Origin: a virus
Length of the DNA: 64,000 nt
Virus record (IMG/VR): IMGVR_UViG_3300001679_000053
Coordinates: 1-64,000 of that record
Strand: one strand, 5' to 3'
Shown here in pieces: positions 1 through 64,000 of the stretch (its first letter is position 1; each line of letters starts with the position of its first letter). The notes below the pieces were generated by a model. It did no database searches and was not told the DNA's origin. It saw nothing but the letters and a program-made list of their open reading frames with translations. Both the position numbers and the translations under genes were made by a program.

Positions 1-15
1 GGAGGGGGGTGCCCC

Positions 16-78
16 TGTCAAATGATTGTCAAATGATATGTTAAAAGAATGTCAAACATGTTGTCAAGTCTTTGTCAT
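16..78. repeat. Six helically phased TGTCAA-like direct repeats (iteron/Pho-box-like array)
   Basis: TGTCAA at 16, 27, 50 and 62; TGTTAA at 39; TGTCAT at 73. Period is 11-12 bp; an AT-rich stretch follows. Confidence 0.85.
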
Positions 79-273
79 ATGTTTAGTGTATGATTTAATA
101 CCTTTATATATCATATAACTGTATACGTATGCAATCACTGGCGCATAGTAGGCCATGATAAGTCCCTTTGTAACTACTTTATTTAGTAGTAGTCTCGGGC
201 ACATTCCCTTCGAGACATAACGTTTACACATGGCTCGGCATGGGGTATGTTTGTGCCCTGCATGGATAGCCTC

Positions 274-684
274 TCACGCTGTCGCAGTCTCCTTCAACGT
301 AAACAGTTCGCAGTCATTCATAATACATAAACTGTTTATTGTTTCTGTGTTCTCGCGCATCCATAGCGCAGCTAGCTCAGGTACGCAGACACGTCGCCCC
401 ATTGTCGGGCATGTACCTGCATTATCGAGCAGTCCGTGTAGGATGAGCATGTCAACCGCATCGTCAGCGTCGGACCTAAACAGTTTGCATTTGTGTGATA
501 TTTCTTCCACACTCCAGTCTGTTAAGGTAGGCAGCCAACTGTCAATATATTGTAATATATCAATCTCGGGCTTGTTTAGCTTGGCCGTCAAGTCGTCGGT
601 TTCGATTGTGTGGATGGTTTCCATGGATATAGTGTGTCTCTTTTTAGATATGCCGGTTTTGGCTAATGATTGAGGGGTCGACAC
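274..684 (-). CDS. hypothetical protein
   Basis: 136-aa ORF on the coding strand; start uncertain. Confidence 0.6.
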   Translation of the reverse strand: MSTPQSLAKTGISKKRHTISMETIHTIETDDLTAKLNKPEIDILQYIDSWLPTLTDWSVEEISHKCKLFRSDADDAVDMLILHGLLDNAGTCPTMGRRVCVPELAALWMRENTETINSLCIMNDCELFTLKETATA

Positions 685-724
685 ACTACGGGTAGTGTGC
701 CTGCATATAGTGTGTGTGTGTGTA

Positions 725-802
725 TTATCCTACGGGAATCCACATCAAAAAGTAAATCATGGCAAATATTATAACGCCACCAGCAACATCATCAAACTTC
801 AT
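725..802 (-). CDS. 25-aa hydrophobic peptide MKFDDVAGGVIIFAMIYFLMWIPVG
   Basis: Hand-translated; AAGGAG SD and its own TTGACT-17-TATAAT promoter. Confidence 0.65.
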   Translation of the reverse strand: MKFDDVAGGVIIFAMIYFLMWIPVG

Positions 803-807
803 AGGTA

Positions 808-911
808 TTTCTCCTTACACTATGCATACATTATACCACGGCCAACGTCAGCAGTCAAGCGCAGTATGTCAAAGGTGTGTCAACATATAGCGCATGTCAA
901 ATGATTGTCAA
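808..911 (-). promoter_or_regulatory. sigma70-type promoter with four upstream TTGACA boxes
   Basis: -10 at 830-835, -35 at 853-858, boxes at 867, 878, 895 and 906. Confidence 0.75.
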
Positions 912-942
912 AAAGAAACCATCGAACCGGACATAATATGAC

Positions 943-987
943 TTGACACGAAATAAAGGTTGACGATAGGGTGTGTGTGGGTATACT
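943..987 (+). promoter_or_regulatory. Divergent plus-strand sigma70-type promoter
   Basis: TTGACA (943), then TTGACG (960)-16 bp-TATACT (982). Confidence 0.5.
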
Positions 988-1075
988 AAACACCAAACGC
1001 ATTTAATACATACACAAACACACTACCATCGAACACTAACAAAAAGTTTAACTAAGGCATGCTCTTACATACCAC

Positions 1076-1258
1076 CTAAACACACTCAAGGTTTTCTGTA
1101 TATAATCCCTCTACTACACACCTGGCAACAGTCTGTAACCTCTTTAATGAAAGATTATATAACGTATAGTTATCAGTGTCCTCGCCAATAATCAGACACA
1201 GAGCCCTTGCTTTCGGGCTTACTGCTTTTCTTTTTATTAACTCTCCGACTTCAAACAT
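1076..1258 (-). CDS. small SH3/KOW-like protein (divergent VGDLV family)
   Basis: Starts MFEVGELIK; beta-strand pattern. Confidence 0.65.
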   Translation of the reverse strand: MFEVGELIKRKAVSPKARALCLIIGEDTDNYTLYNLSLKRLQTVARCVVEGLYTENLECV

Positions 1259-1443
1259 TATAGGTCCACACCCTTCCTTTTATAAGGGTTCTCGGATCTT
1301 ACGGGCACACGCTCTAACTGATAGTGTGTCTCCAGCACGGAACGCATGCCTCGGACCTCCGTTGCAATCTCATGGATCGCCATAACAATAAATGCGGCGG
1401 ATGCTCCAACCGCCACCATAATAAGAAACTCCATTCTATTCAC
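1258..1443 (-). CDS. small membrane protein
   Basis: N-terminal hydrophobic helix; GGAGG SD. Confidence 0.65.
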   Translation of the reverse strand: MNRMEFLIMVAVGASAAFIVMAIHEIATEVRGMRSVLETHYQLERVPVRSENPYKRKGVDL

Positions 1444-1759
1444 CTCCTACGTGATTATCTGATAGTTCTTTGTCAGCCTGTTCGGTCATTTTAGCTAAAT
1501 CAGCCATTGTTAACTGTTTAACTTTATGCCTCTTATTCTGCTCGCGGATCAATCTGTTGTATCGCTTCTTTTCATACTTGTTAATATGAAGGTTCTCGAT
1601 ACCTATTGCTCTCATCTTGTGCATGAATAACTTGACATTCTTATACCTTGTACCGTCGCTGTCTTTTACTCTTGAATCAGCGCGGGTCAACACTACCTCA
1701 CGACCGATCAAGCGACCGTCAACCATTTCCACGATTGTCTGTGATATGTAGTATTTCAT
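1436..1759 (-). CDS. hypothetical protein
   Basis: 107-aa ORF packed into the operon. Confidence 0.7.
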   Translation of the reverse strand: MKYYISQTIVEMVDGRLIGREVVLTRADSRVKDSDGTRYKNVKLFMHKMRAIGIENLHINKYEKKRYNRLIREQNKRHKVKQLTMADLAKMTEQADKELSDNHVGGE

Positions 1760-2161
1760 TTAGATACCCTCGCCATTGGCCAGCGCAGCCAAATCAGCTT
1801 TATCTTCGTCGGTCAAGTGCTCTTTGTTCTTGTTGCGGAGGCTCGCGGCGCTCATCTTGGTGGGGTTTTTGTGCTCCCCGTTGCAACCATCGGCAAACGA
1901 CTGCGCGCCTTCGGGCGTATTGTAGTCCATGATCGCTTGCTTGCCTTGTGTGGTCGAGTTGCGAAACACGCGCCACATCTTCGGACCCACTTGCTCGACG
2001 GTCCAGCCTGTAAGCTGCTTGCGCGTCGGGGGTTTGGGCTGCGGGCGATAGACCTTTTTGCGGTTTGAGATAATCTCGATGTTGTTGATCATCGGATCGG
2101 CGCGATAGCGATAATCGCCGTTAGAGTCAGTAAGTTGGTCGAGGCTGAATGTCGTGGTCAT
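1760..2161 (-). CDS. hypothetical protein
   Basis: 133-aa ORF directly behind a promoter cassette. Confidence 0.75.
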   Translation of the reverse strand: MTTTFSLDQLTDSNGDYRYRADPMINNIEIISNRKKVYRPQPKPPTRKQLTGWTVEQVGPKMWRVFRNSTTQGKQAIMDYNTPEGAQSFADGCNGEHKNPTKMSAASLRNKNKEHLTDEDKADLAALANGEGI

Positions 2162-2240
2162 AGTTTTTTCCTTTTCTATACCTATATTATACCATTAAAA
2201 GGGGGTGCTGTCAACACCTAAGTTGTCAAGTGAATGTCAG
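2162..2240 (-). promoter_or_regulatory. early promoter cassette (TGACA-TGACA-TTGACA-17-TATAAT-leader/SD)
   Basis: Coding strand ctgacattcacttgacaacttaggtgTTGACAgcacccccttttaatggTATAATataggtatagaaaagg. Confidence 0.85.
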
Positions 2241-2458
2241 CCGTTGCAAGCTGGGTGACCCCAGTTGTTCGCTTGCCACTCGCTGATCTGTCCGTCTTGG
2301 CTCAGTCCATCAACCCAGTCGTTCCAAGCCTCGCGGCGCGCTGGCCAGTCAGGTTGACCGTCCTGCTCGAACTTTTCTTGGATCATCGGAAGGATCTCGG
2401 TGATGAAGGTATCGCATGCGTCTGCGAAAAGGATGACGGTCGGAATGTTTGAAGCCAT
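2237..2458 (-). CDS. hypothetical protein
   Basis: 73 aa, AAGGAG SD, flanked by two near-identical promoter cassettes. Confidence 0.75.
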   Translation of the reverse strand: MASNIPTVILFADACDTFITEILPMIQEKFEQDGQPDWPARREAWNDWVDGLSQDGQISEWQANNWGHPACNG

Positions 2459-2540
2459 GATGGTTTCTCCTTACTTGGTATAACCATTATACCATTAAAA
2501 CGGGGGTAAGTCAACAACTAAGTTGTCAAGTGAATGTCAG
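2459..2540 (-). promoter_or_regulatory. early promoter cassette (near-duplicate of 2162-2240)
   Basis: Shares attataccattaaaa..ggggg...gtcaac..ctaagttgtcaagtgaatgtcag. Confidence 0.85.
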
Positions 2541-2707
2541 TAGACAAGTTTTAAGTGTTCTGCTCTTATAGTCTCGCGCCGGCCATCGGCAGCCCACTCC
2601 ACGATCCACCAGTCGCTCGGTAGCGTGAGGGCGCGCCGGATGACGATCCCCACAGGGGCGCGTTTGAGGTTGTAGTGGTTCCGCTGAACCAAGTCACCGA
2701 CTTTCAT
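2537..2707 (-). CDS. VGDLV-family SH3/KOW-like miniprotein (56 aa)
   Basis: Hand-translated MKVGDLVQRNHYNLKRAPVGIVI...EHLKLVY. Confidence 0.8.
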   Translation of the reverse strand: MKVGDLVQRNHYNLKRAPVGIVIRRALTLPSDWWIVEWAADGRRETIRAEHLKLVY

Positions 2708-2853
2708 TCTATCACATTCAGTAAGCGGGGGTCATCCCATTCTGGCGATAAGCCGATCCAGCCAACGAATACCTGACCCTCTCTATCATCAAATCCGATC
2801 TCAAGGATCAACCCGTGAAAGCCCGCAAACTCAACCAGATCACCTACTTTCAT
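2704..2853 (-). CDS. VGDLV-family miniprotein (49 aa)
   Basis: MKVGDLVEFAGFHGLILEIGFDDREGQVFVGWIGLSPEWDDPRLLNVIE; ATGA overlap with the next gene. Confidence 0.8.
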   Translation of the reverse strand: MKVGDLVEFAGFHGLILEIGFDDREGQVFVGWIGLSPEWDDPRLLNVIE

Positions 2854-2985
2854 CTACCCTCGGACGGTTTGAGTTGTCAAGGAATCGTCAAGGACGATGG
2901 GTGCAGTCAAGCGGATCGTCGTCTCGTCAAAGACGGAACCAGATCCGGGAGTCGAGAGCATAGCCAATAAAGTCAATAGTTTCAT
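2854..2985 (-). CDS. small hypothetical peptide (43 aa)
   Basis: MKLLTLLAMLSTPG...; fills the gap exactly. Confidence 0.45.
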   Translation of the reverse strand: MKLLTLLAMLSTPGSGSVFDETTIRLTAPIVLDDSLTTQTVRG

Positions 2986-2989
2986 ATAC

Positions 2990-3424
2990 TTACCAGTTCC
3001 TCGGGTCGCAGTCATCCCACACATCATGGGTCTGAGTCTCTGAGCGTCTGCTATCGCGATGGCGCTGCGTGTTAAAGGTGCGCCGGTCTTGTGCTCGGCT
3101 CGTCGCCTTCTTTTGCTCGCGGGCTTCTACACCAGCATTAAACATTTGCGTTTCCGCGTCATGCTTCACAGCAAACTCAACCGGATCCATGAGCAGATCG
3201 GGATGCTCGGCATCGTCCGATCCGCCAAATCCGTCAGATCCGCGAAAGGCTTGCTCACGAATATCCATATCCATCTCAGCAAGTTCTTGAATCAGATCAG
3301 CAGTCGATCCGGTCATCGGGTGCCGTCGCTTGACGGTTTCGATTTGGGAAAAGATACATTGGAGGACCAGATCAACTTCTCGCTCTGTCAGCATCACGGT
3401 TTTCAAATCATCAGGCACTTGCAA
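2990..3424 (-). CDS. hypothetical protein
   Basis: 144-aa ORF, GGAGG SD, overlaps the upstream gene. Confidence 0.75.
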   Translation of the reverse strand: MQVPDDLKTVMLTEREVDLVLQCIFSQIETVKRRHPMTGSTADLIQELAEMDMDIREQAFRGSDGFGGSDDAEHPDLLMDPVEFAVKHDAETQMFNAGVEAREQKKATSRAQDRRTFNTQRHRDSRRSETQTHDVWDDCDPRNW

Positions 3425-3611
3425 CCTCCAAGTCGGTGATATTTTGGTTTAATGCGTCAGAAAGTTTCTCGATAAGCTCATCCAAATCCGCGAGTTCGCC
3501 GCCGATAGTGGTGCCATCGCCAAACATGGCGCAAGTATTTAGATCGTCCATTCGGCCGGCCATTGAATCGAGCAAAAGGATGATCTCGTCGTGTGTCAAA
3601 TCAATGTTCAT
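3411..3611 (-). CDS. hypothetical acidic protein
   Basis: 66-aa ORF. Confidence 0.7.
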   Translation of the reverse strand: MNIDLTHDEIILLLDSMAGRMDDLNTCAMFGDGTTIGGELADLDELIEKLSDALNQNITDLEVASA

Positions 3612-3612
3612 T

Positions 3613-3726
3613 TTATGCTCCGCATGTGCAAGCTGCCCACTTAAAGGCGAGGAAAATAAGACCAGACCAGCAGGTAAGATCAGCGATAATAAGACCGGCC
3701 ATCATGCCGTTACGGTTTTGAAACAT
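3613..3726 (-). CDS. 37-aa hydrophobic peptide
   Basis: MFQNRNGMMAGLIIADLTCWSGLIFLAFKWAACTCGA; directly behind the cassette leader/SD. Confidence 0.65.
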   Translation of the reverse strand: MFQNRNGMMAGLIIADLTCWSGLIFLAFKWAACTCGA

Positions 3727-3805
3727 AGTTTTTTCCTTTTCTATACCTATATTATAGCATTGGAAGGGGTGACTGTCAAGGTTTAAGCTGTCAAGCGTTT
3801 GTCAA
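3727..3805 (-). promoter_or_regulatory. early promoter cassette
   Basis: ttgacaaacgcttgacagcttaaaccTTGACA-17-TATAATataggtatagaaaagg. Confidence 0.85.
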
Positions 3806-3988
3806 GAGCTTCAGATGACTGCTTTTCTGTGTGATGGGCTCATTTTCATGCGTCCACAATACTTTAACGTCGGCGTTGCCTTGCCATGAGCCAACTTCGG
3901 TGACAAGACCGGCAAAGTTGCCGGTGATTGCCGGAGAGCTATACGTGACAAGATCGCCGACATAAATACCATTAAGAGTACATCGCAC
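3791..3988 (-). CDS. VGDLV-family miniprotein
   Basis: ...IYVGDLVTYSS...VKVLW...; GTG start inferred. Confidence 0.7.
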   Translation of the reverse strand: MRCTLNGIYVGDLVTYSSPAITGNFAGLVTEVGSWQGNADVKVLWTHENEPITQKSSHLKLLTNA

Positions 3989-4148
3989 TGAGCACCATCC
4001 ATTCTTCTGCGCGAAACCAATCGGGAAACCCAAGCAGTTTGATCCAACTTACCCCTATGACGCTCATTTTCTCTGTTACGAGGAAAGGGCGTTGTGTGTG
4101 AACACTTGGATTTTCAATAACGGTTTTTACCAAGTCACCGATTTTCAC
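3972..4148 (-). CDS. VGDLV-family miniprotein (58 aa)
   Basis: GTG start, MKIGDLVKTVIENPS... Confidence 0.75.
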   Translation of the reverse strand: MKIGDLVKTVIENPSVHTQRPFLVTEKMSVIGVSWIKLLGFPDWFRAEEWMVLSAMYS

Positions 4149-4314
4149 TGATCACCGCCGCTTCGTCTGCTTCCCATTGGTCGATCTGACCGTTGTGCAG
4201 CACTTTTATATCCAGAGGATCGCCATACTGATCCCGGATAAGGATCTGCGTAACCACGCCAATCGTGTCGGGATAGGCGACCGGACACAGGCATACCAGA
4301 TCACCGACTTTCAT
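4135..4314 (-). CDS. VGDLV-family miniprotein (59 aa)
   Basis: MKVGDLVCLCPVAYPDTIGVV...AVISENR*. Confidence 0.8.
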   Translation of the reverse strand: MKVGDLVCLCPVAYPDTIGVVTQILIRDQYGDPLDIKVLHNGQIDQWEADEAAVISENR

Positions 4315-4459
4315 TGATAACCTTCAATATCTTGGGGTTGTCCCATTCCGGCAACAATCCAAACCATCCGACAAATACTTGACCGTCCCGATCATCTTCA
4401 CCGATCTCAAGTATCAACCCGTGATAACCCCGAAACTCCACCAATGCGCCAACTTTCAT
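4301..4459 (-). CDS. VGDLV-family miniprotein (52 aa), paralog of 2704-2853
   Basis: MKVGALVEFRGYHGLILEIGEDDRDGQVFVGWFGLLPEWDNPKILKVINESR*. Confidence 0.8.
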   Translation of the reverse strand: MKVGALVEFRGYHGLILEIGEDDRDGQVFVGWFGLLPEWDNPKILKVINESR

Positions 4460-4659
4460 GCTGTTATCCTGTTCATCCATTTCAAAACTCCACGATCAAT
4501 GATCGTCGGGGTTGCCTCTCCGACCAGCAAAACTTGATGGTTCTCGATGGTCGAGCCATCGTCAAAGTGAATAAAAGCCTCACCGAGATAAACGGCCAGC
4601 CGCCCATACAGGCGCATGGACACGGTTCCTTCAAATCTATACAAATCACCGACTTTCAT
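4456..4659 (-). CDS. VGDLV-family miniprotein (67 aa)
   Basis: MKVGDLYRFEG...; start corrected to the junction ATG. Confidence 0.8.
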   Translation of the reverse strand: MKVGDLYRFEGTVSMRLYGRLAVYLGEAFIHFDDGSTIENHQVLLVGEATPTIIDRGVLKWMNRITA

Positions 4660-4813
4660 AGATGACCTCCCACATTCTCGGGTCGCAGGTTTCGGGCGTG
4701 GTTGACCCAACGACCAACACTTTGACCCGCAAGAACCCCATCGCGGCGATATTCAATACCACCGCAACGCAGCCCGGATTTCGCTTTGGTCTGATCAGAT
4801 CACCGACTTTCAT
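4646..4813 (-). CDS. VGDLV-family miniprotein (55 aa)
   Basis: MKVGDLIRPKRNPGCVAVVL...WEVIYESR*. Confidence 0.8.
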   Translation of the reverse strand: MKVGDLIRPKRNPGCVAVVLNIAAMGFLRVKVLVVGSTTPETCDPRMWEVIYESR

Positions 4814-5117
4814 TTTTCTGAGCCTCCACGTGCTTACACTTTCGACGCCAGCCGAAACCGGGACACGTACAGGTCCACGTTCCTCCGTTGTCGGTTACAG
4901 TGTAGGTATTCCCCTTGCTGCCTTGAACCTGCCAGGAGCGAACGTCACGCGATACAGCGGGTGTTTCACGCTGCTCCACGATCATATACTTGCCAACCTC
5001 GTCGAGAGTCAGCGCATCAGGCACTTCCACCCAATGCTCGCCGGATACCGCCCACTTCTGACCGGATCGATCAGTGTAGAGCATCGGATTCATGCTGACA
5101 ACGATAGGCAGATCCAT
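4800..5117 (-). CDS. SWIM zinc-finger protein
   Basis: GSKGNTYTV...WTCTCPGFGWRRKCKH (CxC..CxH); ends NESR in a junction. Confidence 0.8.
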   Translation of the reverse strand: MDLPIVVSMNPMLYTDRSGQKWAVSGEHWVEVPDALTLDEVGKYMIVEQRETPAVSRDVRSWQVQGSKGNTYTVTDNGGTWTCTCPGFGWRRKCKHVEAQKNESR

Positions 5118-5118
5118 T

Positions 5119-5313
5119 CTATGCCTCCGCTGGTACGATGGTGGCCACGCTCAGGGTTGTAAGAACCTCGCGCTCTTGGTCGTTCAGACGGGGATCACCC
5201 ATCGTTGCTGCCATCAGCAAAGCGGTGATCACCTGCTCGCATCCCACGGCTGTACGCTCGATGGTGGTCAGGTTAGAATCGTCGTCGGTGCGAATGAGCG
5301 GAAGGGTAAGCAT
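5119..5313 (-). CDS. hypothetical protein
   Basis: 64 aa behind a promoter cassette. Confidence 0.65.
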   Translation of the reverse strand: MLTLPLIRTDDDSNLTTIERTAVGCEQVITALLMAATMGDPRLNDQEREVLTTLSVATIVPAEA

Positions 5314-5393
5314 AGATTTTTTCTCCTTTCTATACCTATAATATAACCGCGAATGGGGCTATCGTCAAGGTTAAAAATGTCAAGAGGATGTAA
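5314..5393 (-). promoter_or_regulatory. early promoter cassette
   Basis: cttgacatttttaaccTTGACG-17-TATATTataggtatagaaaggag. Confidence 0.8.
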
Positions 5394-5583
5394 AGTGTTC
5401 TAAGAAGATTTCGTGAAACTTTAACCGCACGTCTGTCCCCAAAAAAACAACCGTGTAAGCCTTGGTGTAGGATTTTGAAGTCTCACCTACTTCCATGATC
5501 AAACCGACCCGATGATCGGGTATTTCAACCTGATGTGTATTATCTTTGATCCTCACCAGATCACCGGGCTTAAACTTGCTCAT
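5380..5583 (-). CDS. SH3/KOW-like miniprotein
   Basis: MSKFKPGDLVRIKD...GLIMEV. Confidence 0.75.
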   Translation of the reverse strand: MSKFKPGDLVRIKDNTHQVEIPDHRVGLIMEVGETSKSYTKAYTVVFLGTDVRLKFHEIFLEHFTSS

Positions 5584-5910
5584 TCAAAAAGGCTTCGTTT
5601 CGCTCAACGGTGAACACTCCCACACCCTCGGATGCATGATCACAGGGTTGCCCGTCTTGCATTTGGCAAGGTTCACATGACAAGAAGTTGTCATAGAATG
5701 AAAGCCCTTGGCCGGCGCAGTGAAGTCAGCGATGACCATGACACCGGCAGGTGTGCGCTCTCCGATCTTTAAGTCGTAGCTATACAACTCGGCTCGGCCG
5801 CTCTCGTCTGAGATCGAAGCCAAAGAATGCCTGTGATTACGGGCACTTAGCCCATTCTGCCATGCTTTGATGACACCATCGTTTTTTAGTCTCGGTCCTG
5901 AGAATGACAT
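5584..5910 (-). CDS. hypothetical protein
   Basis: 108-aa ORF with GGAG SD. Confidence 0.7.
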   Translation of the reverse strand: MSFSGPRLKNDGVIKAWQNGLSARNHRHSLASISDESGRAELYSYDLKIGERTPAGVMVIADFTAPAKGFHSMTTSCHVNLAKCKTGNPVIMHPRVWECSPLSETKPF

Positions 5911-5943
5911 TTTTACTCCATGTCCGGGGAAGTTTAACGCACC

Positions 5944-7167
5944 CTAAGCGTCGATAGCTATGATACGTTCGTTAGTTGAAAAGTAGGGGCGAGCAGCATA
6001 CGTCGCCGTAGTCATCCACATGCGTTGGCACTTGGATGCAACGGGCTTCGGGGCACACAGGTCTGTCAAAACGATGTGACCATCAAATCCACGTTCGTTG
6101 ACGTATTTGGTTGGCGCGTTGAAGCATGTACCTCCGCGCATCACACGCTCGGTCTTTTTGCTCTGTCCTTTTTTCCATGTGTATATCTTGCTCTCGGCCA
6201 CAACGGTATCGAAGGGGATCACGGTAAACTCGGCAATCTCAGCCAGCTTGTTCAACTCGGAGAAGAACGCGGCAAGCATCTGATCATCGACCGATCCAGA
6301 TTGATCAATGCTGATCGCGATCTTGGCTTGGCGACGGACACGCTTGCCCGGATGGATGCGCGGATAACGCTTGTTCAGGCGGCGAGGCGTCGAACGCTTG
6401 TCTGCGCGCTGAGAAGTTTTAACGAAGTAGCGGAGAACCTTGCGCCAATCGATCTTGGTCTGGATGCGATCAAGAATATCCTGACGCATGGACGAGGATA
6501 CTGTACCCCAGTTGCGTGCTTTCTCCGCTTCCTCTGCGGCTTTCTTGAGCGTTTCTTTCATGCGCTCCTTGGCGATTTCCTCAGTTGTGCCATCGACTTC
6601 ACCGAAGCCGTCATGGTCATCGAGCGAGTCAGCGTCACCGAAGGGATCGCCGGAGCCTTCGCCACCTTCGCCGTCGCCTTCGTCCTGATCCTCTTGCATC
6701 TTTTTAAGGGCTTCAAGATACCACTCGTAAGACTTGAACGACGGCAGATCCTTGAATATGCCTTCACCGGGGATGCATGCTTGCATCGGCTCTTTGCCGA
6801 TGGTTGGACCGGGATTTGCTTCGTTGGGCAACTCGTTGGAAATGTGGCAGTTGATCGCCAGATCCATAGCGATGTTATCGATCCGCTTCAAGCCATCGGC
6901 TGGCTTGCGGCTGGTTACGTGCTCAAAGATCAAGTGGTAAAACTCATGCTTCAAAACGCCCAACTTGTGATCGTCGCTAAGCTGCGCGAAAAACTCCGGG
7001 TTATACAGAAGTTCAAACTGAGCGGAGTCGGGGTTGACCCGCACACCGGCAGTCGGGATCGCGGTCGAGGCGATCTTGTCGATCCGCCGCGAGAGCGCAG
7101 CAAAGAAGGGCTCGCGCATCAGAAGGCGAGCGGTGTGCATGTTGAGATTGAAGGGCTTATCGGCCAT
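5944..7167 (-). CDS. DUF2201-type putative metallopeptidase with C-terminal VWA-like domain
   Basis: HEFYH (HExxH), NIAMDLAIN, acidic linker, MIDAS-like DQSGS ... GGT ... LTD. Confidence 0.85.
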   Translation of the reverse strand: MADKPFNLNMHTARLLMREPFFAALSRRIDKIASTAIPTAGVRVNPDSAQFELLYNPEFFAQLSDDHKLGVLKHEFYHLIFEHVTSRKPADGLKRIDNIAMDLAINCHISNELPNEANPGPTIGKEPMQACIPGEGIFKDLPSFKSYEWYLEALKKMQEDQDEGDGEGGEGSGDPFGDADSLDDHDGFGEVDGTTEEIAKERMKETLKKAAEEAEKARNWGTVSSSMRQDILDRIQTKIDWRKVLRYFVKTSQRADKRSTPRRLNKRYPRIHPGKRVRRQAKIAISIDQSGSVDDQMLAAFFSELNKLAEIAEFTVIPFDTVVAESKIYTWKKGQSKKTERVMRGGTCFNAPTKYVNERGFDGHIVLTDLCAPKPVASKCQRMWMTTATYAARPYFSTNERIIAIDA

Positions 7168-7246
7168 GTTCTTTTTCCTTTCTATACCTATAATATAGCA
7201 CCCAAAAGGGCAAACGTCAAGGTAAATGTTGTCAAGTGAATGTCAG
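7168..7246 (-). promoter_or_regulatory. early promoter cassette
   Basis: ctgacattcacttgacaacatttaccTTGACG-17-TATATTataggtatagaaagg. Confidence 0.85.
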
Positions 7247-7446
7247 GGAAGTTTATACATCGCTCGAAGTTTGATCTCATCGAGCCATCCCTGCTCACCA
7301 TCAATATGTAGTTTGAACCTCATCCTTTTGTTGACAAGATCACCATATTTGACACGCGCTGTTTCCTCGCGGTCAAGGATCAGGGCGGGCTTATCGTCGC
7401 GTTTCGACCATACAAGGTCGCCTATTTTAAGTTTGTCGGTCCACAT
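7243..7446 (-). CDS. SH3/KOW-like miniprotein
   Basis: MWTDKLKIGDLVW... Confidence 0.75.
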   Translation of the reverse strand: MWTDKLKIGDLVWSKRDDKPALILDREETARVKYGDLVNKRMRFKLHIDGEQGWLDEIKLRAMYKLP

Positions 7447-7672
7447 CGGATATTATGATCAGGTCTTCTTCGTTAAATCGCATGCGCTCATCACTCTTGA
7501 GCCACTTTACCTCGTACTCGATTCGGCGATCTTCTGGTTTAGCTATGAGAACCACGATCCCAAGACCGTGAACCCTCTTATACTGGCGTCCCATTCCGCC
7601 GGGACCGGAGAGGCGAACAATGTCGCCAATCATCGGAGCGCGGAGGGGCGGTCGCCTTACGCTACTATGCAT
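7427..7672 (-). CDS. SH3/KOW-like miniprotein
   Basis: PMIGDIVRL...GLGIVV...YEVKWL; start approximate. Confidence 0.7.
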   Translation of the reverse strand: MHSSVRRPPLRAPMIGDIVRLSGPGGMGRQYKRVHGLGIVVLIAKPEDRRIEYEVKWLKSDERMRFNEEDLIIISDVDRQT

Positions 7673-8750
7673 CTCCCCCACCAAGGATCTCAACAAGGTG
7701 ATCACTCACTCGCTTGCCATCAGAAGTCTCAGCCTTGTGCAGAGCAACGACGTTGTTAATGTTGTCGGTGTCACCGAGAACGGTCCACAACTTCATAGCT
7801 ACCTCGGAGGGCAGAGCAACAAAGTATTCTGCGAGGTTGGTGATCTGGCTCTCGGCCAGATCTTCCTTGAATACACCGGATGCCTCAAACTTCTCAATCA
7901 TGGCAGCGTGGTCATTGATACCCCACTTCTCACACTTGGAGAGATCGCCGGCATCAAGAATATCCTCGATGGTTACTTGCCATTCGTACTTTTCAACAAA
8001 GTCACGAAGGGACACAGCCGCCTCAAAACCAAGGAACGCAGTCGCAAGGTTGAACAGCATATCGCGATCGCCATCCTCATCGAACACGCCAACGGACGCA
8101 GCGGTATCGCTATAACGCGCCCATGAGCGGCGAGAAGGATAAACCTTGTTAGGCTCAAAATCACCCTCATGCTCCAGATGCTTCCGGTTATGGTTAATGA
8201 AGTCCCACACAACGGAGGGAATCCGGCCATTTGCCCACTTGAGCCAATCTTCGGTTGAAGGTTCAACATCGAACACGGTCCAACGGTCAAGTTCTGCCGG
8301 GTCCATTTCACCGACTTGGTACTGCGCGCCATGCTCGCCACCATTGACGGCAGCGACGATCAGAGTCTCAGGGTGCAGATGCCAACCGTTGATCTTGCGG
8401 CTATCAGTCAACTCAAACAGCCCTTGACGGACCTCTTGAGTCGCACGGTCAACCTCGTCCAAGAACAGCAACACGGGCTGCTCACAGGCTGTTACAAGCC
8501 AATCAGGGGCGTTCCACGTGGTACATTTGCGACCATTGATCGCGGTATCCGCCGTATCGGGCAGACCCAAAAGATCACCCTCGGTCATCTGCGATGCGCG
8601 GCGCTCCACAATCGGAAGCTCGCGAGTCTCTGCGATCTGGTAGACCACTTCGGACTTGCCGACACCGTGGCGACCACGGATAAGCACGGGAAGCCGTGAG
8701 TTGAGTACGTGAGGGGCGACAGCGAGAAATGTTGCGAAGTCGATAGCCAT
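7665..8750 (-). CDS. MoxR-like AAA+ ATPase
   Basis: Walker A GRHGVGKS, Walker B LLFLDEVDRA, DPAELDR. Confidence 0.9.
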   Translation of the reverse strand: MAIDFATFLAVAPHVLNSRLPVLIRGRHGVGKSEVVYQIAETRELPIVERRASQMTEGDLLGLPDTADTAINGRKCTTWNAPDWLVTACEQPVLLFLDEVDRATQEVRQGLFELTDSRKINGWHLHPETLIVAAVNGGEHGAQYQVGEMDPAELDRWTVFDVEPSTEDWLKWANGRIPSVVWDFINHNRKHLEHEGDFEPNKVYPSRRSWARYSDTAASVGVFDEDGDRDMLFNLATAFLGFEAAVSLRDFVEKYEWQVTIEDILDAGDLSKCEKWGINDHAAMIEKFEASGVFKEDLAESQITNLAEYFVALPSEVAMKLWTVLGDTDNINNVVALHKAETSDGKRVSDHLVEILGGGDA

Positions 8751-8779
8751 GATGTTTGCTCCAAGTTGGGAGGGTTGTT

Positions 8780-8959
8780 GTTTCTTTGCCTTACTCTATA
8801 AATATAACACAGTAAGGTCTTTACGTCAAGTATTTTGGTGTCAGGTAAATGTCAGAGGTTTTTGTTATCGGATGACAACTTTTCTTTCTCTTTCCTACCC
8901 TTATAATATAACCACCTTTTGCCCATAAGTCAAGGCGAGGGCTGTCAAGGGAATGTTAA
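8780..8959 (-). promoter_or_regulatory. two tandem early promoter cassettes
   Basis: Complete box/-35/-10 modules at ~8780-8855 and ~8880-8959. Confidence 0.75.
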
Positions 8960-8961
8960 GT

Positions 8962-9831
8962 CTAAAAACGACCTTCCCAGTGTTCTTCAAGTCCGAGATC
9001 GCGGATCACTTCCGCCGTCACGCCACTCGGCCATGCATAGCTGTGGCCACGTTGCTTGTTGTGCCTGTTACCCGTGGTAGGGAAGGCAGAGGCAACGTCG
9101 ATGGTAGACGGCGCGCAGTCCAGCCAGCCATCAGGCGGATCAAGCGATGGGATGAGCGAAGCAGTAGGCTCGGATTGGCTCATGCCTTCCGCATAGTTAC
9201 ATGCTTCCTTAAAGTTTTCCTGCATCTTCACGATCTTGTCGCGAGAAGTCCAGCGACTTTGGTTAGCCGATGCTAACTTGCTTGCCACGATGTGATGAAC
9301 CCACAGACCGGCGCTGCCGGAGGTAACTGTGTACCAGTCTACACTTTTAACGTAGCGCAGCGATGTGTGTGTTCCCCACTCACCAGAGCTATTATAACCG
9401 TGTGTGCGGATAGGGATCATTGAGCCCACACCGATCCCAGTCTCGCGGGCATCTGCCAGCACACCAACACGGACGCGGCGCGATTCCTCGATGAATACCA
9501 GCTTATCGCGCTTCACAACTTCACAGATACGGCGGGTGTGTCCTGTCTCTTGGCAGTAACCACAGGTTACCTTCTTCATGCGCTCGGCTTTCGCAGTCTT
9601 GTTCTTCACCTTCTCGCCAGTGGCGGGATCGATCTTGGTGCGCTTCATGTATTCAAGGCGATACCGCTCGGCAGTGCGGGTGTAGTGATCGATGTCGCCG
9701 TCTTTGTCCTCTGCATAGCCCAGATTGTCCTTATAACGACGCAGCACCATCGCAGTATAGTCAGGGCATTTGCGCCTGTTGTGTCCTGTTGTGTAGCAGT
9801 GAGAGCAGGTTACGGTTCCAGACCATGACAT
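8962..9831 (-). CDS. protein with two CCHC zinc knuckles
   Basis: CSHCYTTGHNRRKC and CGYCQETGHTRRIC. Confidence 0.8.
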   Translation of the reverse strand: MSWSGTVTCSHCYTTGHNRRKCPDYTAMVLRRYKDNLGYAEDKDGDIDHYTRTAERYRLEYMKRTKIDPATGEKVKNKTAKAERMKKVTCGYCQETGHTRRICEVVKRDKLVFIEESRRVRVGVLADARETGIGVGSMIPIRTHGYNSSGEWGTHTSLRYVKSVDWYTVTSGSAGLWVHHIVASKLASANQSRWTSRDKIVKMQENFKEACNYAEGMSQSEPTASLIPSLDPPDGWLDCAPSTIDVASAFPTTGNRHNKQRGHSYAWPSGVTAEVIRDLGLEEHWEGRF

Positions 9832-9910
9832 AATGTTTTTCCTTTCTATACCTATAATATAGCACCGGATGGGGTGTTTGTCAAGTATTGAGTTGTTAGG
9901 TGATTGTCAA
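9832..9910 (-). promoter_or_regulatory. early promoter cassette
   Basis: TTGACA-17-TATATTataggtatagaaagg with upstream boxes. Confidence 0.8.
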
Positions 9911-9918
9911 GGGTTGAC

Positions 9919-10728
9919 TTATATTTTGGCCGGGCTTTTGGCCCTGCCGCGGCCCCGGAAAAGTTTAACGCACCTTTCTTCGACGCTTACGGGCACGGTG
10001 CTACCGTAGGGGAGAACAAGATAACGCTTGGAGCCCGCAGCCGCATTAACGATGGGCTCAGTGGTCGAGAGGACCATTCCACCCTTTTGTAGACGATGCG
10101 GTTGATTGCGACGTTCAATCACCGACGTTCCCACGGGATACTTCGGGTCTGCTCGCCATGCAGCCAGCACCTTTGCGGCAAACTTGTTTTGGCTCATCTT
10201 TTGAAACTTGTCCATTGGTGGCACGTAGTCATCATGCTCGATAATATCGCGAGCCATATGCGTCCAGTATCCGGTCTGCAAATAGTAGTTGGCGAGGACG
10301 GTAGCGGTTTCAAGGTGGTGGGTGCGGTATTCCTGCGCCCAGCGACCACGACGCTCCACCATTTCGGGCGTGTTCTCGCTCTTGATCTTGTCAAAGATTT
10401 CCTGTTGACGGGTGCTCAGTCGAGCGCCGACACGCTTGGCTTGATCGCGGATACTTGCCAGAAAATCAGCAGACCACCCATCAGACTCAACGCGAGTCAT
10501 CATATCTTCAATCTCAATAACAAGGGATTCGTACTCGCTCGGATCGCGGTTCTTGATTTCCTCGGCCATGGCTTCCAGACGATCAACCCACACGCGGCGA
10601 CCCGATGTAAGTGATCGGCGCTTTTGATAGTGGGCGAGCAGGGACGCAGCGAACACACGATCCCGGTTAGAAAGGTGTGGGCTGGATGCCAGCACTTCAA
10701 GTCGATCACCGAGAGTTACGCGAGCCAT
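9919..10728 (-). CDS. hypothetical protein, paralog of 19710-20348
   Basis: Shared motifs GW..FL.SI.DQ and GSKRY..LP.G.T.P...EER..KL. Confidence 0.8.
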   Translation of the reverse strand: MARVTLGDRLEVLASSPHLSNRDRVFAASLLAHYQKRRSLTSGRRVWVDRLEAMAEEIKNRDPSEYESLVIEIEDMMTRVESDGWSADFLASIRDQAKRVGARLSTRQQEIFDKIKSENTPEMVERRGRWAQEYRTHHLETATVLANYYLQTGYWTHMARDIIEHDDYVPPMDKFQKMSQNKFAAKVLAAWRADPKYPVGTSVIERRNQPHRLQKGGMVLSTTEPIVNAAAGSKRYLVLPYGSTVPVSVEERCVKLFRGRGRAKSPAKI

Positions 10729-10806
10729 TGATTTCTTCTCCTTACCCTATAAATATAACCCCCAAACCCCTTTCGGTCAAGGTAAATGCTGTCAAGCAGT
10801 TGTCAA
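10729..10806 (-). promoter_or_regulatory. early promoter cassette
   Basis: ttgacaactgcttgacagcatttaccTTGACC-17-TATATT. Confidence 0.8.
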
Positions 10807-10974
10807 GAGATCCAACTGATTCTCTCCACACCATTCTTTGTTGCCGGGACCGAACAGGGAATCGCCCTGCGTTGTCCACAGCACACGGATCGGAAGCCCG
10901 TTATGTTGCGAGATAAAAACTATGACGCCGATCTGCTCGGTCAGAAAATGTTTAACTAAGTCACCGACTTGCAT
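10792..10974 (-). CDS. VGDLV-family miniprotein
   Basis: MQVGDLVKH...IGVIV...IRVLW. Confidence 0.8.
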   Translation of the reverse strand: MQVGDLVKHFLTEQIGVIVFISQHNGLPIRVLWTTQGDSLFGPGNKEWCGENQLDLLTTA

Positions 10975-11128
10975 TTACCAACTCCATAAAGCCGCTGCAC
11001 TCCACGATGGGCTTGCTCCTGTTGTTCCACAGCACCCACACATCACCAGATTTAGCCCATCGCTTTATGCAAGGCGCAGTAACAATGCCTAAAATGCCTT
11101 TGTATCTCACCAGATCACCTACTTTCAC
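10961..11128 (-). CDS. VGDLV-family miniprotein
   Basis: GTG start, MKVGDLVRYKGILGIV...NASR*. Confidence 0.8.
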   Translation of the reverse strand: MKVGDLVRYKGILGIVTAPCIKRWAKSGDVWVLWNNRSKPIVECSGFMELVNASR

Positions 11129-11300
11129 TAACAACCTCCAACTCGCCTTCATTATACTGAACGTAATCCCACAATGGCTTATCCCACATACACGTGCATA
11201 CCCTTTCTTCAAGAGAACGCACCGACACGCTTTTAACGATACCGATACGTGGGTGGCCATTACCTTGATGTTTGAGTTTTACCAGATCACCAACTTTCAT
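11115..11300 (-). CDS. VGDLV-family miniprotein (probably leaderless mRNA)
   Basis: MKVGDLVKLKHQGNGHPRIG...EVVSESR*; only 6 nt between TATAAT and ATG. Confidence 0.8.
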   Translation of the reverse strand: MKVGDLVKLKHQGNGHPRIGIVKSVSVRSLEERVCTCMWDKPLWDYVQYNEGELEVVSESR

Positions 11301-11360
11301 ATATATATTATAACACCGCGCAGCGGTTAACGCAAGTTTTTCCCGTCAAGAGATTGTTAA
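11301..11360 (-). promoter_or_regulatory. early promoter (leaderless type)
   Basis: TTGCGT-17-TATAAT-atatat-ATG with upstream boxes. Confidence 0.7.
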
Positions 11361-11506
11361 GAACTAACAACCCTCATATATTCGGCAGATACTTTGTATC
11401 CCTGGTTAAGTTTAACGAACCTCCCCGTTTTCTTGCTGCCCCACACATCCACAACGATGCTGTATTTTTTATGGTATCTATCAAACACCAGATCACCGAC
11501 TTTCAC
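11357..11506 (-). CDS. VGDLV-family miniprotein
   Basis: GTG start, MKVGDLVFDRYHKK... Confidence 0.75.
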   Translation of the reverse strand: MKVGDLVFDRYHKKYSIVVDVWGSKKTGRFVKLNQGYKVSAEYMRVVSS

Positions 11507-11681
11507 TGACAACCTCCAACCATGGCTCGGGCTCCCAGTCAACTTTGCCTGAACCTCCAAACCATTTTATACCTATTTGGGTAGAGTTAGGATGATGGTC
11601 CCTGTCAACAACGATGCCGACAAGATCACTATCATACATAGTGTCCTTCATTCTCACCAGATCGCCAACTTTAACCTTCAC
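11493..11681 (-). CDS. VGDLV-family miniprotein
   Basis: MKVKVGDLVRMKD...WLEVVSESR*. Confidence 0.8.
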   Translation of the reverse strand: MKVKVGDLVRMKDTMYDSDLVGIVVDRDHHPNSTQIGIKWFGGSGKVDWEPEPWLEVVSESR

Positions 11682-11850
11682 TTAATAGCTCCAGATGGAT
11701 TGTTGAGTGGTTCCGTGAATCGCCATCGTTCCATAAAACTTCGACTTCATTTGCATCACCGATTTCTTCGGGATCGATACAAGTAACGATACCCAACGAC
11801 GCGATGTTATCAGGGTTAAACTCAAATGTCACCAGATCACCAACTTTCAT
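11671..11850 (-). CDS. VGDLV-family miniprotein (59 aa)
   Basis: MKVGDLVTFEFNPDNIASLGIVTCIDPEEIGDANEVEVLWNDGD...LELLSEG*. Confidence 0.8.
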   Translation of the reverse strand: MKVGDLVTFEFNPDNIASLGIVTCIDPEEIGDANEVEVLWNDGDSRNHSTIHLELLSEG

Positions 11851-12131
11851 TTTTCACCATTGAAAATACGGTCAGCAAACTGCTTGGTATTGCGAAGGCT
11901 CTGCATGTCCTTAATATCACCCACGGTATCGTCGTCGGCATCTTTAAGTGCATCTGCCTGTTCGCGCACGTACTTGCGGAGGGACTTAATGTATTCAATC
12001 TTTCCAAACTCTTTAGTATACCGAATCGCAGTTGGGTTCCGACCAGCCTTCTTTTGAAGAATGGCAATCATTTCCCATGCGTGATCAATCCCTTTCGGGT
12101 CGTCCGTGTCTACTACGAGTGTCATTTTCAT
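11847..12131 (-). CDS. hypothetical protein
   Basis: 94 aa, ATGA overlap; promoter at ~12203-12255. Confidence 0.7.
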   Translation of the reverse strand: MKMTLVVDTDDPKGIDHAWEMIAILQKKAGRNPTAIRYTKEFGKIEYIKSLRKYVREQADALKDADDDTVGDIKDMQSLRNTKQFADRIFNGEK

Positions 12132-12255
12132 TGTGCTTTCTGTGCGTTGGGAAAAGAGATTTTTGGTAAGAAAAAATGGCGAGAAAAAATCGCGGGATCT
12201 TGCCCTACTCTATAAATATAACCCCTATGTGGGGGCGCGTCAAGGGGACTAACAT

Positions 12256-12480
12256 TTACTTTACATCTTTCTCGTCGTCGGTGCCGTCGAGAATGTTTTG
12301 AAGTGTCAGTATCATTCTAAGGTGCTCGATACTAATAACGCCGGCATCTTCATGTTCAGCGGTAGACGACTCACTGACCAACTGTGTGATCTTATCGAGT
12401 TTAAGCTGCACCTCATGGAGAGGATTGACCACGGATATACCTGTGGAGCCTGGTTTAATATAGCCATCGTGATACGACAT
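12256..12480 (-). CDS. hypothetical protein
   Basis: 74 aa with AAGGA SD, downstream of a tRNA. Confidence 0.65.
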   Translation of the reverse strand: MSYHDGYIKPGSTGISVVNPLHEVQLKLDKITQLVSESSTAEHEDAGVISIEHLRMILTLQNILDGTDDEKDVK

Positions 12481-12505
12481 TTTGTTTCCTTTTGTTGTTT
12501 GTGAG

Positions 12506-12582
12506 TGGCACTTCGGATAGGACTTGAACCTATGACCCTCGGCTTAGAAGGCCGATGCTCTATCCAGCTGAGCTACCGAAGC
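12506..12582 (-). tRNA. tRNA-Arg(UCU)
   Basis: GCTTCGGTAGCTCAGCTGGATAGAGCA-TCGGC CTTCTAA GCCGA-GGGTCATAGGTTCAAGTCCTATCCGAAGTG CCA. Confidence 0.95.
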
Positions 12583-12615
12583 ATAACTATATTATAACTC
12601 AGGCGCTTGTCGAAG

Positions 12616-12819
12616 TCAAGCCACGTTTGCAAACGAAATGTCAGGTATAAAATATACGAGGCTTTGACCGGGCATTATAGCAATCGGTTCTTGCCCTTTC
12701 TCTGCATACTTTTCAACAAACTCAGCCCATGCATAGTTTTTGTCATGCCTCTGAGCCGCGAAAGTAAAAGTCCCCATATTTCCTGTGTTTTCTTCTTCAT
12801 AAATGACTGTGTAAATCAT
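12616..12819 (-). CDS. hypothetical protein
   Basis: 67 aa, AGGAG SD. Confidence 0.7.
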   Translation of the reverse strand: MIYTVIYEEENTGNMGTFTFAAQRHDKNYAWAEFVEKYAEKGQEPIAIMPGQSLVYFIPDISFANVA

Positions 12820-12839
12820 TTTCTCTCCTATTATAAAAG

Positions 12840-12916
12840 TGGTAGGCTCTGTCGGACTTGAACCGACGACCGATCCGTTATGAGCGGAATGCTCTGACCA
12901 ACTGAGCTAAGAGCCT
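12840..12916 (-). tRNA. tRNA with CAU anticodon (likely Ile2, possibly Met)
   Basis: AGGCTCTTAGCTCAGTTGGTCAGAGCA..CTCATAA..GGTTCAAGTCCGACAGAGCCTACCA; body resembles bacterial tRNA-Ile2. Confidence 0.9.
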
Positions 12917-12923
12917 GTGATAA

Positions 12924-12999
12924 TGGTGGGACCACTGGGAATCGAACCCAGAACCTAAAGGTTAAAAGCCTTTTGCTCTGCCAGTTGAGCTATGGTCCC
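12924..12999 (-). tRNA. tRNA-Lys(UUU)
   Basis: GGGACCATAGCTCAACTGGCAGAGCA-AAAGG CTTTTAA CCTTT-..GGTTCGATTCCCAGTGGTCCCACCA. Confidence 0.95.
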
Positions 13000-13010
13000 T
13001 TTCCTCAAAC

Positions 13011-13412
13011 TTAAAACTCAATGCTCCGGTTGATATAAATGTCACCCCAAAACGCATCGCCTCGCTGCTCATTGTCATCCATTTCTGCGCCAATGCGAAT
13101 AAACTTGAAAAACTCGGTGGCGTGGTCTGTCTTATCTTTCCCTTCCTCGTCTTTCTCGCCTGTGGGAACTTTCTCGCCGTCGCACCAATCCATAAAGTCC
13201 TCGATGGCGTTCACACAAGGGAAGCTATCGTACCATTTGAGCCATCCCCACTTAAATAGGAACGAACCTTTAACGTCACCATAATCTTTGACCATCTGAT
13301 CGGCATCGCCAAAGCACAACTCTCGGGCGGCTTGGGACTTGGCCATCGCGACCATAAACTGTGGCATCACTTCTGGACCCACATACAAAACAACTTCGGA
13401 ACGATAACCCAT
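13011..13412 (-). CDS. hypothetical phage protein
   Basis: MGYRSEV...KWY...FIRIG; has its own promoter cassette at 13413-13485. Confidence 0.8.
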   Translation of the reverse strand: MGYRSEVVLYVGPEVMPQFMVAMAKSQAARELCFGDADQMVKDYGDVKGSFLFKWGWLKWYDSFPCVNAIEDFMDWCDGEKVPTGEKDEEGKDKTDHATEFFKFIRIGAEMDDNEQRGDAFWGDIYINRSIEF

Positions 13413-13481
13413 ATTTTCTCCTTACTCTTATAATATAACCGGGATGGCTATTAGTGCAAGCCATTTCTTGTCAAGTGAATG

Positions 13482-13691
13482 TCAGGACGAAGAAACAAGT
13501 TCCCATCTGATAGATACTGTGACAAACTCACCGCTTGGATTGCCCCTTGATGGCTTTAGCACTCTGACGATGATCCCGCTACCATCTGAACAAGGCGCAT
13601 GGTCTATAACAAGCGCAAGAGGGTTGTCAGGAAGGTTCTTGTGCCGCACCAAAGATCCTACGGCGTGGATTGGGTGTCGTTGCTCGGTCAT
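13482..13691 (-). CDS. SH3/KOW-like miniprotein
   Basis: MTEQRHPIHAVGSLVRHK...; behind the cassette at 13692-13758. Confidence 0.75.
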   Translation of the reverse strand: MTEQRHPIHAVGSLVRHKNLPDNPLALVIDHAPCSDGSGIIVRVLKPSRGNPSGEFVTVSIRWELVSSS

Positions 13692-13758
13692 AGTTTTTTC
13701 CTTTCTATACCTATAATATAGCAAAGCATAGCGCCACTGTCAACGCCTAAGTTGTCAA

Positions 13759-14103
13759 CTATTCGTCAACCATAAAGTTTGCTGGGATTGGGGCAACACC
13801 CTTGGGGATCTCGCCGTCAACAATGCCGCCGTGCTTTGCCAGCACATTCGTCACCACTTGAACCGGCACGTATCCGTAAACCGTTTGTGTCGGCTTGTCG
13901 GGTTCTTCTGCCCAGTTCATCAGTAGTTCCTCGCGCTCGCTCGGGTAGCCTACCTCAACTTCTTCATACTTGTCTGCGTCGTTGATGCGCGGTGTGCAGT
14001 ACCCACCATCGAACGCTTGCACACTCATGGTGAACCCATCAGCACACACAACCTGTCGGTTCCTGTTGGAACCAACTGTATTAAAAAACTCATTTACTTG
14101 CAT
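13759..14103 (-). CDS. hypothetical phage protein
   Basis: VVCADGFTMSVQA..YCTPR..EVEVGYPS..TVYGYVP; AAGGAG SD before MQVNEF. Confidence 0.8.
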   Translation of the reverse strand: MQVNEFFNTVGSNRNRQVVCADGFTMSVQAFDGGYCTPRINDADKYEEVEVGYPSEREELLMNWAEEPDKPTQTVYGYVPVQVVTNVLAKHGGIVDGEIPKGVAPIPANFMVDE

Positions 14104-14120
14104 CTTTATCTCCTTTTTGT

Positions 14121-14405
14121 TCACTTCACAAACTTCAAATCTTTACGCAGGAAATATCCAGACGCGCTGCCGTGATAGATTGTTGTTCCGAATCGGCTCG
14201 CAGGACCATCTTTCTGCATCCAGTTAATATAATAAAATGTGCTTTCATTCTTAGATGTCCATGGCCTGATACGTGGGTTATTTTTCACACACACAACCAG
14301 CCCCACAAGGGACTTTTTACCATCCCAAATCTTGTTCTTCCATGTCCACATCGGTTCTGAACATAACGAATATGTTGACAATGTTACCAAATCACCGACT
14401 TTCAT
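14121..14405 (-). CDS. VGDLV-family protein (94 aa)
   Basis: MKVGDLVTLSTY... Confidence 0.8.
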   Translation of the reverse strand: MKVGDLVTLSTYSLCSEPMWTWKNKIWDGKKSLVGLVVCVKNNPRIRPWTSKNESTFYYINWMQKDGPASRFGTTIYHGSASGYFLRKDLKFVK

Positions 14406-14568
14406 TGATAACCTCCAAATGCCTCGCCGCAAAGGATCGTATGCGACCACCCACCAAAACCTGATATTGGGTTGTGGAATACTCGGGTGTATTTTTGACG
14501 ATAACCCCCATCACTCCAGCGAGTTCAAACCTTGCGTAACGACTCTTTACCAAATCACCGACTTTCAT
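14392..14568 (-). CDS. VGDLV-family miniprotein (58 aa)
   Basis: MKVGDLVKSRYARFELAGVMGVIV...HLEVINESR*. Confidence 0.8.
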   Translation of the reverse strand: MKVGDLVKSRYARFELAGVMGVIVKNTPEYSTTQYQVLVGGRIRSFAARHLEVINESR

Positions 14569-14735
14569 GCTGCGCTCATCACTTCATAGTTGAGTCTATC
14601 GTGTGTGAGGTTCCAAGTCGCCCACATTCGATAGTTGGTCTTCATATTATGTAACAGTGCATCGTCACCGACAACACACATAACTAACCATATCGTTCCA
14701 TTCGCTTGCATACGCACCAGATCACCGATTTTCAT
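14565..14735 (-). CDS. VGDLV-family miniprotein (56 aa)
   Basis: MKIGDLVRMQANGTIWLV... Confidence 0.8.
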   Translation of the reverse strand: MKIGDLVRMQANGTIWLVMCVVGDDALLHNMKTNYRMWATWNLTHDRLNYEVMSAA

Positions 14736-14869
14736 ACTCGCACCTTTCCTCGGCATGCCTTTTTGTTCGCTGCCTTCTTGCGATCCTTCATCGCTCCGGC
14801 GAGCCGAAAATGTGCGGCGACTGCGATCCAGTTGCGGCGCTTCGGGGTGTTGGTCTTTTTCTTCTTCAT
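14732..14869 (-). CDS. 45-aa highly basic peptide (leaderless)
   Basis: MKKKKTNTPKRRNWIAVAAHFRLAGAMKDRKKAANKKACRGKVRV; ATGA overlap; ATG at the predicted TSS of promoter 14870-14925. Confidence 0.7.
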   Translation of the reverse strand: MKKKKTNTPKRRNWIAVAAHFRLAGAMKDRKKAANKKACRGKVRV

Positions 14870-14905
14870 ACCTATAATATAACACCCATTTGCCCCAATG
14901 TCAAG

Positions 14906-15112
14906 TCAAGAACCTGTCAAGTAAACCACATCATCGTTTCTTTGGTTGACCATACATTTATAACCATCGATCCATACAATCCATATCAAGTCTTTCCAGC
15001 CTCCAGTTTGCCGATCATCATGCTCATAGCTGTCGAGTACAATGCCGGGGTTAGACCAGTCATCATCACCGAACGATTTTGGCTTGAACGATATGAGATC
15101 ACCGACTTTCAC
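14906..15112 (-). CDS. VGDLV-family miniprotein
   Basis: GTG start, MKVGDLISFKPK... Confidence 0.8.
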   Translation of the reverse strand: MKVGDLISFKPKSFGDDDWSNPGIVLDSYEHDDRQTGGWKDLIWIVWIDGYKCMVNQRNDDVVYLTGS

Positions 15113-15260
15113 TGATAACCTCCCCGCTCCAGTCATATATCCAATACTCATAGTTGCCATCAAGCGAGCGCACAAGAGCGCCACCTTTCACATTAGTAAC
15201 CATAACCATACCGATATACACCACGGGAGCATTTACGCGAACCAGATCACCGACCTTCAC
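15099..15260 (-). CDS. VGDLV-family miniprotein (53 aa)
   Basis: MKVGDLVRVNAPVVYIGMV...GEVISESR*. Confidence 0.8.
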   Translation of the reverse strand: MKVGDLVRVNAPVVYIGMVMVTNVKGGALVRSLDGNYEYWIYDWSGEVISESR

Positions 15261-15426
15261 TGATCACCTCAAGATATTGTTGTTCTATGCTCCGTTCATT
15301 AAGCCAGTCGCCACTCCACAAAGCCTCTACATACACCAAGCCCGGTGGTCCGTCACGGCTAACCTTTGTGACTATGCCTGTGTGCCACTCGGCATGCCTA
15401 TGTTTAATCAAATCACCTACTTTCAC
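15247..15426 (-). CDS. VGDLV-family miniprotein (59 aa)
   Basis: MKVGDLIKHRHAEWHTGIV...YLEVISEGR*. Confidence 0.8.
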   Translation of the reverse strand: MKVGDLIKHRHAEWHTGIVTKVSRDGPPGLVYVEALWSGDWLNERSIEQQYLEVISEGR

Positions 15427-15601
15427 TGATCACCTTCAAGTTTCGTTTCATGGCATAGCCGCTGTCACTTGTGCCATGGCCGCCATCGAGATACTTAATC
15501 CATGCGCCTTCGCGATCCCATTCTTCGACCCGAACAACAATAGCTTTCCTAAACTTGTTCTTGCACCACTTTTCAATCTCGACCAGATCACCTATTTTCA
15601 C
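15413..15601 (-). CDS. VGDLV-family miniprotein
   Basis: MKIGDLVEIEKW...LKVISESR*. Confidence 0.8.
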   Translation of the reverse strand: MKIGDLVEIEKWCKNKFRKAIVVRVEEWDREGAWIKYLDGGHGTSDSGYAMKRNLKVISESR

Positions 15602-15773
15602 TGATCACCACCAACTCACGCTCTTTCCACATGCCCATCGACCACTCCGGGCAATCCCATAAAACTTTATATTCTTCACAGTCCAGGTCACCTTGAAAAC
15701 TACCAACAATCACACCAATCTTGGGGTGACCATTTCCTCGCCACTTTAGTTTAACCAGATCACCGACTTTCAT
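15588..15773 (-). CDS. VGDLV-family miniprotein, paralog of 11115-11300
   Basis: MKVGDLVKLKWRGNGHPKIG...VVISENR*. Confidence 0.8.
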   Translation of the reverse strand: MKVGDLVKLKWRGNGHPKIGVIVGSFQGDLDCEEYKVLWDCPEWSMGMWKERELVVISENR

Positions 15774-15957
15774 TTATCAACTCGATGCATCCAATGGGAT
15801 ACCACGCTTCTTGGCCGGCTTCCAACACTTTAACTAACCCCAAACCATTCGGATGGTTTTCGCTCTTGTTGACTTCCAACACGATGCTCACGAAAAATGG
15901 ATGGGTGATAAAAGGGCGCGATGGTGGTCCCACCTTTACCAGATCGCCTACTTTCAT
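15760..15957 (-). CDS. VGDLV-family miniprotein
   Basis: MKVGDLVKVGPP...ELINESR*. Confidence 0.8.
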   Translation of the reverse strand: MKVGDLVKVGPPSRPFITHPFFVSIVLEVNKSENHPNGLGLVKVLEAGQEAWYPIGCIELINESR

Positions 15958-16124
15958 AATACTGGACACATTACCTTGACTAAATGTGGCATCACCCAAC
16001 TGATTCTGCCGTCATTCCATCGGACTATTGGGCGCGCCTCACGGTTGTGGCGATGCCATCCAACTATAATACCCAACATGCCACCCTCAGATTTAAGGCT
16101 TCTCACCAGATCACCGACCTTCAC
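15954..16124 (-). CDS. VGDLV-family miniprotein (56 aa)
   Basis: MKVGDLVRSLKSEGGMLGIIV...VRWNDG. Confidence 0.8.
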   Translation of the reverse strand: MKVGDLVRSLKSEGGMLGIIVGWHRHNREARPIVRWNDGRISWVMPHLVKVMCPVL

Positions 16125-16287
16125 TGATCACCCTCAAATACTCTGCCCACTCTATCGAATCGTCGCCGTCAAGCCATTTGACGCGCACGGCTGGGCCGTT
16201 ATTATAGTTATCGTCACCATCGCCTACTTCCGTGACAATGCCCCGAATCATATGATGGGGGGATTCTACCAAATCACCTATTTTCAT
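16111..16287 (-). CDS. VGDLV-family miniprotein (58 aa)
   Basis: MKIGDLVESPHHMIRGIV...VKWLDGD...LRVISEGR*. Confidence 0.8.
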   Translation of the reverse strand: MKIGDLVESPHHMIRGIVTEVGDGDDNYNNGPAVRVKWLDGDDSIEWAEYLRVISEGR

Positions 16288-16444
16288 TTAATCTCTCCAA
16301 AAACTCTGCTGTATGCCAAGAAGCATCACCATCGAGCCACACAACCATAACCGCATCATCATCACCGATTTCTTCAGGATCAATGTGCGAAACTATGCCG
16401 ATGTATTTGCCTTCAACGTCTCTTACCAAATCACCGACTTTCAC
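16274..16444 (-). CDS. VGDLV-family miniprotein, paralog of 11671-11850
   Basis: MKVGDLVRDVEGKYIGIVSHIDPEEIGDD...LNENR*. Confidence 0.8.
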   Translation of the reverse strand: MKVGDLVRDVEGKYIGIVSHIDPEEIGDDDAVMVVWLDGDASWHTAEFLERLNENR

Positions 16445-16640
16445 TGATAACCTCCAGAATCCGGGGAGGAACTCTTTCCACAATCTCGCCAGATGCCCAC
16501 AATACTGAGACGGCTGGTGCTTCAATATGATCACCGGGTAGCTCAGCAACAACAACGCCTGTTCTGACATATTCGCCAGTCCAGAACCGCTGGGATTTGG
16601 GAACGTCACTTTCAAACATCACAAGGTCACCGACTTTCAT
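16431..16640 (-). CDS. VGDLV-family miniprotein
   Basis: MKVGDLVMFE...LEVISESR*. Confidence 0.8.
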   Translation of the reverse strand: MKVGDLVMFESDVPKSQRFWTGEYVRTGVVVAELPGDHIEAPAVSVLWASGEIVERVPPRILEVISESR

Positions 16641-16720
16641 ATATTTCTTCCTTTCTATACCTATAATATAGCACCCAAACGGGTGTTAGTCAACCTCTAA
16701 GTTGTCAAGTGATTGTTAAG
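16641..16720 (-). promoter_or_regulatory. early promoter cassette driving the ten-gene array
   Basis: ttaacaatcacttgacaacttagaggTTGACT-17-TATATTataggtatagaaagg. Confidence 0.85.
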
Positions 16721-16724
16721 TGCG

Positions 16725-16934
16725 TTAAACTTTTTTGGTCTTCCCGCTTGGGCTGATAACTTTTAGGGCTGAACGCTGCCACCATCCGATAGGATAACTT
16801 GCGGATAACCACCGAACATTACATTCGATTCCCTTAGTCTCCATCACCAACCCAACGCAAGAAATGTCGCGCTCCACATCGTAGAGTGCGACAACAAGAT
16901 CACCGATGCTGGGGGCGCCGCTAGCTTTCATCAA
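16725..16934 (-). CDS. SH3/KOW-like miniprotein
   Basis: PSIGDLVV...GLVME...VRWL. Confidence 0.75.
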   Translation of the reverse strand: MMKASGAPSIGDLVVALYDVERDISCVGLVMETKGIECNVRWLSASYPIGWWQRSALKVISPSGKTKKV

Positions 16935-17142
16935 TAGGTTCCAAGTCTGTCAACGGAATGGTCCGGCGGTTACCGTTAATCAACACAACCGCGTGAGGCT
17001 CTGGATCGATCTTGCGCCAGTCTACCTTGATGCCAAGTTCTTCTGTGCGCCAGCATTTCTTTTCAACAAAATCAACAATAAGCCCAGCGCGGAACGATGC
17101 TCCACGCGAGGACGGAAGTTTAACTAAGTCACCTACTTTCAT
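16921..17142 (-). CDS. VGDLV-family miniprotein
   Basis: MKVGDLVKLP...IDES*. Confidence 0.8.
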   Translation of the reverse strand: MKVGDLVKLPSSRGASFRAGLIVDFVEKKCWRTEELGIKVDWRKIDPEPHAVVLINGNRRTIPLTDLEPIDES

Positions 17143-17323
17143 TTATCACCACCAATCTTTGAGTATCAAGCCATCCAGTTTCTCCGTTGCTAAACAACAC
17201 CTGTGCTGACTCTGTATCGTGTCCAGTCTTAGACATCTTCACCACCAAACCATGCTCCGCAGTATAGCGATCCATGTCATCGTTCAAAATACTTTCAAAC
17301 CTTACCAGATCACCTACTTTCAT
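17129..17323 (-). CDS. VGDLV-family miniprotein
   Basis: MKVGDLVRFES...VVINESR*. Confidence 0.8.
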   Translation of the reverse strand: MKVGDLVRFESILNDDMDRYTAEHGLVVKMSKTGHDTESAQVLFSNGETGWLDTQRLVVINESR

Positions 17324-17549
17324 CAGGCTTCTCCTTTTGGCAAATGATAACAGCATCTTCCAGCTCGGAAAGTTTAACTACATAAAACACTTTCCCTTCC
17401 TTGATCTCGCATGGAAACGCAGACACGGGCAGCACCGCCATCGCGGGGCCACCATTCGTTGCTGGATTTAGATTAAGTTCGACTGTCGCAAACTGACCAT
17501 CGTGAGAATCTATCGTTCCCACCAAAATAAAAACTTTAAGTGCTGTCAT
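17310..17549 (-). CDS. hypothetical protein (ends in an ESR junction)
   Basis: 79 aa ending PDESR*. Confidence 0.7.
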   Translation of the reverse strand: MTALKVFILVGTIDSHDGQFATVELNLNPATNGGPAMAVLPVSAFPCEIKEGKVFYVVKLSELEDAVIICQKEKPDESR

Positions 17550-17851
17550 CCTACCACCTGTGTTTGATGTATCTGGTATTGTACGTGTTCATTCATATCA
17601 AAGCCATACTCCCACCAGTCGTTAACAATGCCCCGTAGTTGTTTGCTGTCGTACTGCATCAAATCTTCTTCGGGATGGTGGGGCATGCCTGATCGCATAT
17701 CTTCAAGCTCATCCTCATCGAATCCGTCTGTCAGATCCTCACGCACTATTTTAATGGCGGTGATCAGCGCGCCTTTCTCCGTTATATGCGTGGAGAGATA
17801 GGTGTCGTGTTCCATTGTGCATGTCTGTCGTACTACCCAAATGTTCATCAT
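17546..17851 (-). CDS. hypothetical protein, tandem paralog of 17848-18195
   Basis: WV......S.H.T.KG....I ... S.QL..I...W.E. Confidence 0.75.
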   Translation of the reverse strand: MMNIWVVRQTCTMEHDTYLSTHITEKGALITAIKIVREDLTDGFDEDELEDMRSGMPHHPEEDLMQYDSKQLRGIVNDWWEYGFDMNEHVQYQIHQTQVVG

Positions 17852-18195
17852 GCTTGAATCTCCACAGGATTTGCGTCGAGATTATAGCTACGATCTGCCA
17901 TTCGATCCCAACTGATCTCGGACCACTCAGCAAAAATCTTCCAAAGCTGCTCGCTCGTCATTTCTTTCAGTTTCTCTTGGTCCCACTCAATAGGCTTCGC
18001 AATATCGTCTTTTTCTCCAACGGGAGCCTCGTATACCTGTCTGTCTTGTATCGCATCGAGCATCGATGCTTCGTCGTCAATATCCAAGAACTCCATTATA
18101 TCAGCAATACACGCCATGGCGCAACCTTTCTGAGTCAGGTGTACGCTGCTAAACAACTCGCCTTCATAGCTTCCTTGCATAACCCAAACTTTCAT
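17848..18195 (-). CDS. hypothetical protein
   Basis: 115 aa, ATGA overlaps on both sides. Confidence 0.75.
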   Translation of the reverse strand: MKVWVMQGSYEGELFSSVHLTQKGCAMACIADIMEFLDIDDEASMLDAIQDRQVYEAPVGEKDDIAKPIEWDQEKLKEMTSEQLWKIFAEWSEISWDRMADRSYNLDANPVEIQA

Positions 18196-18365
18196 GTTAT
18201 CACCTTCAAATCTTTAACTGAGCAAAAGCCGCTCTGCTGCGTAGCCATCCAGAACACGCGAGCGATCTTGCCGTCTGCCATCAGGCTAATGACAAGCCCG
18301 TGGTTTGACTTGTTGTGCCCTTGCACAAAGCCGATGCTCTCTACAATACTTCCAACTTCGATCAT
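18192..18365 (-). CDS. SH3/KOW-like miniprotein (57 aa)
   Basis: MIEVGSIVESIG...HGLVI...ARVFW...DLKVIT*; behind the cassette at 18366-18442. Confidence 0.75.
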   Translation of the reverse strand: MIEVGSIVESIGFVQGHNKSNHGLVISLMADGKIARVFWMATQQSGFCSVKDLKVIT

Positions 18366-18446
18366 GTTTTCTCCTTTCTATACCTATAATATAACATAGT
18401 GGGACACAGGTAGCAAGGGCAATCCTGTCAAGTGATTGTCAAGAGT

Positions 18447-18641
18447 CTAAACAACATTCCAGCGACCGTGATCACTTCTTTCGATGATTTTCCCTCGCCT
18501 GAGAATCTTGGCTGTCCCTGTACGCTGATCAACATCAATGACGAGCCCGATCCATTCGCCAAAGGTTCCTATATTTTCGTGTACCATATCACCAGCGACG
18601 ATAAATCGCACGGGGCGCGCTTTCATTTCTTCAGGGCTCAT
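18447..18641 (-). CDS. SH3/KOW-like miniprotein
   Basis: IVAGDMV...IGLVIDVD; behind the cassette at 18642-18708. Confidence 0.7.
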   Translation of the reverse strand: MSPEEMKARPVRFIVAGDMVHENIGTFGEWIGLVIDVDQRTGTAKILRRGKIIERSDHGRWNVV

Positions 18642-18688
18642 TTCTTCCTCTCCTTACTCTTATAATATAACACCGAAACCGCCCCAAG

Positions 18689-18910
18689 TCAAGTCAAAGA
18701 GTTGTCAAAGGGTTCCAGAAAACTTATCCATTCTTCTGATAGCTGGCCGTCGTGCCAGCGTATCTCAAATCGGCGCGTAGTGGTGCCCTTGGCTTTCACT
18801 TCGCGTAGAATCACGCCAGGAAGGGCTTTATACGCATCCGTGTACCTCTCCCACTTAAATGTGGCAGAGGGACTCGGAATGTATTTTACCAGATCGCCTA
18901 CTCTTATCAT
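18689..18910 (-). CDS. VGDLV-family miniprotein
   Basis: MIRVGDLVKY...PGVIL...FEIRWHDG. Confidence 0.8.
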   Translation of the reverse strand: MIRVGDLVKYIPSPSATFKWERYTDAYKALPGVILREVKAKGTTTRRFEIRWHDGQLSEEWISFLEPFDNSLT

Positions 18911-19065
18911 ACAGCCGTGTCAAGTATTTCAAGCTGCATATAGTTGGTGTGATCGAGCGACCCGCACCCCCAGTATACCCAGACAGCCACACCGTCGATC
19001 AGCCTTACCGTGCCAATCTTGCCAGCTTCAATATGTTTCACAATATCACCAATACTAAAATCCAT
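18907..19065 (-). CDS. SH3/KOW-like miniprotein (52 aa)
   Basis: MDFSIGDIVKHIEAGKIGTV...VWVYW; AAGGAG SD. Confidence 0.75.
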   Translation of the reverse strand: MDFSIGDIVKHIEAGKIGTVRLIDGVAVWVYWGCGSLDHTNYMQLEILDTAV

Positions 19066-19120
19066 TTTGCTCTCCTTGGATGTATATAATATAGCACCCT
19101 GCTATGAAAAAAGCAAGATT

Positions 19121-19312
19121 TTATTTGTCAAGAGATTGTGAGGCACTCGTTTTTATCCCGTCAAACACTTCCGAAGCCTTTTCTGCGCCGGTAGCTACCC
19201 AGCCATTCATTATCTTGCGAAACTGGTGCATTGACTTCGGATTATCTGCAACCCAGTTGACCCCAAAATAGATTAAAATAACGATTATCCCATATTTGAA
19301 AATGCTTTTCAT
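19121..19312 (-). CDS. small membrane protein
   Basis: N-terminal TM helix, AGGAGG SD. Confidence 0.75.
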   Translation of the reverse strand: MKSIFKYGIIVILIYFGVNWVADNPKSMHQFRKIMNGWVATGAEKASEVFDGIKTSASQSLDK

Positions 19313-19325
19313 TTTACCTCCTAAA

Positions 19326-19411
19326 TGGTAGCTGATGCGGGACTCGAACCCGCAAGCCCGAACGGGCGGGAGATTTTAAGTCTCCTGTGTATACCGTTCC
19401 ACCAATCAGCC
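19326..19411 (-). tRNA. tRNA-Leu(UAA)
   Basis: GGCTGATTGGTGGAACGGTATACACA-GGAGA CTTAAAA TCTCC-long variable arm-GCGGGTTCGAGTCCCGCATCAGCTACCA. Confidence 0.95.
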
Positions 19412-19460
19412 CTTCCTATATAAAGTATATCGCATTACGCACGCCCTGTCAAGTGCAAAC

Positions 19461-19694
19461 TTACATAACTTCTACGATTTCTGACTCCATAAAATGCCTC
19501 TTAATCCCGTCCACACACAAAACCTCATAAACATATTCATCCATAAAATCTAAAAACTCGGGGTCGGCGCGGATCACAAGACCGTAGTGAGTGTAATCTG
19601 TCGCGTCAACATCGTCATAAATATAGGTATAAAAATCCATGAAGTCATAGACACATCGAACGAAAGTACCGGATTGAAAGCGTGGAGGATACAC
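19461..19694 (-). CDS. hypothetical (possibly SH3-like) protein
   Basis: FQSGTFVRC...YGLVI...YEVL. Confidence 0.65.
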   Translation of the reverse strand: MYPPRFQSGTFVRCVYDFMDFYTYIYDDVDATDYTHYGLVIRADPEFLDFMDEYVYEVLCVDGIKRHFMESEIVEVM

Positions 19695-19709
19695 ACCATA
19701 AATAGCTTC

Positions 19710-20348
19710 CTATTTGGTCTTACGATGTAGTTTCAGGTGTCGTTCCTCAATAATAAGAGGTATTGTAGCGCCTATGGGTAAAATCTTGTATCGTTTAGAA
19801 CCCTTGGCATGAGAATATATTTCAGGGCGAATCTCCATTATGAACCCGCCATGCTTTTTGAACTTTTCCACGACGGCCGATTGAGTAGTCCACGCTACAC
19901 TATCTATCTCAATGTCTTTGTAGGCATTCAGATTGGTTCTCCCCTGTATATGGGTGCTTACCGCATAACGTGGCGCCTGTGTGTGGGCTGCAAGAACCTT
20001 GCGGGAATACTTATTATTATACATGCGGAGAAACTTTTTATACTCCGGCACTTTGTCTGCTAAAATGTCTGCGGCCATTGGCTTATAATAAGGCTGCCGG
20101 GAATGATATGTGGCCAGCACGATTCCATCTTTTTTATATTTCTTAATATATTCAGTTTGCCAGTTGTCGTGAACTCCCTGCGCGTCATCGCCGTTACGCG
20201 CCAATACTTTGCCTATGCTTTGTTTTTGTTTGATTGATAGGTTGCGACCCTTGGCAAGTTGGTCAAGGATAGATTCTAAAAAGCCACGATCCCATCCACC
20301 GCAGACCGACCTTGAAAGAGTTTCAGTAATTTTTTGTTCCATTGACAT
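19710..20348 (-). CDS. hypothetical protein, paralog of 9919-10728
   Basis: Shared motifs; promoter cassette at 20349-20421. Confidence 0.8.
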   Translation of the reverse strand: MSMEQKITETLSRSVCGGWDRGFLESILDQLAKGRNLSIKQKQSIGKVLARNGDDAQGVHDNWQTEYIKKYKKDGIVLATYHSRQPYYKPMAADILADKVPEYKKFLRMYNNKYSRKVLAAHTQAPRYAVSTHIQGRTNLNAYKDIEIDSVAWTTQSAVVEKFKKHGGFIMEIRPEIYSHAKGSKRYKILPIGATIPLIIEERHLKLHRKTK

Positions 20349-20418
20349 AATCTTCTCTCTATGTTATAAATATAACCCAACTCAAGAAAAAAGTCAAGCA
20401 TATGTTGTCAGAGGGATG

Positions 20419-20733
20419 TTAATAATCTGACTCTGCTGCCAAGGTTATTGCATCGATGTACCCCGGCGGTACTTTAGCTATCACCACACGCCAGCCCATC
20501 CAAATAGGCCAAATATCAAAAAAAGGAAATGTTGGTGCTTGGGTAGATAAGTGTCCAGAAACATCAGGCACCTCTATCTGTACTTCCAACATAGCCCCTC
20601 CATCATCTGATGTCGCCAACACTTCATAGCGCCCGTCATAATAATTGGAGATCATTAACAGAAGTGCGTTTATTGCCTCTTGTTTGGGGGACTTTTCTTT
20701 CTTGAAAAATAAATTAGCCATCGGATTCACCAC
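20419..20733 (-). CDS. hypothetical protein
   Basis: 104-aa ORF. Confidence 0.7.
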   Translation of the reverse strand: MVNPMANLFFKKEKSPKQEAINALLLMISNYYDGRYEVLATSDDGGAMLEVQIEVPDVSGHLSTQAPTFPFFDIWPIWMGWRVVIAKVPPGYIDAITLAAESDY

Positions 20734-20962
20734 TCAAAATTTCAAGTCTATCGTGTGCCGCATCGAGTATCATCCAATTGCCCTCCCTTTTCTTTTTGCA
20801 ATCATAACAAAAAACCATCACGGCAGTTGGATCTTTATTCGATACTTCCATGACAATCCCATGTCTATAATTAGGGCTGATACCCCTTAAAACGTCGTCG
20901 GAGGCTTCATATGCATTATGATCCACCACCCACCGTATCAAATTTCCGCGTTTAAATTCCAC
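20714..20962 (-). CDS. hypothetical (possibly SH3-like) protein
   Basis: MEFKRGNLIRW...HGIVMEV. Confidence 0.65.
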   Translation of the reverse strand: MEFKRGNLIRWVVDHNAYEASDDVLRGISPNYRHGIVMEVSNKDPTAVMVFCYDCKKKREGNWMILDAAHDRLEILSGESDG

Positions 20963-21017
20963 ATAGTAACTATTCTAATGATTATTTTGTGAAGAGCCGA
21001 TGTTCAATTTATAGGCT

Positions 21018-21275
21018 TCACGTGGGGGCGCTTGATTCCTTTTCTAAAATATGACACAAATCATCATAGCCACCGATGAACTCCTCTGTGTCCTCGGTCG
21101 CTTTCACTATCATCGGAAAACTCTCCCACTCAAATTCTTTTTTAAGGGAAGTCCGGTATGTTTTAGAAAAATCAGTTTCTACAAAAACATATTCTTTCTC
21201 ACAATCCATTAAATCCGCGCATGCGCGGAGACATGCGGGACAATCTGTGATTCCGTATATTACATAAATTTCCAT
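21018..21275 (-). CDS. glutaredoxin-like protein
   Basis: CPAC, SFPMI, FIGGYDDL. Confidence 0.85.
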   Translation of the reverse strand: MEIYVIYGITDCPACLRACADLMDCEKEYVFVETDFSKTYRTSLKKEFEWESFPMIVKATEDTEEFIGGYDDLCHILEKESSAPT

Positions 21276-21276
21276 C

Positions 21277-21540
21277 TTACTCTTTTAGTTTTGTTTTAAT
21301 AATGGTGGCCCTGGCGGCTGAAGAAATGTATTCAACTTTTATGTCTATCTCTCCGTTAAAAATCTTTTTCAAGATCGGCAGCGTGGGTGCTAAATATTCG
21401 CCAGAATATTTAATATACACCCCGGTTGGTCCTTTGTTGGCCATCTTTAGCGCATCGCGGTGGGCACTTTTTAACGAAGAATAAACTCCGTGAAAAATAT
21501 CGTCTTGTTCAAATAAACAATAAATGTATAGCTTGGTCAA
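21277..21540 (-). CDS. hypothetical protein
   Basis: 87-aa ORF. Confidence 0.65.
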   Translation of the reverse strand: MTKLYIYCLFEQDDIFHGVYSSLKSAHRDALKMANKGPTGVYIKYSGEYLAPTLPILKKIFNGEIDIKVEYISSAARATIIKTKLKE

Positions 21541-21812
21541 GAATCTAATCCACCGTCAGATTTGTGTATTTCCATTGTTAGTCTGAATACACCATCTAAA
21601 TAATCTAATTCAGTTTTCTTTTTAAGTGCTAATTCTAAATCATTATTCATCGTGGCGGTCAAGTGAGCTTCTTCAATCAGGGTGCGTTGTTCCAAAGAAG
21701 ATTGAAACAGATGAGCGAAGTATAGTCCGTCCGCAAAATTTTGGCTGTCGATGCTCGCGCTGGCAAACGGTCCTGAATTAAAAAAACCCTCAGTCCAAAA
21801 CATTATCCACAC
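21537..21812 (-). CDS. hypothetical protein
   Basis: 91-aa ORF. Confidence 0.6.
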   Translation of the reverse strand: MWIMFWTEGFFNSGPFASASIDSQNFADGLYFAHLFQSSLEQRTLIEEAHLTATMNNDLELALKKKTELDYLDGVFRLTMEIHKSDGGLDS

Positions 21813-22036
21813 CCCTTACAACGACTAACTTTTCTATCCTGCCTTTCTTCTTCAGTGAGCTTTATCTTTTTAAAGTTTGATATTTTATCCTTAAGTGACC
21901 TGCCCATCCCAATTGCTCGAATGAAATCAGCTTCGCGGTTAAAAGCACCACACATTACAATCTGCTTTGTGGGCTCATGCAAGACGTACTCGCCAGGAGT
22001 TACTTTTTGTGTTTCCGAAATCTCTTCAAACTTCAC
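21803..22036 (-). CDS. hypothetical protein
   Basis: 77 aa ending CKGCG. Confidence 0.65.
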   Translation of the reverse strand: MKFEEISETQKVTPGEYVLHEPTKQIVMCGAFNREADFIRAIGMGRSLKDKISNFKKIKLTEEERQDRKVSRCKGCG

Positions 22037-22973
22037 ATTCTCTCCTTTCTTTAATACTCATCATATTATCATATGCATTATACTTTAAGTCATTCAACTG
22101 TTTAAGAATTTCCTCTCGTCTGAGAATCTTAAATGCTATGTTCTCGGGGGAGAACTCGCGCTGTGGACTGGCCAAACCTGCCGCTCGCATGCGCCGTATT
22201 TTACTTTTAACTCTATCTATGGCGGTTAGGGCGCCCTTATAGTCTCCAGCCTCCACTTGATATCCGATTAAAGCCGTGCGTGTTTGGATACTATCGCTTT
22301 TCTTGCGGGCTTGAGCGAAGTCGATTTCTACCTCTTGTCGTGTAGGCTCTACAATCCAACGCTCTCCCAAAATAGAATAGATGCCAGAAGATACGTGTTC
22401 TTCATTCGCATTTTCTACATAGATTTCCACTTCATGTCCCTTGATAGTAATGCTGTGTAGATCGTTCCATTTTGCTCTGGCTGCGTCGAAGTATGCTTTA
22501 ACCAAAATTAAGTCCTCATCGACAGTGGCGAAGTCTACAACTATATGCAAATCCACATCTGAATATCTAGACCAGTTAAAGTTTGCCAGGCTACCTGTAA
22601 TTCGCAAATCAAGCATATCTACCTCAATTTCTAAGTTTTCTAAAAAATCTTCTGCAATCCCTAAAAGCTTATCTGCTACTTTGGGGTTTAGCGTCAGTCC
22701 CTTCCATATTTCCGGTTTGAGGGTGGTGTTCATCTCAAATGTTTCTTCTTCCACTTCTTCAAAACGCAATCTATCAGTGCCAGCTCTTTTTGTTTTGTTG
22801 TTATAGGGTTCTCCGCTGGATAAGTTTTTGTGGCCGCCCGAGGTTGAATATATGTCATTTTTGCGGCGTTGTGCCTTATATCTTTTTTGAGCATCGCTCT
22901 TAAAAGGTGTCGGTTCGGGCCGAGGTCGTCGGTCGCGGCGATCTTCTTGTAGTAATTTAAACCACTTGTCCAT
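22026..22973 (-). CDS. DNA pol beta-superfamily nucleotidyltransferase
   Basis: ITGSLANFNWSRYSDVDLH (hGS..DxD), third acidic residue in VEIYVE. Confidence 0.8.
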   Translation of the reverse strand: MDKWFKLLQEDRRDRRPRPEPTPFKSDAQKRYKAQRRKNDIYSTSGGHKNLSSGEPYNNKTKRAGTDRLRFEEVEEETFEMNTTLKPEIWKGLTLNPKVADKLLGIAEDFLENLEIEVDMLDLRITGSLANFNWSRYSDVDLHIVVDFATVDEDLILVKAYFDAARAKWNDLHSITIKGHEVEIYVENANEEHVSSGIYSILGERWIVEPTRQEVEIDFAQARKKSDSIQTRTALIGYQVEAGDYKGALTAIDRVKSKIRRMRAAGLASPQREFSPENIAFKILRREEILKQLNDLKYNAYDNMMSIKERRECEV

Positions 22974-22996
22974 GTTTATAAATAGTTTCCTTTATG

Positions 22997-24073
22997 TTAA
23001 AAAGGCTTAACCTTGTTGTATTCAACCGATACCATATGCTGATTGCCTGGCATAGTGTGAACAGTTGTCCATGTTTCCCCAAGATCTGTTGATATGTTAA
23101 TATACCCCTCTCTACCGGTAGCGATGACGCTCGTGCCGTCTGATGCCAGCGAGTAGGCATTGTTATTAGTGGATGTGCTCCCTCCGTAGTTAGTAAGACT
23201 TGTTACTTGAACCCAAGATGCTGCATTATCAGTGCTCTTCCACATCTTCCTTCTCCCACCACCAACCATCCATGTACTGCCGGTGATATGGGCTATTGAA
23301 TCTCCGGTTTTAGTGGTTGGGGGGTCTACTTGTGTCCAAGTGTCTGTGATATTACTTTCTGCTACTGAGGTACAAACGTTAATTGTTTTGCTTTTCTCGG
23401 TGGCTACCCATGCGCCGTTCGCGTATTCCAAACCAATGTGTTGGTCGCTTCCAAGATCAGCAGACTTATACCAGTTAATGCCGTCATCAAAAGACTTCAA
23501 AATGACGCCAAGTGTTCCCATACCTGCTAGCCATACACCTTCCCCATTTGTCGCTAAAGAATCTGTCGCCTTGGGCGCATTGCCCGGAATGTTACCAATA
23601 GTTGAATTAACCCAGGTAATTCCGTAGTCCGTAGAGCGACGTATTGAGTAGTTCTCATGTTCTCTGCCCATTATTATTGTTCCGTTGACACTATACTCTA
23701 TTGCGGTGCCGCCGCCAGTACCGGGAGGATTGACTGTCGACCACGAATCGGCATCTGTAACATCTGTGGTATAGGCAAACCCTTTCGAGTCGGTAGTTGA
23801 ACACCCATACCATGCGTCCGTGCCGCTAGAGTTCTTGCCAAATGTAAGATCTTTAAGGGCGGATACTCCGGTCATGGTAAGGTCTGTCCAGTCTGTGCCG
23901 TTTGTTGAGTAGGCGAGTTTATTACTTCCAACTGCAACCCACAGAGGGCTGTGCTCTGCTGGTGCGGCTTCTCCGGCGGCTAGTCCATTTATCTTATCAA
24001 TATCTGTGTCGTCAACATTTTGAACTTTGCTGATATCGGAGAATAAGATTCCGTTGACTTTGTTGATTGCCAT
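22997..24073 (-). CDS. BNR/Asp-box beta-propeller protein (probable virion appendage)
   Basis: RSTDYGITW, KSFDDGINW, KSTDNAASW, ISTDLGETW. Confidence 0.75.
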   Translation of the reverse strand: MAINKVNGILFSDISKVQNVDDTDIDKINGLAAGEAAPAEHSPLWVAVGSNKLAYSTNGTDWTDLTMTGVSALKDLTFGKNSSGTDAWYGCSTTDSKGFAYTTDVTDADSWSTVNPPGTGGGTAIEYSVNGTIIMGREHENYSIRRSTDYGITWVNSTIGNIPGNAPKATDSLATNGEGVWLAGMGTLGVILKSFDDGINWYKSADLGSDQHIGLEYANGAWVATEKSKTINVCTSVAESNITDTWTQVDPPTTKTGDSIAHITGSTWMVGGGRRKMWKSTDNAASWVQVTSLTNYGGSTSTNNNAYSLASDGTSVIATGREGYINISTDLGETWTTVHTMPGNQHMVSVEYNKVKPF

Positions 24074-24516
24074 TACGACAACTCTATTGTTGTGGCGCTC
24101 GGGTTAAAATAAATGACGTTGGCGGTGTCTGTGCAGTAACCCACGCACCTAACAACATCGCCGGCGCCTGCAGGTTGAGTTGTGTCCATGGATGCAGCGG
24201 TGGCGGAAAGATATACAGGCAGACCTGATATGAAGTTTGAGAGATAGGTTGCCGCATCAAAAAACCCACGCAGAAGAAGTCCGTCAGCGGGGGCAGCCCC
24301 CAGAGCGATCCCAAGCAATCCATCACTTGAAGCAATGGCATCTGCGTCTGTTTCGGTCCAGGCTCCCCCAGAGGAAAGATAGTATATCTTGCCTGACGTC
24401 AAGTTACCCGTCCCAAATGTAACCACATCACCACCACCGGTATCATTTGTAAGGGTTGTGGGGTCTGGGCCCATTTCTTCGAAGGTGTGGGTTTCGCGTG
24501 TGAATTTATAACTCAT
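24073..24516 (-). CDS. probable virion structural protein
   Basis: Gly/Ala/Thr-rich; GLLGIALG...GLPVYLS...YFNPS. Confidence 0.65.
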   Translation of the reverse strand: MSYKFTRETHTFEEMGPDPTTLTNDTGGGDVVTFGTGNLTSGKIYYLSSGGAWTETDADAIASSDGLLGIALGAAPADGLLLRGFFDAATYLSNFISGLPVYLSATAASMDTTQPAGAGDVVRCVGYCTDTANVIYFNPSATTIELS

Positions 24517-24521
24517 CTATA

Positions 24522-24863
24522 CTATCCTCCCTCGTAAGTATTCTGTTCGCCATCCTCAAAAGTGATGATAGTTTTGTTGGTTGGGTGAGGTTTAACGTGC
24601 ACCTTCAAAAAATCATCTAACGAATCAAAAATAGCAATGCCGCCGCGTGGGGGCGGAAACAGCCAATGGATGATACAGTGGCCAGAGGCCAACGACACCC
24701 CTTCGATTACAACACCTTCGCCTGATACTCCGGTTTCGTCACTCTGGCGACACACGGTAAAGGTTCTTATTCCTCTCGGCGCCAGGCGAGGGGGTGGTTT
24801 GGGCTTTAGATCCTCTGGCTCAGTAGCCAACTCTAAATGGGTTATATCTGGTTCAGTGGTCAT
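24522..24863 (-). CDS. hypothetical phage protein
   Basis: RTFTVCRQSDETGVSGEGVVIEG; start at MTTEPD after AGGAG. Confidence 0.75.
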   Translation of the reverse strand: MTTEPDITHLELATEPEDLKPKPPPRLAPRGIRTFTVCRQSDETGVSGEGVVIEGVSLASGHCIIHWLFPPPRGGIAIFDSLDDFLKVHVKPHPTNKTIITFEDGEQNTYEGG

Positions 24864-25047
24864 CGGTATTTTCTCCTGTGGTAAATAACTCATACTCTGT
24901 CTGTAATTGGGCCAAGTCATCGGGATTTAAGATTTGTTCCTTTAATCGTAATAGCGTTTCTTTAACATCGCGCATATCGCGATCTAGTTTTTCCATTTTT
25001 TCAAAGAGTGCTTTAAACACACACTTTTCATCTTTTGCAGTTTTCAT
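24853..25047 (-). CDS. small coiled-coil protein
   Basis: 64-aa ORF. Confidence 0.6.
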   Translation of the reverse strand: MKTAKDEKCVFKALFEKMEKLDRDMRDVKETLLRLKEQILNPDDLAQLQTEYELFTTGENTDDH

Positions 25048-25059
25048 TGTTATTATACC

Positions 25060-25836
25060 TTATTCGTAAAACTCTTTAAAGAGCGGAGACCAATTAATAT
25101 TTTTGGAGGAGCCCACCATTACAACATTTTCCAAGACCTGAACCCCGTCCTCTGTTTTTCCTACATCTAGCGCGATGACGTATCCTATAAGTTTTGCATC
25201 CTCGTTAAAAACGCCAGAACCAGAGGCGCCCATCCAGGCGTATGAAAGTATATAGATATTTTTGCTCCCGAAAGCATCATAGCCCATAATGTGCCCCCTC
25301 ACCGTGAAAGGTCCCATCGCATTTGGGAACCCTGTGTAATAGACGTTTGCCAAGACAGATGAGTGGCGCCCCGAGGACGATTGAATTAAAGGGGTGTCAA
25401 GAATAATACTGATGGGGTGGCGCGAAAAAATCTTTTCAACCTCCATGATTGCGTAGTCGTGGAGCGAATCTACGGTAATATATTTAATACAATCGTAATA
25501 CACATCCTCAACGATAATCTTTGTAAGCTCACAGGGGCCGGCGATGCCGTGCATAACCGTAAGCACGTAATAACGCCCCATCACCGTCACGTAAGTGCCA
25601 CTCATGCTGGACATACCACTCCCATCCGAAGTCATTGACACAATACGAACAGCGCTCATTCGTGAGGTTGACGCTGCCCTTTTTTCTTTATAGGATAGGT
25701 CGTTACTCATGCCCATATCGGATTTAGATATTCTTAAATCTTCATTTATAGATTGAATGGATAGCAATACCAACAAGGCAAGGATGCCTAGGGCGACTAG
25801 GGCACCTAATGCTTTCTTTATAACGCCTTTCGACAC
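25060..25836 (-). CDS. membrane-anchored trypsin-like serine protease
   Basis: N-terminal TM; VLTVMH, DYAI, GASGSGVF. Confidence 0.85.
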   Translation of the reverse strand: MSKGVIKKALGALVALGILALLVLLSIQSINEDLRISKSDMGMSNDLSYKEKRAASTSRMSAVRIVSMTSDGSGMSSMSGTYVTVMGRYYVLTVMHGIAGPCELTKIIVEDVYYDCIKYITVDSLHDYAIMEVEKIFSRHPISIILDTPLIQSSSGRHSSVLANVYYTGFPNAMGPFTVRGHIMGYDAFGSKNIYILSYAWMGASGSGVFNEDAKLIGYVIALDVGKTEDGVQVLENVVMVGSSKNINWSPLFKEFYE

Positions 25837-28800
25837 TAGACTTGCCTTTGATAACTAATAAATACGGGCAAGTTTTCCAGGCCCGACTTCTTGGCATACC
25901 AAATAAGATCCTCGTTGCCAGTTACGGCTGCTCTGCCATTTTGACCCACCGCTAAATATACAGGCGCTTGTGCACCATTAGCAATAAAGTCTTGGTATCC
26001 ACCATCAAAAATATCCTTGGGTCCACGGAACATTGCGCCCATCAGTCCTATTAATTCTTCAGTCGGCATCATCACGTGGTGGGCACTGTTGCCGTGATCT
26101 GTCGGAACATCATATATTTTAACGCCACCTTCGGACCAATCATCTACAATTGCCTGTAAGGTTGGCCGCGGCGTTTTCATGTTGGGGGAGCTTCCCTGAT
26201 TATTCCTTCCGGCAACTGAGCCTAGCTGTCCCGCTAGCCCGCTGTTGGAACTGGCTGCTCCGAATCCATATTCTTTCAACACTTTAGATTCTCGCACGGT
26301 GCGAATCGTTCCTTTCCGGTTTATTCGATGCATAGATGATATTGTCATTATCTTTAACCCTTTGATCCTTCGCATGCGAGGCAGAAGAATTTCGTCTCTA
26401 TACTCTACTCTGCTCGCCGACCCCAACAATTCAAACTTAATATCATACAACACATATTCAGATGTGGCTGTTATCGAGCGCTTGGTGGCAGCAATTGGGC
26501 GCACTGTGGTTACGGAGTCAACACCTCGAATCTCTGTGGCAGTCTCAGACTCTGAACCGCCATTATCACGATCAATAACACAGCCTATCTTGATGTTATA
26601 GATTCGTAGGTCGTAAGAATCATCGGCTTCGCTCAGCAATCTCTCAATCCTATCAATCTGCTGCTCTGTACTCTCTCCTACAGCCTGCGGCTCTCCCAGC
26701 GTGCCCACCATGGGCTCTTGGGTTGGAACGCCTGCATAGTCCCTCACAGTGGAATCCCACGTACCTAGTTTCGTCATCTGTTCTTTAACTTTCCTTCCCC
26801 AACTCTCTGGGCGTCCGAGGTTATCGTTGTCATCCATCTCAATGTCTCCGTCGCGCGAGAGGTTAAAGTATCCCTCCTTCAGCGGCTTCAAAAACTTGAA
26901 CCAAGCAACCCACTTCTCAACTTCGCCCATCTGATCGAAGTTTTCCTTGATCCACGTAGCAATCATTATTGCCCGCTCTGCCCACGCATCGGATCCCGAA
27001 GCCGCGGCCCCTCCAAAGCGGCTGTCGATATTTTGGATGGCGTTGCTCGCCCATCTGCCTGACATAACATCATTCTTAGTAGCGTCAGCGAGTGCTGCCG
27101 TTCCTTCCATTGCTGAGCGGATTGTTTCCGCTACTGCTTCCTCCACCATATCAGGGTGTTCATTAAAATATTTCACAATGTCTTTGACAACTTCAACTTC
27201 TTCAGGCGATGACTTGCTGCCCACCCCAATCTCATATTTCCAGTTGAGCAACATGGTGGGATATTGCTCCCTCTTTAATGTTGTCTCCGGCATGATGATA
27301 AAGCGTGAGTCCTTCGCTAATACGAGCATAGCGGGTGGAGCCTCATATTCATCGCCAAGGGCTAGCGGCTGCTGCCCTGATGCGGGCGCTTCGGCCGCAG
27401 AGTAAAGTTTCTCTAAGTTTCTCGCCATGTTACGGCTAAGAACATCGTTCTCTATACGAGGTGGGCGCCCCACCGAAGGCGATCCGAACATCTTGCGGTA
27501 TATTCCATCCATGTGTCCTTCTCTCGTTTCATCAAATCCCCACATCTTGATCACATTTGGGACGCTGGTGATGTCACCGCCAGAGTTTAATATTGCAGTG
27601 TCGTCCCTCTTTCCGCGTCTGAACCAAAACTCCAGTCTCGGACCATCTTGCCAGATTTTCCAGTTGTCAAGATCCATCTCGCTCATGCCGGCGCGCTCAC
27701 GATCATACGGAGTCTTGGATGCATACCCTTCTTCTGCTAGTTTGGAGCGTATCTTCTCATGGATCTCTTCGTAAGCATCTTCGAAGTTTTCTTGAACTTG
27801 CTCGCCAAAGTATCGCATGTTTTGTCCAGCTTCATCTTCATTCTCGGCGGCTTCCTGTTCCATGTTGCGAATCGAAATTTCAAGCACCGCGGTCTGTGGG
27901 CCGCGGGCGGCCGGGTCTCCCTCGTATTCGGGAGGATGGACGCCTTCCAACATTCTAACATTCCACTCAACCTCACCTTCACCGGGTAGATCCCACTCGA
28001 CATTCTCTATCTCCATGTCGCTTACAAAATCTCGCGCTTCACTTCCCCAATTGTTAGTGGGGATCCTCTTAAAGCGATCGTCTTCGGTTGTGTCATTCTC
28101 GCTGAGTGTCGCCACATAGTCGCCGGATTCTTCGACAAACCCTTTCCAACCTAGTTCGATCTGTATGTTGCAGTCGCTCGTCATATAAACATATACGCCT
28201 TCGCCGCCGTGGTCATCTGGTCCTTGAACTTCGCCGTCGATCGATGAGTTCTCACCCTCGTACTCGCCGGCAGCCTCATTCACAGCTTCTTGGATGGCTT
28301 CTTCGTCGATGGCGCCGGTGAAACTGACGTCTCGGTTGCGGGCGGCGAGGTAATCATTCAGCTCTTGAAAGCCGCTATAATCGTTTGAGTGTTCGCCTGT
28401 CTCCTGTACCGATGTGATATCCATATTCTTAATGAACCAGTCGATGTGGTCCCACATTTCTTCGGGGGGAGCATCGTTGTTGCGCCCCTTAATCTGATAT
28501 AGGGTGCCACCACCACCATAGGATTCAGCTTCGTAAGTCATCGTGATGTAAGATGAGGAGGCTTTGCGCTTGCTTTGGCGCTTGCGGAGGGATATGAGTG
28601 TGCCGCGAGTGTCGCCGCCACAATGTCCCATGCGCTCGCCTTCAACGGCACAGTTAGATACATTGAGGTTATACCAGTACGAGCCGTCATCAAACTGGTG
28701 GATGACCTGTTCTGGATCTTCTCTGCTGTTTAAATCCTCGACGGCTGTGCGCATAGCTTGGTCGATGCTATCTTCACCCTTGATCATCTCATAGTTGGTT

Positions 28801-29396
28801 GGCTCGTCGTTCAGCCAAGAGAATAGTTCATCATAATTGTTCCACCAGCGGCGAAACTCTGACATTATTGTAGCAGCGAGATGATCTTTAACTACTTCAA
28901 CTTTCTCGGAAGGGACACCAGCCTTACTTAAAGCTTTGACAGCTTTCATAAATGACTTGCGCCAGGCGCCCATGGGCTTGCCGATGGTGTTCTTGACATT
29001 CTGTACAACAAAGACAATCATCTTGTTTCGTTTGACGGTCTCTTCGTCGTACATCTCGCGCTTACGTTGGGGGTCGCCCGTGGAGAAGGGAGTGATTGTG
29101 CGGGCGACAATCTCGCCCATGTCCCCTTGACCCGGTATGATATTCGCTTGAATCTGGTCCCTGAAGTTGTCCTTCATCCAGCGAACCCAGTGATCTTGCG
29201 GGCGTGAGAAATAGGCGCGGTTTAGTTCCCACTGCTTCCACTGATTGCCAGCGTACATCTTTGACTTCTCGGGCGCGTTCGGCATCGCGTTCTCAATAAA
29301 GTCGATGACTTGTTCGGGGAGCCCGATGTCTCGGAGCCCCTCTGTTAAAACTTCTTCTCGAAGATACTCGAACCAATTGCCTGTAGAAATGTCCAT
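25836..29396 (-). CDS. large multidomain protein (PcfJ-like segment; degenerate ParB-like C-terminus), probable virion protein
   Basis: EGERMGHCG..LISLR..YITM..QIKGRNN; acidic; N-terminal LREE/LTE motifs. Confidence 0.75.
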   Translation of the reverse strand: MDISTGNWFEYLREEVLTEGLRDIGLPEQVIDFIENAMPNAPEKSKMYAGNQWKQWELNRAYFSRPQDHWVRWMKDNFRDQIQANIIPGQGDMGEIVARTITPFSTGDPQRKREMYDEETVKRNKMIVFVVQNVKNTIGKPMGAWRKSFMKAVKALSKAGVPSEKVEVVKDHLAATIMSEFRRWWNNYDELFSWLNDEPTNYEMIKGEDSIDQAMRTAVEDLNSREDPEQVIHQFDDGSYWYNLNVSNCAVEGERMGHCGGDTRGTLISLRKRQSKRKASSSYITMTYEAESYGGGGTLYQIKGRNNDAPPEEMWDHIDWFIKNMDITSVQETGEHSNDYSGFQELNDYLAARNRDVSFTGAIDEEAIQEAVNEAAGEYEGENSSIDGEVQGPDDHGGEGVYVYMTSDCNIQIELGWKGFVEESGDYVATLSENDTTEDDRFKRIPTNNWGSEARDFVSDMEIENVEWDLPGEGEVEWNVRMLEGVHPPEYEGDPAARGPQTAVLEISIRNMEQEAAENEDEAGQNMRYFGEQVQENFEDAYEEIHEKIRSKLAEEGYASKTPYDRERAGMSEMDLDNWKIWQDGPRLEFWFRRGKRDDTAILNSGGDITSVPNVIKMWGFDETREGHMDGIYRKMFGSPSVGRPPRIENDVLSRNMARNLEKLYSAAEAPASGQQPLALGDEYEAPPAMLVLAKDSRFIIMPETTLKREQYPTMLLNWKYEIGVGSKSSPEEVEVVKDIVKYFNEHPDMVEEAVAETIRSAMEGTAALADATKNDVMSGRWASNAIQNIDSRFGGAAASGSDAWAERAIMIATWIKENFDQMGEVEKWVAWFKFLKPLKEGYFNLSRDGDIEMDDNDNLGRPESWGRKVKEQMTKLGTWDSTVRDYAGVPTQEPMVGTLGEPQAVGESTEQQIDRIERLLSEADDSYDLRIYNIKIGCVIDRDNGGSESETATEIRGVDSVTTVRPIAATKRSITATSEYVLYDIKFELLGSASRVEYRDEILLPRMRRIKGLKIMTISSMHRINRKGTIRTVRESKVLKEYGFGAASSNSGLAGQLGSVAGRNNQGSSPNMKTPRPTLQAIVDDWSEGGVKIYDVPTDHGNSAHHVMMPTEELIGLMGAMFRGPKDIFDGGYQDFIANGAQAPVYLAVGQNGRAAVTGNEDLIWYAKKSGLENLPVFISYQRQV

Positions 29397-29437
29397 TAAT
29401 TTACCTCGCCTTTATAAATAGTTGTTTTTATCAGTAT

Positions 29438-30196
29438 CTACGCAAAAGGCTCAGTCTTTAATAGTTCTACTGTATCTCGCCACGTTTCTATCTCATGAAC
29501 ACTCCCATTGGGATGCTGTCGGAGCGCGATTGCTAATGAACAGTCGTTACCGGGGAATGGAATGCGATCTCCGACAAATATTATCTTATTATGTTCTAAG
29601 GCTTCGTCAAAATACCTGTCTATAATTTGAGATTTGTCATCTCCCACCTTAAAAATGTCTATGCTAACTGCCCCACCGATAACAAAATCTAAACTGGGGT
29701 AGTGTTTTGTTAGCTTATCGACCAGTTCTTCCCTTTCATGGTGTTCCCCATCGTATGAAACATAGTCTTTGCGTTGTTGCACTGTGGCATTCGCACCAAC
29801 GATTGAAAAGTTTAGCATACCCACTCTTTCTTCATAGTGGCTACCTGTTTTAGTATGGTAGGAGGACTCCTCTACTATTTTGTCTAGCTTTTTATACAGG
29901 CCACGTGGTCTGCGAAATTTATTCTCATAAATAATTTGCCACTCTTCGAAGGCCGACGGGTTAATTTGATCGAGCCTCTGGTAAAAAATATTTCCCATGC
30001 AAGCAAATACACCAGCACATTCTTTTACAATATCCGTACCTAGTTGGTCCAGTATGCGCACAAAGGAACCCCCTGATACAATATATATCTCTTTACCCTT
30101 CGCCCATTTTAAAAAAGTGCACGCAAAGGGGCCATGGATCTTTTCTTTAGGGGGGGTTAGGGTCCCGTCTACATCAAATAAATAAATATTTGACAT
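29438..30196 (-). CDS. HAD-IIB phosphomannomutase (eukaryotic PMM-type)
   Basis: FDVDGTLT, ERVGMLNFSIVG, GGAVSIDIF, FVGD....GND. Confidence 0.85.
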   Translation of the reverse strand: MSNIYLFDVDGTLTPPKEKIHGPFACTFLKWAKGKEIYIVSGGSFVRILDQLGTDIVKECAGVFACMGNIFYQRLDQINPSAFEEWQIIYENKFRRPRGLYKKLDKIVEESSYHTKTGSHYEERVGMLNFSIVGANATVQQRKDYVSYDGEHHEREELVDKLTKHYPSLDFVIGGAVSIDIFKVGDDKSQIIDRYFDEALEHNKIIFVGDRIPFPGNDCSLAIALRQHPNGSVHEIETWRDTVELLKTEPFA

Positions 30197-30199
30197 TTC

Positions 30200-30550
30200 T
30201 TATTTCCAAAACAGTTGAACGGACAGGATGGCAAAAGACAGAGCTACGCAGATCATCGTCTTGGTCGTAAACATTGATTCCCCCAACAGCCACCACGTTA
30301 AAATCGGGAATGTCATGTAAGACATGCCAAAACCGAGAAGCCTCGCCGACCATGCAGCACTAGTTGCCGCAACAGCTATCCGTGTGCCATACCAGAAACA
30401 AAGACTAGCTGGGATCCCAAACACGATGGCCGCAACCAACGGTCGGTTTTCCCACCAATTCCAGATATACTGTGAGTAAAGCTGAAACCATACCAGAGCC
30501 TGGGCCGTAGCAAAGAGGGCACATGCCCGTATTAGTTCAGAAATTTGCAA
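30200..30550 (-). CDS. 4-TM small membrane protein (DMT/SMR-like)
   Basis: Four hydrophobic segments, LLGES. Confidence 0.65.
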   Translation of the reverse strand: MQISELIRACALFATAQALVWFQLYSQYIWNWWENRPLVAAIVFGIPASLCFWYGTRIAVAATSAAWSARLLGFGMSYMTFPILTWWLLGESMFTTKTMICVALSFAILSVQLFWK

Positions 30551-31295
30551 TTACTAAATCCTCGCAGTGGTCGGCACTCTCGGTGACTTTTCCATATTTA
30601 TTGATCATGGCTATGTTGTAGCCATCGTACAATTTAAGAACCTCTTTGTGATATTTGTAAAGCACAAGAGTTTTGTGTTGTAACTCATCTATCGATAGCT
30701 TCGTGTTGGTGTGATTGACAGGAGTTGACTCATACCCATAGCTCTTGCCCTCTTCAAAAAGGTTGTAGTTAAACTTCCCCATGGGAAACACGAGGTATTC
30801 CGGCTTCTCAATATAAGAAGCTCCCGCAAAGAACTCTTCATCTTTATAAAAATTGATTCTCATGTTTTCGAAGGAGCATTGTTTTATTCTATTAAGCATA
30901 ATTGGGCTATACTGTTGAAGGTTCAATTTGCCCGAGGAAACATATCCATCTTCAGAATAGATGTTTAACAGGAAAAAGATGGCGGCGCGTACGTAGTGAT
31001 CTTTCAGTCCGGCCCAGGATTTTTGTAGAAAGGTATAAGAAATAGGGTCGGAGCGCTCCCTAAAATATTCGGCAATCTCGGCTACGCGTTCAGGGTCTTC
31101 CTGCATACAATACCAAAACTCATAGATTACATAGCGATTTGTGTGGCATCGCAATAGCCGGTTAGATTGTGCTAAATCAAACTCAAGCTGGCCGGAATAA
31201 AACAAGAAGGTATCTACAACGCTCTCGGGGGGAATCACTTCTTTAAGATACTCCACACATTTATATGCGGTAGGTTCTTTGATCGGGGAGATCAT
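30537..31295 (-). CDS. degenerate D12-class adenine methylase-like protein
   Basis: Layout parallels Dam (RAAIFFLLN, C-terminal LYDGYNI...DLVIANF) but the FxGGG and DPPY motifs are lost. Confidence 0.55.
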   Translation of the reverse strand: MISPIKEPTAYKCVEYLKEVIPPESVVDTFLFYSGQLEFDLAQSNRLLRCHTNRYVIYEFWYCMQEDPERVAEIAEYFRERSDPISYTFLQKSWAGLKDHYVRAAIFFLLNIYSEDGYVSSGKLNLQQYSPIMLNRIKQCSFENMRINFYKDEEFFAGASYIEKPEYLVFPMGKFNYNLFEEGKSYGYESTPVNHTNTKLSIDELQHKTLVLYKYHKEVLKLYDGYNIAMINKYGKVTESADHCEDLVIANF

Positions 31296-31654
31296 GTTCC
31301 CTCGTCAGCCGCCCTCATATCTTCATGCAGTGGGCTTACATCCGGTGGGCGTGGGCTCTGGTCGACCTGTTCCTGGAGGTTCTCTTGCACTTTAAATGTG
31401 AGATAGCCGTTGATAATTTGCGCTACATCATTCAGCGCATAGTCAATAGCTGCCAAGCGCTTGCGGGCTATATCCACCGTAGAGATTGCATGCAGTGATA
31501 ATGCGTGCTTCTCATCTATGTTCTTCAAATCACTAAACTCTGCTTGTACTGCTGCGTCGGCTATGCTGCTGGCTCGGGCCATTAGCCTAACCACCTCGCC
31601 GGCTAATTCATTTAAATCTATTGAATATTGAATATTTACTCTTTCTTTGTTCAT
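31292..31654 (-). CDS. hypothetical protein
   Basis: 120-aa helical ORF. Confidence 0.7.
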   Translation of the reverse strand: MNKERVNIQYSIDLNELAGEVVRLMARASSIADAAVQAEFSDLKNIDEKHALSLHAISTVDIARKRLAAIDYALNDVAQIINGYLTFKVQENLQEQVDQSPRPPDVSPLHEDMRAADEGT

Positions 31655-31655
31655 T

Positions 31656-31949
31656 TTATCCTCTCAAAAGTGTTTTTTGTTGGTTCAGTGTGCTTTCGAT
31701 AATGGATGGGGCGCCAACTACTACTATCTCAGTGCCGGTGTGTCCGCGATTAATTGTCAGCTTGGTGAACTGATGAGTCCCGTCTAGATCTGCAGGCAGC
31801 GCCCCTTGTTCATTTAACTGACGCATGCGCGCTTCTTCTCTGATCATAACGACGTGCTCAGGATTGACAAACACTTCTCGTAATGTATAATCTTGGTGTG
31901 TAGTGAGTGTGTTATTGTGACACACCTCGGTTAATTTAACTAGGGCCAT
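31656..31949 (-). CDS. hypothetical protein (FlbD-like pattern)
   Basis: LVKLT...VFVNPEHVVMIRE...TKLTI. Confidence 0.6.
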   Translation of the reverse strand: MALVKLTEVCHNNTLTTHQDYTLREVFVNPEHVVMIREEARMRQLNEQGALPADLDGTHQFTKLTINRGHTGTEIVVVGAPSIIESTLNQQKTLLRG

Positions 31950-32160
31950 TATTTTCTCCCATTGGGTATACGTGTCTTTTTTTCACGACTGCTTCTCGGC
32001 CGAGAGCATAGATCGTATAAGTTCCGCTAAGCCAGCCGTTAAGAGTTGTTTCCTCAAGGAATACTCCCACTGTTGGTTTCTCTGTCTTGTCCAGTATTGC
32101 GCTATCAAAACCGAAGAGAGTGACCCCTTGTGGAATATGTACTAAGTCCCCTTGTCGCAT
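31936..32160 (-). CDS. SH3/KOW-like miniprotein
   Basis: MRQGDLVHIP...VGVFL. Confidence 0.65.
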   Translation of the reverse strand: MRQGDLVHIPQGVTLFGFDSAILDKTEKPTVGVFLEETTLNGWLSGTYTIYALGREAVVKKRHVYPMGENNGPS

Positions 32161-33756
32161 TTAATCGTCCTCTCTCTGAATAATTCCGAAGTTAGTTGTT
32201 AGGAGGGTGCCGGCACAGCTAGCGGCATTTTGGAGAGCAATACGGGTTACTTTAACCGGGTCTATAATTCCCTTTTCTATAAGGTTTACTATCCCCCCTC
32301 TCCTAAAATCCCATCCGTGGGGAGCTTTTGTTCCTAAAACCTCAGCTAGTACAAGGTCTGGTGATTCACCAGAATTACGAGCCATCTGGCGCAGGGGCTC
32401 CTGACATGCTGACATAACTATATTGATTCCGGATGTTTGGTCCGGGTGGAATTCGTCTGTATCGCCTTTCGTTGTGATGACCATGGTTTGGGCTGCCCGG
32501 GCCAGCGCGGTACCTCCGCCGGCAACAACGCCTTCTTCTTGGGCGGCTCGGACGGCTTCTAGTGCATCTTCAATGCGGTGCTTTTTCTCGGTCATCTCTA
32601 CCTCAGTAGAGCCACCAACGCGGATGACTGCTACTCCTGAGTTTAGGCGCGTTATACGACCTTGGATTGCTTCGCACTCTTCCAGAGATTCTGTCTGCTC
32701 AATGACTGCTTTCAAATTCATAATACGAGACTCAATCGCTTCGTAATCCTGTTGTCCACCCACGATCGTAGTAGAATATTTAGTGCACTCTATAAACTTT
32801 GCAGTGCCGAGGTCCATCATCTGGGTCTCTTGTAATTTAGTGCCGCTCTCGCGGGATAAAAACTTGGCGCCAGTTGAGGCGGCAATATCTTCTAAGGTGT
32901 TTCGTCTCTCTTCTCCGTAGGAGGGTGCCTTAATTGCAGCTACCTTTAGGGTTCCACGCATTGCATTCATGATTAAAGCTGCGAGGGCTTGCCCCTCTAT
33001 CTCTTCTGCCACTATAATCAGTGGGCGCGACTCGCGAGCACATAGCTCTAGTACCGGGAGGATCTGTTCAACATTTGAGACTTTGTGATCCGTGACCATA
33101 AAGAGCGGCTCTTCGTGATAGAGGATAGCTCGGCGCTCATCAGTGATGAAGGCGCCGGCAACATAGCCCGAGTCAAACTTAAACCCCTCTATGATATCTA
33201 TGGATGTGTCCATCGAGCGCGATTCCTCGATAGTAATTGCCCCATCTTGACCAATGCGATCAATTGCCAACGAGATAAGCTCCCCGATGGCTGCATCGTT
33301 GTTGGCTGAGATGGTAGCGATGTGGCGTATATCATCAATGCTTTTAATGGGGGTCGCCATATCTTTAAGATTATCAATAATAGTTTTAGTTGCTAGATGG
33401 ATGCCGCGTTGTATCTCGACCGGCGACATTCCCGAGGCTATATATCTCTGTGCTTCACAGATGATGGCCCGGGCAAGAACCGTTGCGGTGGTTGTGCCAT
33501 CGCCTGCGTTATTGTTAGTTTCTACAGCAGCCTGTTTTATAATTTGTGCGGCTGCATCTTCGAAAGGGTCTTCTAGTGAAACAAACGCAGCAACAGTAAC
33601 GCCATCTTTTGTTACAAAAGGCACACCACCTTTTTCTTTAAGCAGAACGTTTCGCCCGCGGGGACCCAAGGTTGAAGCAACATTGTCTGCTAAAATATTA
33701 GCACCATTCATTATCTTTTGCTGGAGTGTTTGTTCATTATCGTAAGCTCGGCTCAT
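32161..33756 (-). CDS. groEL: chaperonin GroEL
   Basis: TLGPRGRNV, TKDGVTVA, GDGTTTATVLA, GGGTAL, GIIDPVKV. Confidence 0.97.
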   Translation of the reverse strand: MSRAYDNEQTLQQKIMNGANILADNVASTLGPRGRNVLLKEKGGVPFVTKDGVTVAAFVSLEDPFEDAAAQIIKQAAVETNNNAGDGTTTATVLARAIICEAQRYIASGMSPVEIQRGIHLATKTIIDNLKDMATPIKSIDDIRHIATISANNDAAIGELISLAIDRIGQDGAITIEESRSMDTSIDIIEGFKFDSGYVAGAFITDERRAILYHEEPLFMVTDHKVSNVEQILPVLELCARESRPLIIVAEEIEGQALAALIMNAMRGTLKVAAIKAPSYGEERRNTLEDIAASTGAKFLSRESGTKLQETQMMDLGTAKFIECTKYSTTIVGGQQDYEAIESRIMNLKAVIEQTESLEECEAIQGRITRLNSGVAVIRVGGSTEVEMTEKKHRIEDALEAVRAAQEEGVVAGGGTALARAAQTMVITTKGDTDEFHPDQTSGINIVMSACQEPLRQMARNSGESPDLVLAEVLGTKAPHGWDFRRGGIVNLIEKGIIDPVKVTRIALQNAASCAGTLLTTNFGIIQREDD

Positions 33757-33807
33757 TTATACCTCTCGTCATACTATATTATAATCTCTTTTGTGTGTTA
33801 TGTCAAG
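33757..33807 (-). promoter_or_regulatory. consensus sigma70 promoter for groEL
   Basis: TTGACA-17-TATAAT, then GAGG SD. Confidence 0.75.
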
Positions 33808-33809
33808 TT

Positions 33810-35489
33810 CTATTTGTCAGTTTGCAAAATATCTTTCGAACTAATGTTCTCTGCATTTCCAATTGCAGACGTCGCAAGCTTATCATCTTCTAATCCACCA
33901 GCGAAAAATTCATTTAAACTATCTGAAAGAAGCTTAAGTGACTGAAAGATTTCGTAGACCTCTTCGTTAAGAAGCTCTCGAACATTTTCCATGGCGTTGG
34001 CAACCATGCGGCGGCCAACCATGATCGCACCCAGATTCAAAGTGTTCGTGGGCTCTCCAGGGTTTGTCGATTGTGTTTGATTTAAAGCAAAGTGGTGAGT
34101 CTGCAAGTATCCGAGAGTATTTAAAAGTGCTTGCTTCTTCTGGGATTCTCCCAACACCTTATACTCTCTGGCCGAGTCTTCTGGGGATAGGAACTCGCCA
34201 TCAGCGATCATTTGTGCAATCTGATTTTTTCTCTCGCTCTTTTTGGCTGCAGCCTTCTGTGAGATAACCACCTCGTTATTGGCTGCGATTATCGCAACCC
34301 TCATACTTTTATGAATTGCAGGAATGTCGGGATATAACTTCTTGACTAGTCTAAATATATGGTTAGAGTTTAGCGCGCCTGAGCCTCGAACCTTATCGTT
34401 GTTAAAGATCTCATCGTTCTTTTCCCAGTTCAATTCGTCCAATAGTTTCTTCATATCGTCCTCTTCAAATTGTTGAAGGGGGCTCTCCTCATTCGCTATT
34501 AGATCTTCTATCTGTTTCTTGATTGCATCGTTGAACATGGGGGTTAATTCCTCTGATGAAAGCTGTTTGTCCCTGGCGGCTAGCCCGAGTCTTTCGCCGG
34601 CGCCTGCTTGTTGTCCAGCTTGAATAGCGCTTAATACTACGCTAGGCAATCGAATAACTTCATTCAAGCGTGACTGAGACAAAATATCCATTACGTTTTG
34701 AAGGGTAAAGTCGAATTGATAAAAATTAATCTTACCCTCTTGCTCTAAATCCTTACCACTCAACTCTTTGGTGCAAATCACATACCTCATAGCACCCCCG
34801 AGTCCCATGTATTTTGGAGTTACAAGATCGTTAACCAAATCTGTAAAGCTGCCGCCTACTTCCAGCTGCCCTTCCTTATAAAGTTTAAGGCTTACTGGAA
34901 TTTCGTCGCCCGAAGAACGATCGGTGTAGTCGGCGATCGTTCCTGTGTTGGCGGGGATCTGACGGCCATTCACAAGAGCAGCGAGGAACGACTCAAAACT
35001 AAACCCTGCGGAGGATGCGTTAAAGTTTGTAATTACTTTTGTCAACGTTTTATAGAAAACAAGATATGAAATTGCTTGAACAATTCTCTTAGTGCGGTCT
35101 TCACCTGCTTGTTCAGAAATTAGTCCTGCGCCATTAGTATAGAACTGAGACACACCTGAAATCTTCTCGGCAAGGTCGCTTCCTTGTATGTTATTCAGAT
35201 AGTCTTCAAGCAATCGGCGCTGGGGCCCCTTAATTTCGACCCCCTCTTCTGTCGTCCTCACATCTGACCATCCGATTTCTGATACAGCAATATCGGGAAT
35301 CATCTTTAAGATCATTTCCAATGCGGCATCGTCGCTCTGACTTGCGAGCGAGGCAGGAGCAGGCGCCTCTTCAGACAAGTGGGGAACAGACTCAAATACT
35401 TCTTCCACCATCTCCATCAACATCTTCAGATCTAGTTCCCCGATCTGCTTGATGTACTCTTCTTGTAAGATATCACTAAGTGTAGACAT
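33810..35489 (-). CDS. hypothetical protein, probable virion protein
   Basis: 559 aa; N-terminal ILQEE/LSEE; GFSFESFLAAL...D...SLK suggests a PD-(D/E)xK-like segment. Confidence 0.7.
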   Translation of the reverse strand: MSTLSDILQEEYIKQIGELDLKMLMEMVEEVFESVPHLSEEAPAPASLASQSDDAALEMILKMIPDIAVSEIGWSDVRTTEEGVEIKGPQRRLLEDYLNNIQGSDLAEKISGVSQFYTNGAGLISEQAGEDRTKRIVQAISYLVFYKTLTKVITNFNASSAGFSFESFLAALVNGRQIPANTGTIADYTDRSSGDEIPVSLKLYKEGQLEVGGSFTDLVNDLVTPKYMGLGGAMRYVICTKELSGKDLEQEGKINFYQFDFTLQNVMDILSQSRLNEVIRLPSVVLSAIQAGQQAGAGERLGLAARDKQLSSEELTPMFNDAIKKQIEDLIANEESPLQQFEEDDMKKLLDELNWEKNDEIFNNDKVRGSGALNSNHIFRLVKKLYPDIPAIHKSMRVAIIAANNEVVISQKAAAKKSERKNQIAQMIADGEFLSPEDSAREYKVLGESQKKQALLNTLGYLQTHHFALNQTQSTNPGEPTNTLNLGAIMVGRRMVANAMENVRELLNEEVYEIFQSLKLLSDSLNEFFAGGLEDDKLATSAIGNAENISSKDILQTDK

Positions 35490-35498
35490 TCAAAAACC

Positions 35499-36140
35499 TC
35501 AAATAATTATGTCAGCTATACCTAATTTTACAGCTTCTTCTGCTGATAAATAGACGTTAACCTTACGTTCAAGCATATTTTTAATTTCTTGCTTGCTCAT
35601 ATTCGTTTCATCAGAAAGAGCAGTAATGTAATCTTCCTGAATTTGTTGGAGCGCTTCAAGCTCGTTAACCAAATTCGGCAATGAGCCGTGGCTTCCGGCC
35701 ATGGCTGAGTGTATCATCACGCGGCAGTACTTTCCGATCTTTCTTTTTCCCTTTGTACCTGAAGCTAGCAACAAGACGCCGGCAGACATAACCTTGCCCA
35801 TACCTATAGTATGAATCTCAGTGGTGGGCAGGATCTGGCGCATGACATCGTAGAGCGCGAACATATCATCCGCGGCGCCTCCATAGGTGGAAAGGTAAAA
35901 ATCGATAGGGAGTGATTCTTCTTTGGTTTTATTAGATTCGTGAAGATAGAGAAGGGCATGCACCAACTCCGCTACCTTTTCTTCCGCCACATCACAGAAT
36001 AGTCCTATGACTCGGAGTTCCGGTTCGGGCTCGGCGCCGTCCATGATAACTACCCGGGCAGAGCCTGGTTCGGATTTTGGGGCAGCTTGTTCTACGGTAG
36101 TTAAAAATTTATTAACCTTTTCTTTTATCTTGTCAATCAT
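35499..36140 (-). CDS. clpP: ClpP-family protease subunit
   Basis: YLSTYGG, GKVMSAG, RVMIH, YLSAEEAVKLGIAD. Confidence 0.9.
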   Translation of the reverse strand: MIDKIKEKVNKFLTTVEQAAPKSEPGSARVVIMDGAEPEPELRVIGLFCDVAEEKVAELVHALLYLHESNKTKEESLPIDFYLSTYGGAADDMFALYDVMRQILPTTEIHTIGMGKVMSAGVLLLASGTKGKRKIGKYCRVMIHSAMAGSHGSLPNLVNELEALQQIQEDYITALSDETNMSKQEIKNMLERKVNVYLSAEEAVKLGIADIII

Positions 36141-36536
36141 TTATTTCTCCCAAAATTTAAAAACAACGTCTTTGTGGACATCCACGTATTGAGCAGCTTC
36201 TTCCCAGTTCTCAAAATCCACCATTCTCTGAAAAAATTCTGGGTGCAGGTCCAATAAAAGGTCCACGGACCTTTTCTTAAGATTCCTTACTTCTTCTTCG
36301 TGGCGCAGTTCAAACATACTAATGACCGCAGAACTCTTCTCCGTGCGAAGCATGTGTTCTAATACTATTCCACGAGCAAACGACATATGCTCGACAGCCT
36401 TCATCATGCTGGATATATATATGAGGTGGGTAGCTCTAAGCACTATTAAGCTTAGTCGGCTGCTTTTAATAAAATAAAATGTTTGACAGGTTATATACCC
36501 GAATATAAATACCAACCCATATAATAGCCAACTCAT
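36141..36536 (-). CDS. membrane-anchored hypothetical protein
   Basis: N-terminal TM. Confidence 0.7.
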   Translation of the reverse strand: MSWLLYGLVFIFGYITCQTFYFIKSSRLSLIVLRATHLIYISSMMKAVEHMSFARGIVLEHMLRTEKSSAVISMFELRHEEEVRNLKKRSVDLLLDLHPEFFQRMVDFENWEEAAQYVDVHKDVVFKFWEK

Positions 36537-36551
36537 GTCTCTCCATGTAAA

Positions 36552-36577
36552 TAACCACCGGCGTTGACCGGTGGTTA
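36552..36577 (-). terminator. perfect 10-bp hairpin (terminator or 5' hairpin)
   Basis: TAACCACCGG-6 nt-CCGGTGGTTA, immediately after a TTGACA-17-TATAAT promoter. Confidence 0.6.
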
Positions 36578-36608
36578 AATTATAACTTATCGTGAACTAT
36601 ATGTCAAG

Positions 36609-37250
36609 TTACTTTGTTAATCTCTTAAGGATTCTCTCAGCCAGCTGGTCCACCATCACCGACTTGCTATTCTCTTTCTGTAAGCGCGCTGCAACACGAC
36701 GGGCAACCTCATTGACGATATCGTCTTGGCTTTTCCCCTCGTAAACTCCATCTCGCATGCCCGGAAGCTCCTCTTCCTCTGCAGAAGCAGTAACCTCAAG
36801 ATCGTCAGGGCCTGCTTCGACATCCATTTCCATGTCCATCTCGCCGCCTTCTAAATCGTCCTCGGCGCCAAGCTCATCATCCATCTCAGTCGAGACGGGC
36901 TCACCCAGCACATCCTCTAGGGCAGACTCAAGTGCAGACATGAAATCATCGACAGACACCATCCCGGCGCCGCCCTCTTCGGCTCCCATATCTTCAAGTC
37001 CGGCTTCCGCATCAAGCTCATCATCGCCCATCTCTAGTCCGGCCTCTTCCTCGTCTGCGGCCGCCTCGTCGGGGTGTCCTCGCTCAAGATCGCCGGCGGC
37101 ATAATCCTCAAGCTCTCCGGGGGGTGCTTCCTGTTCATCAAGGTCATTATAACCAAATTCTGAAAGCTTGACTTGCCCAATCGGGGTCAAGTTAGCAAGC
37201 TTCATAAATTGGCGAAGCTCATTCTCTGTTAGTAAAGTTTTACGAGCCAT
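36609..37250 (-). CDS. very acidic protein, possible prohead core/scaffold
   Basis: Asp/Glu-rich; LLTE/LSE motifs; C-terminal IVNEVARRVAARL. Confidence 0.7.
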   Translation of the reverse strand: MARKTLLTENELRQFMKLANLTPIGQVKLSEFGYNDLDEQEAPPGELEDYAAGDLERGHPDEAAADEEEAGLEMGDDELDAEAGLEDMGAEEGGAGMVSVDDFMSALESALEDVLGEPVSTEMDDELGAEDDLEGGEMDMEMDVEAGPDDLEVTASAEEEELPGMRDGVYEGKSQDDIVNEVARRVAARLQKENSKSVMVDQLAERILKRLTK

Positions 37251-37328
37251 TATATAATTCTCCTTTGAATATTCCTTAAACTCATGTATAAATAGTGTAC
37301 CTTTTTGTTAAAACCCTTGTAGTATTCA

Positions 37329-37577
37329 TTATTCTCTTACTCCCTCCCATTTTCTAATCTTCTTTACTGCATCTGATTCAATTTGTTTTACCCGAGCAAA
37401 AGATATATGGAGTCTCTCCCCTATCTCGCGGAGCGTCATGGAACCGTTTTCATAAATAGAAATTAAACAACAGTTATACTCGGCCGGGAAGTCGACCCAC
37501 ATTCTGCATTCTTTCTCCGTGCACTCTTTTTTGGATTCGATGCACAGTCGCGAGCAGGGTCTTAAGCAGTCTTTCAT
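37329..37577 (-). CDS. Cys-rich protein with a stand-alone sigma70 region-4 HTH
   Basis: MTLREIGERLHISFARVKQIESDAVKKIR. Confidence 0.8.
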   Translation of the reverse strand: MKDCLRPCSRLCIESKKECTEKECRMWVDFPAEYNCCLISIYENGSMTLREIGERLHISFARVKQIESDAVKKIRKWEGVRE

Positions 37578-37906
37578 AACTCCGGGTGCTCCTGTGCGAT
37601 GAGATCAAAGATATCTGTTACATCCCCATTCGACAACCCCATACTATCTTTTTTAGCTCGGCCCACTTCTCTAAGTTTTCGAGATTTAGATATCTTTAGT
37701 TGAGATTGTTGAGACACTGAATCTACATATGATTGAAGAGACTCGTCTTGGTCAATATACCCAGTGATTATAGCTCGAAAGAAATCAGACTGTTTTATGT
37801 TGTCATGCTTTAATCTTAAAATAAATTGTGCGTGTCTGTGATCAGTTTCTGTAAATACAATTCGCTTTGTGAGTTTCCCATACTTGATTTCTTGACTCAC
37901 TTCCAA
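37574..37906 (-). CDS. hypothetical protein
   Basis: 110-aa ORF. Confidence 0.7.
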   Translation of the reverse strand: MEVSQEIKYGKLTKRIVFTETDHRHAQFILRLKHDNIKQSDFFRAIITGYIDQDESLQSYVDSVSQQSQLKISKSRKLREVGRAKKDSMGLSNGDVTDIFDLIAQEHPEL

Positions 37907-38928
37907 CTCCGTGCTAAGATGTGTGTTTTGCTTTCTGAGATCCCCGATGAGGTTTGTGAAACAAATCGAGCTACTGCATGTAGCTCTTTTAAGTTGCGGG
38001 CGCCTGAATATGAGAACCCGGATCTGATTCCGCGCTCAATATCTTCCAAGATGACCTCTACCGGGCCACGATAAGGTACTCTTGTTGCCACCCCTTCAAA
38101 AGAAGAATAGCGGCCGCGCCAGTCCATTTGTGCTTCCTTGCTGGCCATGCCGCGGTAGACCTTCCACTTTTTGCCATCAGAATCCTGGAGCATGTTCCCG
38201 GGGGTCTCGTCAGTACCAGCTAGCATCGACCCAACCATTACTGCGTCTGCGCCGGCTGCTAATGCTTTAACTATATCGCCTGAGTTTTTTATTCCTCCGT
38301 CTGCAATGATGGTTACATCTCTGTCGGTTTTGGCACACTCAAAAATAGTTTCTAATCCGGGCATTCCATGTCCGGTTTGAATACGGGTGGAACATATGGA
38401 TCCTCCTCCAATATTACACCGTACGGAGTTTGCACCCCAATCTGCTAAGTCATTAATGCCCTGAAGTGTGGCTACGTTGCCTGCCATAATGTGTAGATCA
38501 TCGCCGAGGGCTGTGCGCAGCGTCTGGAGTGCTTCCTTCATCAATATGTGGTGACCATGGGCAACATCTACGCAGATAAAGCTGGCACCTATTGCGCGCA
38601 TCACAGAGGCACGATTAAGGAAATCTCCACTGACCCCTACAGCAGCACCGACGCGTGCGGAGGGACCTATCTCTTCTATCGCGCTGGAAACCATGACTGT
38701 TTGTTGTTCAATGGTATTATACCTATGAATTACCGAACAGGCGCCGGCGGCCGCCAAGCTGACTGCCATCTCTTTTTCAGAGATTGTGTCCATCGGCGAC
38801 GAAAGGAGGGGCAACTCTAAAGCTAATCCGTTTCCAAGATCTGTGTCAGTCTCTATTTCACTCCGAGATCGGATGTCAGAGTACTGTGGAACGAGAAGTA
38901 CATCATCGTAAGCTAAGGAACGCTTCAT
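37897..38928 (-). CDS. IMP dehydrogenase / GMP reductase family (no CBS domains)
   Basis: YDDVLLVP, SPMDT, DVAHGH, IGGGSICSTR, IADGGI, YRGMAS. Confidence 0.92.
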   Translation of the reverse strand: MKRSLAYDDVLLVPQYSDIRSRSEIETDTDLGNGLALELPLLSSPMDTISEKEMAVSLAAAGACSVIHRYNTIEQQTVMVSSAIEEIGPSARVGAAVGVSGDFLNRASVMRAIGASFICVDVAHGHHILMKEALQTLRTALGDDLHIMAGNVATLQGINDLADWGANSVRCNIGGGSICSTRIQTGHGMPGLETIFECAKTDRDVTIIADGGIKNSGDIVKALAAGADAVMVGSMLAGTDETPGNMLQDSDGKKWKVYRGMASKEAQMDWRGRYSSFEGVATRVPYRGPVEVILEDIERGIRSGFSYSGARNLKELHAVARFVSQTSSGISESKTHILARSWK

Positions 38929-39293
38929 TATCGCTCCCTTTCAATAAAGTCAATGATTTCGGAACTTCGATACCACGTCAACTTATGCGGGTTCTCAGGA
39001 TCTTCTAGGATTCGGATTCTTTTCTTGGGGATCCCAACTTTCATTAACGAAAGAGTGGGTACCCCATTAAAGCCTAAAGCTTTTTCAATCAGGGGATGTT
39101 CGTCGATATTGAATGCAAAAAAGTGAATGTCTGCGAATTCCTCCCTTTCTGCAATTGCTTCGTAGTATTCTTGCAGGTTGTGGCAAAGGTCGCAGGTGTT
39201 AGAATAAAATTTAATAACACACGTTGCTGGCTCCCGAACTTGGCCGGCCATTATCTTATCCAGTGCTTGTTTCGATATTTTCTTTACTGACAT
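38928..39293 (-). CDS. thioredoxin-like protein
   Basis: KFYSNTCDLC, GVPT. Confidence 0.8.
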   Translation of the reverse strand: MSVKKISKQALDKIMAGQVREPATCVIKFYSNTCDLCHNLQEYYEAIAEREEFADIHFFAFNIDEHPLIEKALGFNGVPTLSLMKVGIPKKRIRILEDPENPHKLTWYRSSEIIDFIERER

Positions 39294-39528
39294 TTTCTAA
39301 AGCCTCCTGTGTCTTTTTTATGCAGTGTGGGCAGAATAGCCTCACTACTTCTTGCTTGACTACAACACTCCACGATTGTATCATATCTTTGTCTTTCTTG
39401 TCAAATGGCTCATGACAAGCATCACATTTCTGTGGCATTCTTCCGAACTGAGCAACTTTATCGGCGATGTCCTTGGAGGCTTGCGCACCTACGCTTTTTT
39501 CCATGGTGCGGCGCTCTCGACGATTCAC
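39256..39528 (-). CDS. small Zn-ribbon protein
   Basis: CDAC...CPHC. Confidence 0.7.
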   Translation of the reverse strand: MNRRERRTMEKSVGAQASKDIADKVAQFGRMPQKCDACHEPFDKKDKDMIQSWSVVVKQEVVRLFCPHCIKKTQEALENVSKENIETSTG

Positions 39529-39896
39529 TCTTCCTCTTCCTCAGCCGCGGTGGCAGTGTCGGCATGAACTTGCGCCACGCGGTCATATGTTCTAGAGATG
39601 CCCTCGGTCATGATCAACTCCCCCTCTTTCTCTTCTACCTCTGGTTCTTCTTCCAGTGGGGACGCGGGAAGTGGAGGGACAGGGTATTGGTTTGCCACTT
39701 CCACAAGCGCAGGTGCATGTTGCTGGAGTGTAATAAAAGCCCCCTCTAATTGCGCTAGTTGGAGAGAGTATTTTACAATATTTGAGGCGGTTTCGGTTGT
39801 GGATGGCTGTTTAGCAGCATCTTTCATAAGCCCCATGATTTCATTAATTTGTGCCTGTAAGTTGTGCAGAGCAGCGGTTATAGTTTCGTGTGTCAC
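39525..39896 (-). CDS. hypothetical protein
   Basis: 123 aa, AAGGAG SD. Confidence 0.7.
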   Translation of the reverse strand: MTHETITAALHNLQAQINEIMGLMKDAAKQPSTTETASNIVKYSLQLAQLEGAFITLQQHAPALVEVANQYPVPPLPASPLEEEPEVEEKEGELIMTEGISRTYDRVAQVHADTATAAEEEEE

Positions 39897-39908
39897 AATT
39901 ATTTCTCC

Positions 39909-40382
39909 TTATCTGTTAATTGCACCAAAAATTTGCTGTCGGTTGGTTCCGTCAAAAACAACCACCGCAGATGGGAAGGGGGCAGAGTTTTGACTGTCCC
40001 CAAACTTTAAGCGACCCTTCACGAAATACACTTCGTCAGCCTTCATAACGTGTTCATGCCAATACTTTGTGTCAGTACGCGCAGGAATCAGCATGGTTAC
40101 GCTAGTATCCTCTTGTCGTGACTCCTGGTATGCTTTTTTAATCCACTTCTCGATGCCGCGGCCATAAGGAGGGTTAATAAAAGAATTAAAGCCCTCCCAA
40201 CTTTTAGCTAGACCGTCTTCTGCTTCAGTGAAAAAATTAGCACACTTTGCATTGACGGGGCTTGCGCATGGATCGAGGGTAAAAATACCAAATCGCCAAT
40301 TAAGTTTATCAAAGAAATCTTGTGGTGTGGACCACTCGCCTGTCTTTGACGAAAACATAACCACCTGTGTGTTCTTATCCAT
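39909..40382 (-). CDS. phage-type DNA N6-adenine methyltransferase
   Basis: EWSTPQ, LDPCA, NPPYG, LIPARTDT, GRLKF. Confidence 0.9.
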   Translation of the reverse strand: MDKNTQVVMFSSKTGEWSTPQDFFDKLNWRFGIFTLDPCASPVNAKCANFFTEAEDGLAKSWEGFNSFINPPYGRGIEKWIKKAYQESRQEDTSVTMLIPARTDTKYWHEHVMKADEVYFVKGRLKFGDSQNSAPFPSAVVVFDGTNRQQIFGAINR

Positions 40383-40833
40383 CGGTGCTCCCTAGGGCTC
40401 CGCTGCCGCGTCTGCTTATAGTCATGGGGTGCATATAAATTCTTTCCTCGCTAGTCTCAATGGCCCTAAAGTGAACAACCGGAATCATTACTAATTGTGC
40501 TATTTTATTACCGGGTAGAATGACTTGCATCTCACTGCCCACATTGTGTAGGTTGATAAAGACCTCGCCGTCATATCCCGAATCGATGACACAGGCGCCG
40601 ACTATGAGTGAGCGCTTGGCTGCTACACTGCTTCTATTTTTCACTTCCAACATGTAGCCATGCGGTACTCCAAATTTTAAACCAGTCTCCAGAATCTTGC
40701 TTTCACCGGGATTAATCAAGACAGTAGCAGATTCCTTTGGCGAGAAAAATACATCTAAACCTGCATCCGAGGGGTTAGCTCGCTGGGGTTCAATAACCCC
40801 TGCGTGTACTTTGGCATACTCAAGAATCATCAA
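40375..40833 (-). CDS. dut: trimeric dUTPase
   Basis: AGLD, RSS, VIDSGYDGE, IAQL, RGSGALGST. Confidence 0.95.
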   Translation of the reverse strand: MMILEYAKVHAGVIEPQRANPSDAGLDVFFSPKESATVLINPGESKILETGLKFGVPHGYMLEVKNRSSVAAKRSLIVGACVIDSGYDGEVFINLHNVGSEMQVILPGNKIAQLVMIPVVHFRAIETSEERIYMHPMTISRRGSGALGSTDG

Positions 40834-41074
40834 CCTCTCCAGAGATCATTTCGAAGTTCTCTACAACTTCGTCAATATTGAACTTACCCTTGAAAAGACG
40901 GTAAGCCTTTACGGCGGCCCGGATCTCGTCTGTGTTAAGCCAGCCATTCTCTCGGAACTCAGAGCGTAGTTCGCGCTTTTGTTCCTGGTATGGTTCGATG
41001 CATCCCTCAATTGCTGATAGGGAACGGATGTATTCCTTAACGTATTGCTTCTTCTCGTTGTGTGTTGTGGCCAT
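40820..41074 (-). CDS. small dsDNA-binding-like protein (GapR/DsbA-like)
   Basis: Helical 84-aa pattern YI..L..IE..I....E....L. Confidence 0.55.
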   Translation of the reverse strand: MATTHNEKKQYVKEYIRSLSAIEGCIEPYQEQKRELRSEFRENGWLNTDEIRAAVKAYRLFKGKFNIDEVVENFEMISGEVDDS

Positions 41075-41133
41075 TAGGCTCTCCTTTGTTACTCTATTAA
41101 TATAGCATCATCGGGGGATGCTGTCAAGTCGTT

Positions 41134-41835
41134 TTAGACGTGAATCTTAAAAAGTTGTAAAATAAATCTTCTCACGAGAACATTCTTTTGTTCATCGGTT
41201 TCAGATTCAGAAAAAAGATAGTTATAGGTATCTTTTTCTTTATGAATAGTTAAGTTGATTCTTTGGGATTCTCGCTTCATCCACCGAATTTGCTGTTTAT
41301 AGTTGCGTGATTGTGTGACACGGAACCGCTCTGCTAAGTCAAGCAATACAAAATATTTCTTCTCGTCGAGCGCGCTTTTAGCTTCTTTAAACAATACCAG
41401 ATTTTCCATCCCCTGTTCAATAGTTACCTGTCTGCCCACTTTATCGGGGTGTAATTTTAATGCAAGCCTCTTGAATAGTTTTTTAAAAGACTCATGAATT
41501 TCTAAATCATCTTGTGTATCGCTATATTCAGTTTCTGGCTCTTCTGATTCACCAATATAAAGGACAAGGGCGGCCGCGCTAGCATTTTCAAAATCTGGAA
41601 ACTCTTCCGGAGAAATTTTTGGAGCTTTCTTGCCATACAGCTTGTCAATGATATCGCTGTTTTGGGCGTTTAATTTAGCCAAATCCAAGCCATTCTCGGC
41701 TGCAAACCTAACGTAATACTCCTGAAACTGCGGGCCCGTCTCTTTGTTTATTTCTTCCACTAGGGACTTTTCATTATGAAGAAATCGTATTTCATTTACC
41801 ATTCTCTTCCATCTTATTTTATCTGATGCAGCCAT
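41134..41835 (-). CDS. J-domain-containing protein
   Basis: KKLFKRLALKLHPDK. Confidence 0.8.
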   Translation of the reverse strand: MAASDKIRWKRMVNEIRFLHNEKSLVEEINKETGPQFQEYYVRFAAENGLDLAKLNAQNSDIIDKLYGKKAPKISPEEFPDFENASAAALVLYIGESEEPETEYSDTQDDLEIHESFKKLFKRLALKLHPDKVGRQVTIEQGMENLVLFKEAKSALDEKKYFVLLDLAERFRVTQSRNYKQQIRWMKRESQRINLTIHKEKDTYNYLFSESETDEQKNVLVRRFILQLFKIHV

Positions 41836-41870
41836 GCTATAGAACCCCGCACCTTAAATAGCCCGCGGAC

Positions 41871-42476
41871 CTACTTAAACTCAAAATCCACGGTAGCTTT
41901 AATCTTTAGCTCTGGGATGTGTAAATGATTGGCTAAGTTGTACTTCTTACACTCGTCTGCTTCTAAAAACCAGTCAGCGTGGCTTTTTTCATGTACAATA
42001 TCTAAAAAATAATCTTTATGGTGCCCACAGTTCTCTGCCATCATCGAATATATTTTTTGATTAAGTCGTTCTGTTTCTTCGGCCGAGGCTTTAATCTCTT
42101 CGACTTTCCCAATTTCCATCGAGCTTACGTCGTGAATCATAAGAGTGGCGTCTGGGTCCATATATCTGTACCCCTCGGTACCGAAACTAAACAAGATAGC
42201 TCCGCATGACATTGCCTTACCTTGCACAATGGTGGCCACTGGGATTTTTGAATGCCTGATGTCGGAAATCATCGCCATTAGACTGTAGACCTGTCCTCCG
42301 TAACTATCTATAATAACAGGGACCACAGGTTGACCCGAGTTTTGCGCTTTGCTCATCAAATTTGAAAACTCTTTAGCTGCAGGCTCATCAAACTTGCGTA
42401 CTCTGATTAACGTGGGGAGGTCATCAATAAATTTAGGTTCCTTCAAGAGAGGGCTAAAATATTTCATAACGTTCAT
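41871..42476 (-). CDS. clpP: second ClpP-family protease subunit
   Basis: IDSYGG, GKAMSCG, LMIHD, DWFL. Confidence 0.88.
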   Translation of the reverse strand: MNVMKYFSPLLKEPKFIDDLPTLIRVRKFDEPAAKEFSNLMSKAQNSGQPVVPVIIDSYGGQVYSLMAMISDIRHSKIPVATIVQGKAMSCGAILFSFGTEGYRYMDPDATLMIHDVSSMEIGKVEEIKASAEETERLNQKIYSMMAENCGHHKDYFLDIVHEKSHADWFLEADECKKYNLANHLHIPELKIKATVDFEFK

Positions 42477-42479
42477 ACT

Positions 42480-45400
42480 CTATCCTAATAGCCTAAATGT
42501 TTGTCCGATAGCATAGGTTGAAAAGCCCCAGTTCTCATCATACTTTAACTTAGCCATGTAGGGTCGGTTTAAGTGAATCTTATCTTTCTCGGGTTTAACT
42601 GCCCAGCACCTAATTCTAGTTAGTTCGTTGTTAGAGTCAATCACCTCAACGATCCAATAAAGCTTTCCATTTTTGGTCTTGCGCGCTGTGATCTGGCGTG
42701 GAATAAACCAACACACCTGAAGCTCTGGATCAAACTCAGAAATTGGGGGGATAAACTTTTCTTTAAGCTTCTGGATCATCTCTGGTCCAATTACTAGGTT
42801 CATCGGGAATACTCCCGTGAGATCCGTCTTGAACTGGATGATCTCTGCTTCTGTAAAGTCCCCCTCGGGTCTATACAACTCTATGTTGTCTGCTAGCTTC
42901 TTAAGATTCTTAGGGCGGTTAACCACACAAGAAGACCAGAAGTGTTTACGTCCCGTAAAGCGATCATCTACAATCTGATCCAGCGCTCCACCTCGACACA
43001 AAGCATCTAGTGCCTTCTTATTAAGTTTGCTGTAGGATACCCCTTCGCGGAACAATAGATCCTCTGCGTTCATGAAGGGGCGATTCTCTAATACCTGTTC
43101 GATAGCTGCCATGCCAAGCCCCTTAATGGATGTAAGCGGCTGGATTAGTGTCTTTCCATCTTTGCTAATCTCCCACACAACGCCTGATTTATTGACATCA
43201 AGTGGTTCGATATTAAATCCGTGGCTCTTGACTGTGTTGATGGCGCGTTCTTTGCGTGCTTCCGGCTCTTTGTCCAGAAACGCTGCGGCCCACTCTGCAG
43301 TATAATAAGTCCAGAGCCATGCACACTGGTAAGAAATGATACTATATGCTGTTGCATGGTTCTTAGAGAAACCATACTTAGCAAAGCCTTCCATAAGTTC
43401 CCAGATCTCTTCTGCAGTTCTGATGGACATTCCCTTTTCGTTCGCTCCTTGAACAAACTGCTGCTTAAACTCAATCAGGAGATGTTCTTTACCTGTGCCG
43501 CGCTTGGTCAAAAGCTTGCGGATAGTATTACCATCGTCTCGGGAAATGTCCTTGCCAATCCGGTGAGTGATCTCAGAAATCTGCTCTTGGAAAATAACAT
43601 GGCCATAACTCTCTTCTGTTATCTCTTTGAAGAGGGGGTGGTACCACTCGATGTCAGCATGCCCTTCCTTGGCGGCAATGTACTGTTCGTGGACCTTGGC
43701 TGACAATGGCCCGGGACGAAAGATACTGGTGACCGCGGAGATCTCCGCAATATTCGTAGGCTTTACACTCTTACAAAATTCTTGAGCCCCTGAGTTAGTG
43801 AACTGAAAAGTTCCTGCGAACTTGCCGCGATGAAAAACATTCTTATATACCTTCTGATCGTTCAAATCAATAGCGTCGGGGTGGAGCTTTTCGTTATAAT
43901 ACTTTTTGATATCCTCGAACGTCGGCTCTTCTATTCCGTGATGGCGTCGAAGAATATGTTCGATGCAACCCTCAATCATCTTTAACGTTGAAAGCCCAAG
44001 CAAATCAAACTTAATGAAGCCCAGCGGCTCAAGGTGACGAACGTTCTGTCCTTCAGCCCAAGGCGACTGGCGCACTCCACCACTATTAATAAGCGGCATG
44101 TTCTCATTAAGATTCTCAGAGACGAGCAGCCCTCCTGCATGTCGTGAACATGAGCGTACCTGCCCAACCAAGCCGGCTACACGTGCAGCCACCTCGGGGT
44201 AGCGAGCCAGGTATGTCCTAAGTGTAGGAGAGAACTCCAACACCTCTTCCCATGTCGGTACATACACGCCGGCAGTGATGCCGTGGCGCTGTTTGGAGGG
44301 ACCTGTGGCTTCACGCATCATGACGCTGGTTACAGTGTTGACCTCAGTGAATGGAATCTCATACAGTTTAGAAATGTCCTTAATAAGTGAGCGTAGTTGA
44401 AGAGTATTCCAGTTGGAGATGGGTGCTACGCGGTCGGCGCCCCACTTCTCAATCAGCCTCTCCTTCAGAGCCATGCTGTCGGATACATCGGTATCAATAT
44501 CGGGGTAGTCTGTAGCGTCTGAACGCAGGAAGCGTTCGAAGGGTAGGTTATATTTGATAGGATCAATCTGGGTGATTTTCAGCACATACGCCACCAGCGA
44601 TCCACATGCGCTGCCGCGGCCTGGTCCAACCAGCATAATGTCTGCAGCTTCGTCAGTGATCGCCTTCATCGTCAGGAAATATTTACTGAAGCCGCGGCCG
44701 TCAATAACGTCTAACTCATATTTCAGTCGCTTAACATATTCAGGATTTTTATGAAGATCCATAAGTCGGAGCCCATCAATCGCATAGCGTAGAAGCGCTT
44801 CCGTAGCTGTTGCTCCCTCTGGAACTACAAAGTCTGGCAGCCGCACAGTGGCGTCTGGCATGAAGTTTTCGATTCGCTCATGAGCAATCCGATAAGTCTC
44901 CTCGATGCTCTCTAATACCAGATCATCATCGTAACTGAAATCACTATCTTCTGTGTACTTCTGGTAACTCTCCCACATCTGATCACCGTTCTTGGGATAT
45001 AGCTCATAACCAATTACGTCTACCGATTCAGGAAGTACCTCTTCTTTTTCTCCGTCAGTCTCTTGTCCTTTCTTCCATTGTGGTTTTCCCTTCCCAAGCC
45101 AGCCGAGGCGCTTATACATCTCTCTATCTTTCCAAGCTTCAGGGTTCGGGTAATGGCTGTCTGCGGTAGAAATTAGTTTAAGGTCAAAGTCCTTTGCCAT
45201 TTGAATAATGTATTGATTCAACTCATGCTGTTCTTGAATGTTGTTCCACTGTAATTCGGCGTACCATCTGTCTCCGAAAATAGATTGCATTTCCACTGTC
45301 GTTTCACGCATAGCGTTTAAAACAGCCTCTGGTCCCTTCTCGCGGTTCTCCCAGTAGTTTCCAGCGTACACCCCACCCAAGCATGCAGACGCAGCGATAA

Positions 45401-45935
45401 CGCCTTCTGAGTGCTTCCGGAGCAGATCATAGTCCATTCGCGGGTACCGATAGAAATAATCATCGGTATAGCTGTGAGATATTAGCTTGAATAAATTGTT
45501 TAGTCCCGTCTGATTTTGTGCTAGGAGAATAAGGTGTCGCCGGCGCTTCAAGATCGGCTGTGCATTCTTAGTATCTCCTTCATCCTCGACTGTGGCTCCG
45601 GACTGTGTGTCCTTCTTTGCGCTGCGGGCTTTCTTCTTGTCTGCCATCTCAGTATCATACGCTTCGCGCCACTCTTTAATCGATGTGGTAAAGTATGCCT
45701 CCACCCCGAAGATGGGTTTAAAATCTCTCCCTTCCGCTTTCATCTTCTTGGCATGGAGCACCTGCCACGAAAGACCATTCATGTTTCCATGATCCGTCAG
45801 TGCTAAGGCGTCCGAGCCATTCTCATATGCAAAATCCATATGCTCTTGCGGGTATCCCACCGCATCAAAAATAGAGCCTGCAACTGAATGTGCGTGCAGA
45901 CCAACAAACTTAATCTTGGATTCTTGACGATCCAT
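42480..45935 (-). CDS. dnaE: DNA polymerase III alpha subunit
   Basis: PHP domain (LHAHS, LTDHG), GRGSACGSL, PDIDTD, KFDLLGL, YGFSKNHA. Confidence 0.96.
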   Translation of the reverse strand: MDRQESKIKFVGLHAHSVAGSIFDAVGYPQEHMDFAYENGSDALALTDHGNMNGLSWQVLHAKKMKAEGRDFKPIFGVEAYFTTSIKEWREAYDTEMADKKKARSAKKDTQSGATVEDEGDTKNAQPILKRRRHLILLAQNQTGLNNLFKLISHSYTDDYFYRYPRMDYDLLRKHSEGVIAASACLGGVYAGNYWENREKGPEAVLNAMRETTVEMQSIFGDRWYAELQWNNIQEQHELNQYIIQMAKDFDLKLISTADSHYPNPEAWKDREMYKRLGWLGKGKPQWKKGQETDGEKEEVLPESVDVIGYELYPKNGDQMWESYQKYTEDSDFSYDDDLVLESIEETYRIAHERIENFMPDATVRLPDFVVPEGATATEALLRYAIDGLRLMDLHKNPEYVKRLKYELDVIDGRGFSKYFLTMKAITDEAADIMLVGPGRGSACGSLVAYVLKITQIDPIKYNLPFERFLRSDATDYPDIDTDVSDSMALKERLIEKWGADRVAPISNWNTLQLRSLIKDISKLYEIPFTEVNTVTSVMMREATGPSKQRHGITAGVYVPTWEEVLEFSPTLRTYLARYPEVAARVAGLVGQVRSCSRHAGGLLVSENLNENMPLINSGGVRQSPWAEGQNVRHLEPLGFIKFDLLGLSTLKMIEGCIEHILRRHHGIEEPTFEDIKKYYNEKLHPDAIDLNDQKVYKNVFHRGKFAGTFQFTNSGAQEFCKSVKPTNIAEISAVTSIFRPGPLSAKVHEQYIAAKEGHADIEWYHPLFKEITEESYGHVIFQEQISEITHRIGKDISRDDGNTIRKLLTKRGTGKEHLLIEFKQQFVQGANEKGMSIRTAEEIWELMEGFAKYGFSKNHATAYSIISYQCAWLWTYYTAEWAAAFLDKEPEARKERAINTVKSHGFNIEPLDVNKSGVVWEISKDGKTLIQPLTSIKGLGMAAIEQVLENRPFMNAEDLLFREGVSYSKLNKKALDALCRGGALDQIVDDRFTGRKHFWSSCVVNRPKNLKKLADNIELYRPEGDFTEAEIIQFKTDLTGVFPMNLVIGPEMIQKLKEKFIPPISEFDPELQVCWFIPRQITARKTKNGKLYWIVEVIDSNNELTRIRCWAVKPEKDKIHLNRPYMAKLKYDENWGFSTYAIGQTFRLLG

Positions 45936-46813
45936 TATTCCTCCGAGGTATATGGTAATTTAACATGTATGTGGGGTTTTGTCAACCCCTCTTCAGGAGT
46001 ATTTATTATATTGTCTGAAGATAGAAAATTACGATACCCACTCCAATTAGAGATATCGTAATGCCAATCAAGCTCTACTTTGTGAGCATTTTTATCGTCT
46101 ACTGCCTCAAAAACGTCTTCCAGAGTGAAGTATCGGGCTGACCACCGGTCTTGCAGTGGTAATTTTTGGCTTGGGTACTGCTGGCCCGGTGAAGGGGGTA
46201 AATATTCCCTTGTTGTCTTTTGGTTTACTGTTCTTCGGCATAATTTAAAGTCTTCTCCTGTCATTGTAAATGAAATTGGTAAATTATTTTTAATATGGTT
46301 TTGTTTGTGAGTGAAGAAAAAATTCTTCTTTGGATCCGAGATTTCTCGGCGCCAGGTTCTCACTTGGTATACATCAAATGCCGAAAGAGGAAACGAAATA
46401 TAATATTTGTCGGGTGTGATCCATTGAGAAATATTATGAGCGACTCTCCAAGCACAGTGTATGCCATATAAAACCGACCACCCATAAGAATCACGTCTAT
46501 CGCGATCCTTCGGGTGAATCGGTACGTAGTAAATAGGTATTTCTTTTCGTTGTTCCGAACTAAATTTGGCTGGACTGTGATAATATACCGGATCATATAC
46601 CCAGTCACCCACGATTTCTCTAATAACAGGAGCCAAATCATCGTTTGCCACAATCCAAATAGTATTGCATCCAGCCATGGCACACTCAAAAACTGATTTC
46701 TGAATAGCTGAAAATCCATGACCAATAGGTAGAAGAACTTCCGGTATCGCCACCTGAAAATTAGTCTTAAGATTAGCTAAGGGTATTATGCCTGCTAGGT
46801 GCAAACGGCTCAT
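45935..46813 (-). CDS. divergent sugar-nucleotidyltransferase-like protein
   Basis: AGIIP...P..LLPI...AGC..IWIV; GxGTR motif absent. Confidence 0.6.
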   Translation of the reverse strand: MSRLHLAGIIPLANLKTNFQVAIPEVLLPIGHGFSAIQKSVFECAMAGCNTIWIVANDDLAPVIREIVGDWVYDPVYYHSPAKFSSEQRKEIPIYYVPIHPKDRDRRDSYGWSVLYGIHCAWRVAHNISQWITPDKYYISFPLSAFDVYQVRTWRREISDPKKNFFFTHKQNHIKNNLPISFTMTGEDFKLCRRTVNQKTTREYLPPSPGQQYPSQKLPLQDRWSARYFTLEDVFEAVDDKNAHKVELDWHYDISNWSGYRNFLSSDNIINTPEEGLTKPHIHVKLPYTSEE

Positions 46814-47697
46814 AAATATTTTAAAAATCTATCGTAGGCCACGCTAGCGGACGACAAAGAATTAAGCAAACTTTGTGTACTTTGCTTCGGAATCGTGACA
46901 TTCGCTTCACTCGGTGTGGCTTCAGTTCTTTGCTGATGCGTTTGGCGTCCAATGCTAGTTGTTCTAAATTTGTAATGTTTCGGGTTTCCGGCTGTTGTGT
47001 ATCCACCTGCAAATTGTCCTTTCATTCCTCTGGATTCCATTTCATGAATGGTTTTAAAGCGCGCCATTGTTTCGGAATGATCAAAATCCAATAGCTGTTG
47101 TTCTGTTAGTGTTGATACCGCACAAGCATCTCTAACAGGAGTATTTCCATCAATACGGTCGGAAGAATAAAACCATATCTCGCTGACAAAATCATCATTT
47201 GTGCGAATATGGTCGATTTCATGCTTGCCGCCTTTATTGAATGCAATATAATCATAACATATATATGTGGTCTCGTCAAGAGATTTCTCGGTGGCCAGTC
47301 CGGCGGCTGATTGATCGCCAAAGTATAAGCACTCATTAAACTTCAATTCAAAAATCTTCGAATATTCATTAGAACAAACGAGAGTATCACCATTATAACG
47401 CATCGTGTGACACAAATTCGAAAGGGGCGCCTTGCCATCTAAAGAAAGCAAAAACAGCAACCTCTCCCACAGAACGCTTTTCGGGATGCCTATAAGTTTT
47501 TCTTCTTCAAACGTCGTTAAACTTTTAGGAGGCCGGCTGGGGGCCTTCAAAAAAGTCAAGTCTTGGCCTGGTTCCAAATAGTCAAATCTAAAGGGTCGTT
47601 GTGCCTTTGTAAAAAAAATAGGACAGTTATTGTTGAATGCGTAAAGAACAGCGTCCAAGCAACTTCCTACCACTATTTTATCGTACTCAAATATCAA
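46810..47697 (-). CDS. hypothetical protein with a degenerate FAD/NAD Rossmann N-terminus
   Basis: YDKIVVGSCLDAVLYA; TTG start right after a TTGACA-17-TATAAT promoter. Confidence 0.6.
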   Translation of the reverse strand: MIFEYDKIVVGSCLDAVLYAFNNNCPIFFTKAQRPFRFDYLEPGQDLTFLKAPSRPPKSLTTFEEEKLIGIPKSVLWERLLFLLSLDGKAPLSNLCHTMRYNGDTLVCSNEYSKIFELKFNECLYFGDQSAAGLATEKSLDETTYICYDYIAFNKGGKHEIDHIRTNDDFVSEIWFYSSDRIDGNTPVRDACAVSTLTEQQLLDFDHSETMARFKTIHEMESRGMKGQFAGGYTTAGNPKHYKFRTTSIGRQTHQQRTEATPSEANVTIPKQSTQSLLNSLSSASVAYDRFLKYL

Positions 47698-47733
47698 TTG
47701 TTATATTATAACTTAGTTGACTTTGTTTGTCAA

Positions 47734-48270
47734 TTATTTTTGGCGGATTCCATAAGAATCGAAACCACCATAATACCAGATAGGGTGCATTATATGATAA
47801 CGTTGGCGGTAGTGTAACCACCCTAATGCGTGGCCAAATTCGTGTTCTAACACTCGATCTTTTCGTGCATATTTAGGTAAAACAAATATTTTAGCTTTCA
47901 CAATGGCACCTGTTGTCGTGTCCGTATATAAGCGTGTGGATGCCATATTAGAATTGGCAAATCCAGACTCGGGTAAAGTTATTATTATTTCTCCCATCTT
48001 GGGGTTCATACACATGCTAAAATTATCCTTTTTCACGATACCAAATTCATACCCGAGCCGGCTCCAATATTCAACCGCATTATATACCCGGGACAAAGAG
48101 ACCTCAGACGTTGCACAGACACGCACACTGGGTGGGCTTTTCCACTCCGCTTTGCGCTTGGGCTCACCCAGCGCAAAAACTTCCATAGGAATGGTATCAT
48201 TTATCTTTAGAATCGCCTCTTCGTGTGTCACCAATCCCACGCAACTCAAGAAGAGAAGTATAATGCCCAT
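47734..48270 (-). CDS. matrixin/metzincin-like metalloprotease
   Basis: HEFGHALGWLH plus Met-turn HIMHP; signal peptide. Confidence 0.85.
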   Translation of the reverse strand: MGIILLFLSCVGLVTHEEAILKINDTIPMEVFALGEPKRKAEWKSPPSVRVCATSEVSLSRVYNAVEYWSRLGYEFGIVKKDNFSMCMNPKMGEIIITLPESGFANSNMASTRLYTDTTTGAIVKAKIFVLPKYARKDRVLEHEFGHALGWLHYRQRYHIMHPIWYYGGFDSYGIRQK

Positions 48271-48292
48271 GCATTAACTAGAATTAAAAAAT

Positions 48293-49222
48293 TTAATTCT
48301 TTATCTTATCTAAGATCTCAATATCGTATTTAACCTCGTCCAACAGGTCTCTTAACTCTAGCCCAGCGCAGTCTATTTTATTTTTACTGATATGGTAGTG
48401 GCTCACAAATCCAGAATAGTTGCCATACGCCACATTTTGCTCATACTTAGTAGAGGTTTTTCCAAACTGACCAGTGGGGCATTCGTAGGGAATTCCTGTT
48501 GCTCCATGGATGGCTTTCCAGAGAGCTTGCGCTGCCTTAATCTGCTCAGGATAAAACCCAAGAAACGCGTCTAGCTGATGGCTATGGACCCAAGCCCCAT
48601 CTATCACAGGGCGTGACCCGAAGCCGTGAGATTTGTACCAGTCTTGATATTTAGGGTAGTATGCATTACTAATCTCTACGCCCACGGACGGGCGGTTAGT
48701 ACGAGAAGAGCCGGCATGCCATGCGGCATGTTGCATGTCAAGAGTCTGGTATATGGTGCCATCGTTATCTATCAAAAAATGAACTGAGATACCGCGTCTA
48801 TCCAGAACGCTCTGACACGACTTGGAGGATAGGCACACATCCCAATGATTAACAAAGTATCTAATCTTGCGCTTTGGGCGCCCGGAGTAATCATAGTAGT
48901 GTCCGCTTTTCGCTTGCATCCCACCTTTTTCAGACCACAGAACAAACTTATCCCATTCAATCGGGTGGAAGTCTCCATTGTATACAATGTAATTAGAATA
49001 GTGGCAATCGTTGGGCTTGTAGTCATCGATGGCCGCTTGGCGCTCAGTCCACAAACGCCGGAATGTCATCGGACCACACAGCCCATCGCCTTTTAGTCCA
49101 CGGCCTTTCTGCCATTTCTTGATGGCGCGTACTAATTTATCATCAAAGTACTTTTCGCCAAACCATCCGGGCTCCCAGCCAAGCTTCTTGGCTGATGCTT
49201 CATTATAGAAGTGTTTGTCCAT
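48293..49222 (-). CDS. N-acetylmuramoyl-L-alanine amidase with peptidoglycan-binding domain (endolysin-like)
   Basis: AIKKWQ...DGLCGPMT; SVHFLID, AWHAG, SVGVEI, SHY....KIDC. Confidence 0.88.
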   Translation of the reverse strand: MDKHFYNEASAKKLGWEPGWFGEKYFDDKLVRAIKKWQKGRGLKGDGLCGPMTFRRLWTERQAAIDDYKPNDCHYSNYIVYNGDFHPIEWDKFVLWSEKGGMQAKSGHYYDYSGRPKRKIRYFVNHWDVCLSSKSCQSVLDRRGISVHFLIDNDGTIYQTLDMQHAAWHAGSSRTNRPSVGVEISNAYYPKYQDWYKSHGFGSRPVIDGAWVHSHQLDAFLGFYPEQIKAAQALWKAIHGATGIPYECPTGQFGKTSTKYEQNVAYGNYSGFVSHYHISKNKIDCAGLELRDLLDEVKYDIEILDKIKN

Positions 49223-49247
49223 GTATCGTTGACCCCCGCTGGGTCCT

Positions 49248-49520
49248 TTATTTTATAATTCCCAGCACATAGTTATCTAATATAACGTTATAAATAGTGC
49301 CGCCGATACTAATTTCTTCGATCATAGACCGGTCCACTATAAGTTTGTCCCCTTGACCAACATCGATTCGTAAATCAGGGGCAGCCCTCAATACCGACAC
49401 TTCCGCATGGCGATCAATTTCCGGAGCATAATCTTCTGGAAGAACAATTAAAGATTCTGCGGAGGGGTCAGGGTTGTTGTTAACATCAATAAGAATGTGT
49501 CGATTAACTGGATTAAACAT
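49248..49520 (-). CDS. groES: GroES-like co-chaperonin
   Basis: FNPVNRHILI, LIVLP, GDKLIV, VLGII. Confidence 0.7.
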   Translation of the reverse strand: MFNPVNRHILIDVNNNPDPSAESLIVLPEDYAPEIDRHAEVSVLRAAPDLRIDVGQGDKLIVDRSMIEEISIGGTIYNVILDNYVLGIIK

Positions 49521-49743
49521 TGCTTATCTCTCTTTCTAAAATACTGCTGTGTTGTTTATACTGTCTCTCAGACATGAATGCTTCGGTTCGGCGTCCACAA
49601 TTTTTGCAATTCATTGTAACATGATAATTATTTCCGGCGGTAGTTTGTCCGTCACCAACGGGCTGGTAATAACACTCTTTATGTCCGAGTGCGTTACATG
49701 TTCTTTTTAGTTCGCTTCTTTCTATTAAATGATTAAAATTCAT
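49513..49743 (-). CDS. small Zn-binding hypothetical protein
   Basis: C...GH..C...CKNC; start at MNFNH. Confidence 0.65.
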   Translation of the reverse strand: MNFNHLIERSELKRTCNALGHKECYYQPVGDGQTTAGNNYHVTMNCKNCGRRTEAFMSERQYKQHSSILEREISNV

Positions 49744-49753
49744 TTCTCTCTCG

Positions 49754-51721
49754 TTAAATTGTGCAGGTGTCGTTTGTACAGAACTTAGTTCCTTCGCCGG
49801 CTTCTTCAGTATCAATGCGCTGAATTTGAACCACTTTCTTTATTCTCTCTTCATACTCTTCTTTCGTTATTGGTTCGTATGGTGCTTGTTTGTATCCGGT
49901 TTCTTTGTATCTAAGGAAGGAGACTGCTTTAAGTCTTGTCTCATATAGTTCAAGAGCACTTTTAATTTGGCCTGCTTCCTCATCCTTAAACGTGATAGTA
50001 ACAGACACGGCGTTATCGGCCCAATAATGTTGATACTGGGCAGCAATTTCAAGTTGTTCCCACATCGAGACATCCCGCTTTCCTTTGTGGAAATACGGCT
50101 CTTTGACAGGAAACTCGACACAAGTAGTATTCGGAGAATATTCATCATCCTCCATAGTATAGCCGGCTTCTCTAATGCTGTCAAGTAATTTTGATTCTTT
50201 TGAGAACCTGATACGTCTAATATAGTATTCATCTTCTGGGAAGTGGATGCCGGGCGTGGAGCCGTTCAGCAACGACACAGTTCCCGATGGCTTAATAGAA
50301 GTTGTTCTGATCGATTTGGGAACACACAGCCAGTCTGAATATTCTTTGTCAAGTAACTGAATGTGTTCGTAAGCATCATCGCACCACTTTAACATATTAC
50401 GCCGGCCATGTTTATTAAATGCTTGGACGATGCCCGACTGTGAAAGTCCGATACGGCGGTTCTTGAGCATCATGGCGTTGGTCTCGGGCCAGTGAGTATT
50501 GACCAGCGTGACTGTCTTCCCATATAGATACGCACACTTGAGAGTTTTTAGATAGTCCTCATACGTCTCGTGCTTTGCGGGGAATGTCTCCACCAAACAA
50601 CAGCATTCACCATCGTGAAGTTGCTGTTCGCTGCAGGGGTTGAATCCTGCCACATTAACGTCATCTAATCGATCATCATCCTTAAAGCGTCCCTTGGTCT
50701 GTGCGTTTCGCAACCAGATATAGCCGGGCTCGCCGTTTTTCTTACTCTGTTCTGCGTGCCAAGTGTAGTCCATTCCAACCACCGCATTGAAGGAGTTATT
50801 GGAGCCCCATCGATGATGATATAACTTCTCTTGATCGTTTTTCATCTCAAGGTAGCGTTTATCATCGTAGTTCCCCATCGCTAGAGCGGCCGATCGGCGG
50901 ACGTTTCCGGCTACCACACACCGACCGATAAGATTCTCTGTATCAACAATATCGACCGATGAGATAGGCTCTCCGATCTTAGAGGCGAACAGTTCTGTTA
51001 AGTTTTCGTGTAGTTCCAGCAGTGGTTCATGTCCTGACGCTGTTCCACCGAATCCATTAATTTTAGAACCGGGAGGCCGGATGGCTGTGTAGTCAAACTT
51101 TGGTACTTTGGCACCTAAAAAGAAGCCATCGAGAAGGTTATGAACCGAATTGACCCATCCTTCACGGCTGTCATCGATTATAAGTGTGTCGCCTGTGTAT
51201 TCTGGCTCTTTGATGGTAAACGTATTTGCCCCAAGAGTGTCGAAACCAACACCGACACCGAGCATCAATGCGTCCATCATCCAAGCGAACAGATAGCCAC
51301 CCTTGGTGGCCAACTCTTTGGTTGAACGAAAGGCACAGTTAAACAATGCAGCCCCAGTTTTCTCTTCCACAAACTTCGTCCCCATCATCCATAAGCCGCG
51401 GCCCGGAGGCGTCCATTTCAGGTTGAATAGGCGATCGTATGCGTCCTTAGCCGTCGTCTGTGCTTTCTGATCGTTCCAGCCTAGTCCCAACATAACAACA
51501 TGTTGCTTCTGGACATTAAACATTCCCTCGATCACGCGGCGGCATGTCTGGTGCCATTCTTCGGTACCGGTTGCTTGTGGATCAAATTCGCTCAACCGTC
51601 TCGAATATGTGCGTTTGTATGTGATATAGCCGATCGGGCCCCAGGGTACCTTTGCTGTTTTATATGGTTCGATAAATGTGTCCGATAATCTAAATCGGCG
51701 GATGTTCTCAATGGTTCTCAT
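49754..51721 (-). CDS. nrdJ: class II (B12-dependent) ribonucleoside-triphosphate reductase
   Basis: PPGRGLW, NC, RRSA, NPCSEQ, TSIKPSGTVS, C-terminal CTNDTC. Confidence 0.93.
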   Translation of the reverse strand: MRTIENIRRFRLSDTFIEPYKTAKVPWGPIGYITYKRTYSRRLSEFDPQATGTEEWHQTCRRVIEGMFNVQKQHVVMLGLGWNDQKAQTTAKDAYDRLFNLKWTPPGRGLWMMGTKFVEEKTGAALFNCAFRSTKELATKGGYLFAWMMDALMLGVGVGFDTLGANTFTIKEPEYTGDTLIIDDSREGWVNSVHNLLDGFFLGAKVPKFDYTAIRPPGSKINGFGGTASGHEPLLELHENLTELFASKIGEPISSVDIVDTENLIGRCVVAGNVRRSAALAMGNYDDKRYLEMKNDQEKLYHHRWGSNNSFNAVVGMDYTWHAEQSKKNGEPGYIWLRNAQTKGRFKDDDRLDDVNVAGFNPCSEQQLHDGECCCLVETFPAKHETYEDYLKTLKCAYLYGKTVTLVNTHWPETNAMMLKNRRIGLSQSGIVQAFNKHGRRNMLKWCDDAYEHIQLLDKEYSDWLCVPKSIRTTSIKPSGTVSLLNGSTPGIHFPEDEYYIRRIRFSKESKLLDSIREAGYTMEDDEYSPNTTCVEFPVKEPYFHKGKRDVSMWEQLEIAAQYQHYWADNAVSVTITFKDEEAGQIKSALELYETRLKAVSFLRYKETGYKQAPYEPITKEEYEERIKKVVQIQRIDTEEAGEGTKFCTNDTCTI

Positions 51722-51726
51722 TTTTA

Positions 51727-53097
51727 TTAATTCCTTCTAAATTTTTCATATTTATTTTTAAGCAACCCTTTTTGCATTGTAGCGGTTAAGGCAACGGGGG
51801 TTCCTGGTATTATTCCATTGGTGACAGGAGATCTGGGGAGTATCTTAATACTGACATTGGATGTGTCCATAAATATGTTAAACACCATGCCATCTGGTCC
51901 GTTCCTATTCTTGGCAATAAAAATTTTGCCTTTATTGTTTTGTTTATCCTCAATTGTTCGTGATACCGAAAAGATAAAGTCCGCAACGAAGCATTTGTTA
52001 AAGGCTTCTGATATTTGTTCCATCGTAATCACCTCTGCACTAAGTCCTGCTCGATTTGTTTGTGAAGCGGTCCAGATAGGGCACTGGAACTCTGTCGAGA
52101 TAGCTCTTAACTCCTCATAAATAGATCCTAACTCGTCGCGCTTTTCTTTGCGGACAATAACTGGCCTTAAAAGATCAGCATAATCTACAATTATCAGCCC
52201 GGGCTTGATGCCGCGTTTAACAAGGCGCGAAAGATGGGAACGGATAGTATTGGTAGTAGCAGACTTCGTAGGATACTCCTTGATGATCAGTTTACCATCA
52301 ATGTCCTTGATTTGTTCATATATTTCGTCTTTAAAAGTACGTAAATCAGAAAGAGGATACCCGGTAATACAACTATCGTAGCGATTTGCAATGACTGTGT
52401 CCTGCAGTTCTAGTGTATAATGTACTACCACCTTCCCTTCGATCACAGCATTTGATCCTAGATGTACGAGGACCATAGACTTTCCAGCGCCGGTCGGAGC
52501 AATTACTACCCCCAACTCACTTTTACCTAATCCTCCACCTACAATACCATCAATATCTTTCCACCCAGTAGTAACCGGATTTCGGTGTTTAATTTCATAT
52601 CTTTTTTCAAAGTCTGTGATATATTCATAGCCAAAGTTATTATCCGATCCCAGTTTAAGCGCTTCATTTATTGTACTGGAAATTTCGTCAAAGGAACAGC
52701 TCTGCAGGAGTCCCACAGATTTTAGCATGGCCTCTTTAAGATTCTGCTTACGGCAAAAGTCCAAAGAAGCTTCTTTAATATACTCAATATCTTGAATCTC
52801 CCGCGTGTGAATTCTAACAAAATAATCCCTTACCTGTTTTTGAATTACACCGTCTTCACCTTCTAACTCGGTACGGAGTATGGTAGTGACCGCATCCACA
52901 GATGGATGCTTGTTATACCTGTCCCGATAGTCCAGTATTTTCGTAATAAAAACACGTAGATACTCTAGTTCAAGAAAGCCAACATCTAGAACTTCCGTTA
53001 TCTGATCCGCGAACGGACGATCCTCGAAAATTAGTTGTACTAGTCCCTCTTGGAAGCTCTTTCCATACCTTCCAAAATTTACATTATCTGGCGACAT
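51727..53097 (-). CDS. dnaB: DnaB-family replicative helicase
   Basis: APTGAGKS, IIVDYADL, TASQTNR, KNRNG. Confidence 0.92.
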   Translation of the reverse strand: MSPDNVNFGRYGKSFQEGLVQLIFEDRPFADQITEVLDVGFLELEYLRVFITKILDYRDRYNKHPSVDAVTTILRTELEGEDGVIQKQVRDYFVRIHTREIQDIEYIKEASLDFCRKQNLKEAMLKSVGLLQSCSFDEISSTINEALKLGSDNNFGYEYITDFEKRYEIKHRNPVTTGWKDIDGIVGGGLGKSELGVVIAPTGAGKSMVLVHLGSNAVIEGKVVVHYTLELQDTVIANRYDSCITGYPLSDLRTFKDEIYEQIKDIDGKLIIKEYPTKSATTNTIRSHLSRLVKRGIKPGLIIVDYADLLRPVIVRKEKRDELGSIYEELRAISTEFQCPIWTASQTNRAGLSAEVITMEQISEAFNKCFVADFIFSVSRTIEDKQNNKGKIFIAKNRNGPDGMVFNIFMDTSNVSIKILPRSPVTNGIIPGTPVALTATMQKGLLKNKYEKFRRN

Positions 53098-53167
53098 GAA
53101 TCCTCACTTCTAGCCCTAGTAGTAAGTATAGCGCAGCCACCCTTAAAGTCAACCGAAAAACTGTACA

Positions 53168-54157
53168 TTATTTAAGTGCCAGGGCTGCAGCGTCAACACA
53201 ATCCCTCGTGATCTTATTTAAGTGTGTACGTAAATCATCCCAATTTAACTCACCAAAGCCGTCCTCTCGCATAAGCTTTATTACTTCAGTTTTGTTGAAA
53301 GTGCATTCAAAATTTTCTAAAGAATAGTTAACATGATCTTTTGCTTGAATAGACATTTGAGGACTGTAAAGTTGCATCATCTTATAATTGTGTTCGATCA
53401 CGTCGCGGCCCTCCACGATGTTGGTAAAAAACTTAAGATTGGTACCTGAGTTCTCACAAAATTCTAAAACCTCATCTATGGTGTAATCTTTTTCGGAAGA
53501 CAAGAATGACAGACGATTCTTTACCGACGTAAACCCGGCGCCGCGGATGCCTGGAAGGTTGTCGGAGGTATCTCCAATAATTGAGCGCGCCAGAGCCATG
53601 TTCGTTGGATGTACACCGGTCTGCTCTATGATCCTTCTGACGTTTAGAAGCTCTTTCTTTACTGGGCGCCATAAAATTGTCTCGTCATCGCACAGCTGCA
53701 TAAAGTCTTTATCATTGGATACAATAATCTTTTGCCAGCCGTCATAATAACTTGAAGTAGTTAGGTGTGCAATAACATCGTCTGCCTCTATTTTTTCTAT
53801 CATAAACTGGATGATAGGCATGCTGTTGAAATATTCAATGACTCGGCTTTGCTGCCAAATCTTATTTTGCAATTCCTCGTTCTCAGTTAGATTATGGAAG
53901 GCGCGGTTAAGGCGGATTGGTTTTCTGCCGGCCTTATAGTTCTTGTCCATGTCTTTGCGCTTACGGGAACCATCTGGTCCGTCCCACACAATTACAATCT
54001 GATTGGGATTGGTTTCTCTTACGAGCTTTTGGAGAATCTTCATGAAGCCCTTGAGCCCACCAATGGGTTGACCATTAGAAGACAATGAGGGGTCTACAAT
54101 ATATGCTCTCAGATATGCGTTTAGCGCATCTACTATTAATACTCTTTTATTCTTCAC
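53168..54157 (-). CDS. 5'-3' exonuclease / flap endonuclease (T4 RNase H-like)
   Basis: LIVDALN, YKAGR, EADDVIA, SNDKD, GDTSDNLPG. Confidence 0.92.
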   Translation of the reverse strand: MKNKRVLIVDALNAYLRAYIVDPSLSSNGQPIGGLKGFMKILQKLVRETNPNQIVIVWDGPDGSRKRKDMDKNYKAGRKPIRLNRAFHNLTENEELQNKIWQQSRVIEYFNSMPIIQFMIEKIEADDVIAHLTTSSYYDGWQKIIVSNDKDFMQLCDDETILWRPVKKELLNVRRIIEQTGVHPTNMALARSIIGDTSDNLPGIRGAGFTSVKNRLSFLSSEKDYTIDEVLEFCENSGTNLKFFTNIVEGRDVIEHNYKMMQLYSPQMSIQAKDHVNYSLENFECTFNKTEVIKLMREDGFGELNWDDLRTHLNKITRDCVDAAALALK

Positions 54158-54161
54158 TTTA

Positions 54162-55304
54162 CTATGCCTTTACTGGAACTGTGAGATCTGCAGGATCTTC
54201 ATAAAAAGCTTTTGCGTCACCCTGGCGCTTATCAAACTTCTGAATTATCTCCTCATCCATTAGTGCAGTAACATGCTCTCTAAACTCTGCGTCTTCATTT
54301 ACCAACTCGGTCCACTTAGAAGGCTGGAACTTCTTTTCATAGCCGTCGGCTGTCTTAATGGTGTACCATGCGCCGGCACTGGTGAGACATGAAGAGCCCT
54401 TGATCGCATCGAACCACGACTCTTCATCGCGGATGCCCACTTCGTTCCCCCACAGAATGCGGAAAGCACATGAGCGCCCTTGTGTGCCAAAGCGAGACTT
54501 CTCCAGTTTCACCTTAACCTCGGATCCAATACGGAATCCCTTCTCGTCTTCAATAAAGGAAGCCTTTGCCTTGCGCCCAGTCAACCAGATGCGGAGAGAA
54601 TAGGAATAATGCATTGCCTTTCCTCCCGGTGTCATATACGGAGTCGTCATAGCAATGATGCGAGCGTTTGGTCCGCTGGGAATGTTAGTCTTCAACTGAT
54701 TGAGGACCAGGAACGTAGCCTGTTTGTCGGCAATCGGAATAATCAGCTTGGACATTCCCTTGGCCAAAATGCGCGCCTTCACTGCCATCGATGATTGGGG
54801 ATTAAAGTCTCCCTCAACATCAGATACAGAAGGTGTAAGTGCGAGTGAATCCCAGATGAACAGTAGTTGATCTTCGGCTGCTCCCAGCAGTTCTTCTACA
54901 GTCTCCAATACAAACTCCACAGAGGAAGCCTGGATGTACATTAGTCGCTCTAGGTCACATCCTGCCTGCTCCAAGAAGCGTGGGTCGATGGCTGACTCAG
55001 AATCGAAGTAGACGATAAGCTTGCCCGTTTTCTGAGCGTTTGCGGCTATTTGCGCGGCCATGTAAGATTTGCCTGTGGATTCAAGTCCTGCAATCTCCGT
55101 CACCTTTCCTACTGGAACGCCGGCACGGTGGCCCTTGCTGATGATTGAGTCCAGCCAGCGGGAGCCGGTGGGGATCCATTCCTTTACTGACGTGGGATTT
55201 TCTCCCGTCAGATCGTGTGCGACATTCCTGCCGGCTTTCTTGTTAACCATTTTCATTAGGTCTTGTATTGCTACACGACCAGCTTTTGCTTTAGCTTTAG
55301 CCAT
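54162..55304 (-). CDS. recA: RecA/UvsX recombinase
   Basis: GLESTGKS, YFDSE, WDSL, TPGGKA. Confidence 0.93.
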   Translation of the reverse strand: MAKAKAKAGRVAIQDLMKMVNKKAGRNVAHDLTGENPTSVKEWIPTGSRWLDSIISKGHRAGVPVGKVTEIAGLESTGKSYMAAQIAANAQKTGKLIVYFDSESAIDPRFLEQAGCDLERLMYIQASSVEFVLETVEELLGAAEDQLLFIWDSLALTPSVSDVEGDFNPQSSMAVKARILAKGMSKLIIPIADKQATFLVLNQLKTNIPSGPNARIIAMTTPYMTPGGKAMHYSYSLRIWLTGRKAKASFIEDEKGFRIGSEVKVKLEKSRFGTQGRSCAFRILWGNEVGIRDEESWFDAIKGSSCLTSAGAWYTIKTADGYEKKFQPSKWTELVNEDAEFREHVTALMDEEIIQKFDKRQGDAKAFYEDPADLTVPVKA

Positions 55305-55342
55305 TTGCTCTCCTTATATGTTATTATAACACATGCCCTGTG

Positions 55343-56167
55343 TTATGGCAAGTTAGTAATGATGATTTCTGAAGATTTCTTTGATCTATTCATTCCGTAT
55401 GTCCACTCTGCTTCGTGTATATCGAAGTCTCGATAAAGTGAACGGATCTCGTCGCAATCATTATATGATAAGATCCAGTTGGCTCGTTCTCTCAGCATAG
55501 AGAAGAGCGCAAGGTGAGGAAAGAATGCGTGCATGTCTCCCTCGTCTCCGTAAAGTTTGCATCGTGCAGCCTCCAAAAAGTATGGAGGGTCAAGATATAG
55601 GCAACAGTCATGCCTTTTGATAGAGTCTTTAAAGTCGGCATGCTTCACCGTGAGGTTGTCCACCTTAAAGTTCCTAATATATTCTATTTGTGAGTCTGTA
55701 AACCTTGCATATGATGCTCTTTCAGAGAACCCACCTGCAAGGGTAGCACCCGAAAAACTGCTGCGATTAATAGCATATACTTTTGCTGCAGCTTCGTATG
55801 AAAAGGGGTGACCAGAGCGCAGGGCAAATCTAATTTCATCCCTGAATCGATCGAAGTCTCTCTGTAGAAGCCCTCTCGCTTTATATTCTTTATCTTGATA
55901 GATATACTTCTTCTTAGATTTGGTGCGAGCGAGGTCTGCTAGTGTGGCCAAGCGCTCAGGATCTTTTAAGAGAGCCTGCCAGAACCATACAATCGGCTTG
56001 AACCCGTCATATGCATGGACCTTTATTCCTTTCTCAGCGAGCGCTAACTCTATTGAACCACCCCCTAGAAAGGGGGAGCAAAGCTCCCCACAATCTTCGG
56101 GAATGAATTCCATTAGCGTCTTCACTGCCCGGGATTTACCTCCCGGATATCGCAGTGGAGTTTTCAT
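55343..56167 (-). CDS. dam: D12-class DNA adenine methyltransferase
   Basis: LRYPGGKS, PFLGGGS, YLDPPY, LSYND. Confidence 0.9.
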   Translation of the reverse strand: MKTPLRYPGGKSRAVKTLMEFIPEDCGELCSPFLGGGSIELALAEKGIKVHAYDGFKPIVWFWQALLKDPERLATLADLARTKSKKKYIYQDKEYKARGLLQRDFDRFRDEIRFALRSGHPFSYEAAAKVYAINRSSFSGATLAGGFSERASYARFTDSQIEYIRNFKVDNLTVKHADFKDSIKRHDCCLYLDPPYFLEAARCKLYGDEGDMHAFFPHLALFSMLRERANWILSYNDCDEIRSLYRDFDIHEAEWTYGMNRSKKSSEIIITNLP

Positions 56168-57321
56168 CAGTATTTGGCCACACTAACAAGTGAATCGCTC
56201 TCAAGATCATGACTATCAGCAATCTGTGGGCAGGCACCAATAATATTAAATGGCTTCTCGGCGTCACCAATAGATTTGCCAGTTGCTTTCAAGAGCCCAT
56301 CGAGATTCAGCCCGGCTGCAGCTAGCTGACTTTTTACTAGTTCATATGACATGGCGTAAAGCTGATTCAGCTTGGTGATCGACTTCGATAGCGCCTCGCG
56401 TGCTTCCGGAGGACGGTAGAGGCTAGTGTAGAAGATAATATCTACTGGATCAGTACCCTTAATAATGGCTGGCAGAATAGTTTCACACCAGACACGTTGA
56501 ATATAGGTATCGCAGGATGCCAGAGATGCATTAACCAGTACATAGTCTTTCTTACGTAACTCAAGGTTACGCTTAATCCAAGAGTGCCAATCTTTAGTGG
56601 CCTTGCGAAGAATCAATGATTCATCACGTGTGCTAACTTCAATAATCTTATCACGCATTTTGGTGATTTGACCGGTCTTGAAGTGCAACTCCACCTGGAG
56701 GTCACGAAGCCAGCTGTCAATATCCGCAACAGTTGGCTCAAGCTCACCCAAGTTGATCAAGTGAACACCGCCGTTTACAATATCCTCGTAAGTTGCGGGA
56801 GAGTTCGGAAGATCGTCCAAGTTCTCAATGAATGCGTTTGTGAGCGTATTCTTTAGCGACGTGTCTTCGCGGCTATATACCGCAGTTGGCAACCAACGTT
56901 CGTCGTTGTTAATGGCGGCGGAGGCGCGCCCTCGGCCTCCAAGCCATGCACCATTGGAGTCACGACTAGGCGGCCACTCAGTTATAACAAAGCCGCGTTG
57001 TGAAAAGGATACCTCAAGTCCATCAATACGATCGTTTGCATCAAACTCATTACGAATACCTAAATTCGCAAAATTTTCGTCATCTAAATCGACCGTATGG
57101 AGATCAAGAAATTCAAAATGACTGAACGTGCAGCTTTTGAATTTGATTGGTACCAGTCCGCTGCTTTTCACCAACTTGTCGAATTCATCAAGGTTAATTG
57201 TACCTTGAGTGTTGAACCCTGGGCGGACACGGGGGTTGTTATTGTGAATGTCAACGACCTTAACTTCGTTGGTGTTCATGATGCTGGTTGTGGTGTCAGC
57301 GGCACCTTTTTTGTTTGACAT
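56167..57321 (-). CDS. hypothetical protein
   Basis: 384 aa from MSNKK after AAGGAG; has its own promoter at ~57410-57442. Confidence 0.75.
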   Translation of the reverse strand: MSNKKGAADTTTSIMNTNEVKVVDIHNNNPRVRPGFNTQGTINLDEFDKLVKSSGLVPIKFKSCTFSHFEFLDLHTVDLDDENFANLGIRNEFDANDRIDGLEVSFSQRGFVITEWPPSRDSNGAWLGGRGRASAAINNDERWLPTAVYSREDTSLKNTLTNAFIENLDDLPNSPATYEDIVNGGVHLINLGELEPTVADIDSWLRDLQVELHFKTGQITKMRDKIIEVSTRDESLILRKATKDWHSWIKRNLELRKKDYVLVNASLASCDTYIQRVWCETILPAIIKGTDPVDIIFYTSLYRPPEAREALSKSITKLNQLYAMSYELVKSQLAAAGLNLDGLLKATGKSIGDAEKPFNIIGACPQIADSHDLESDSLVSVAKY

Positions 57322-57451
57322 TTTTTCTCCTTTGCAAATTCGCATATTAATGTCTGAACCTCAAGTGCCGAAGCGGTAGAGATTCGTATCTATCTTCCAT
57401 TGAAGATGTCTTTATTATAACACCTTGATTTTAAATGTCAAGGATTATTTT

Positions 57452-57488
57452 AAAATGGCGGCAGACTTTACACCGGTCTGCCAGCGGC
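57452..57488 (-). terminator. bulged hairpin + T-tract, copy 1
   Basis: GCCGCTGGCAGAC-loop-GTCTGCCGC-CATTTT. Confidence 0.6.
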
Positions 57489-57496
57489 TGGGGGGA

Positions 57497-57730
57497 CTAC
57501 TGAGTCTCGGTGGTAGTGCCGGTAGTTGTCTCAGTGGTAGTCTCGGTGGTCGAGGACACCGGGACGGTTTCACCAGCAGTTGCTGGCTCTGTGAATGTCG
57601 GAGTTGCCTCCGAAACGGTGGGGGGCTCGACTGAACATGTACCGTATGCAGTGGCGATAACAAGAACGCCTCCTACAACACTAACATGCACCTTCCAGCG
57701 CGCCCACGCGGACTTTAACCATTCTAACAT
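57497..57730 (-). CDS. small membrane protein with Thr/Glu-rich tail
   Basis: TM helix, then TTETTTETTTGTTTETQ. Confidence 0.75.
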   Translation of the reverse strand: MLEWLKSAWARWKVHVSVVGGVLVIATAYGTCSVEPPTVSEATPTFTEPATAGETVPVSSTTETTTETTTGTTTETQ

Positions 57731-57752
57731 TATATGTCTCCTTCTGTTGATT

Positions 57753-57794
57753 AAAAGTGCGGCAGAGTATTTGTATGCCCGCTCTGCCAGCGGC
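57753..57794 (-). terminator. bulged hairpin + T-tract, copy 2
   Basis: GCCGCTGGCAGAG-loop-CTCTGCCGC-ACTTTT. Confidence 0.6.
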
Positions 57795-57814
57795 CATTAT
57801 AAACAAGCTTGAGA

Positions 57815-58594
57815 TTAACCTGACATTAGTTCATCAAATGCACGGTCCACGTCATTCTTTCCACCCTTATTTTGGTGGTTGTATGACGTTGTCTCAGACG
57901 AGCGCGCTTCAGCGGTTTTTTCGCCGGCTAACTGCTCATCGAGAATCACATCTACCTGCTCTGGAGTAAGGCGCTCAAAAAGAGAATCAAACTCTGGAAT
58001 ACCATCTAGGAGGGCGGGGACGGCTTCATTATCCTTAAGCAGTGGCGAAGTGTTTCTACGCATCTTCAGGCTTGTTTGTGGGTACGCGCCCGGCTTATTG
58101 GGCTTCGTATAGGTTAGGGTGATATCGGTGCCCTCTTGCACATCAGTGACATCACCGTATTCAGGATCAAGAATATACCCGAGCAAAAGTTCATACGCCT
58201 GCTTTCCGTAGCCGTAAATCTTCGCTCCCTCATCCTCTCGACCTCGTACAACGACTGGTGAGAAGTACCGAGTGCGCACAAAGAGTGACTTTGCTAGCTT
58301 CTTGGTTTCCTCATCGTTTGTGTCTGTTCCTTCACGCCACAACTGTGAGGCAAAATCGCAGATGGGGCAGCGTTCTCCGTAGTTTCGCTTCGGACACACA
58401 ACACCTCCCCTATGATCTCCCACGTTATAGTGGAAGAACATTTCCTTCAACGGATCTCCATCCGCTGTTGGTACAATACGGATATCCGTATCTCCCTCGT
58501 CTGGCTTGAACCAGTGTGAAGTTCCGTCAGAACCTCTTCCGTCACCGCGCAAATTTGCGAGCTTGCGGCGCATAAGCTCCATGTTGATTCCCAT
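57815..58594 (-). CDS. gp32-like single-stranded DNA-binding protein
   Basis: WFKP..G...IRIVP, H....C......CPIC, YGYGK, GTDITL, acidic C-terminus DVDRAFDELM. Confidence 0.85.
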   Translation of the reverse strand: MGINMELMRRKLANLRGDGRGSDGTSHWFKPDEGDTDIRIVPTADGDPLKEMFFHYNVGDHRGGVVCPKRNYGERCPICDFASQLWREGTDTNDEETKKLAKSLFVRTRYFSPVVVRGREDEGAKIYGYGKQAYELLLGYILDPEYGDVTDVQEGTDITLTYTKPNKPGAYPQTSLKMRRNTSPLLKDNEAVPALLDGIPEFDSLFERLTPEQVDVILDEQLAGEKTAEARSSETTSYNHQNKGGKNDVDRAFDELMSG

Positions 58595-58628
58595 AATGTT
58601 TCTCCTTTATGATGGGTATTATAACACT

Positions 58629-59489
58629 CTATTCAAGATTGTCAAGAGTATTTGTTTGAATTGCGTTAGTGTGGGCAACGCAGAGCCCAAAATCTTGCTC
58701 ATGAAAAGTTTCATAGATTGCATATGAATGGCGTAAATAGGCGTTTGAATTCTTTCTTTTCAGACTTTCAACAATACGCTTATGTAATCCTCCATCGCTC
58801 TCTAATTTTTTATCATTTACACATAGATAATAACATATTTCACGAGGGTTGTCAAGCTGAAAGAACCATTTTTCTTGAAGTTTTTCTACGGTGGCAAATC
58901 CTATCGCCCTGATCCTGTTTATTTCTTGGGGGCGAGACACATTGCCAATCTCCGGTTCGTTGTGAGTGAAATAGTTGATAAAATGAATGGCTGAAACAAT
59001 GGTTTTGTTTAGAGAATCATAAAAATTCTTAATGGGAACCGTATTTCCCATGGCCAGTTCTACAAATTCGTTGGAAATTATAGTGAGACTGTGAAGTAAG
59101 CCTGAGCGAGCATATTCCTGTAGGATCCCTCCTACTACCTTTTCTATCTTTGCGGGAGTGTCAGCTAATAGGTCGGTGTCGGGCTTTATATAGAATACAT
59201 CTACTTTCTTATCTTGGAGTTGTTCTAAAATTCCTAATGAGTAATTAGAACTTAATGAGGATCCCATAATAAAAACCTGCATGTGTTTGTCAGCATCTTT
59301 AAAAAACTTTTTTAAATTAGGAATATTGTCTTCGTATTCTTCTGGACTGTCGAAAGTCTTAAGTTTAAAGTTCCCCTTGCTGTTCTTTTTAACTTTGTCA
59401 TTTAAACAGTAAATATTATATTGAGAATGTTCTTTAAATCTCGCGGCGATGGCGCTGGCGCCGTTGCCGATGCCCACTACCGACATCAT
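58629..59489 (-). CDS. divergent tubulin/FtsZ-like (PhuZ/TubZ-type) protein
   Basis: SVVGIGNGASAIA N-terminus, IISN, LNKTI; GGGTG signature degenerate (GSSLSS). Confidence 0.55.
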   Translation of the reverse strand: MMSVVGIGNGASAIAARFKEHSQYNIYCLNDKVKKNSKGNFKLKTFDSPEEYEDNIPNLKKFFKDADKHMQVFIMGSSLSSNYSLGILEQLQDKKVDVFYIKPDTDLLADTPAKIEKVVGGILQEYARSGLLHSLTIISNEFVELAMGNTVPIKNFYDSLNKTIVSAIHFINYFTHNEPEIGNVSRPQEINRIRAIGFATVEKLQEKWFFQLDNPREICYYLCVNDKKLESDGGLHKRIVESLKRKNSNAYLRHSYAIYETFHEQDFGLCVAHTNAIQTNTLDNLE

Positions 59490-60673
59490 AGTTTTAGCTC
59501 GTTCAGATCTAAGTAATTTGGGCCCGCAGACATATTGACCAGATAGCGTCCCAACTGGTTATTCGCAAAAATCTCTTTGATCTCGGGTACGAGATGTCTT
59601 TCTTTACTATCTAAATCTATCACGATTTCATCATGTACTATATGGGAGATAAATGAACTCTTATCCTTCAATAATTCCGAAATTCGGCAAGCGCGTTCTA
59701 ACACCAAATCAGAGGTGGTGCTCTGGATCAAATAATTTAAGGCGCGCCGGCGATCCACTTTAATTTCCCTTCCGAATATAGTACTAATATATCCTTCTGA
59801 GTACCATTTGTCAAGTACTTTTTCTCGATCATAGTATTCAGTATTAATTGCCTTAGAATCAGGATTATAGAGCCATGCAAAGAAAATGGTCTTAGCTTCT
59901 TCTCTGGGAATATCGGCGCGCTCAAGAACGTTCTTCAGATTCCACGAATGAATATCTTCTGGCGGCTGTGGTATACCACTGAGGGCCAACAGGGTGCGTA
60001 CTTCTGCTCCGTTATAGTCCAGCGACAGGAACCAGTCATTGCGAGGCTTTATAAGCCTCCTAAGCTCTTTTCTCATTGTCAGTATAGGGAATGAGTGGGT
60101 CCTCGTGGTAAGACGCCCTGTGACGGTACCAAACAGGTTATAGTCAATATAGTTTTGCTTATTAAGATACTTTTGCGCTTCTTTACGGAGAGCGCTCTTT
60201 ACAAAAATTTCGCGGCACTCCTCATTATTTAAATTGAGCGTTTGATACTTGATCTGGTGAAGGAGTGTTTGTACGTCGCTTAAGAACGTATAGTTAGAGG
60301 GTTTATCGCATGTTTGAAAAACATGTTCGGTGATCTTATTTTTTATTTCTAAGAATCTCACGATAAAATCATGTGGCACCAAATCAAAAAAGCAGTGTTC
60401 ATATAGATCCACTTTAGCCAGTTCAAAAGAGCGTCGGTAAGCCCTCATTTTTTTGGCTGATGCGGCATACTCTTCTTTAAGTGATTCCGGGCATGCAGCC
60501 TCCAAAGAAATACCACCACAATATAGCCATGCGTATTCCGCTGCGGTACCCTCTAGCGTACCTGAATACTTCCAAGTTCGATCTAAATTAGAGGGAATCT
60601 GGTCAAAGAGGAGCTTACCATCCTGATAAACCCCTACACACTCTTTCTTGTCGTCGATCGTTTGGAAGTACAT
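59486..60673 (-). CDS. minimal family-A DNA polymerase-like protein
   Basis: TVTGRL, DYNGAEVR (motif A), REEAK..FF..LY (B), NYLIQST, VHDE (C). Confidence 0.85.
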   Translation of the reverse strand: MYFQTIDDKKECVGVYQDGKLLFDQIPSNLDRTWKYSGTLEGTAAEYAWLYCGGISLEAACPESLKEEYAASAKKMRAYRRSFELAKVDLYEHCFFDLVPHDFIVRFLEIKNKITEHVFQTCDKPSNYTFLSDVQTLLHQIKYQTLNLNNEECREIFVKSALRKEAQKYLNKQNYIDYNLFGTVTGRLTTRTHSFPILTMRKELRRLIKPRNDWFLSLDYNGAEVRTLLALSGIPQPPEDIHSWNLKNVLERADIPREEAKTIFFAWLYNPDSKAINTEYYDREKVLDKWYSEGYISTIFGREIKVDRRRALNYLIQSTTSDLVLERACRISELLKDKSSFISHIVHDEIVIDLDSKERHLVPEIKEIFANNQLGRYLVNMSAGPNYLDLNELKL

Positions 60674-60678
60674 TAGCC

Positions 60679-61974
60679 TTACTTTTCTAAATCAATTCTA
60701 TCGAACTTACTCTTAATATAGCTTAAAGAGCCCATATAGTCAAACGTTTTATTTAAAATTCTTTCAAAAATGTCGACAGCTGCCCGGGGTTTCCTTCGAA
60801 ACACCTCCATACAATCATCAATCAATAACGTTTTTTCATTATTTGTATAAGGGCTCTCTTCTTCCATAAATCTGATTGTACAGTATAGCCTAAAGAAAAA
60901 CAACTCACTATATCGCTCTTTGAAAATTTGGGGGGGATATTCTATCGGCCTGGTGGTCTTTACTGTTGGTGCCTTAGAGCTATTACACGTAACTGCCTTA
61001 AAGGAGGGATATTTAACCTGATTATAAAAGCGGAGCATTATATTTCTAAAGTCTCGATAATATCCTCGGTGTGCTGGCGTATATGCTCCACGTAAAACCC
61101 TGTCGGTGCTACCCATGTTATATGTTGCAGCCTTTCGCAGCATAGGACTAGAGGCGATATCAGCTACAAGGCGGCCAGGATATAGTTTGTCCACCATAAA
61201 GCCATAACTACGACAGGCATTTAGATAATACTCCCAATTTGAACTATAGGTGAGTTTGAGTATTTTTTCTACATCGGCGGCGGGTGAAATATCTGCGATT
61301 TCTATGACGAGACCAGAGACATGAACGGGGCAATAGTTGCTTTTTATGAATGCGGGAAAAGTGAAGGGTTGCTTTCGGGCAGTCTTTTTAAGGTAGGGTA
61401 AAAGTTTAGCTAGAAAGTCATCAAAACTTATAATCGATTCATTATCATCTTTAAAAATTGAGTCGATTGCATCTTTGTATATTCTCAAGTGATCATAGTA
61501 AAGTTTATGTGGGTTTTCATAGGCTTTATATACCTGAAGCTCCGATAAATAGGGATCGGCGGCACTAATTTTCTTAGACATCACAGATTTTCTAAATTGG
61601 TATGTCATTTCATTGAAATTTTCTTCTACAAAGTTTAAAGCCTTAAAATCACCCTCCGTTTTACTTCCTCTGATATTTACAATTTGTGTGTTGGGGTCGC
61701 TAACAACCATAGGGACAAATAGCCGGCTGGTGCGCCCATATAGATGTTTCTCAGCAAAATTGAAATCTACCACGTTAGAATAATCTTCTGTGGCTATCGC
61801 GACTTCATTTTTATACCGAAGGCGCTTGTTGTATAGATTCTTGGTTGTGTTATCTGCATACAAGCTTTCTATGTATAGATCACTCATATTGGTTGGAGTG
61901 CTATCACCGGCCTGTGCATCCGTGTCTGAAGGAGCTTCACTTTGACGGTAAATAATATTATCAGAAGATGCCAT
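60679..61974 (-). CDS. hypothetical protein
   Basis: 431-aa ORF. Confidence 0.75.
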   Translation of the reverse strand: MASSDNIIYRQSEAPSDTDAQAGDSTPTNMSDLYIESLYADNTTKNLYNKRLRYKNEVAIATEDYSNVVDFNFAEKHLYGRTSRLFVPMVVSDPNTQIVNIRGSKTEGDFKALNFVEENFNEMTYQFRKSVMSKKISAADPYLSELQVYKAYENPHKLYYDHLRIYKDAIDSIFKDDNESIISFDDFLAKLLPYLKKTARKQPFTFPAFIKSNYCPVHVSGLVIEIADISPAADVEKILKLTYSSNWEYYLNACRSYGFMVDKLYPGRLVADIASSPMLRKAATYNMGSTDRVLRGAYTPAHRGYYRDFRNIMLRFYNQVKYPSFKAVTCNSSKAPTVKTTRPIEYPPQIFKERYSELFFFRLYCTIRFMEEESPYTNNEKTLLIDDCMEVFRRKPRAAVDIFERILNKTFDYMGSLSYIKSKFDRIDLEK

Positions 61975-61998
61975 TTGGTTTCTCTATTGTGTTGAAAT

Positions 61999-63999
61999 TC
62001 ATTGTCCGGGGGCCTCGCCCACCGTGTCGCCGGGCTCGTCTTTCTTTCCTCTTTCGGTACCCGCGGTCGAGTATACCCCCTTGATGAAGCTACACTTAGT
62101 TTGCCTCTCTATCGCTTTGCCTTCGGCATCCACCGTATCGTATCTATCACTTCCTGTTTCGGATTTTTGGTCGCCACCAATGGAAGCAACCCACACTGCG
62201 TCTATACGCGTGTTTGCGATGCCGGGTCCAAATGAATGTGCGCTTCGGACAATCATGTAGTATCCACCAATTCCATAAGTGCTCAAATCTCGTGCACTTA
62301 ACTTATCGGGGTCGATTTTAGAGCTAAATGTCATATTAGGGGCTAATCCTAGAGGATTTACAAAAATGTAGGAGCCAGGGAAAGCACTCACATTCGCATA
62401 TGTATCAATTGTAACGTTATACACTTCGCGCAGCTGGGCTAACCCATCATATCCATCTTGTTCGAAGCGAACCTCTTTGAGGCCCGGGGCTTCCGTTTTT
62501 GTAAATTTTATAGTCTTCACTATACCGGCGTCTTTGCCTGCTGTGTAATGCATCACTCCGCGTGCCATGTCTTCATAAGGATCTCCATTCATTCTTTCAT
62601 TCGGTGAGTTTCGTCCTGCATAATAACAAATATAATTTATTTCACGGGATAAGCCGCGCGAAGTGACCGGGCTGCCGGGGGGGCCAGAGACTTCTAGAAT
62701 TGGCCACCGATCAATAGGGCGCCAACTGGCAGTGTTGTCTTGACCGGCATCGTGATAATAAAGATGCAAGCGATTCGTATCGTGACTCGTACGTTCTTTG
62801 GTCCGCACTCTATATTCAGCTAGCATCTCACTAAAAACGTCAGATGTATTTTCTTGTCTATTATATGCTGTTATCGCCGTCTGGCATAGTGTAGTTTTCT
62901 GTTTAGACTGTCCTGTCCCTCGCTTAAAACATTCTCCATCATTAACAAAGCCCTTTATCAATCCATTAATAAAATCATTTAAAAAAGCAGAGATGGGATA
63001 GTAGGGGCGATCTTTAGCTAGCGTGCGGCCCGTGAGCCATTCCATAAAGTACTTATATGATATTGGCAGATCCCCTATGTTCACCGACAACGATTCGCCC
63101 GGATTAGCCATATTTAATATTTCTATGGGGCCAAAGACTGCCCGATACCTTCGGAAATTTTCACGCAATCGAACCGCACGATATAGATCACCCTGAACTT
63201 CAGCGGAATGGCCGGCGTCCAGCGCATTATTGAGGGCGGTTTTCTGGAGTGCGGTAAGGGCGCCATAATTTGCCGGTGAGTAATTATCAGCCAATTCCGC
63301 GGACTTCCAGGCTTTTTTCATCTTAGAGTGCATGCTTGCGTCATCAAAATCCCCCTCGGCGCCGCCGCTGTTTACACGTTTTGTATAAAATTCTACAGCA
63401 GCATCCAAATTGTTATCTATGGATTTTAATATAATATCAATTAAATCGCTAACATAGAAATATACCAAAGCAACTTGCTGTGTGCTGTTTGCATTTTTTT
63501 TGTCTGTATGTCCTTGTCCCTTAGCTGTGGGGTTATCTTTATATTCTTTAACGGCCGCGGCTAAGCCATTCTTTAACCCTTTTTTGGCATCTCGTAAATT
63601 GTTAATGTCAAGGGCTTCCTCTTCGGCTTTCTTTAAGTTAAAATAAGCAGGATTCTCTGAGTATTTTCGGAGAGAACTGTATTTAAGATTAATATATCTT
63701 AAGTTAGTGCCTTCTTGTAGCAAACTCCAGATACTGGCCCGGGCATCGGATAATTCTTTTAGCACCTCTTCGTGTTGATCTTCTTTAAATTTAGATAATG
63801 CATCCGAGTCGCACGTGTCCGCAATCATCCTATATCGTAATTCTCTCTCTTTTTGAGCCTCTAACGACTTGTAATCGCTAAAGATGCTGTAAGATGGTTC
63901 ATCAAAGAAGTCGTCTATGTACGCCAGGTACTGAATTTTGAAGGTGACTCTCCCCATCTCATCAAAGTCAAAGGTGTGGATGGTGGGGGTCAAGTTTAT
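61999..63999 (-). CDS. large hypothetical protein, possible baseplate/tail-hub protein (5' end beyond the window)
   Basis: Frame is open to the window edge; C-terminal PGSYIF...GIGGYYMIVRSAHSF resembles hub proteins. Confidence 0.65.
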   Translation of the reverse strand: MNLTPTIHTFDFDEMGRVTFKIQYLAYIDDFFDEPSYSIFSDYKSLEAQKERELRYRMIADTCDSDALSKFKEDQHEEVLKELSDARASIWSLLQEGTNLRYINLKYSSLRKYSENPAYFNLKKAEEEALDINNLRDAKKGLKNGLAAAVKEYKDNPTAKGQGHTDKKNANSTQQVALVYFYVSDLIDIILKSIDNNLDAAVEFYTKRVNSGGAEGDFDDASMHSKMKKAWKSAELADNYSPANYGALTALQKTALNNALDAGHSAEVQGDLYRAVRLRENFRRYRAVFGPIEILNMANPGESLSVNIGDLPISYKYFMEWLTGRTLAKDRPYYPISAFLNDFINGLIKGFVNDGECFKRGTGQSKQKTTLCQTAITAYNRQENTSDVFSEMLAEYRVRTKERTSHDTNRLHLYYHDAGQDNTASWRPIDRWPILEVSGPPGSPVTSRGLSREINYICYYAGRNSPNERMNGDPYEDMARGVMHYTAGKDAGIVKTIKFTKTEAPGLKEVRFEQDGYDGLAQLREVYNVTIDTYANVSAFPGSYIFVNPLGLAPNMTFSSKIDPDKLSARDLSTYGIGGYYMIVRSAHSFGPGIANTRIDAVWVASIGGDQKSETGSDRYDTVDAEGKAIERQTKCSFIKGVYSTAGTERGKKDEPGDTVGEAPGQ

Positions 64000-64000
64000 A

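What the first reader, a model, noticed from the sequence alone, without database searches (positions are those of the whole stretch)
1076..20962. Massive expansion (~40 genes) of hypervariable SH3/KOW/Tudor-like miniproteins
Seen: about 29 ORFs begin M-K/Q-V/I-G-D-L-V/I or a close variant, and about 11 more begin with variants such as FKPGDLV, SIGDIV or EVGSIV. They are 49-94 aa and share the pattern GDLV ... G(I/L)(V/I) ... V.V.W ... L.(V/I). About a third are below the ORF-track cutoff. Established: this pattern is typical of small five-stranded SH3-like barrels (KOW, Tudor, YorP-like), which bind RNA, proteins or methylated residues. Inference: this is a diversified library on one scaffold, with variable loops and frequent Trp residues, expressed immediately from strong early promoters. 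Candidate roles are anti-defence inhibitors or decoys, or host-takeover adaptors.
Basis: partly seen in the sequence, partly recalled or inferred. Interest (0 to 1): 0.8.

Follow-up and report, generated by a model that had tools for sequence, protein, structure and literature searches.

The report
Phage array of tiny barrel-protein genes
An uncultured marine phage carries about 40 chained early genes for one uncatalogued family of 50-95-residue KOW/SH3-like barrel proteins with the same core and different surfaces, which related phages add, drop and swap one gene at a time; what the proteins bind is unknown.

Summary
A profile built from the window finds 33 firm members, all on the minus strand between 2537 and 18910. 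None lies in the other 82 kb of the 102.5-kb record. Five more are probable and three possible, so the total is 38-41.

Two AlphaFold models (pLDDT 91.8 and 90.8) give a five-stranded SH3-like barrel. The closest solved fold is the Spt5/NusG KOW domain (Z 10.2). No member reaches any Pfam cut-off, and the PHROGs hits are isolated.

The family is large but undescribed:
- At least 3,859 50%-identity clusters exist in metagenomes.
- 1,001 copies lie on 108 IMG/VR loci, many from ~185-191 kb marine phages.

Only the barrel core and the termini (MKVGDLV, LEVISESR) are conserved. The C-terminal tail comes from a 14-nt overlap that holds the next gene's ribosome site and start.

Paralogues are about 28% identical with pI 4-11, but orthologues are under purifying selection (dN/dS 0.15-0.20), even at paralogue-variable sites. 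So this is a set of specialised variants, not a currently hypervariable one.

A close relative differs by two exact single-cassette indels and one cassette replacement, all at the junction.

Function is inferred only: early-expressed binders for host takeover or counter-defence. The scan found the same system before on another genome (e1-5760966).

The parts
18689..18910 (-). family member, 73 aa (starts MIRVGDLV)
   Evidence: HMM E 1.8e-12
17129..17323 (-). family member, 64 aa; its start overlaps the non-family ORF 17310-17549 by 14 nt
   Evidence: HMM E 3e-17; orthologue 84% identical, dN/dS 0.08
16921..17142 (-). family member, 73 aa
   Evidence: HMM E 1.6e-14
16725..16931 (-). family member, 68 aa (SIGDLV variant)
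   Evidence: HMM E 1.2e-13; dN/dS 0.22
14906..16640 (-). train of ten chained family genes with no intergenic DNA. Starts: 16640, 16444, 16287, 16124, 15957, 15773, 15601, 15426, 15260, 15112. Stops: 16431, 16274, 16111, 15954, 15760, 15588, 15413, 15247, 15099, 14906. Eight joints are 14-nt overlaps and one is ATGA.
   Evidence: each HMM E <= 8e-14; starts and joints; junction matches
14565..14735 (-). family member, 56 aa
   Evidence: HMM E 2.9e-12
14392..14568 (-). family member, 58 aa
   Evidence: HMM E 2.3e-16
14121..14405 (-). family member, 94 aa, with long loop insertions
   Evidence: HMM E 9e-13; alignment A1
11671..11850 (-). family member, 59 aa
   Evidence: HMM E 4e-19
11493..11681 (-). 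family member, 62 aa; the protein that was modelled
   Evidence: HMM E 3.4e-20; AF2 pLDDT 91.8; Spt5 KOW Z 10.2
11357..11506 (-). family member, 49 aa
   Evidence: HMM E 1.5e-11
11115..11300 (-). family member, 61 aa; 48% identical paralogue of 15588-15773
   Evidence: HMM E 1.6e-19
10961..11128 (-). family member, 55 aa
   Evidence: HMM E 3e-13
10792..10974 (-). family member, 60 aa (MQVGDLV)
   Evidence: HMM E 1.1e-12
7427..7633 (-). family member, 68 aa from the ATG at 7633 (MIGDIV variant); downstream of the MoxR-like ATPase gene
   Evidence: HMM E 1.8e-15
7243..7446 (-). family member, 67 aa
   Evidence: HMM E 6.8e-10
5380..5583 (-). family member, 67 aa (FKPGDLV variant)
   Evidence: HMM E 2e-16; orthologue 73% identical, dN/dS 0.25
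4646..4813 (-). family member, 55 aa; this exact cassette is absent from the close relative L086
   Evidence: HMM E 1.3e-16; indel between two ATGAAAGTCGGTGAT repeats
4456..4659 (-). probable chimeric cassette, 67 aa: family-like for the first 14 residues only
   Evidence: hhalign 92.8% over residues 1-14; 99% nt identity to L086
4301..4459 (-). family member, 52 aa; 77% identical paralogue of 2704-2853; L086 has an unrelated family cassette at this position
   Evidence: HMM E 4e-18
4135..4314 (-). family member, 59 aa
   Evidence: HMM E 1.2e-14; orthologue 95% identical
3972..4148 (-). family member, 58 aa; this exact cassette is absent from L086
   Evidence: HMM E 5e-12; indel with break at TCAGTG
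3791..3988 (-). family member, 65 aa (YVGDLV variant)
   Evidence: HMM E 2.6e-15; orthologue 94% identical, dN/dS 0.11
2704..2853 (-). family member, 49 aa
   Evidence: HMM E 1.8e-14
2537..2707 (-). family member, 56 aa
   Evidence: HMM E 4e-16
18192..18365 (-). probable divergent member, 57 aa (EVGSIV variant)
   Evidence: hhalign 95.8%; AF2 pLDDT 90.8 with the same five-strand topology
18907..19065 (-). probable divergent member, 52 aa (SIGDIV variant)
   Evidence: hhalign 93.4%
13482..13691 (-). probable divergent member, 69 aa
   Evidence: hhalign 88.9%
20714..20962 (-). probable divergent member, 82 aa
   Evidence: hhalign 88.7%
19461..19694 (-). possible member, 77 aa
   Evidence: hhalign 66.8%
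18447..18641 (-). possible member, 64 aa
   Evidence: hhalign 61%
1076..1258 (-). possible member, 60 aa
   Evidence: hhalign 58% over 30 residues
16665..16693 (-). sigma70-like promoter (TTGACT-17-TATATT, TG-extended) with a GC hairpin in its spacer; it heads the ten-gene train
   Evidence: 20-nt leader repeat
14876..14904 (-). sigma70-like promoter, 11 of 12 matches
18388..18416 (-). promoter-like site with the conserved leader, upstream of 18365
13715..13743 (-). sigma70-like promoter, 11 of 12 matches, upstream of 13691
12215..12243 (-). sigma70-like promoter heading the operon with members 11850, 11681 and 11506
5340..5368 (-). sigma70-like promoter heading the operon with members 4813 to 3988
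3751..3779 (-). perfect-consensus promoter (TTGACA-17-TATAAT) upstream of the operon ending with members 2853 and 2707

Best explanation
This is a lineage-specific multigene family of stand-alone KOW/SH3-like five-stranded barrel miniproteins, 50-95 aa long. It sits in the early, hyperplastic end of a ~190-kb uncultured marine T4-like myovirus.

Shown:
- The genes are real and under purifying selection.
- They share only a hydrophobic barrel core and their termini.
- They are chained by a 14-nt overlap. The upstream gene's last codons (L-E-V-I-S/N-E-S-R-stop) contain the Shine-Dalgarno sequence GGAGGT, the start codon and the first four codons (M-K-V-G-D) of the next gene.
- Related phages differ by whole cassettes that are added, lost, replaced or reordered exactly at this junction.

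Inferred:
- Host RNA polymerase transcribes the trains immediately from strong sigma70-type promoters, and the genes are translated by coupling.
- Each paralogue is a specialised small binder. Its own surface docks on a different host or phage macromolecule to take over the host or neutralise a defence.
- Junction recombination gives each phage its own repertoire.
For: Family and count:
- Searches give 33 firm members plus 5 probable and 3 possible.

Fold:
- Two AF2 models have pLDDT 91.8 and 90.8.
- VIA gives Spt5 KOW Z 10.2, rmsd 1.5 A over 59 residues; NusG KOW Z 7.8; Tudor Z 8.2.
- Foldseek TM scores are 0.7-0.82.
- The PDB profile search gives NusG KOW at E 0.008.

Scaffold versus surface:
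- In 1,034 members only M-K-V-G-D-L-V, G-[ILV]-[VI], V-x-W and L-E-V-I-S-E-S-R are conserved. All other columns have 4.0-4.2 bits of entropy.
- pI runs from 4.1 to 10.8.

Selection:
- dN/dS is 0.08-0.53 for window members against their orthologues.
- Pooled over 177 independent pairs it is 0.15 for the core, 0.15 for variable strand positions and 0.20 for variable loops.

Junction:
- 515 of 1,034 members are followed by the next member at exactly -14 nt. Of these, 92% end [EA][SGN]R, against 15% of the others.
- Starts without an upstream overlap keep MKVGDLV while varying synonymously.

Cassette turnover:
- L086 is 91.6% identical over 2.4 kb of flank. It lacks cassettes 4646-4813 and 3972-4148 exactly, and has a different cassette in place of 4301-4459.
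- Orthologue order is shuffled in L084, L016 and L104.

Early expression:
- 18 TTGAC-N17-TATAxT sites lie on the coding strand within 20.4 kb.

Spread:
- 3,859 representative clusters; 108 IMG/VR loci with 1,001 members.
- At least 10-20 matches in each of five complete 185-201-kb relatives.
Against: - There is no expression, binding or phenotype data of any kind.
- Promoters are consensus matches only.
- The host is unknown.
- Strong purifying selection on surfaces fits specific targets, but it does not show that those targets are defence systems.
- No known anti-defence or takeover gene was recognised among the neighbours. PHROGs gave nothing for ten neighbouring ORFs.
- The orthologue pairs were picked at 55-92% identity, which biases dN/dS downwards, and dS is near saturation at 0.8-1.5.
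- The second AF2 model used an alignment dominated by firm members.
Confidence: 0.5

Rival explanations
1. Common-target model. All members dock through their conserved face (strand 1 GDLV, strand 2 G-I-V, strand 5 LEVI) on one host machine, as KOW and Tudor-like domains do on RNA polymerase, ribosomal protein S10 or Rho. The variable faces tune or recruit. The array would then be a graded set of transcription or translation modulators.
For: - The closest structures and the only marginal sequence matches are NusG/Spt5 KOW domains.
- The UvrD Tudor domain bound to the RNA polymerase lobe is among the Foldseek hits.
- There is a weak Pfam match to PcrA_UvrD_tudor.
- The genes are placed in the early region.
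Against: - The conserved residues are alternating hydrophobic positions in strands 1, 2, 3 and 5, as expected for a barrel core rather than a surface patch.
- Part of the terminal conservation is explained by the dual-coding junction.
- Net charge runs from -11 to +9.
- No member reaches a KOW or Tudor Pfam threshold.
Confidence: 0.15
2. Selfish-cassette model. The junction is a recombination-prone, self-propagating unit, and the arrays grow and shrink as gene accordions. Most individual proteins contribute little, and the family persists because the unit carries its own ribosome site and start.
For: - Exact single-cassette indels lie between short direct repeats.
- Cassette order is shuffled between relatives.
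- 299 of 448 clusters are singletons.
- A comparable ORFan region of cyanophage S-PM2 was lost spontaneously, and carrying it had a fitness cost in the laboratory (PMC4503421).
Against: - dN/dS is 0.15-0.20 outside the overlap zones, even at paralogue-variable sites.
- Individual cassettes are conserved at 50-95% identity across many contigs.
- The family is present in every complete relative tested.
Confidence: 0.1
3. Hetero-oligomer model. Translational coupling delivers equal amounts of neighbouring paralogues, which assemble into one mixed multi-subunit particle, as Sm/LSm paralogues form rings.
For: - Tight 14-nt coupling chains up to ten genes.
- Some structural neighbours are oligomeric, such as the R67 DHFR tetramer at Z 8.3.
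Against: - Cassette content and order differ between close relatives.
- No conserved surface positions could form a shared interface.
- Copy numbers range from about 10 to about 40 per genome.
Confidence: 0.07
4. The ORFs are not genes. The repeats would be a non-coding or RNA-level array, and the open frames an accident.
For: Half of the firm members are shorter than 60 aa, and there is no expression evidence.
Against: - All 33 lie on one strand, each with a start codon and a GGAGG-type site at the right distance.
- dN/dS is well below 1.
- Amino acids are kept while codons vary synonymously.
- The models are confident folded barrels.
- Independent gene callers predicted thousands of homologues.
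Confidence: 0.02

Closest known systems
KOW domains of NusG/Spt5 and ribosomal proteins uL24 and eS4
   Same: Both are five-stranded SH3-like barrels with a G-D-x-V first strand and a glycine before strand 2. This is the best structural match (4zn3_A: Z 10.2, rmsd 1.5 A over 59 residues). It is also the only marginal sequence match (NusG KOW, E 0.008).
   Different: The window proteins are stand-alone, 50-95 aa, with no NGN domain or ribosomal context. No member hits a Pfam KOW model at E <= 1. Their surfaces are not conserved, and there are tens of paralogues per genome.
Tudor, chromo and PWWP 'royal family' domains
   Same: They share the small barrel, with Z 7-8 and TM 0.6-0.7.
   Different: Family-wide conservation shows no aromatic cage. 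Only one Trp at 57% and another at 30% are conserved. No Pfam match reaches its threshold.
PeSL (promoter-early stem-loop) cassettes in the hyperplastic regions of T4-type phages (Arbiol et al. 2010, PMC2839356; PMC4122927)
   Same: Both involve small non-essential early ORFs in hyperplastic regions of T4-like phages. Both have repeated short sequences with strong sigma70-like promoters. In both, recombination between repeats causes insertions, deletions and replacements between close relatives. The promoters here also carry a GC hairpin.
   Different: Here the recombining repeat is a coding, dual-frame 14-30-nt gene junction made of ribosome site, start and stop. The cargo is one protein family rather than unrelated ORFans.
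'ORFanage' region of cyanophage S-PM2 (PMC4503421)
   Same: It is a block of small unknown early genes at one locus of a marine T4-like phage, and it is dispensable and variable.
   Different: The S-PM2 ORFs are described as ORFans, not as one paralogous family, and no chaining junction is described.
Other stand-alone small SH3-like proteins: DUF1918 (PF08940), R67 DHFR, PsaE, NdhS, DsrB
   Same: They have the same size and fold (PsaE Z 9.2, R67 DHFR Z 8.3, NdhS Z 8.1). The Atlas feature neighbours with a family name include DsrB and R67 DHFR. A fused five-barrel protein pulled in by the profile, P0005, matches DUF1918 at 3.6e-16.
   Different: None of the 33 window members matches these Pfam models. 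None of these families is known as a tens-of-copies viral array; that statement rests on my own knowledge.
Earlier finding of this scan, e1-5760966, on another genome
   Same: It describes the same 14-base overlap chaining genes of one uncatalogued barrel family in an uncultured marine T4-like phage. Whole genes are added, lost, swapped or reordered at the overlap.
   Different: It lies on a different genome. The present window adds copy number, per-site selection, the charge spread and a second fold model.

Membership tests
KOW domain (NusG/Spt5/uL24; Pfam PF00467 and relatives) | Five-stranded SH3-like barrel | tested here: met
   AF2 pLDDT 91.8 and 90.8; Spt5 KOW Z 10.2, NusG KOW Z 7.8
KOW domain (NusG/Spt5/uL24; Pfam PF00467 and relatives) | Sequence match to a KOW profile above the curated threshold | tested here: not met
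   None of the 33 members hits a KOW model at E <= 1. The family profile against PDB gives NusG KOW only at E 0.008.
KOW domain (NusG/Spt5/uL24; Pfam PF00467 and relatives) | Occurs as a module of a transcription factor or ribosomal protein | tested here: not met
   All members are stand-alone ORFs of 49-94 aa.
Tudor/chromo/PWWP readers | Conserved aromatic cage for methylated ligands | tested here: not met
   The only conserved aromatics are one Trp at 57% and one at 30%. The surrounding loop columns have about 4 bits of entropy.
Tudor/chromo/PWWP readers | Profile match above threshold | tested here: not met
   The best matches are Chromo_MORC2_6th at E 0.048 and PcrA_UvrD_tudor at E 0.13, each in a single member.
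PeSL-type shuffling cassettes of T4-like phages | Repeated strong sigma70-like early promoters with a stem-loop in a hyperplastic region | tested here: inconclusive
   18 near-consensus promoters lie within 20.4 kb, several with a GC hairpin in the spacer. Promoter and terminator activity was not tested.
PeSL-type shuffling cassettes of T4-like phages | Indels and replacements between close relatives have their breakpoints in the repeats | tested here: met
   Against L086 there are two exact single-cassette indels and one replacement. The breakpoints lie in the coding junction, not in the promoter cassette.
DUF1918 (PF08940) | Profile match above the 24-bit cut-off | tested here: not met
   No window member matches. 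Only the distant fused protein P0005 does.
Known PHROG families | Profile match | tested here: not met
   Three single-member hits (best phrog_1690, E 1.8e-5, unknown function); the other 30 members match nothing.
Integron-type gene cassettes | attC recombination sites and an integron integrase | not tested
   No integrase search was run. The resemblance is only that single genes are the unit of gain and loss.

The most novel reading that the evidence does not exclude
The arrays are a phage-encoded repertoire of binders built on one minimal barrel scaffold. Each cassette neutralises or hijacks a different host factor, such as a defence system. The self-contained junction, which serves as stop, ribosome site and start at once, lets single binders be exchanged between co-infecting phages. 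Each phage in this abundant marine lineage would then carry its own combination, a cassette-shuffled counter-defence arsenal.
Probability: 0.3. Interest if true: 0.85.

Novelty: new variant of a known kind. Interest (0 to 1): 0.66.

Why it matters
Small early phage proteins are the main source of host-takeover and anti-defence inhibitors, and most are orphans that cannot be compared with one another. Here one minimal scaffold has diversified into thousands of variants: at least 3,859 clusters at 50% identity in metagenomes, and about 40 in this genome. Each variant is under purifying selection.

- The family offers a natural series for asking how a 60-residue barrel acquires new specificities.
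- It is a ready-made library to screen against bacterial defence systems.
- The junction shows a compact way to build operons from interchangeable genes.
- It also accounts for about 40 ORFs, half of them below usual gene-calling length cut-offs, in a widespread uncultured marine phage lineage.

Tried and rejected
Searches that gave nothing:
- Megablast of 3.9 kb and tblastn of one member against the phage collection found no match. Close records may have been withheld there.
- The search for related loci with the alignment failed because no conserved stretch was long enough. I used the junction DNA pattern instead.
There is therefore no read-level or expression evidence, and read laying was not used.
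- Pfam and PHROGs gave no family for members or neighbours.
- A full-text search for MKVGDLV, VISESR or VINESR found no relevant paper.

Relatives without the family:
- The nearest cultured phages by terminase are Flavobacterium phage immuto (47%) and Microcystis phage Mel-JY01 (44%). Vibrio phage Va1 is the nearest by the MoxR-like ATPase. All three have no profile match.

Host and other leads:
- The genome-contig scan gave arrays on contigs of a Legionellales MAG and a Flavobacteriales MAG. These are probably mis-binned phage contigs and they disagree on host. A Methanocellales match had no family ORF and looks like chance.
- The host stays unknown. The sigma70 consensus and the strong Shine-Dalgarno sites make a proteobacterium more likely than a Bacteroidota host, but that is inference.

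Ideas rejected:
- MKVGDLV is not conserved only because of dual coding. Starts without an overlap keep the residues while varying synonymously.
- The family is not a uniform nucleic-acid binder. pI spans 4.1-10.8.
- The expansion is not a recent tandem duplication. Only one window pair exceeds 50% identity.

Not done:
- Complex prediction was not used. The report claims no specific pair, and shuffled cassette order argues against obligate neighbour pairs.

Full report
**1. What the window is**

The window is the first 64 kb of a 102,518-bp IMG/VR virus record that CheckV rates 54% complete. All large genes are on the minus strand. They include:
- a DnaE-type polymerase, a GroEL-like chaperonin, ribonucleotide reductase, a DnaB-like helicase and a UvsX-like recombinase;
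- beyond the window, the sheath, major head protein, portal and large terminase.

The terminase is 47% identical to that of Flavobacterium phage vB_FspM_immuto and 44% identical to that of Microcystis phage Mel-JY01. The phage is therefore a distant T4-like myovirus. PMC11348598 describes a group of 155-190-kb phages around immuto that includes Tara 'GOV_bin' genomes. Whether this phage belongs to that group is my inference from the terminase match.

**2.

A loose motif scan finds 37 hits on the minus strand between 1.2 and 19.1 kb. The plus strand of the whole window has 5.

An HMM iterated over every six-frame open stretch of the whole 102.5-kb record converges on 33 ORFs. Their E-values run from 3e-20 to 7e-10. 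All are on the minus strand between 2537 and 18910, and no further significant hit exists anywhere.

Profile-profile comparison adds five probable members: 18192, 18907, 13482, 20714, and 4456 for its N-terminus only. It adds three possible ones: 19461, 18447 and 1076. Three unrelated control ORFs score 1.5% or less. Sixteen of the 33 firm members are shorter than 60 aa.

**3. Fold**

Member 11493-11681 was modelled with the 33-paralogue alignment and gives pLDDT 91.8 with five strands. The divergent member 18192-18365 gives pLDDT 90.8 and the same topology. Its alignment was dominated by firm members, which is a caveat.

- Foldseek against PDB returns eS4 and Spt5 KOW, PWWP and Tudor domains at TM 0.6-0.82.
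- The Foldseek-independent search puts M. jannaschii Spt5 KOW first (Z 10.2, rmsd 1.5 A over 59 residues). Then come PsaE (9.2), R67 DHFR (8.3), a Tudor domain (8.2), NdhS (8.1) and NusG KOW (7.8).
- By sequence, the family profile reaches NusG KOW only at E 0.008.
- No member reaches a Pfam cut-off. PHROGs gives three isolated hits to families of unknown function.

This is an SH3-like barrel, most like KOW, and an uncatalogued sequence family.

**4. The family is large and marine**

- The profile finds 3,859 50%-identity cluster representatives at E <= 0.001. Nearly all are stand-alone proteins of 52-70 aa with the same termini.
- Their sources include Tara Oceans.
- The junction DNA pattern hits 108 IMG/VR loci. 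Many lie on contigs of 185-191 kb that CheckV rates complete.
- These loci hold 1,001 members, always on one strand, with up to 26 in about 10 kb.
- Five complete relatives have at least 10-20 matches each.
- Immuto, Mel-JY01 and Vibrio phage Va1 have none.
- BFVD hits cluster in runs of neighbouring UniProt accessions. This pattern suggests a few deposited but unannotated genomes with many copies each. That is inference.

**5. What is conserved, and why**

In 1,034 aligned members the conserved columns are:
- M-K-V-G-D-L-V (G 100%, D 97%, L 93%, V 91%);
- G-[ILV]-[VI] in strand 2;
- V-x-W in strand 3;
- L-E-V-I-S-E-S-R at the end.

All other columns have 4.0-4.2 bits of entropy, close to random. 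Insertions fall in three loops.

The C-terminal block is a nucleotide-level feature. The codons for L-E-V contain GGAGGT, the ribosome site of the next gene. The next start lies inside I-S/N-E, and the stop TGA lies inside the next gene's G-D codons.
- 515 members are followed by another member at exactly -14 nt. Of these, 92% end [EA][SGN]R, against 15% of the rest.
- Overlapped starts are mostly GTG, which gives ...ISESR upstream. An ATG start gives ...INESR (and direct reading of the frames).
- Non-family genes use the same joint: 17310-17549 and 4800-5117 end in ESR and feed into a family gene.
- Starts with no upstream overlap still encode MKVGDLV, with synonymous variation. GGT drops from 100% to 64%, and the Leu and Val codons are mixed. 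The N-terminal strand is therefore conserved as protein, consistent with the G-D-x-V first strand of KOW-like barrels.

**6. Specialised, not hypervariable**

- Window paralogues are about 28% identical to each other and fall into 28 of 448 clusters. Only one pair is close: 4301-4459 and 2704-2853 at 77%.
- Most members nevertheless have orthologues in other contigs at 50-95% identity, with dN/dS of 0.08-0.53 once the overlap zones are removed.
- Pooled over 177 independent orthologue pairs, dN/dS is 0.15 for core columns, 0.15 for paralogue-variable strand positions and 0.20 for paralogue-variable loops.
- So the surfaces that differ between paralogues are themselves constrained, which implies that each member has its own function.
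- Caveats: pairs were chosen at 55-92% identity, and dS is high.
- pI ranges from 4.1 to 10.8 and net charge from -11 to +9. This argues against a single shared nucleic-acid-binding role.
- Trp, Cys and His are enriched 2.7-, 2.2- and 1.9-fold compared with the large phage proteins.

**7. Cassette dynamics**

Locus L086 is 91.6% identical to the window over 2.4 kb (7248-4796) and 99% identical over 4659-4449. Even so, it differs in three ways:
- It lacks cassette 4646-4813 exactly. The deletion lies between two copies of ATGAAAGTCGGTGAT.
- It lacks cassette 3972-4148 exactly, with the break at TCAGTG.
- It carries a different family cassette in place of 4301-4459.

In L084, orthologues of window members 15601, 4813, 16124 and 11128 are adjacent. 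L016 and L104 show other orders. The single gene with its junction is the unit of gain, loss, replacement and rearrangement.

**8. Expression context**

Eighteen TTGAC-N17-TATAxT sites lie on the coding strand within 20.4 kb. Two are perfect consensus, and several have a TG extension and a GC hairpin in the spacer. Eight copies of a 20-nt leader follow them. These are consensus matches only. Read-level evidence could not be obtained.

**9. Mechanism**

Shown:
- The genes form a real family under selection.
- They fold as KOW-like barrels.
- They are chained by dual-coding joints.
- They turn over cassette by cassette.

Inferred, with my odds:
- Early transcription and translational coupling, which I consider likely.
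- Each member is a specialised binder of a different host or phage target, for takeover or counter-defence. I put this at about 0.5 together with the shown parts.
- Rivals: a common target such as RNA polymerase, ribosome or Rho reached through the conserved face (0.15); selfish accordion cassettes with little individual function (0.1); a hetero-oligomer of neighbouring paralogues (0.07); not genes at all (0.02).

**10. Comparison with what is known, and novelty**

- The fold is a known kind.
- Cassette shuffling by short repeats in hyperplastic early regions is known from PeSLs in T4-type phages (PMC2839356).
- Dispensable ORFan blocks are known from cyanophage S-PM2 (PMC4503421).
- What is different here is that one minimal barrel family has expanded to tens of copies per genome and thousands of variants overall. 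The copies are chained by a coding junction that is at once stop, ribosome site and start, and that junction is also where recombination breaks.
- No paper in the library holds the family's motifs.
- The scan itself reported the same system on another genome (e1-5760966). Other first-reader notes on this genome describe the junction, the ten-gene train, the dispersed paralogues and the promoters. I reached these points independently and tested them here.

I class the finding as a new variant of a known kind. It is of solid interest, chiefly because it is directly testable as a natural binder library.

Noticed in passing
window 9919-10728 (-) and 19710-20348 (-): Two larger early ORFs, 269 and 212 aa, share a similar C-terminal block (GSKRY-x-[VI]LP-x-G-[SA]T-[VI]P ... 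EER-x-x-KL). They look like paralogues. Neither has a Pfam or PHROG match.
   Followed up: no
window 17310-17549 (-) and 4800-5117 (-): Two non-family genes also end in ...ESR and overlap the next family gene by 14 nt. One is a 79-aa ORF and the other a 105-aa ORF with a weak SWIM zinc-finger match. The junction is therefore not restricted to family-to-family joints.
   Followed up: partly
window 4456-4659 (-): This ORF begins MKVGDLY and joins the upstream cassette by the 14-nt overlap, but the rest of it does not match the family. It is 99% identical at nucleotide level in L086. It may be a chimeric or re-framed cassette.
   Followed up: partly
window minus strand: 2170-2189, 3735-3754, 5324-5343, 7176-7195, 9840-9859, 13699-13718, 16649-16668, 18372-18391: There are eight copies of a 20-nt promoter/leader block (TATTATAGGTATAGAAAGGA). 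The -10 region runs straight into a ribosome site. Several of the associated promoters have a GC-rich hairpin between -35 and -10, which is reminiscent of PeSL cassettes.
   Followed up: partly
window 5944-7167 (-) and 7665-8750 (-): A DUF2201 VWA-like/metallopeptidase protein and a MoxR-like AAA_5 ATPase sit in the middle of the early small-gene region. Family members 7427-7633 and 7243-7446 lie between them.
   Followed up: no
window 32161-33756 (-), 42480-45935 (-): The phage encodes a GroEL-like chaperonin and a DnaE-type (Pol III alpha) polymerase. The polymerase is only about 27-31% identical to those of cultured phages. The 1,186-aa ORF at 25836-29396 has no PHROG match.
   Followed up: no
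L123 (Legionellales MAG PBLX01000048.1, 84.5-kb contig) and L122 (Flavobacteriales MAG DQKQ01000147.1): Two contigs binned into bacterial MAGs each carry six family ORFs in the stretch fetched. They are probably phage contigs mis-binned into MAGs, and they give conflicting host hints.
   Followed up: partly
protein P0005 (370 aa, metagenomic): This is a natural fusion of five tandem small barrels joined by acidic linkers. It matches DUF1918 at 3.6e-16. P0002 (972 aa) and P0008 (727 aa) have 6-7 such stretches each. The scaffold therefore also exists as poly-barrel proteins.
   Followed up: partly
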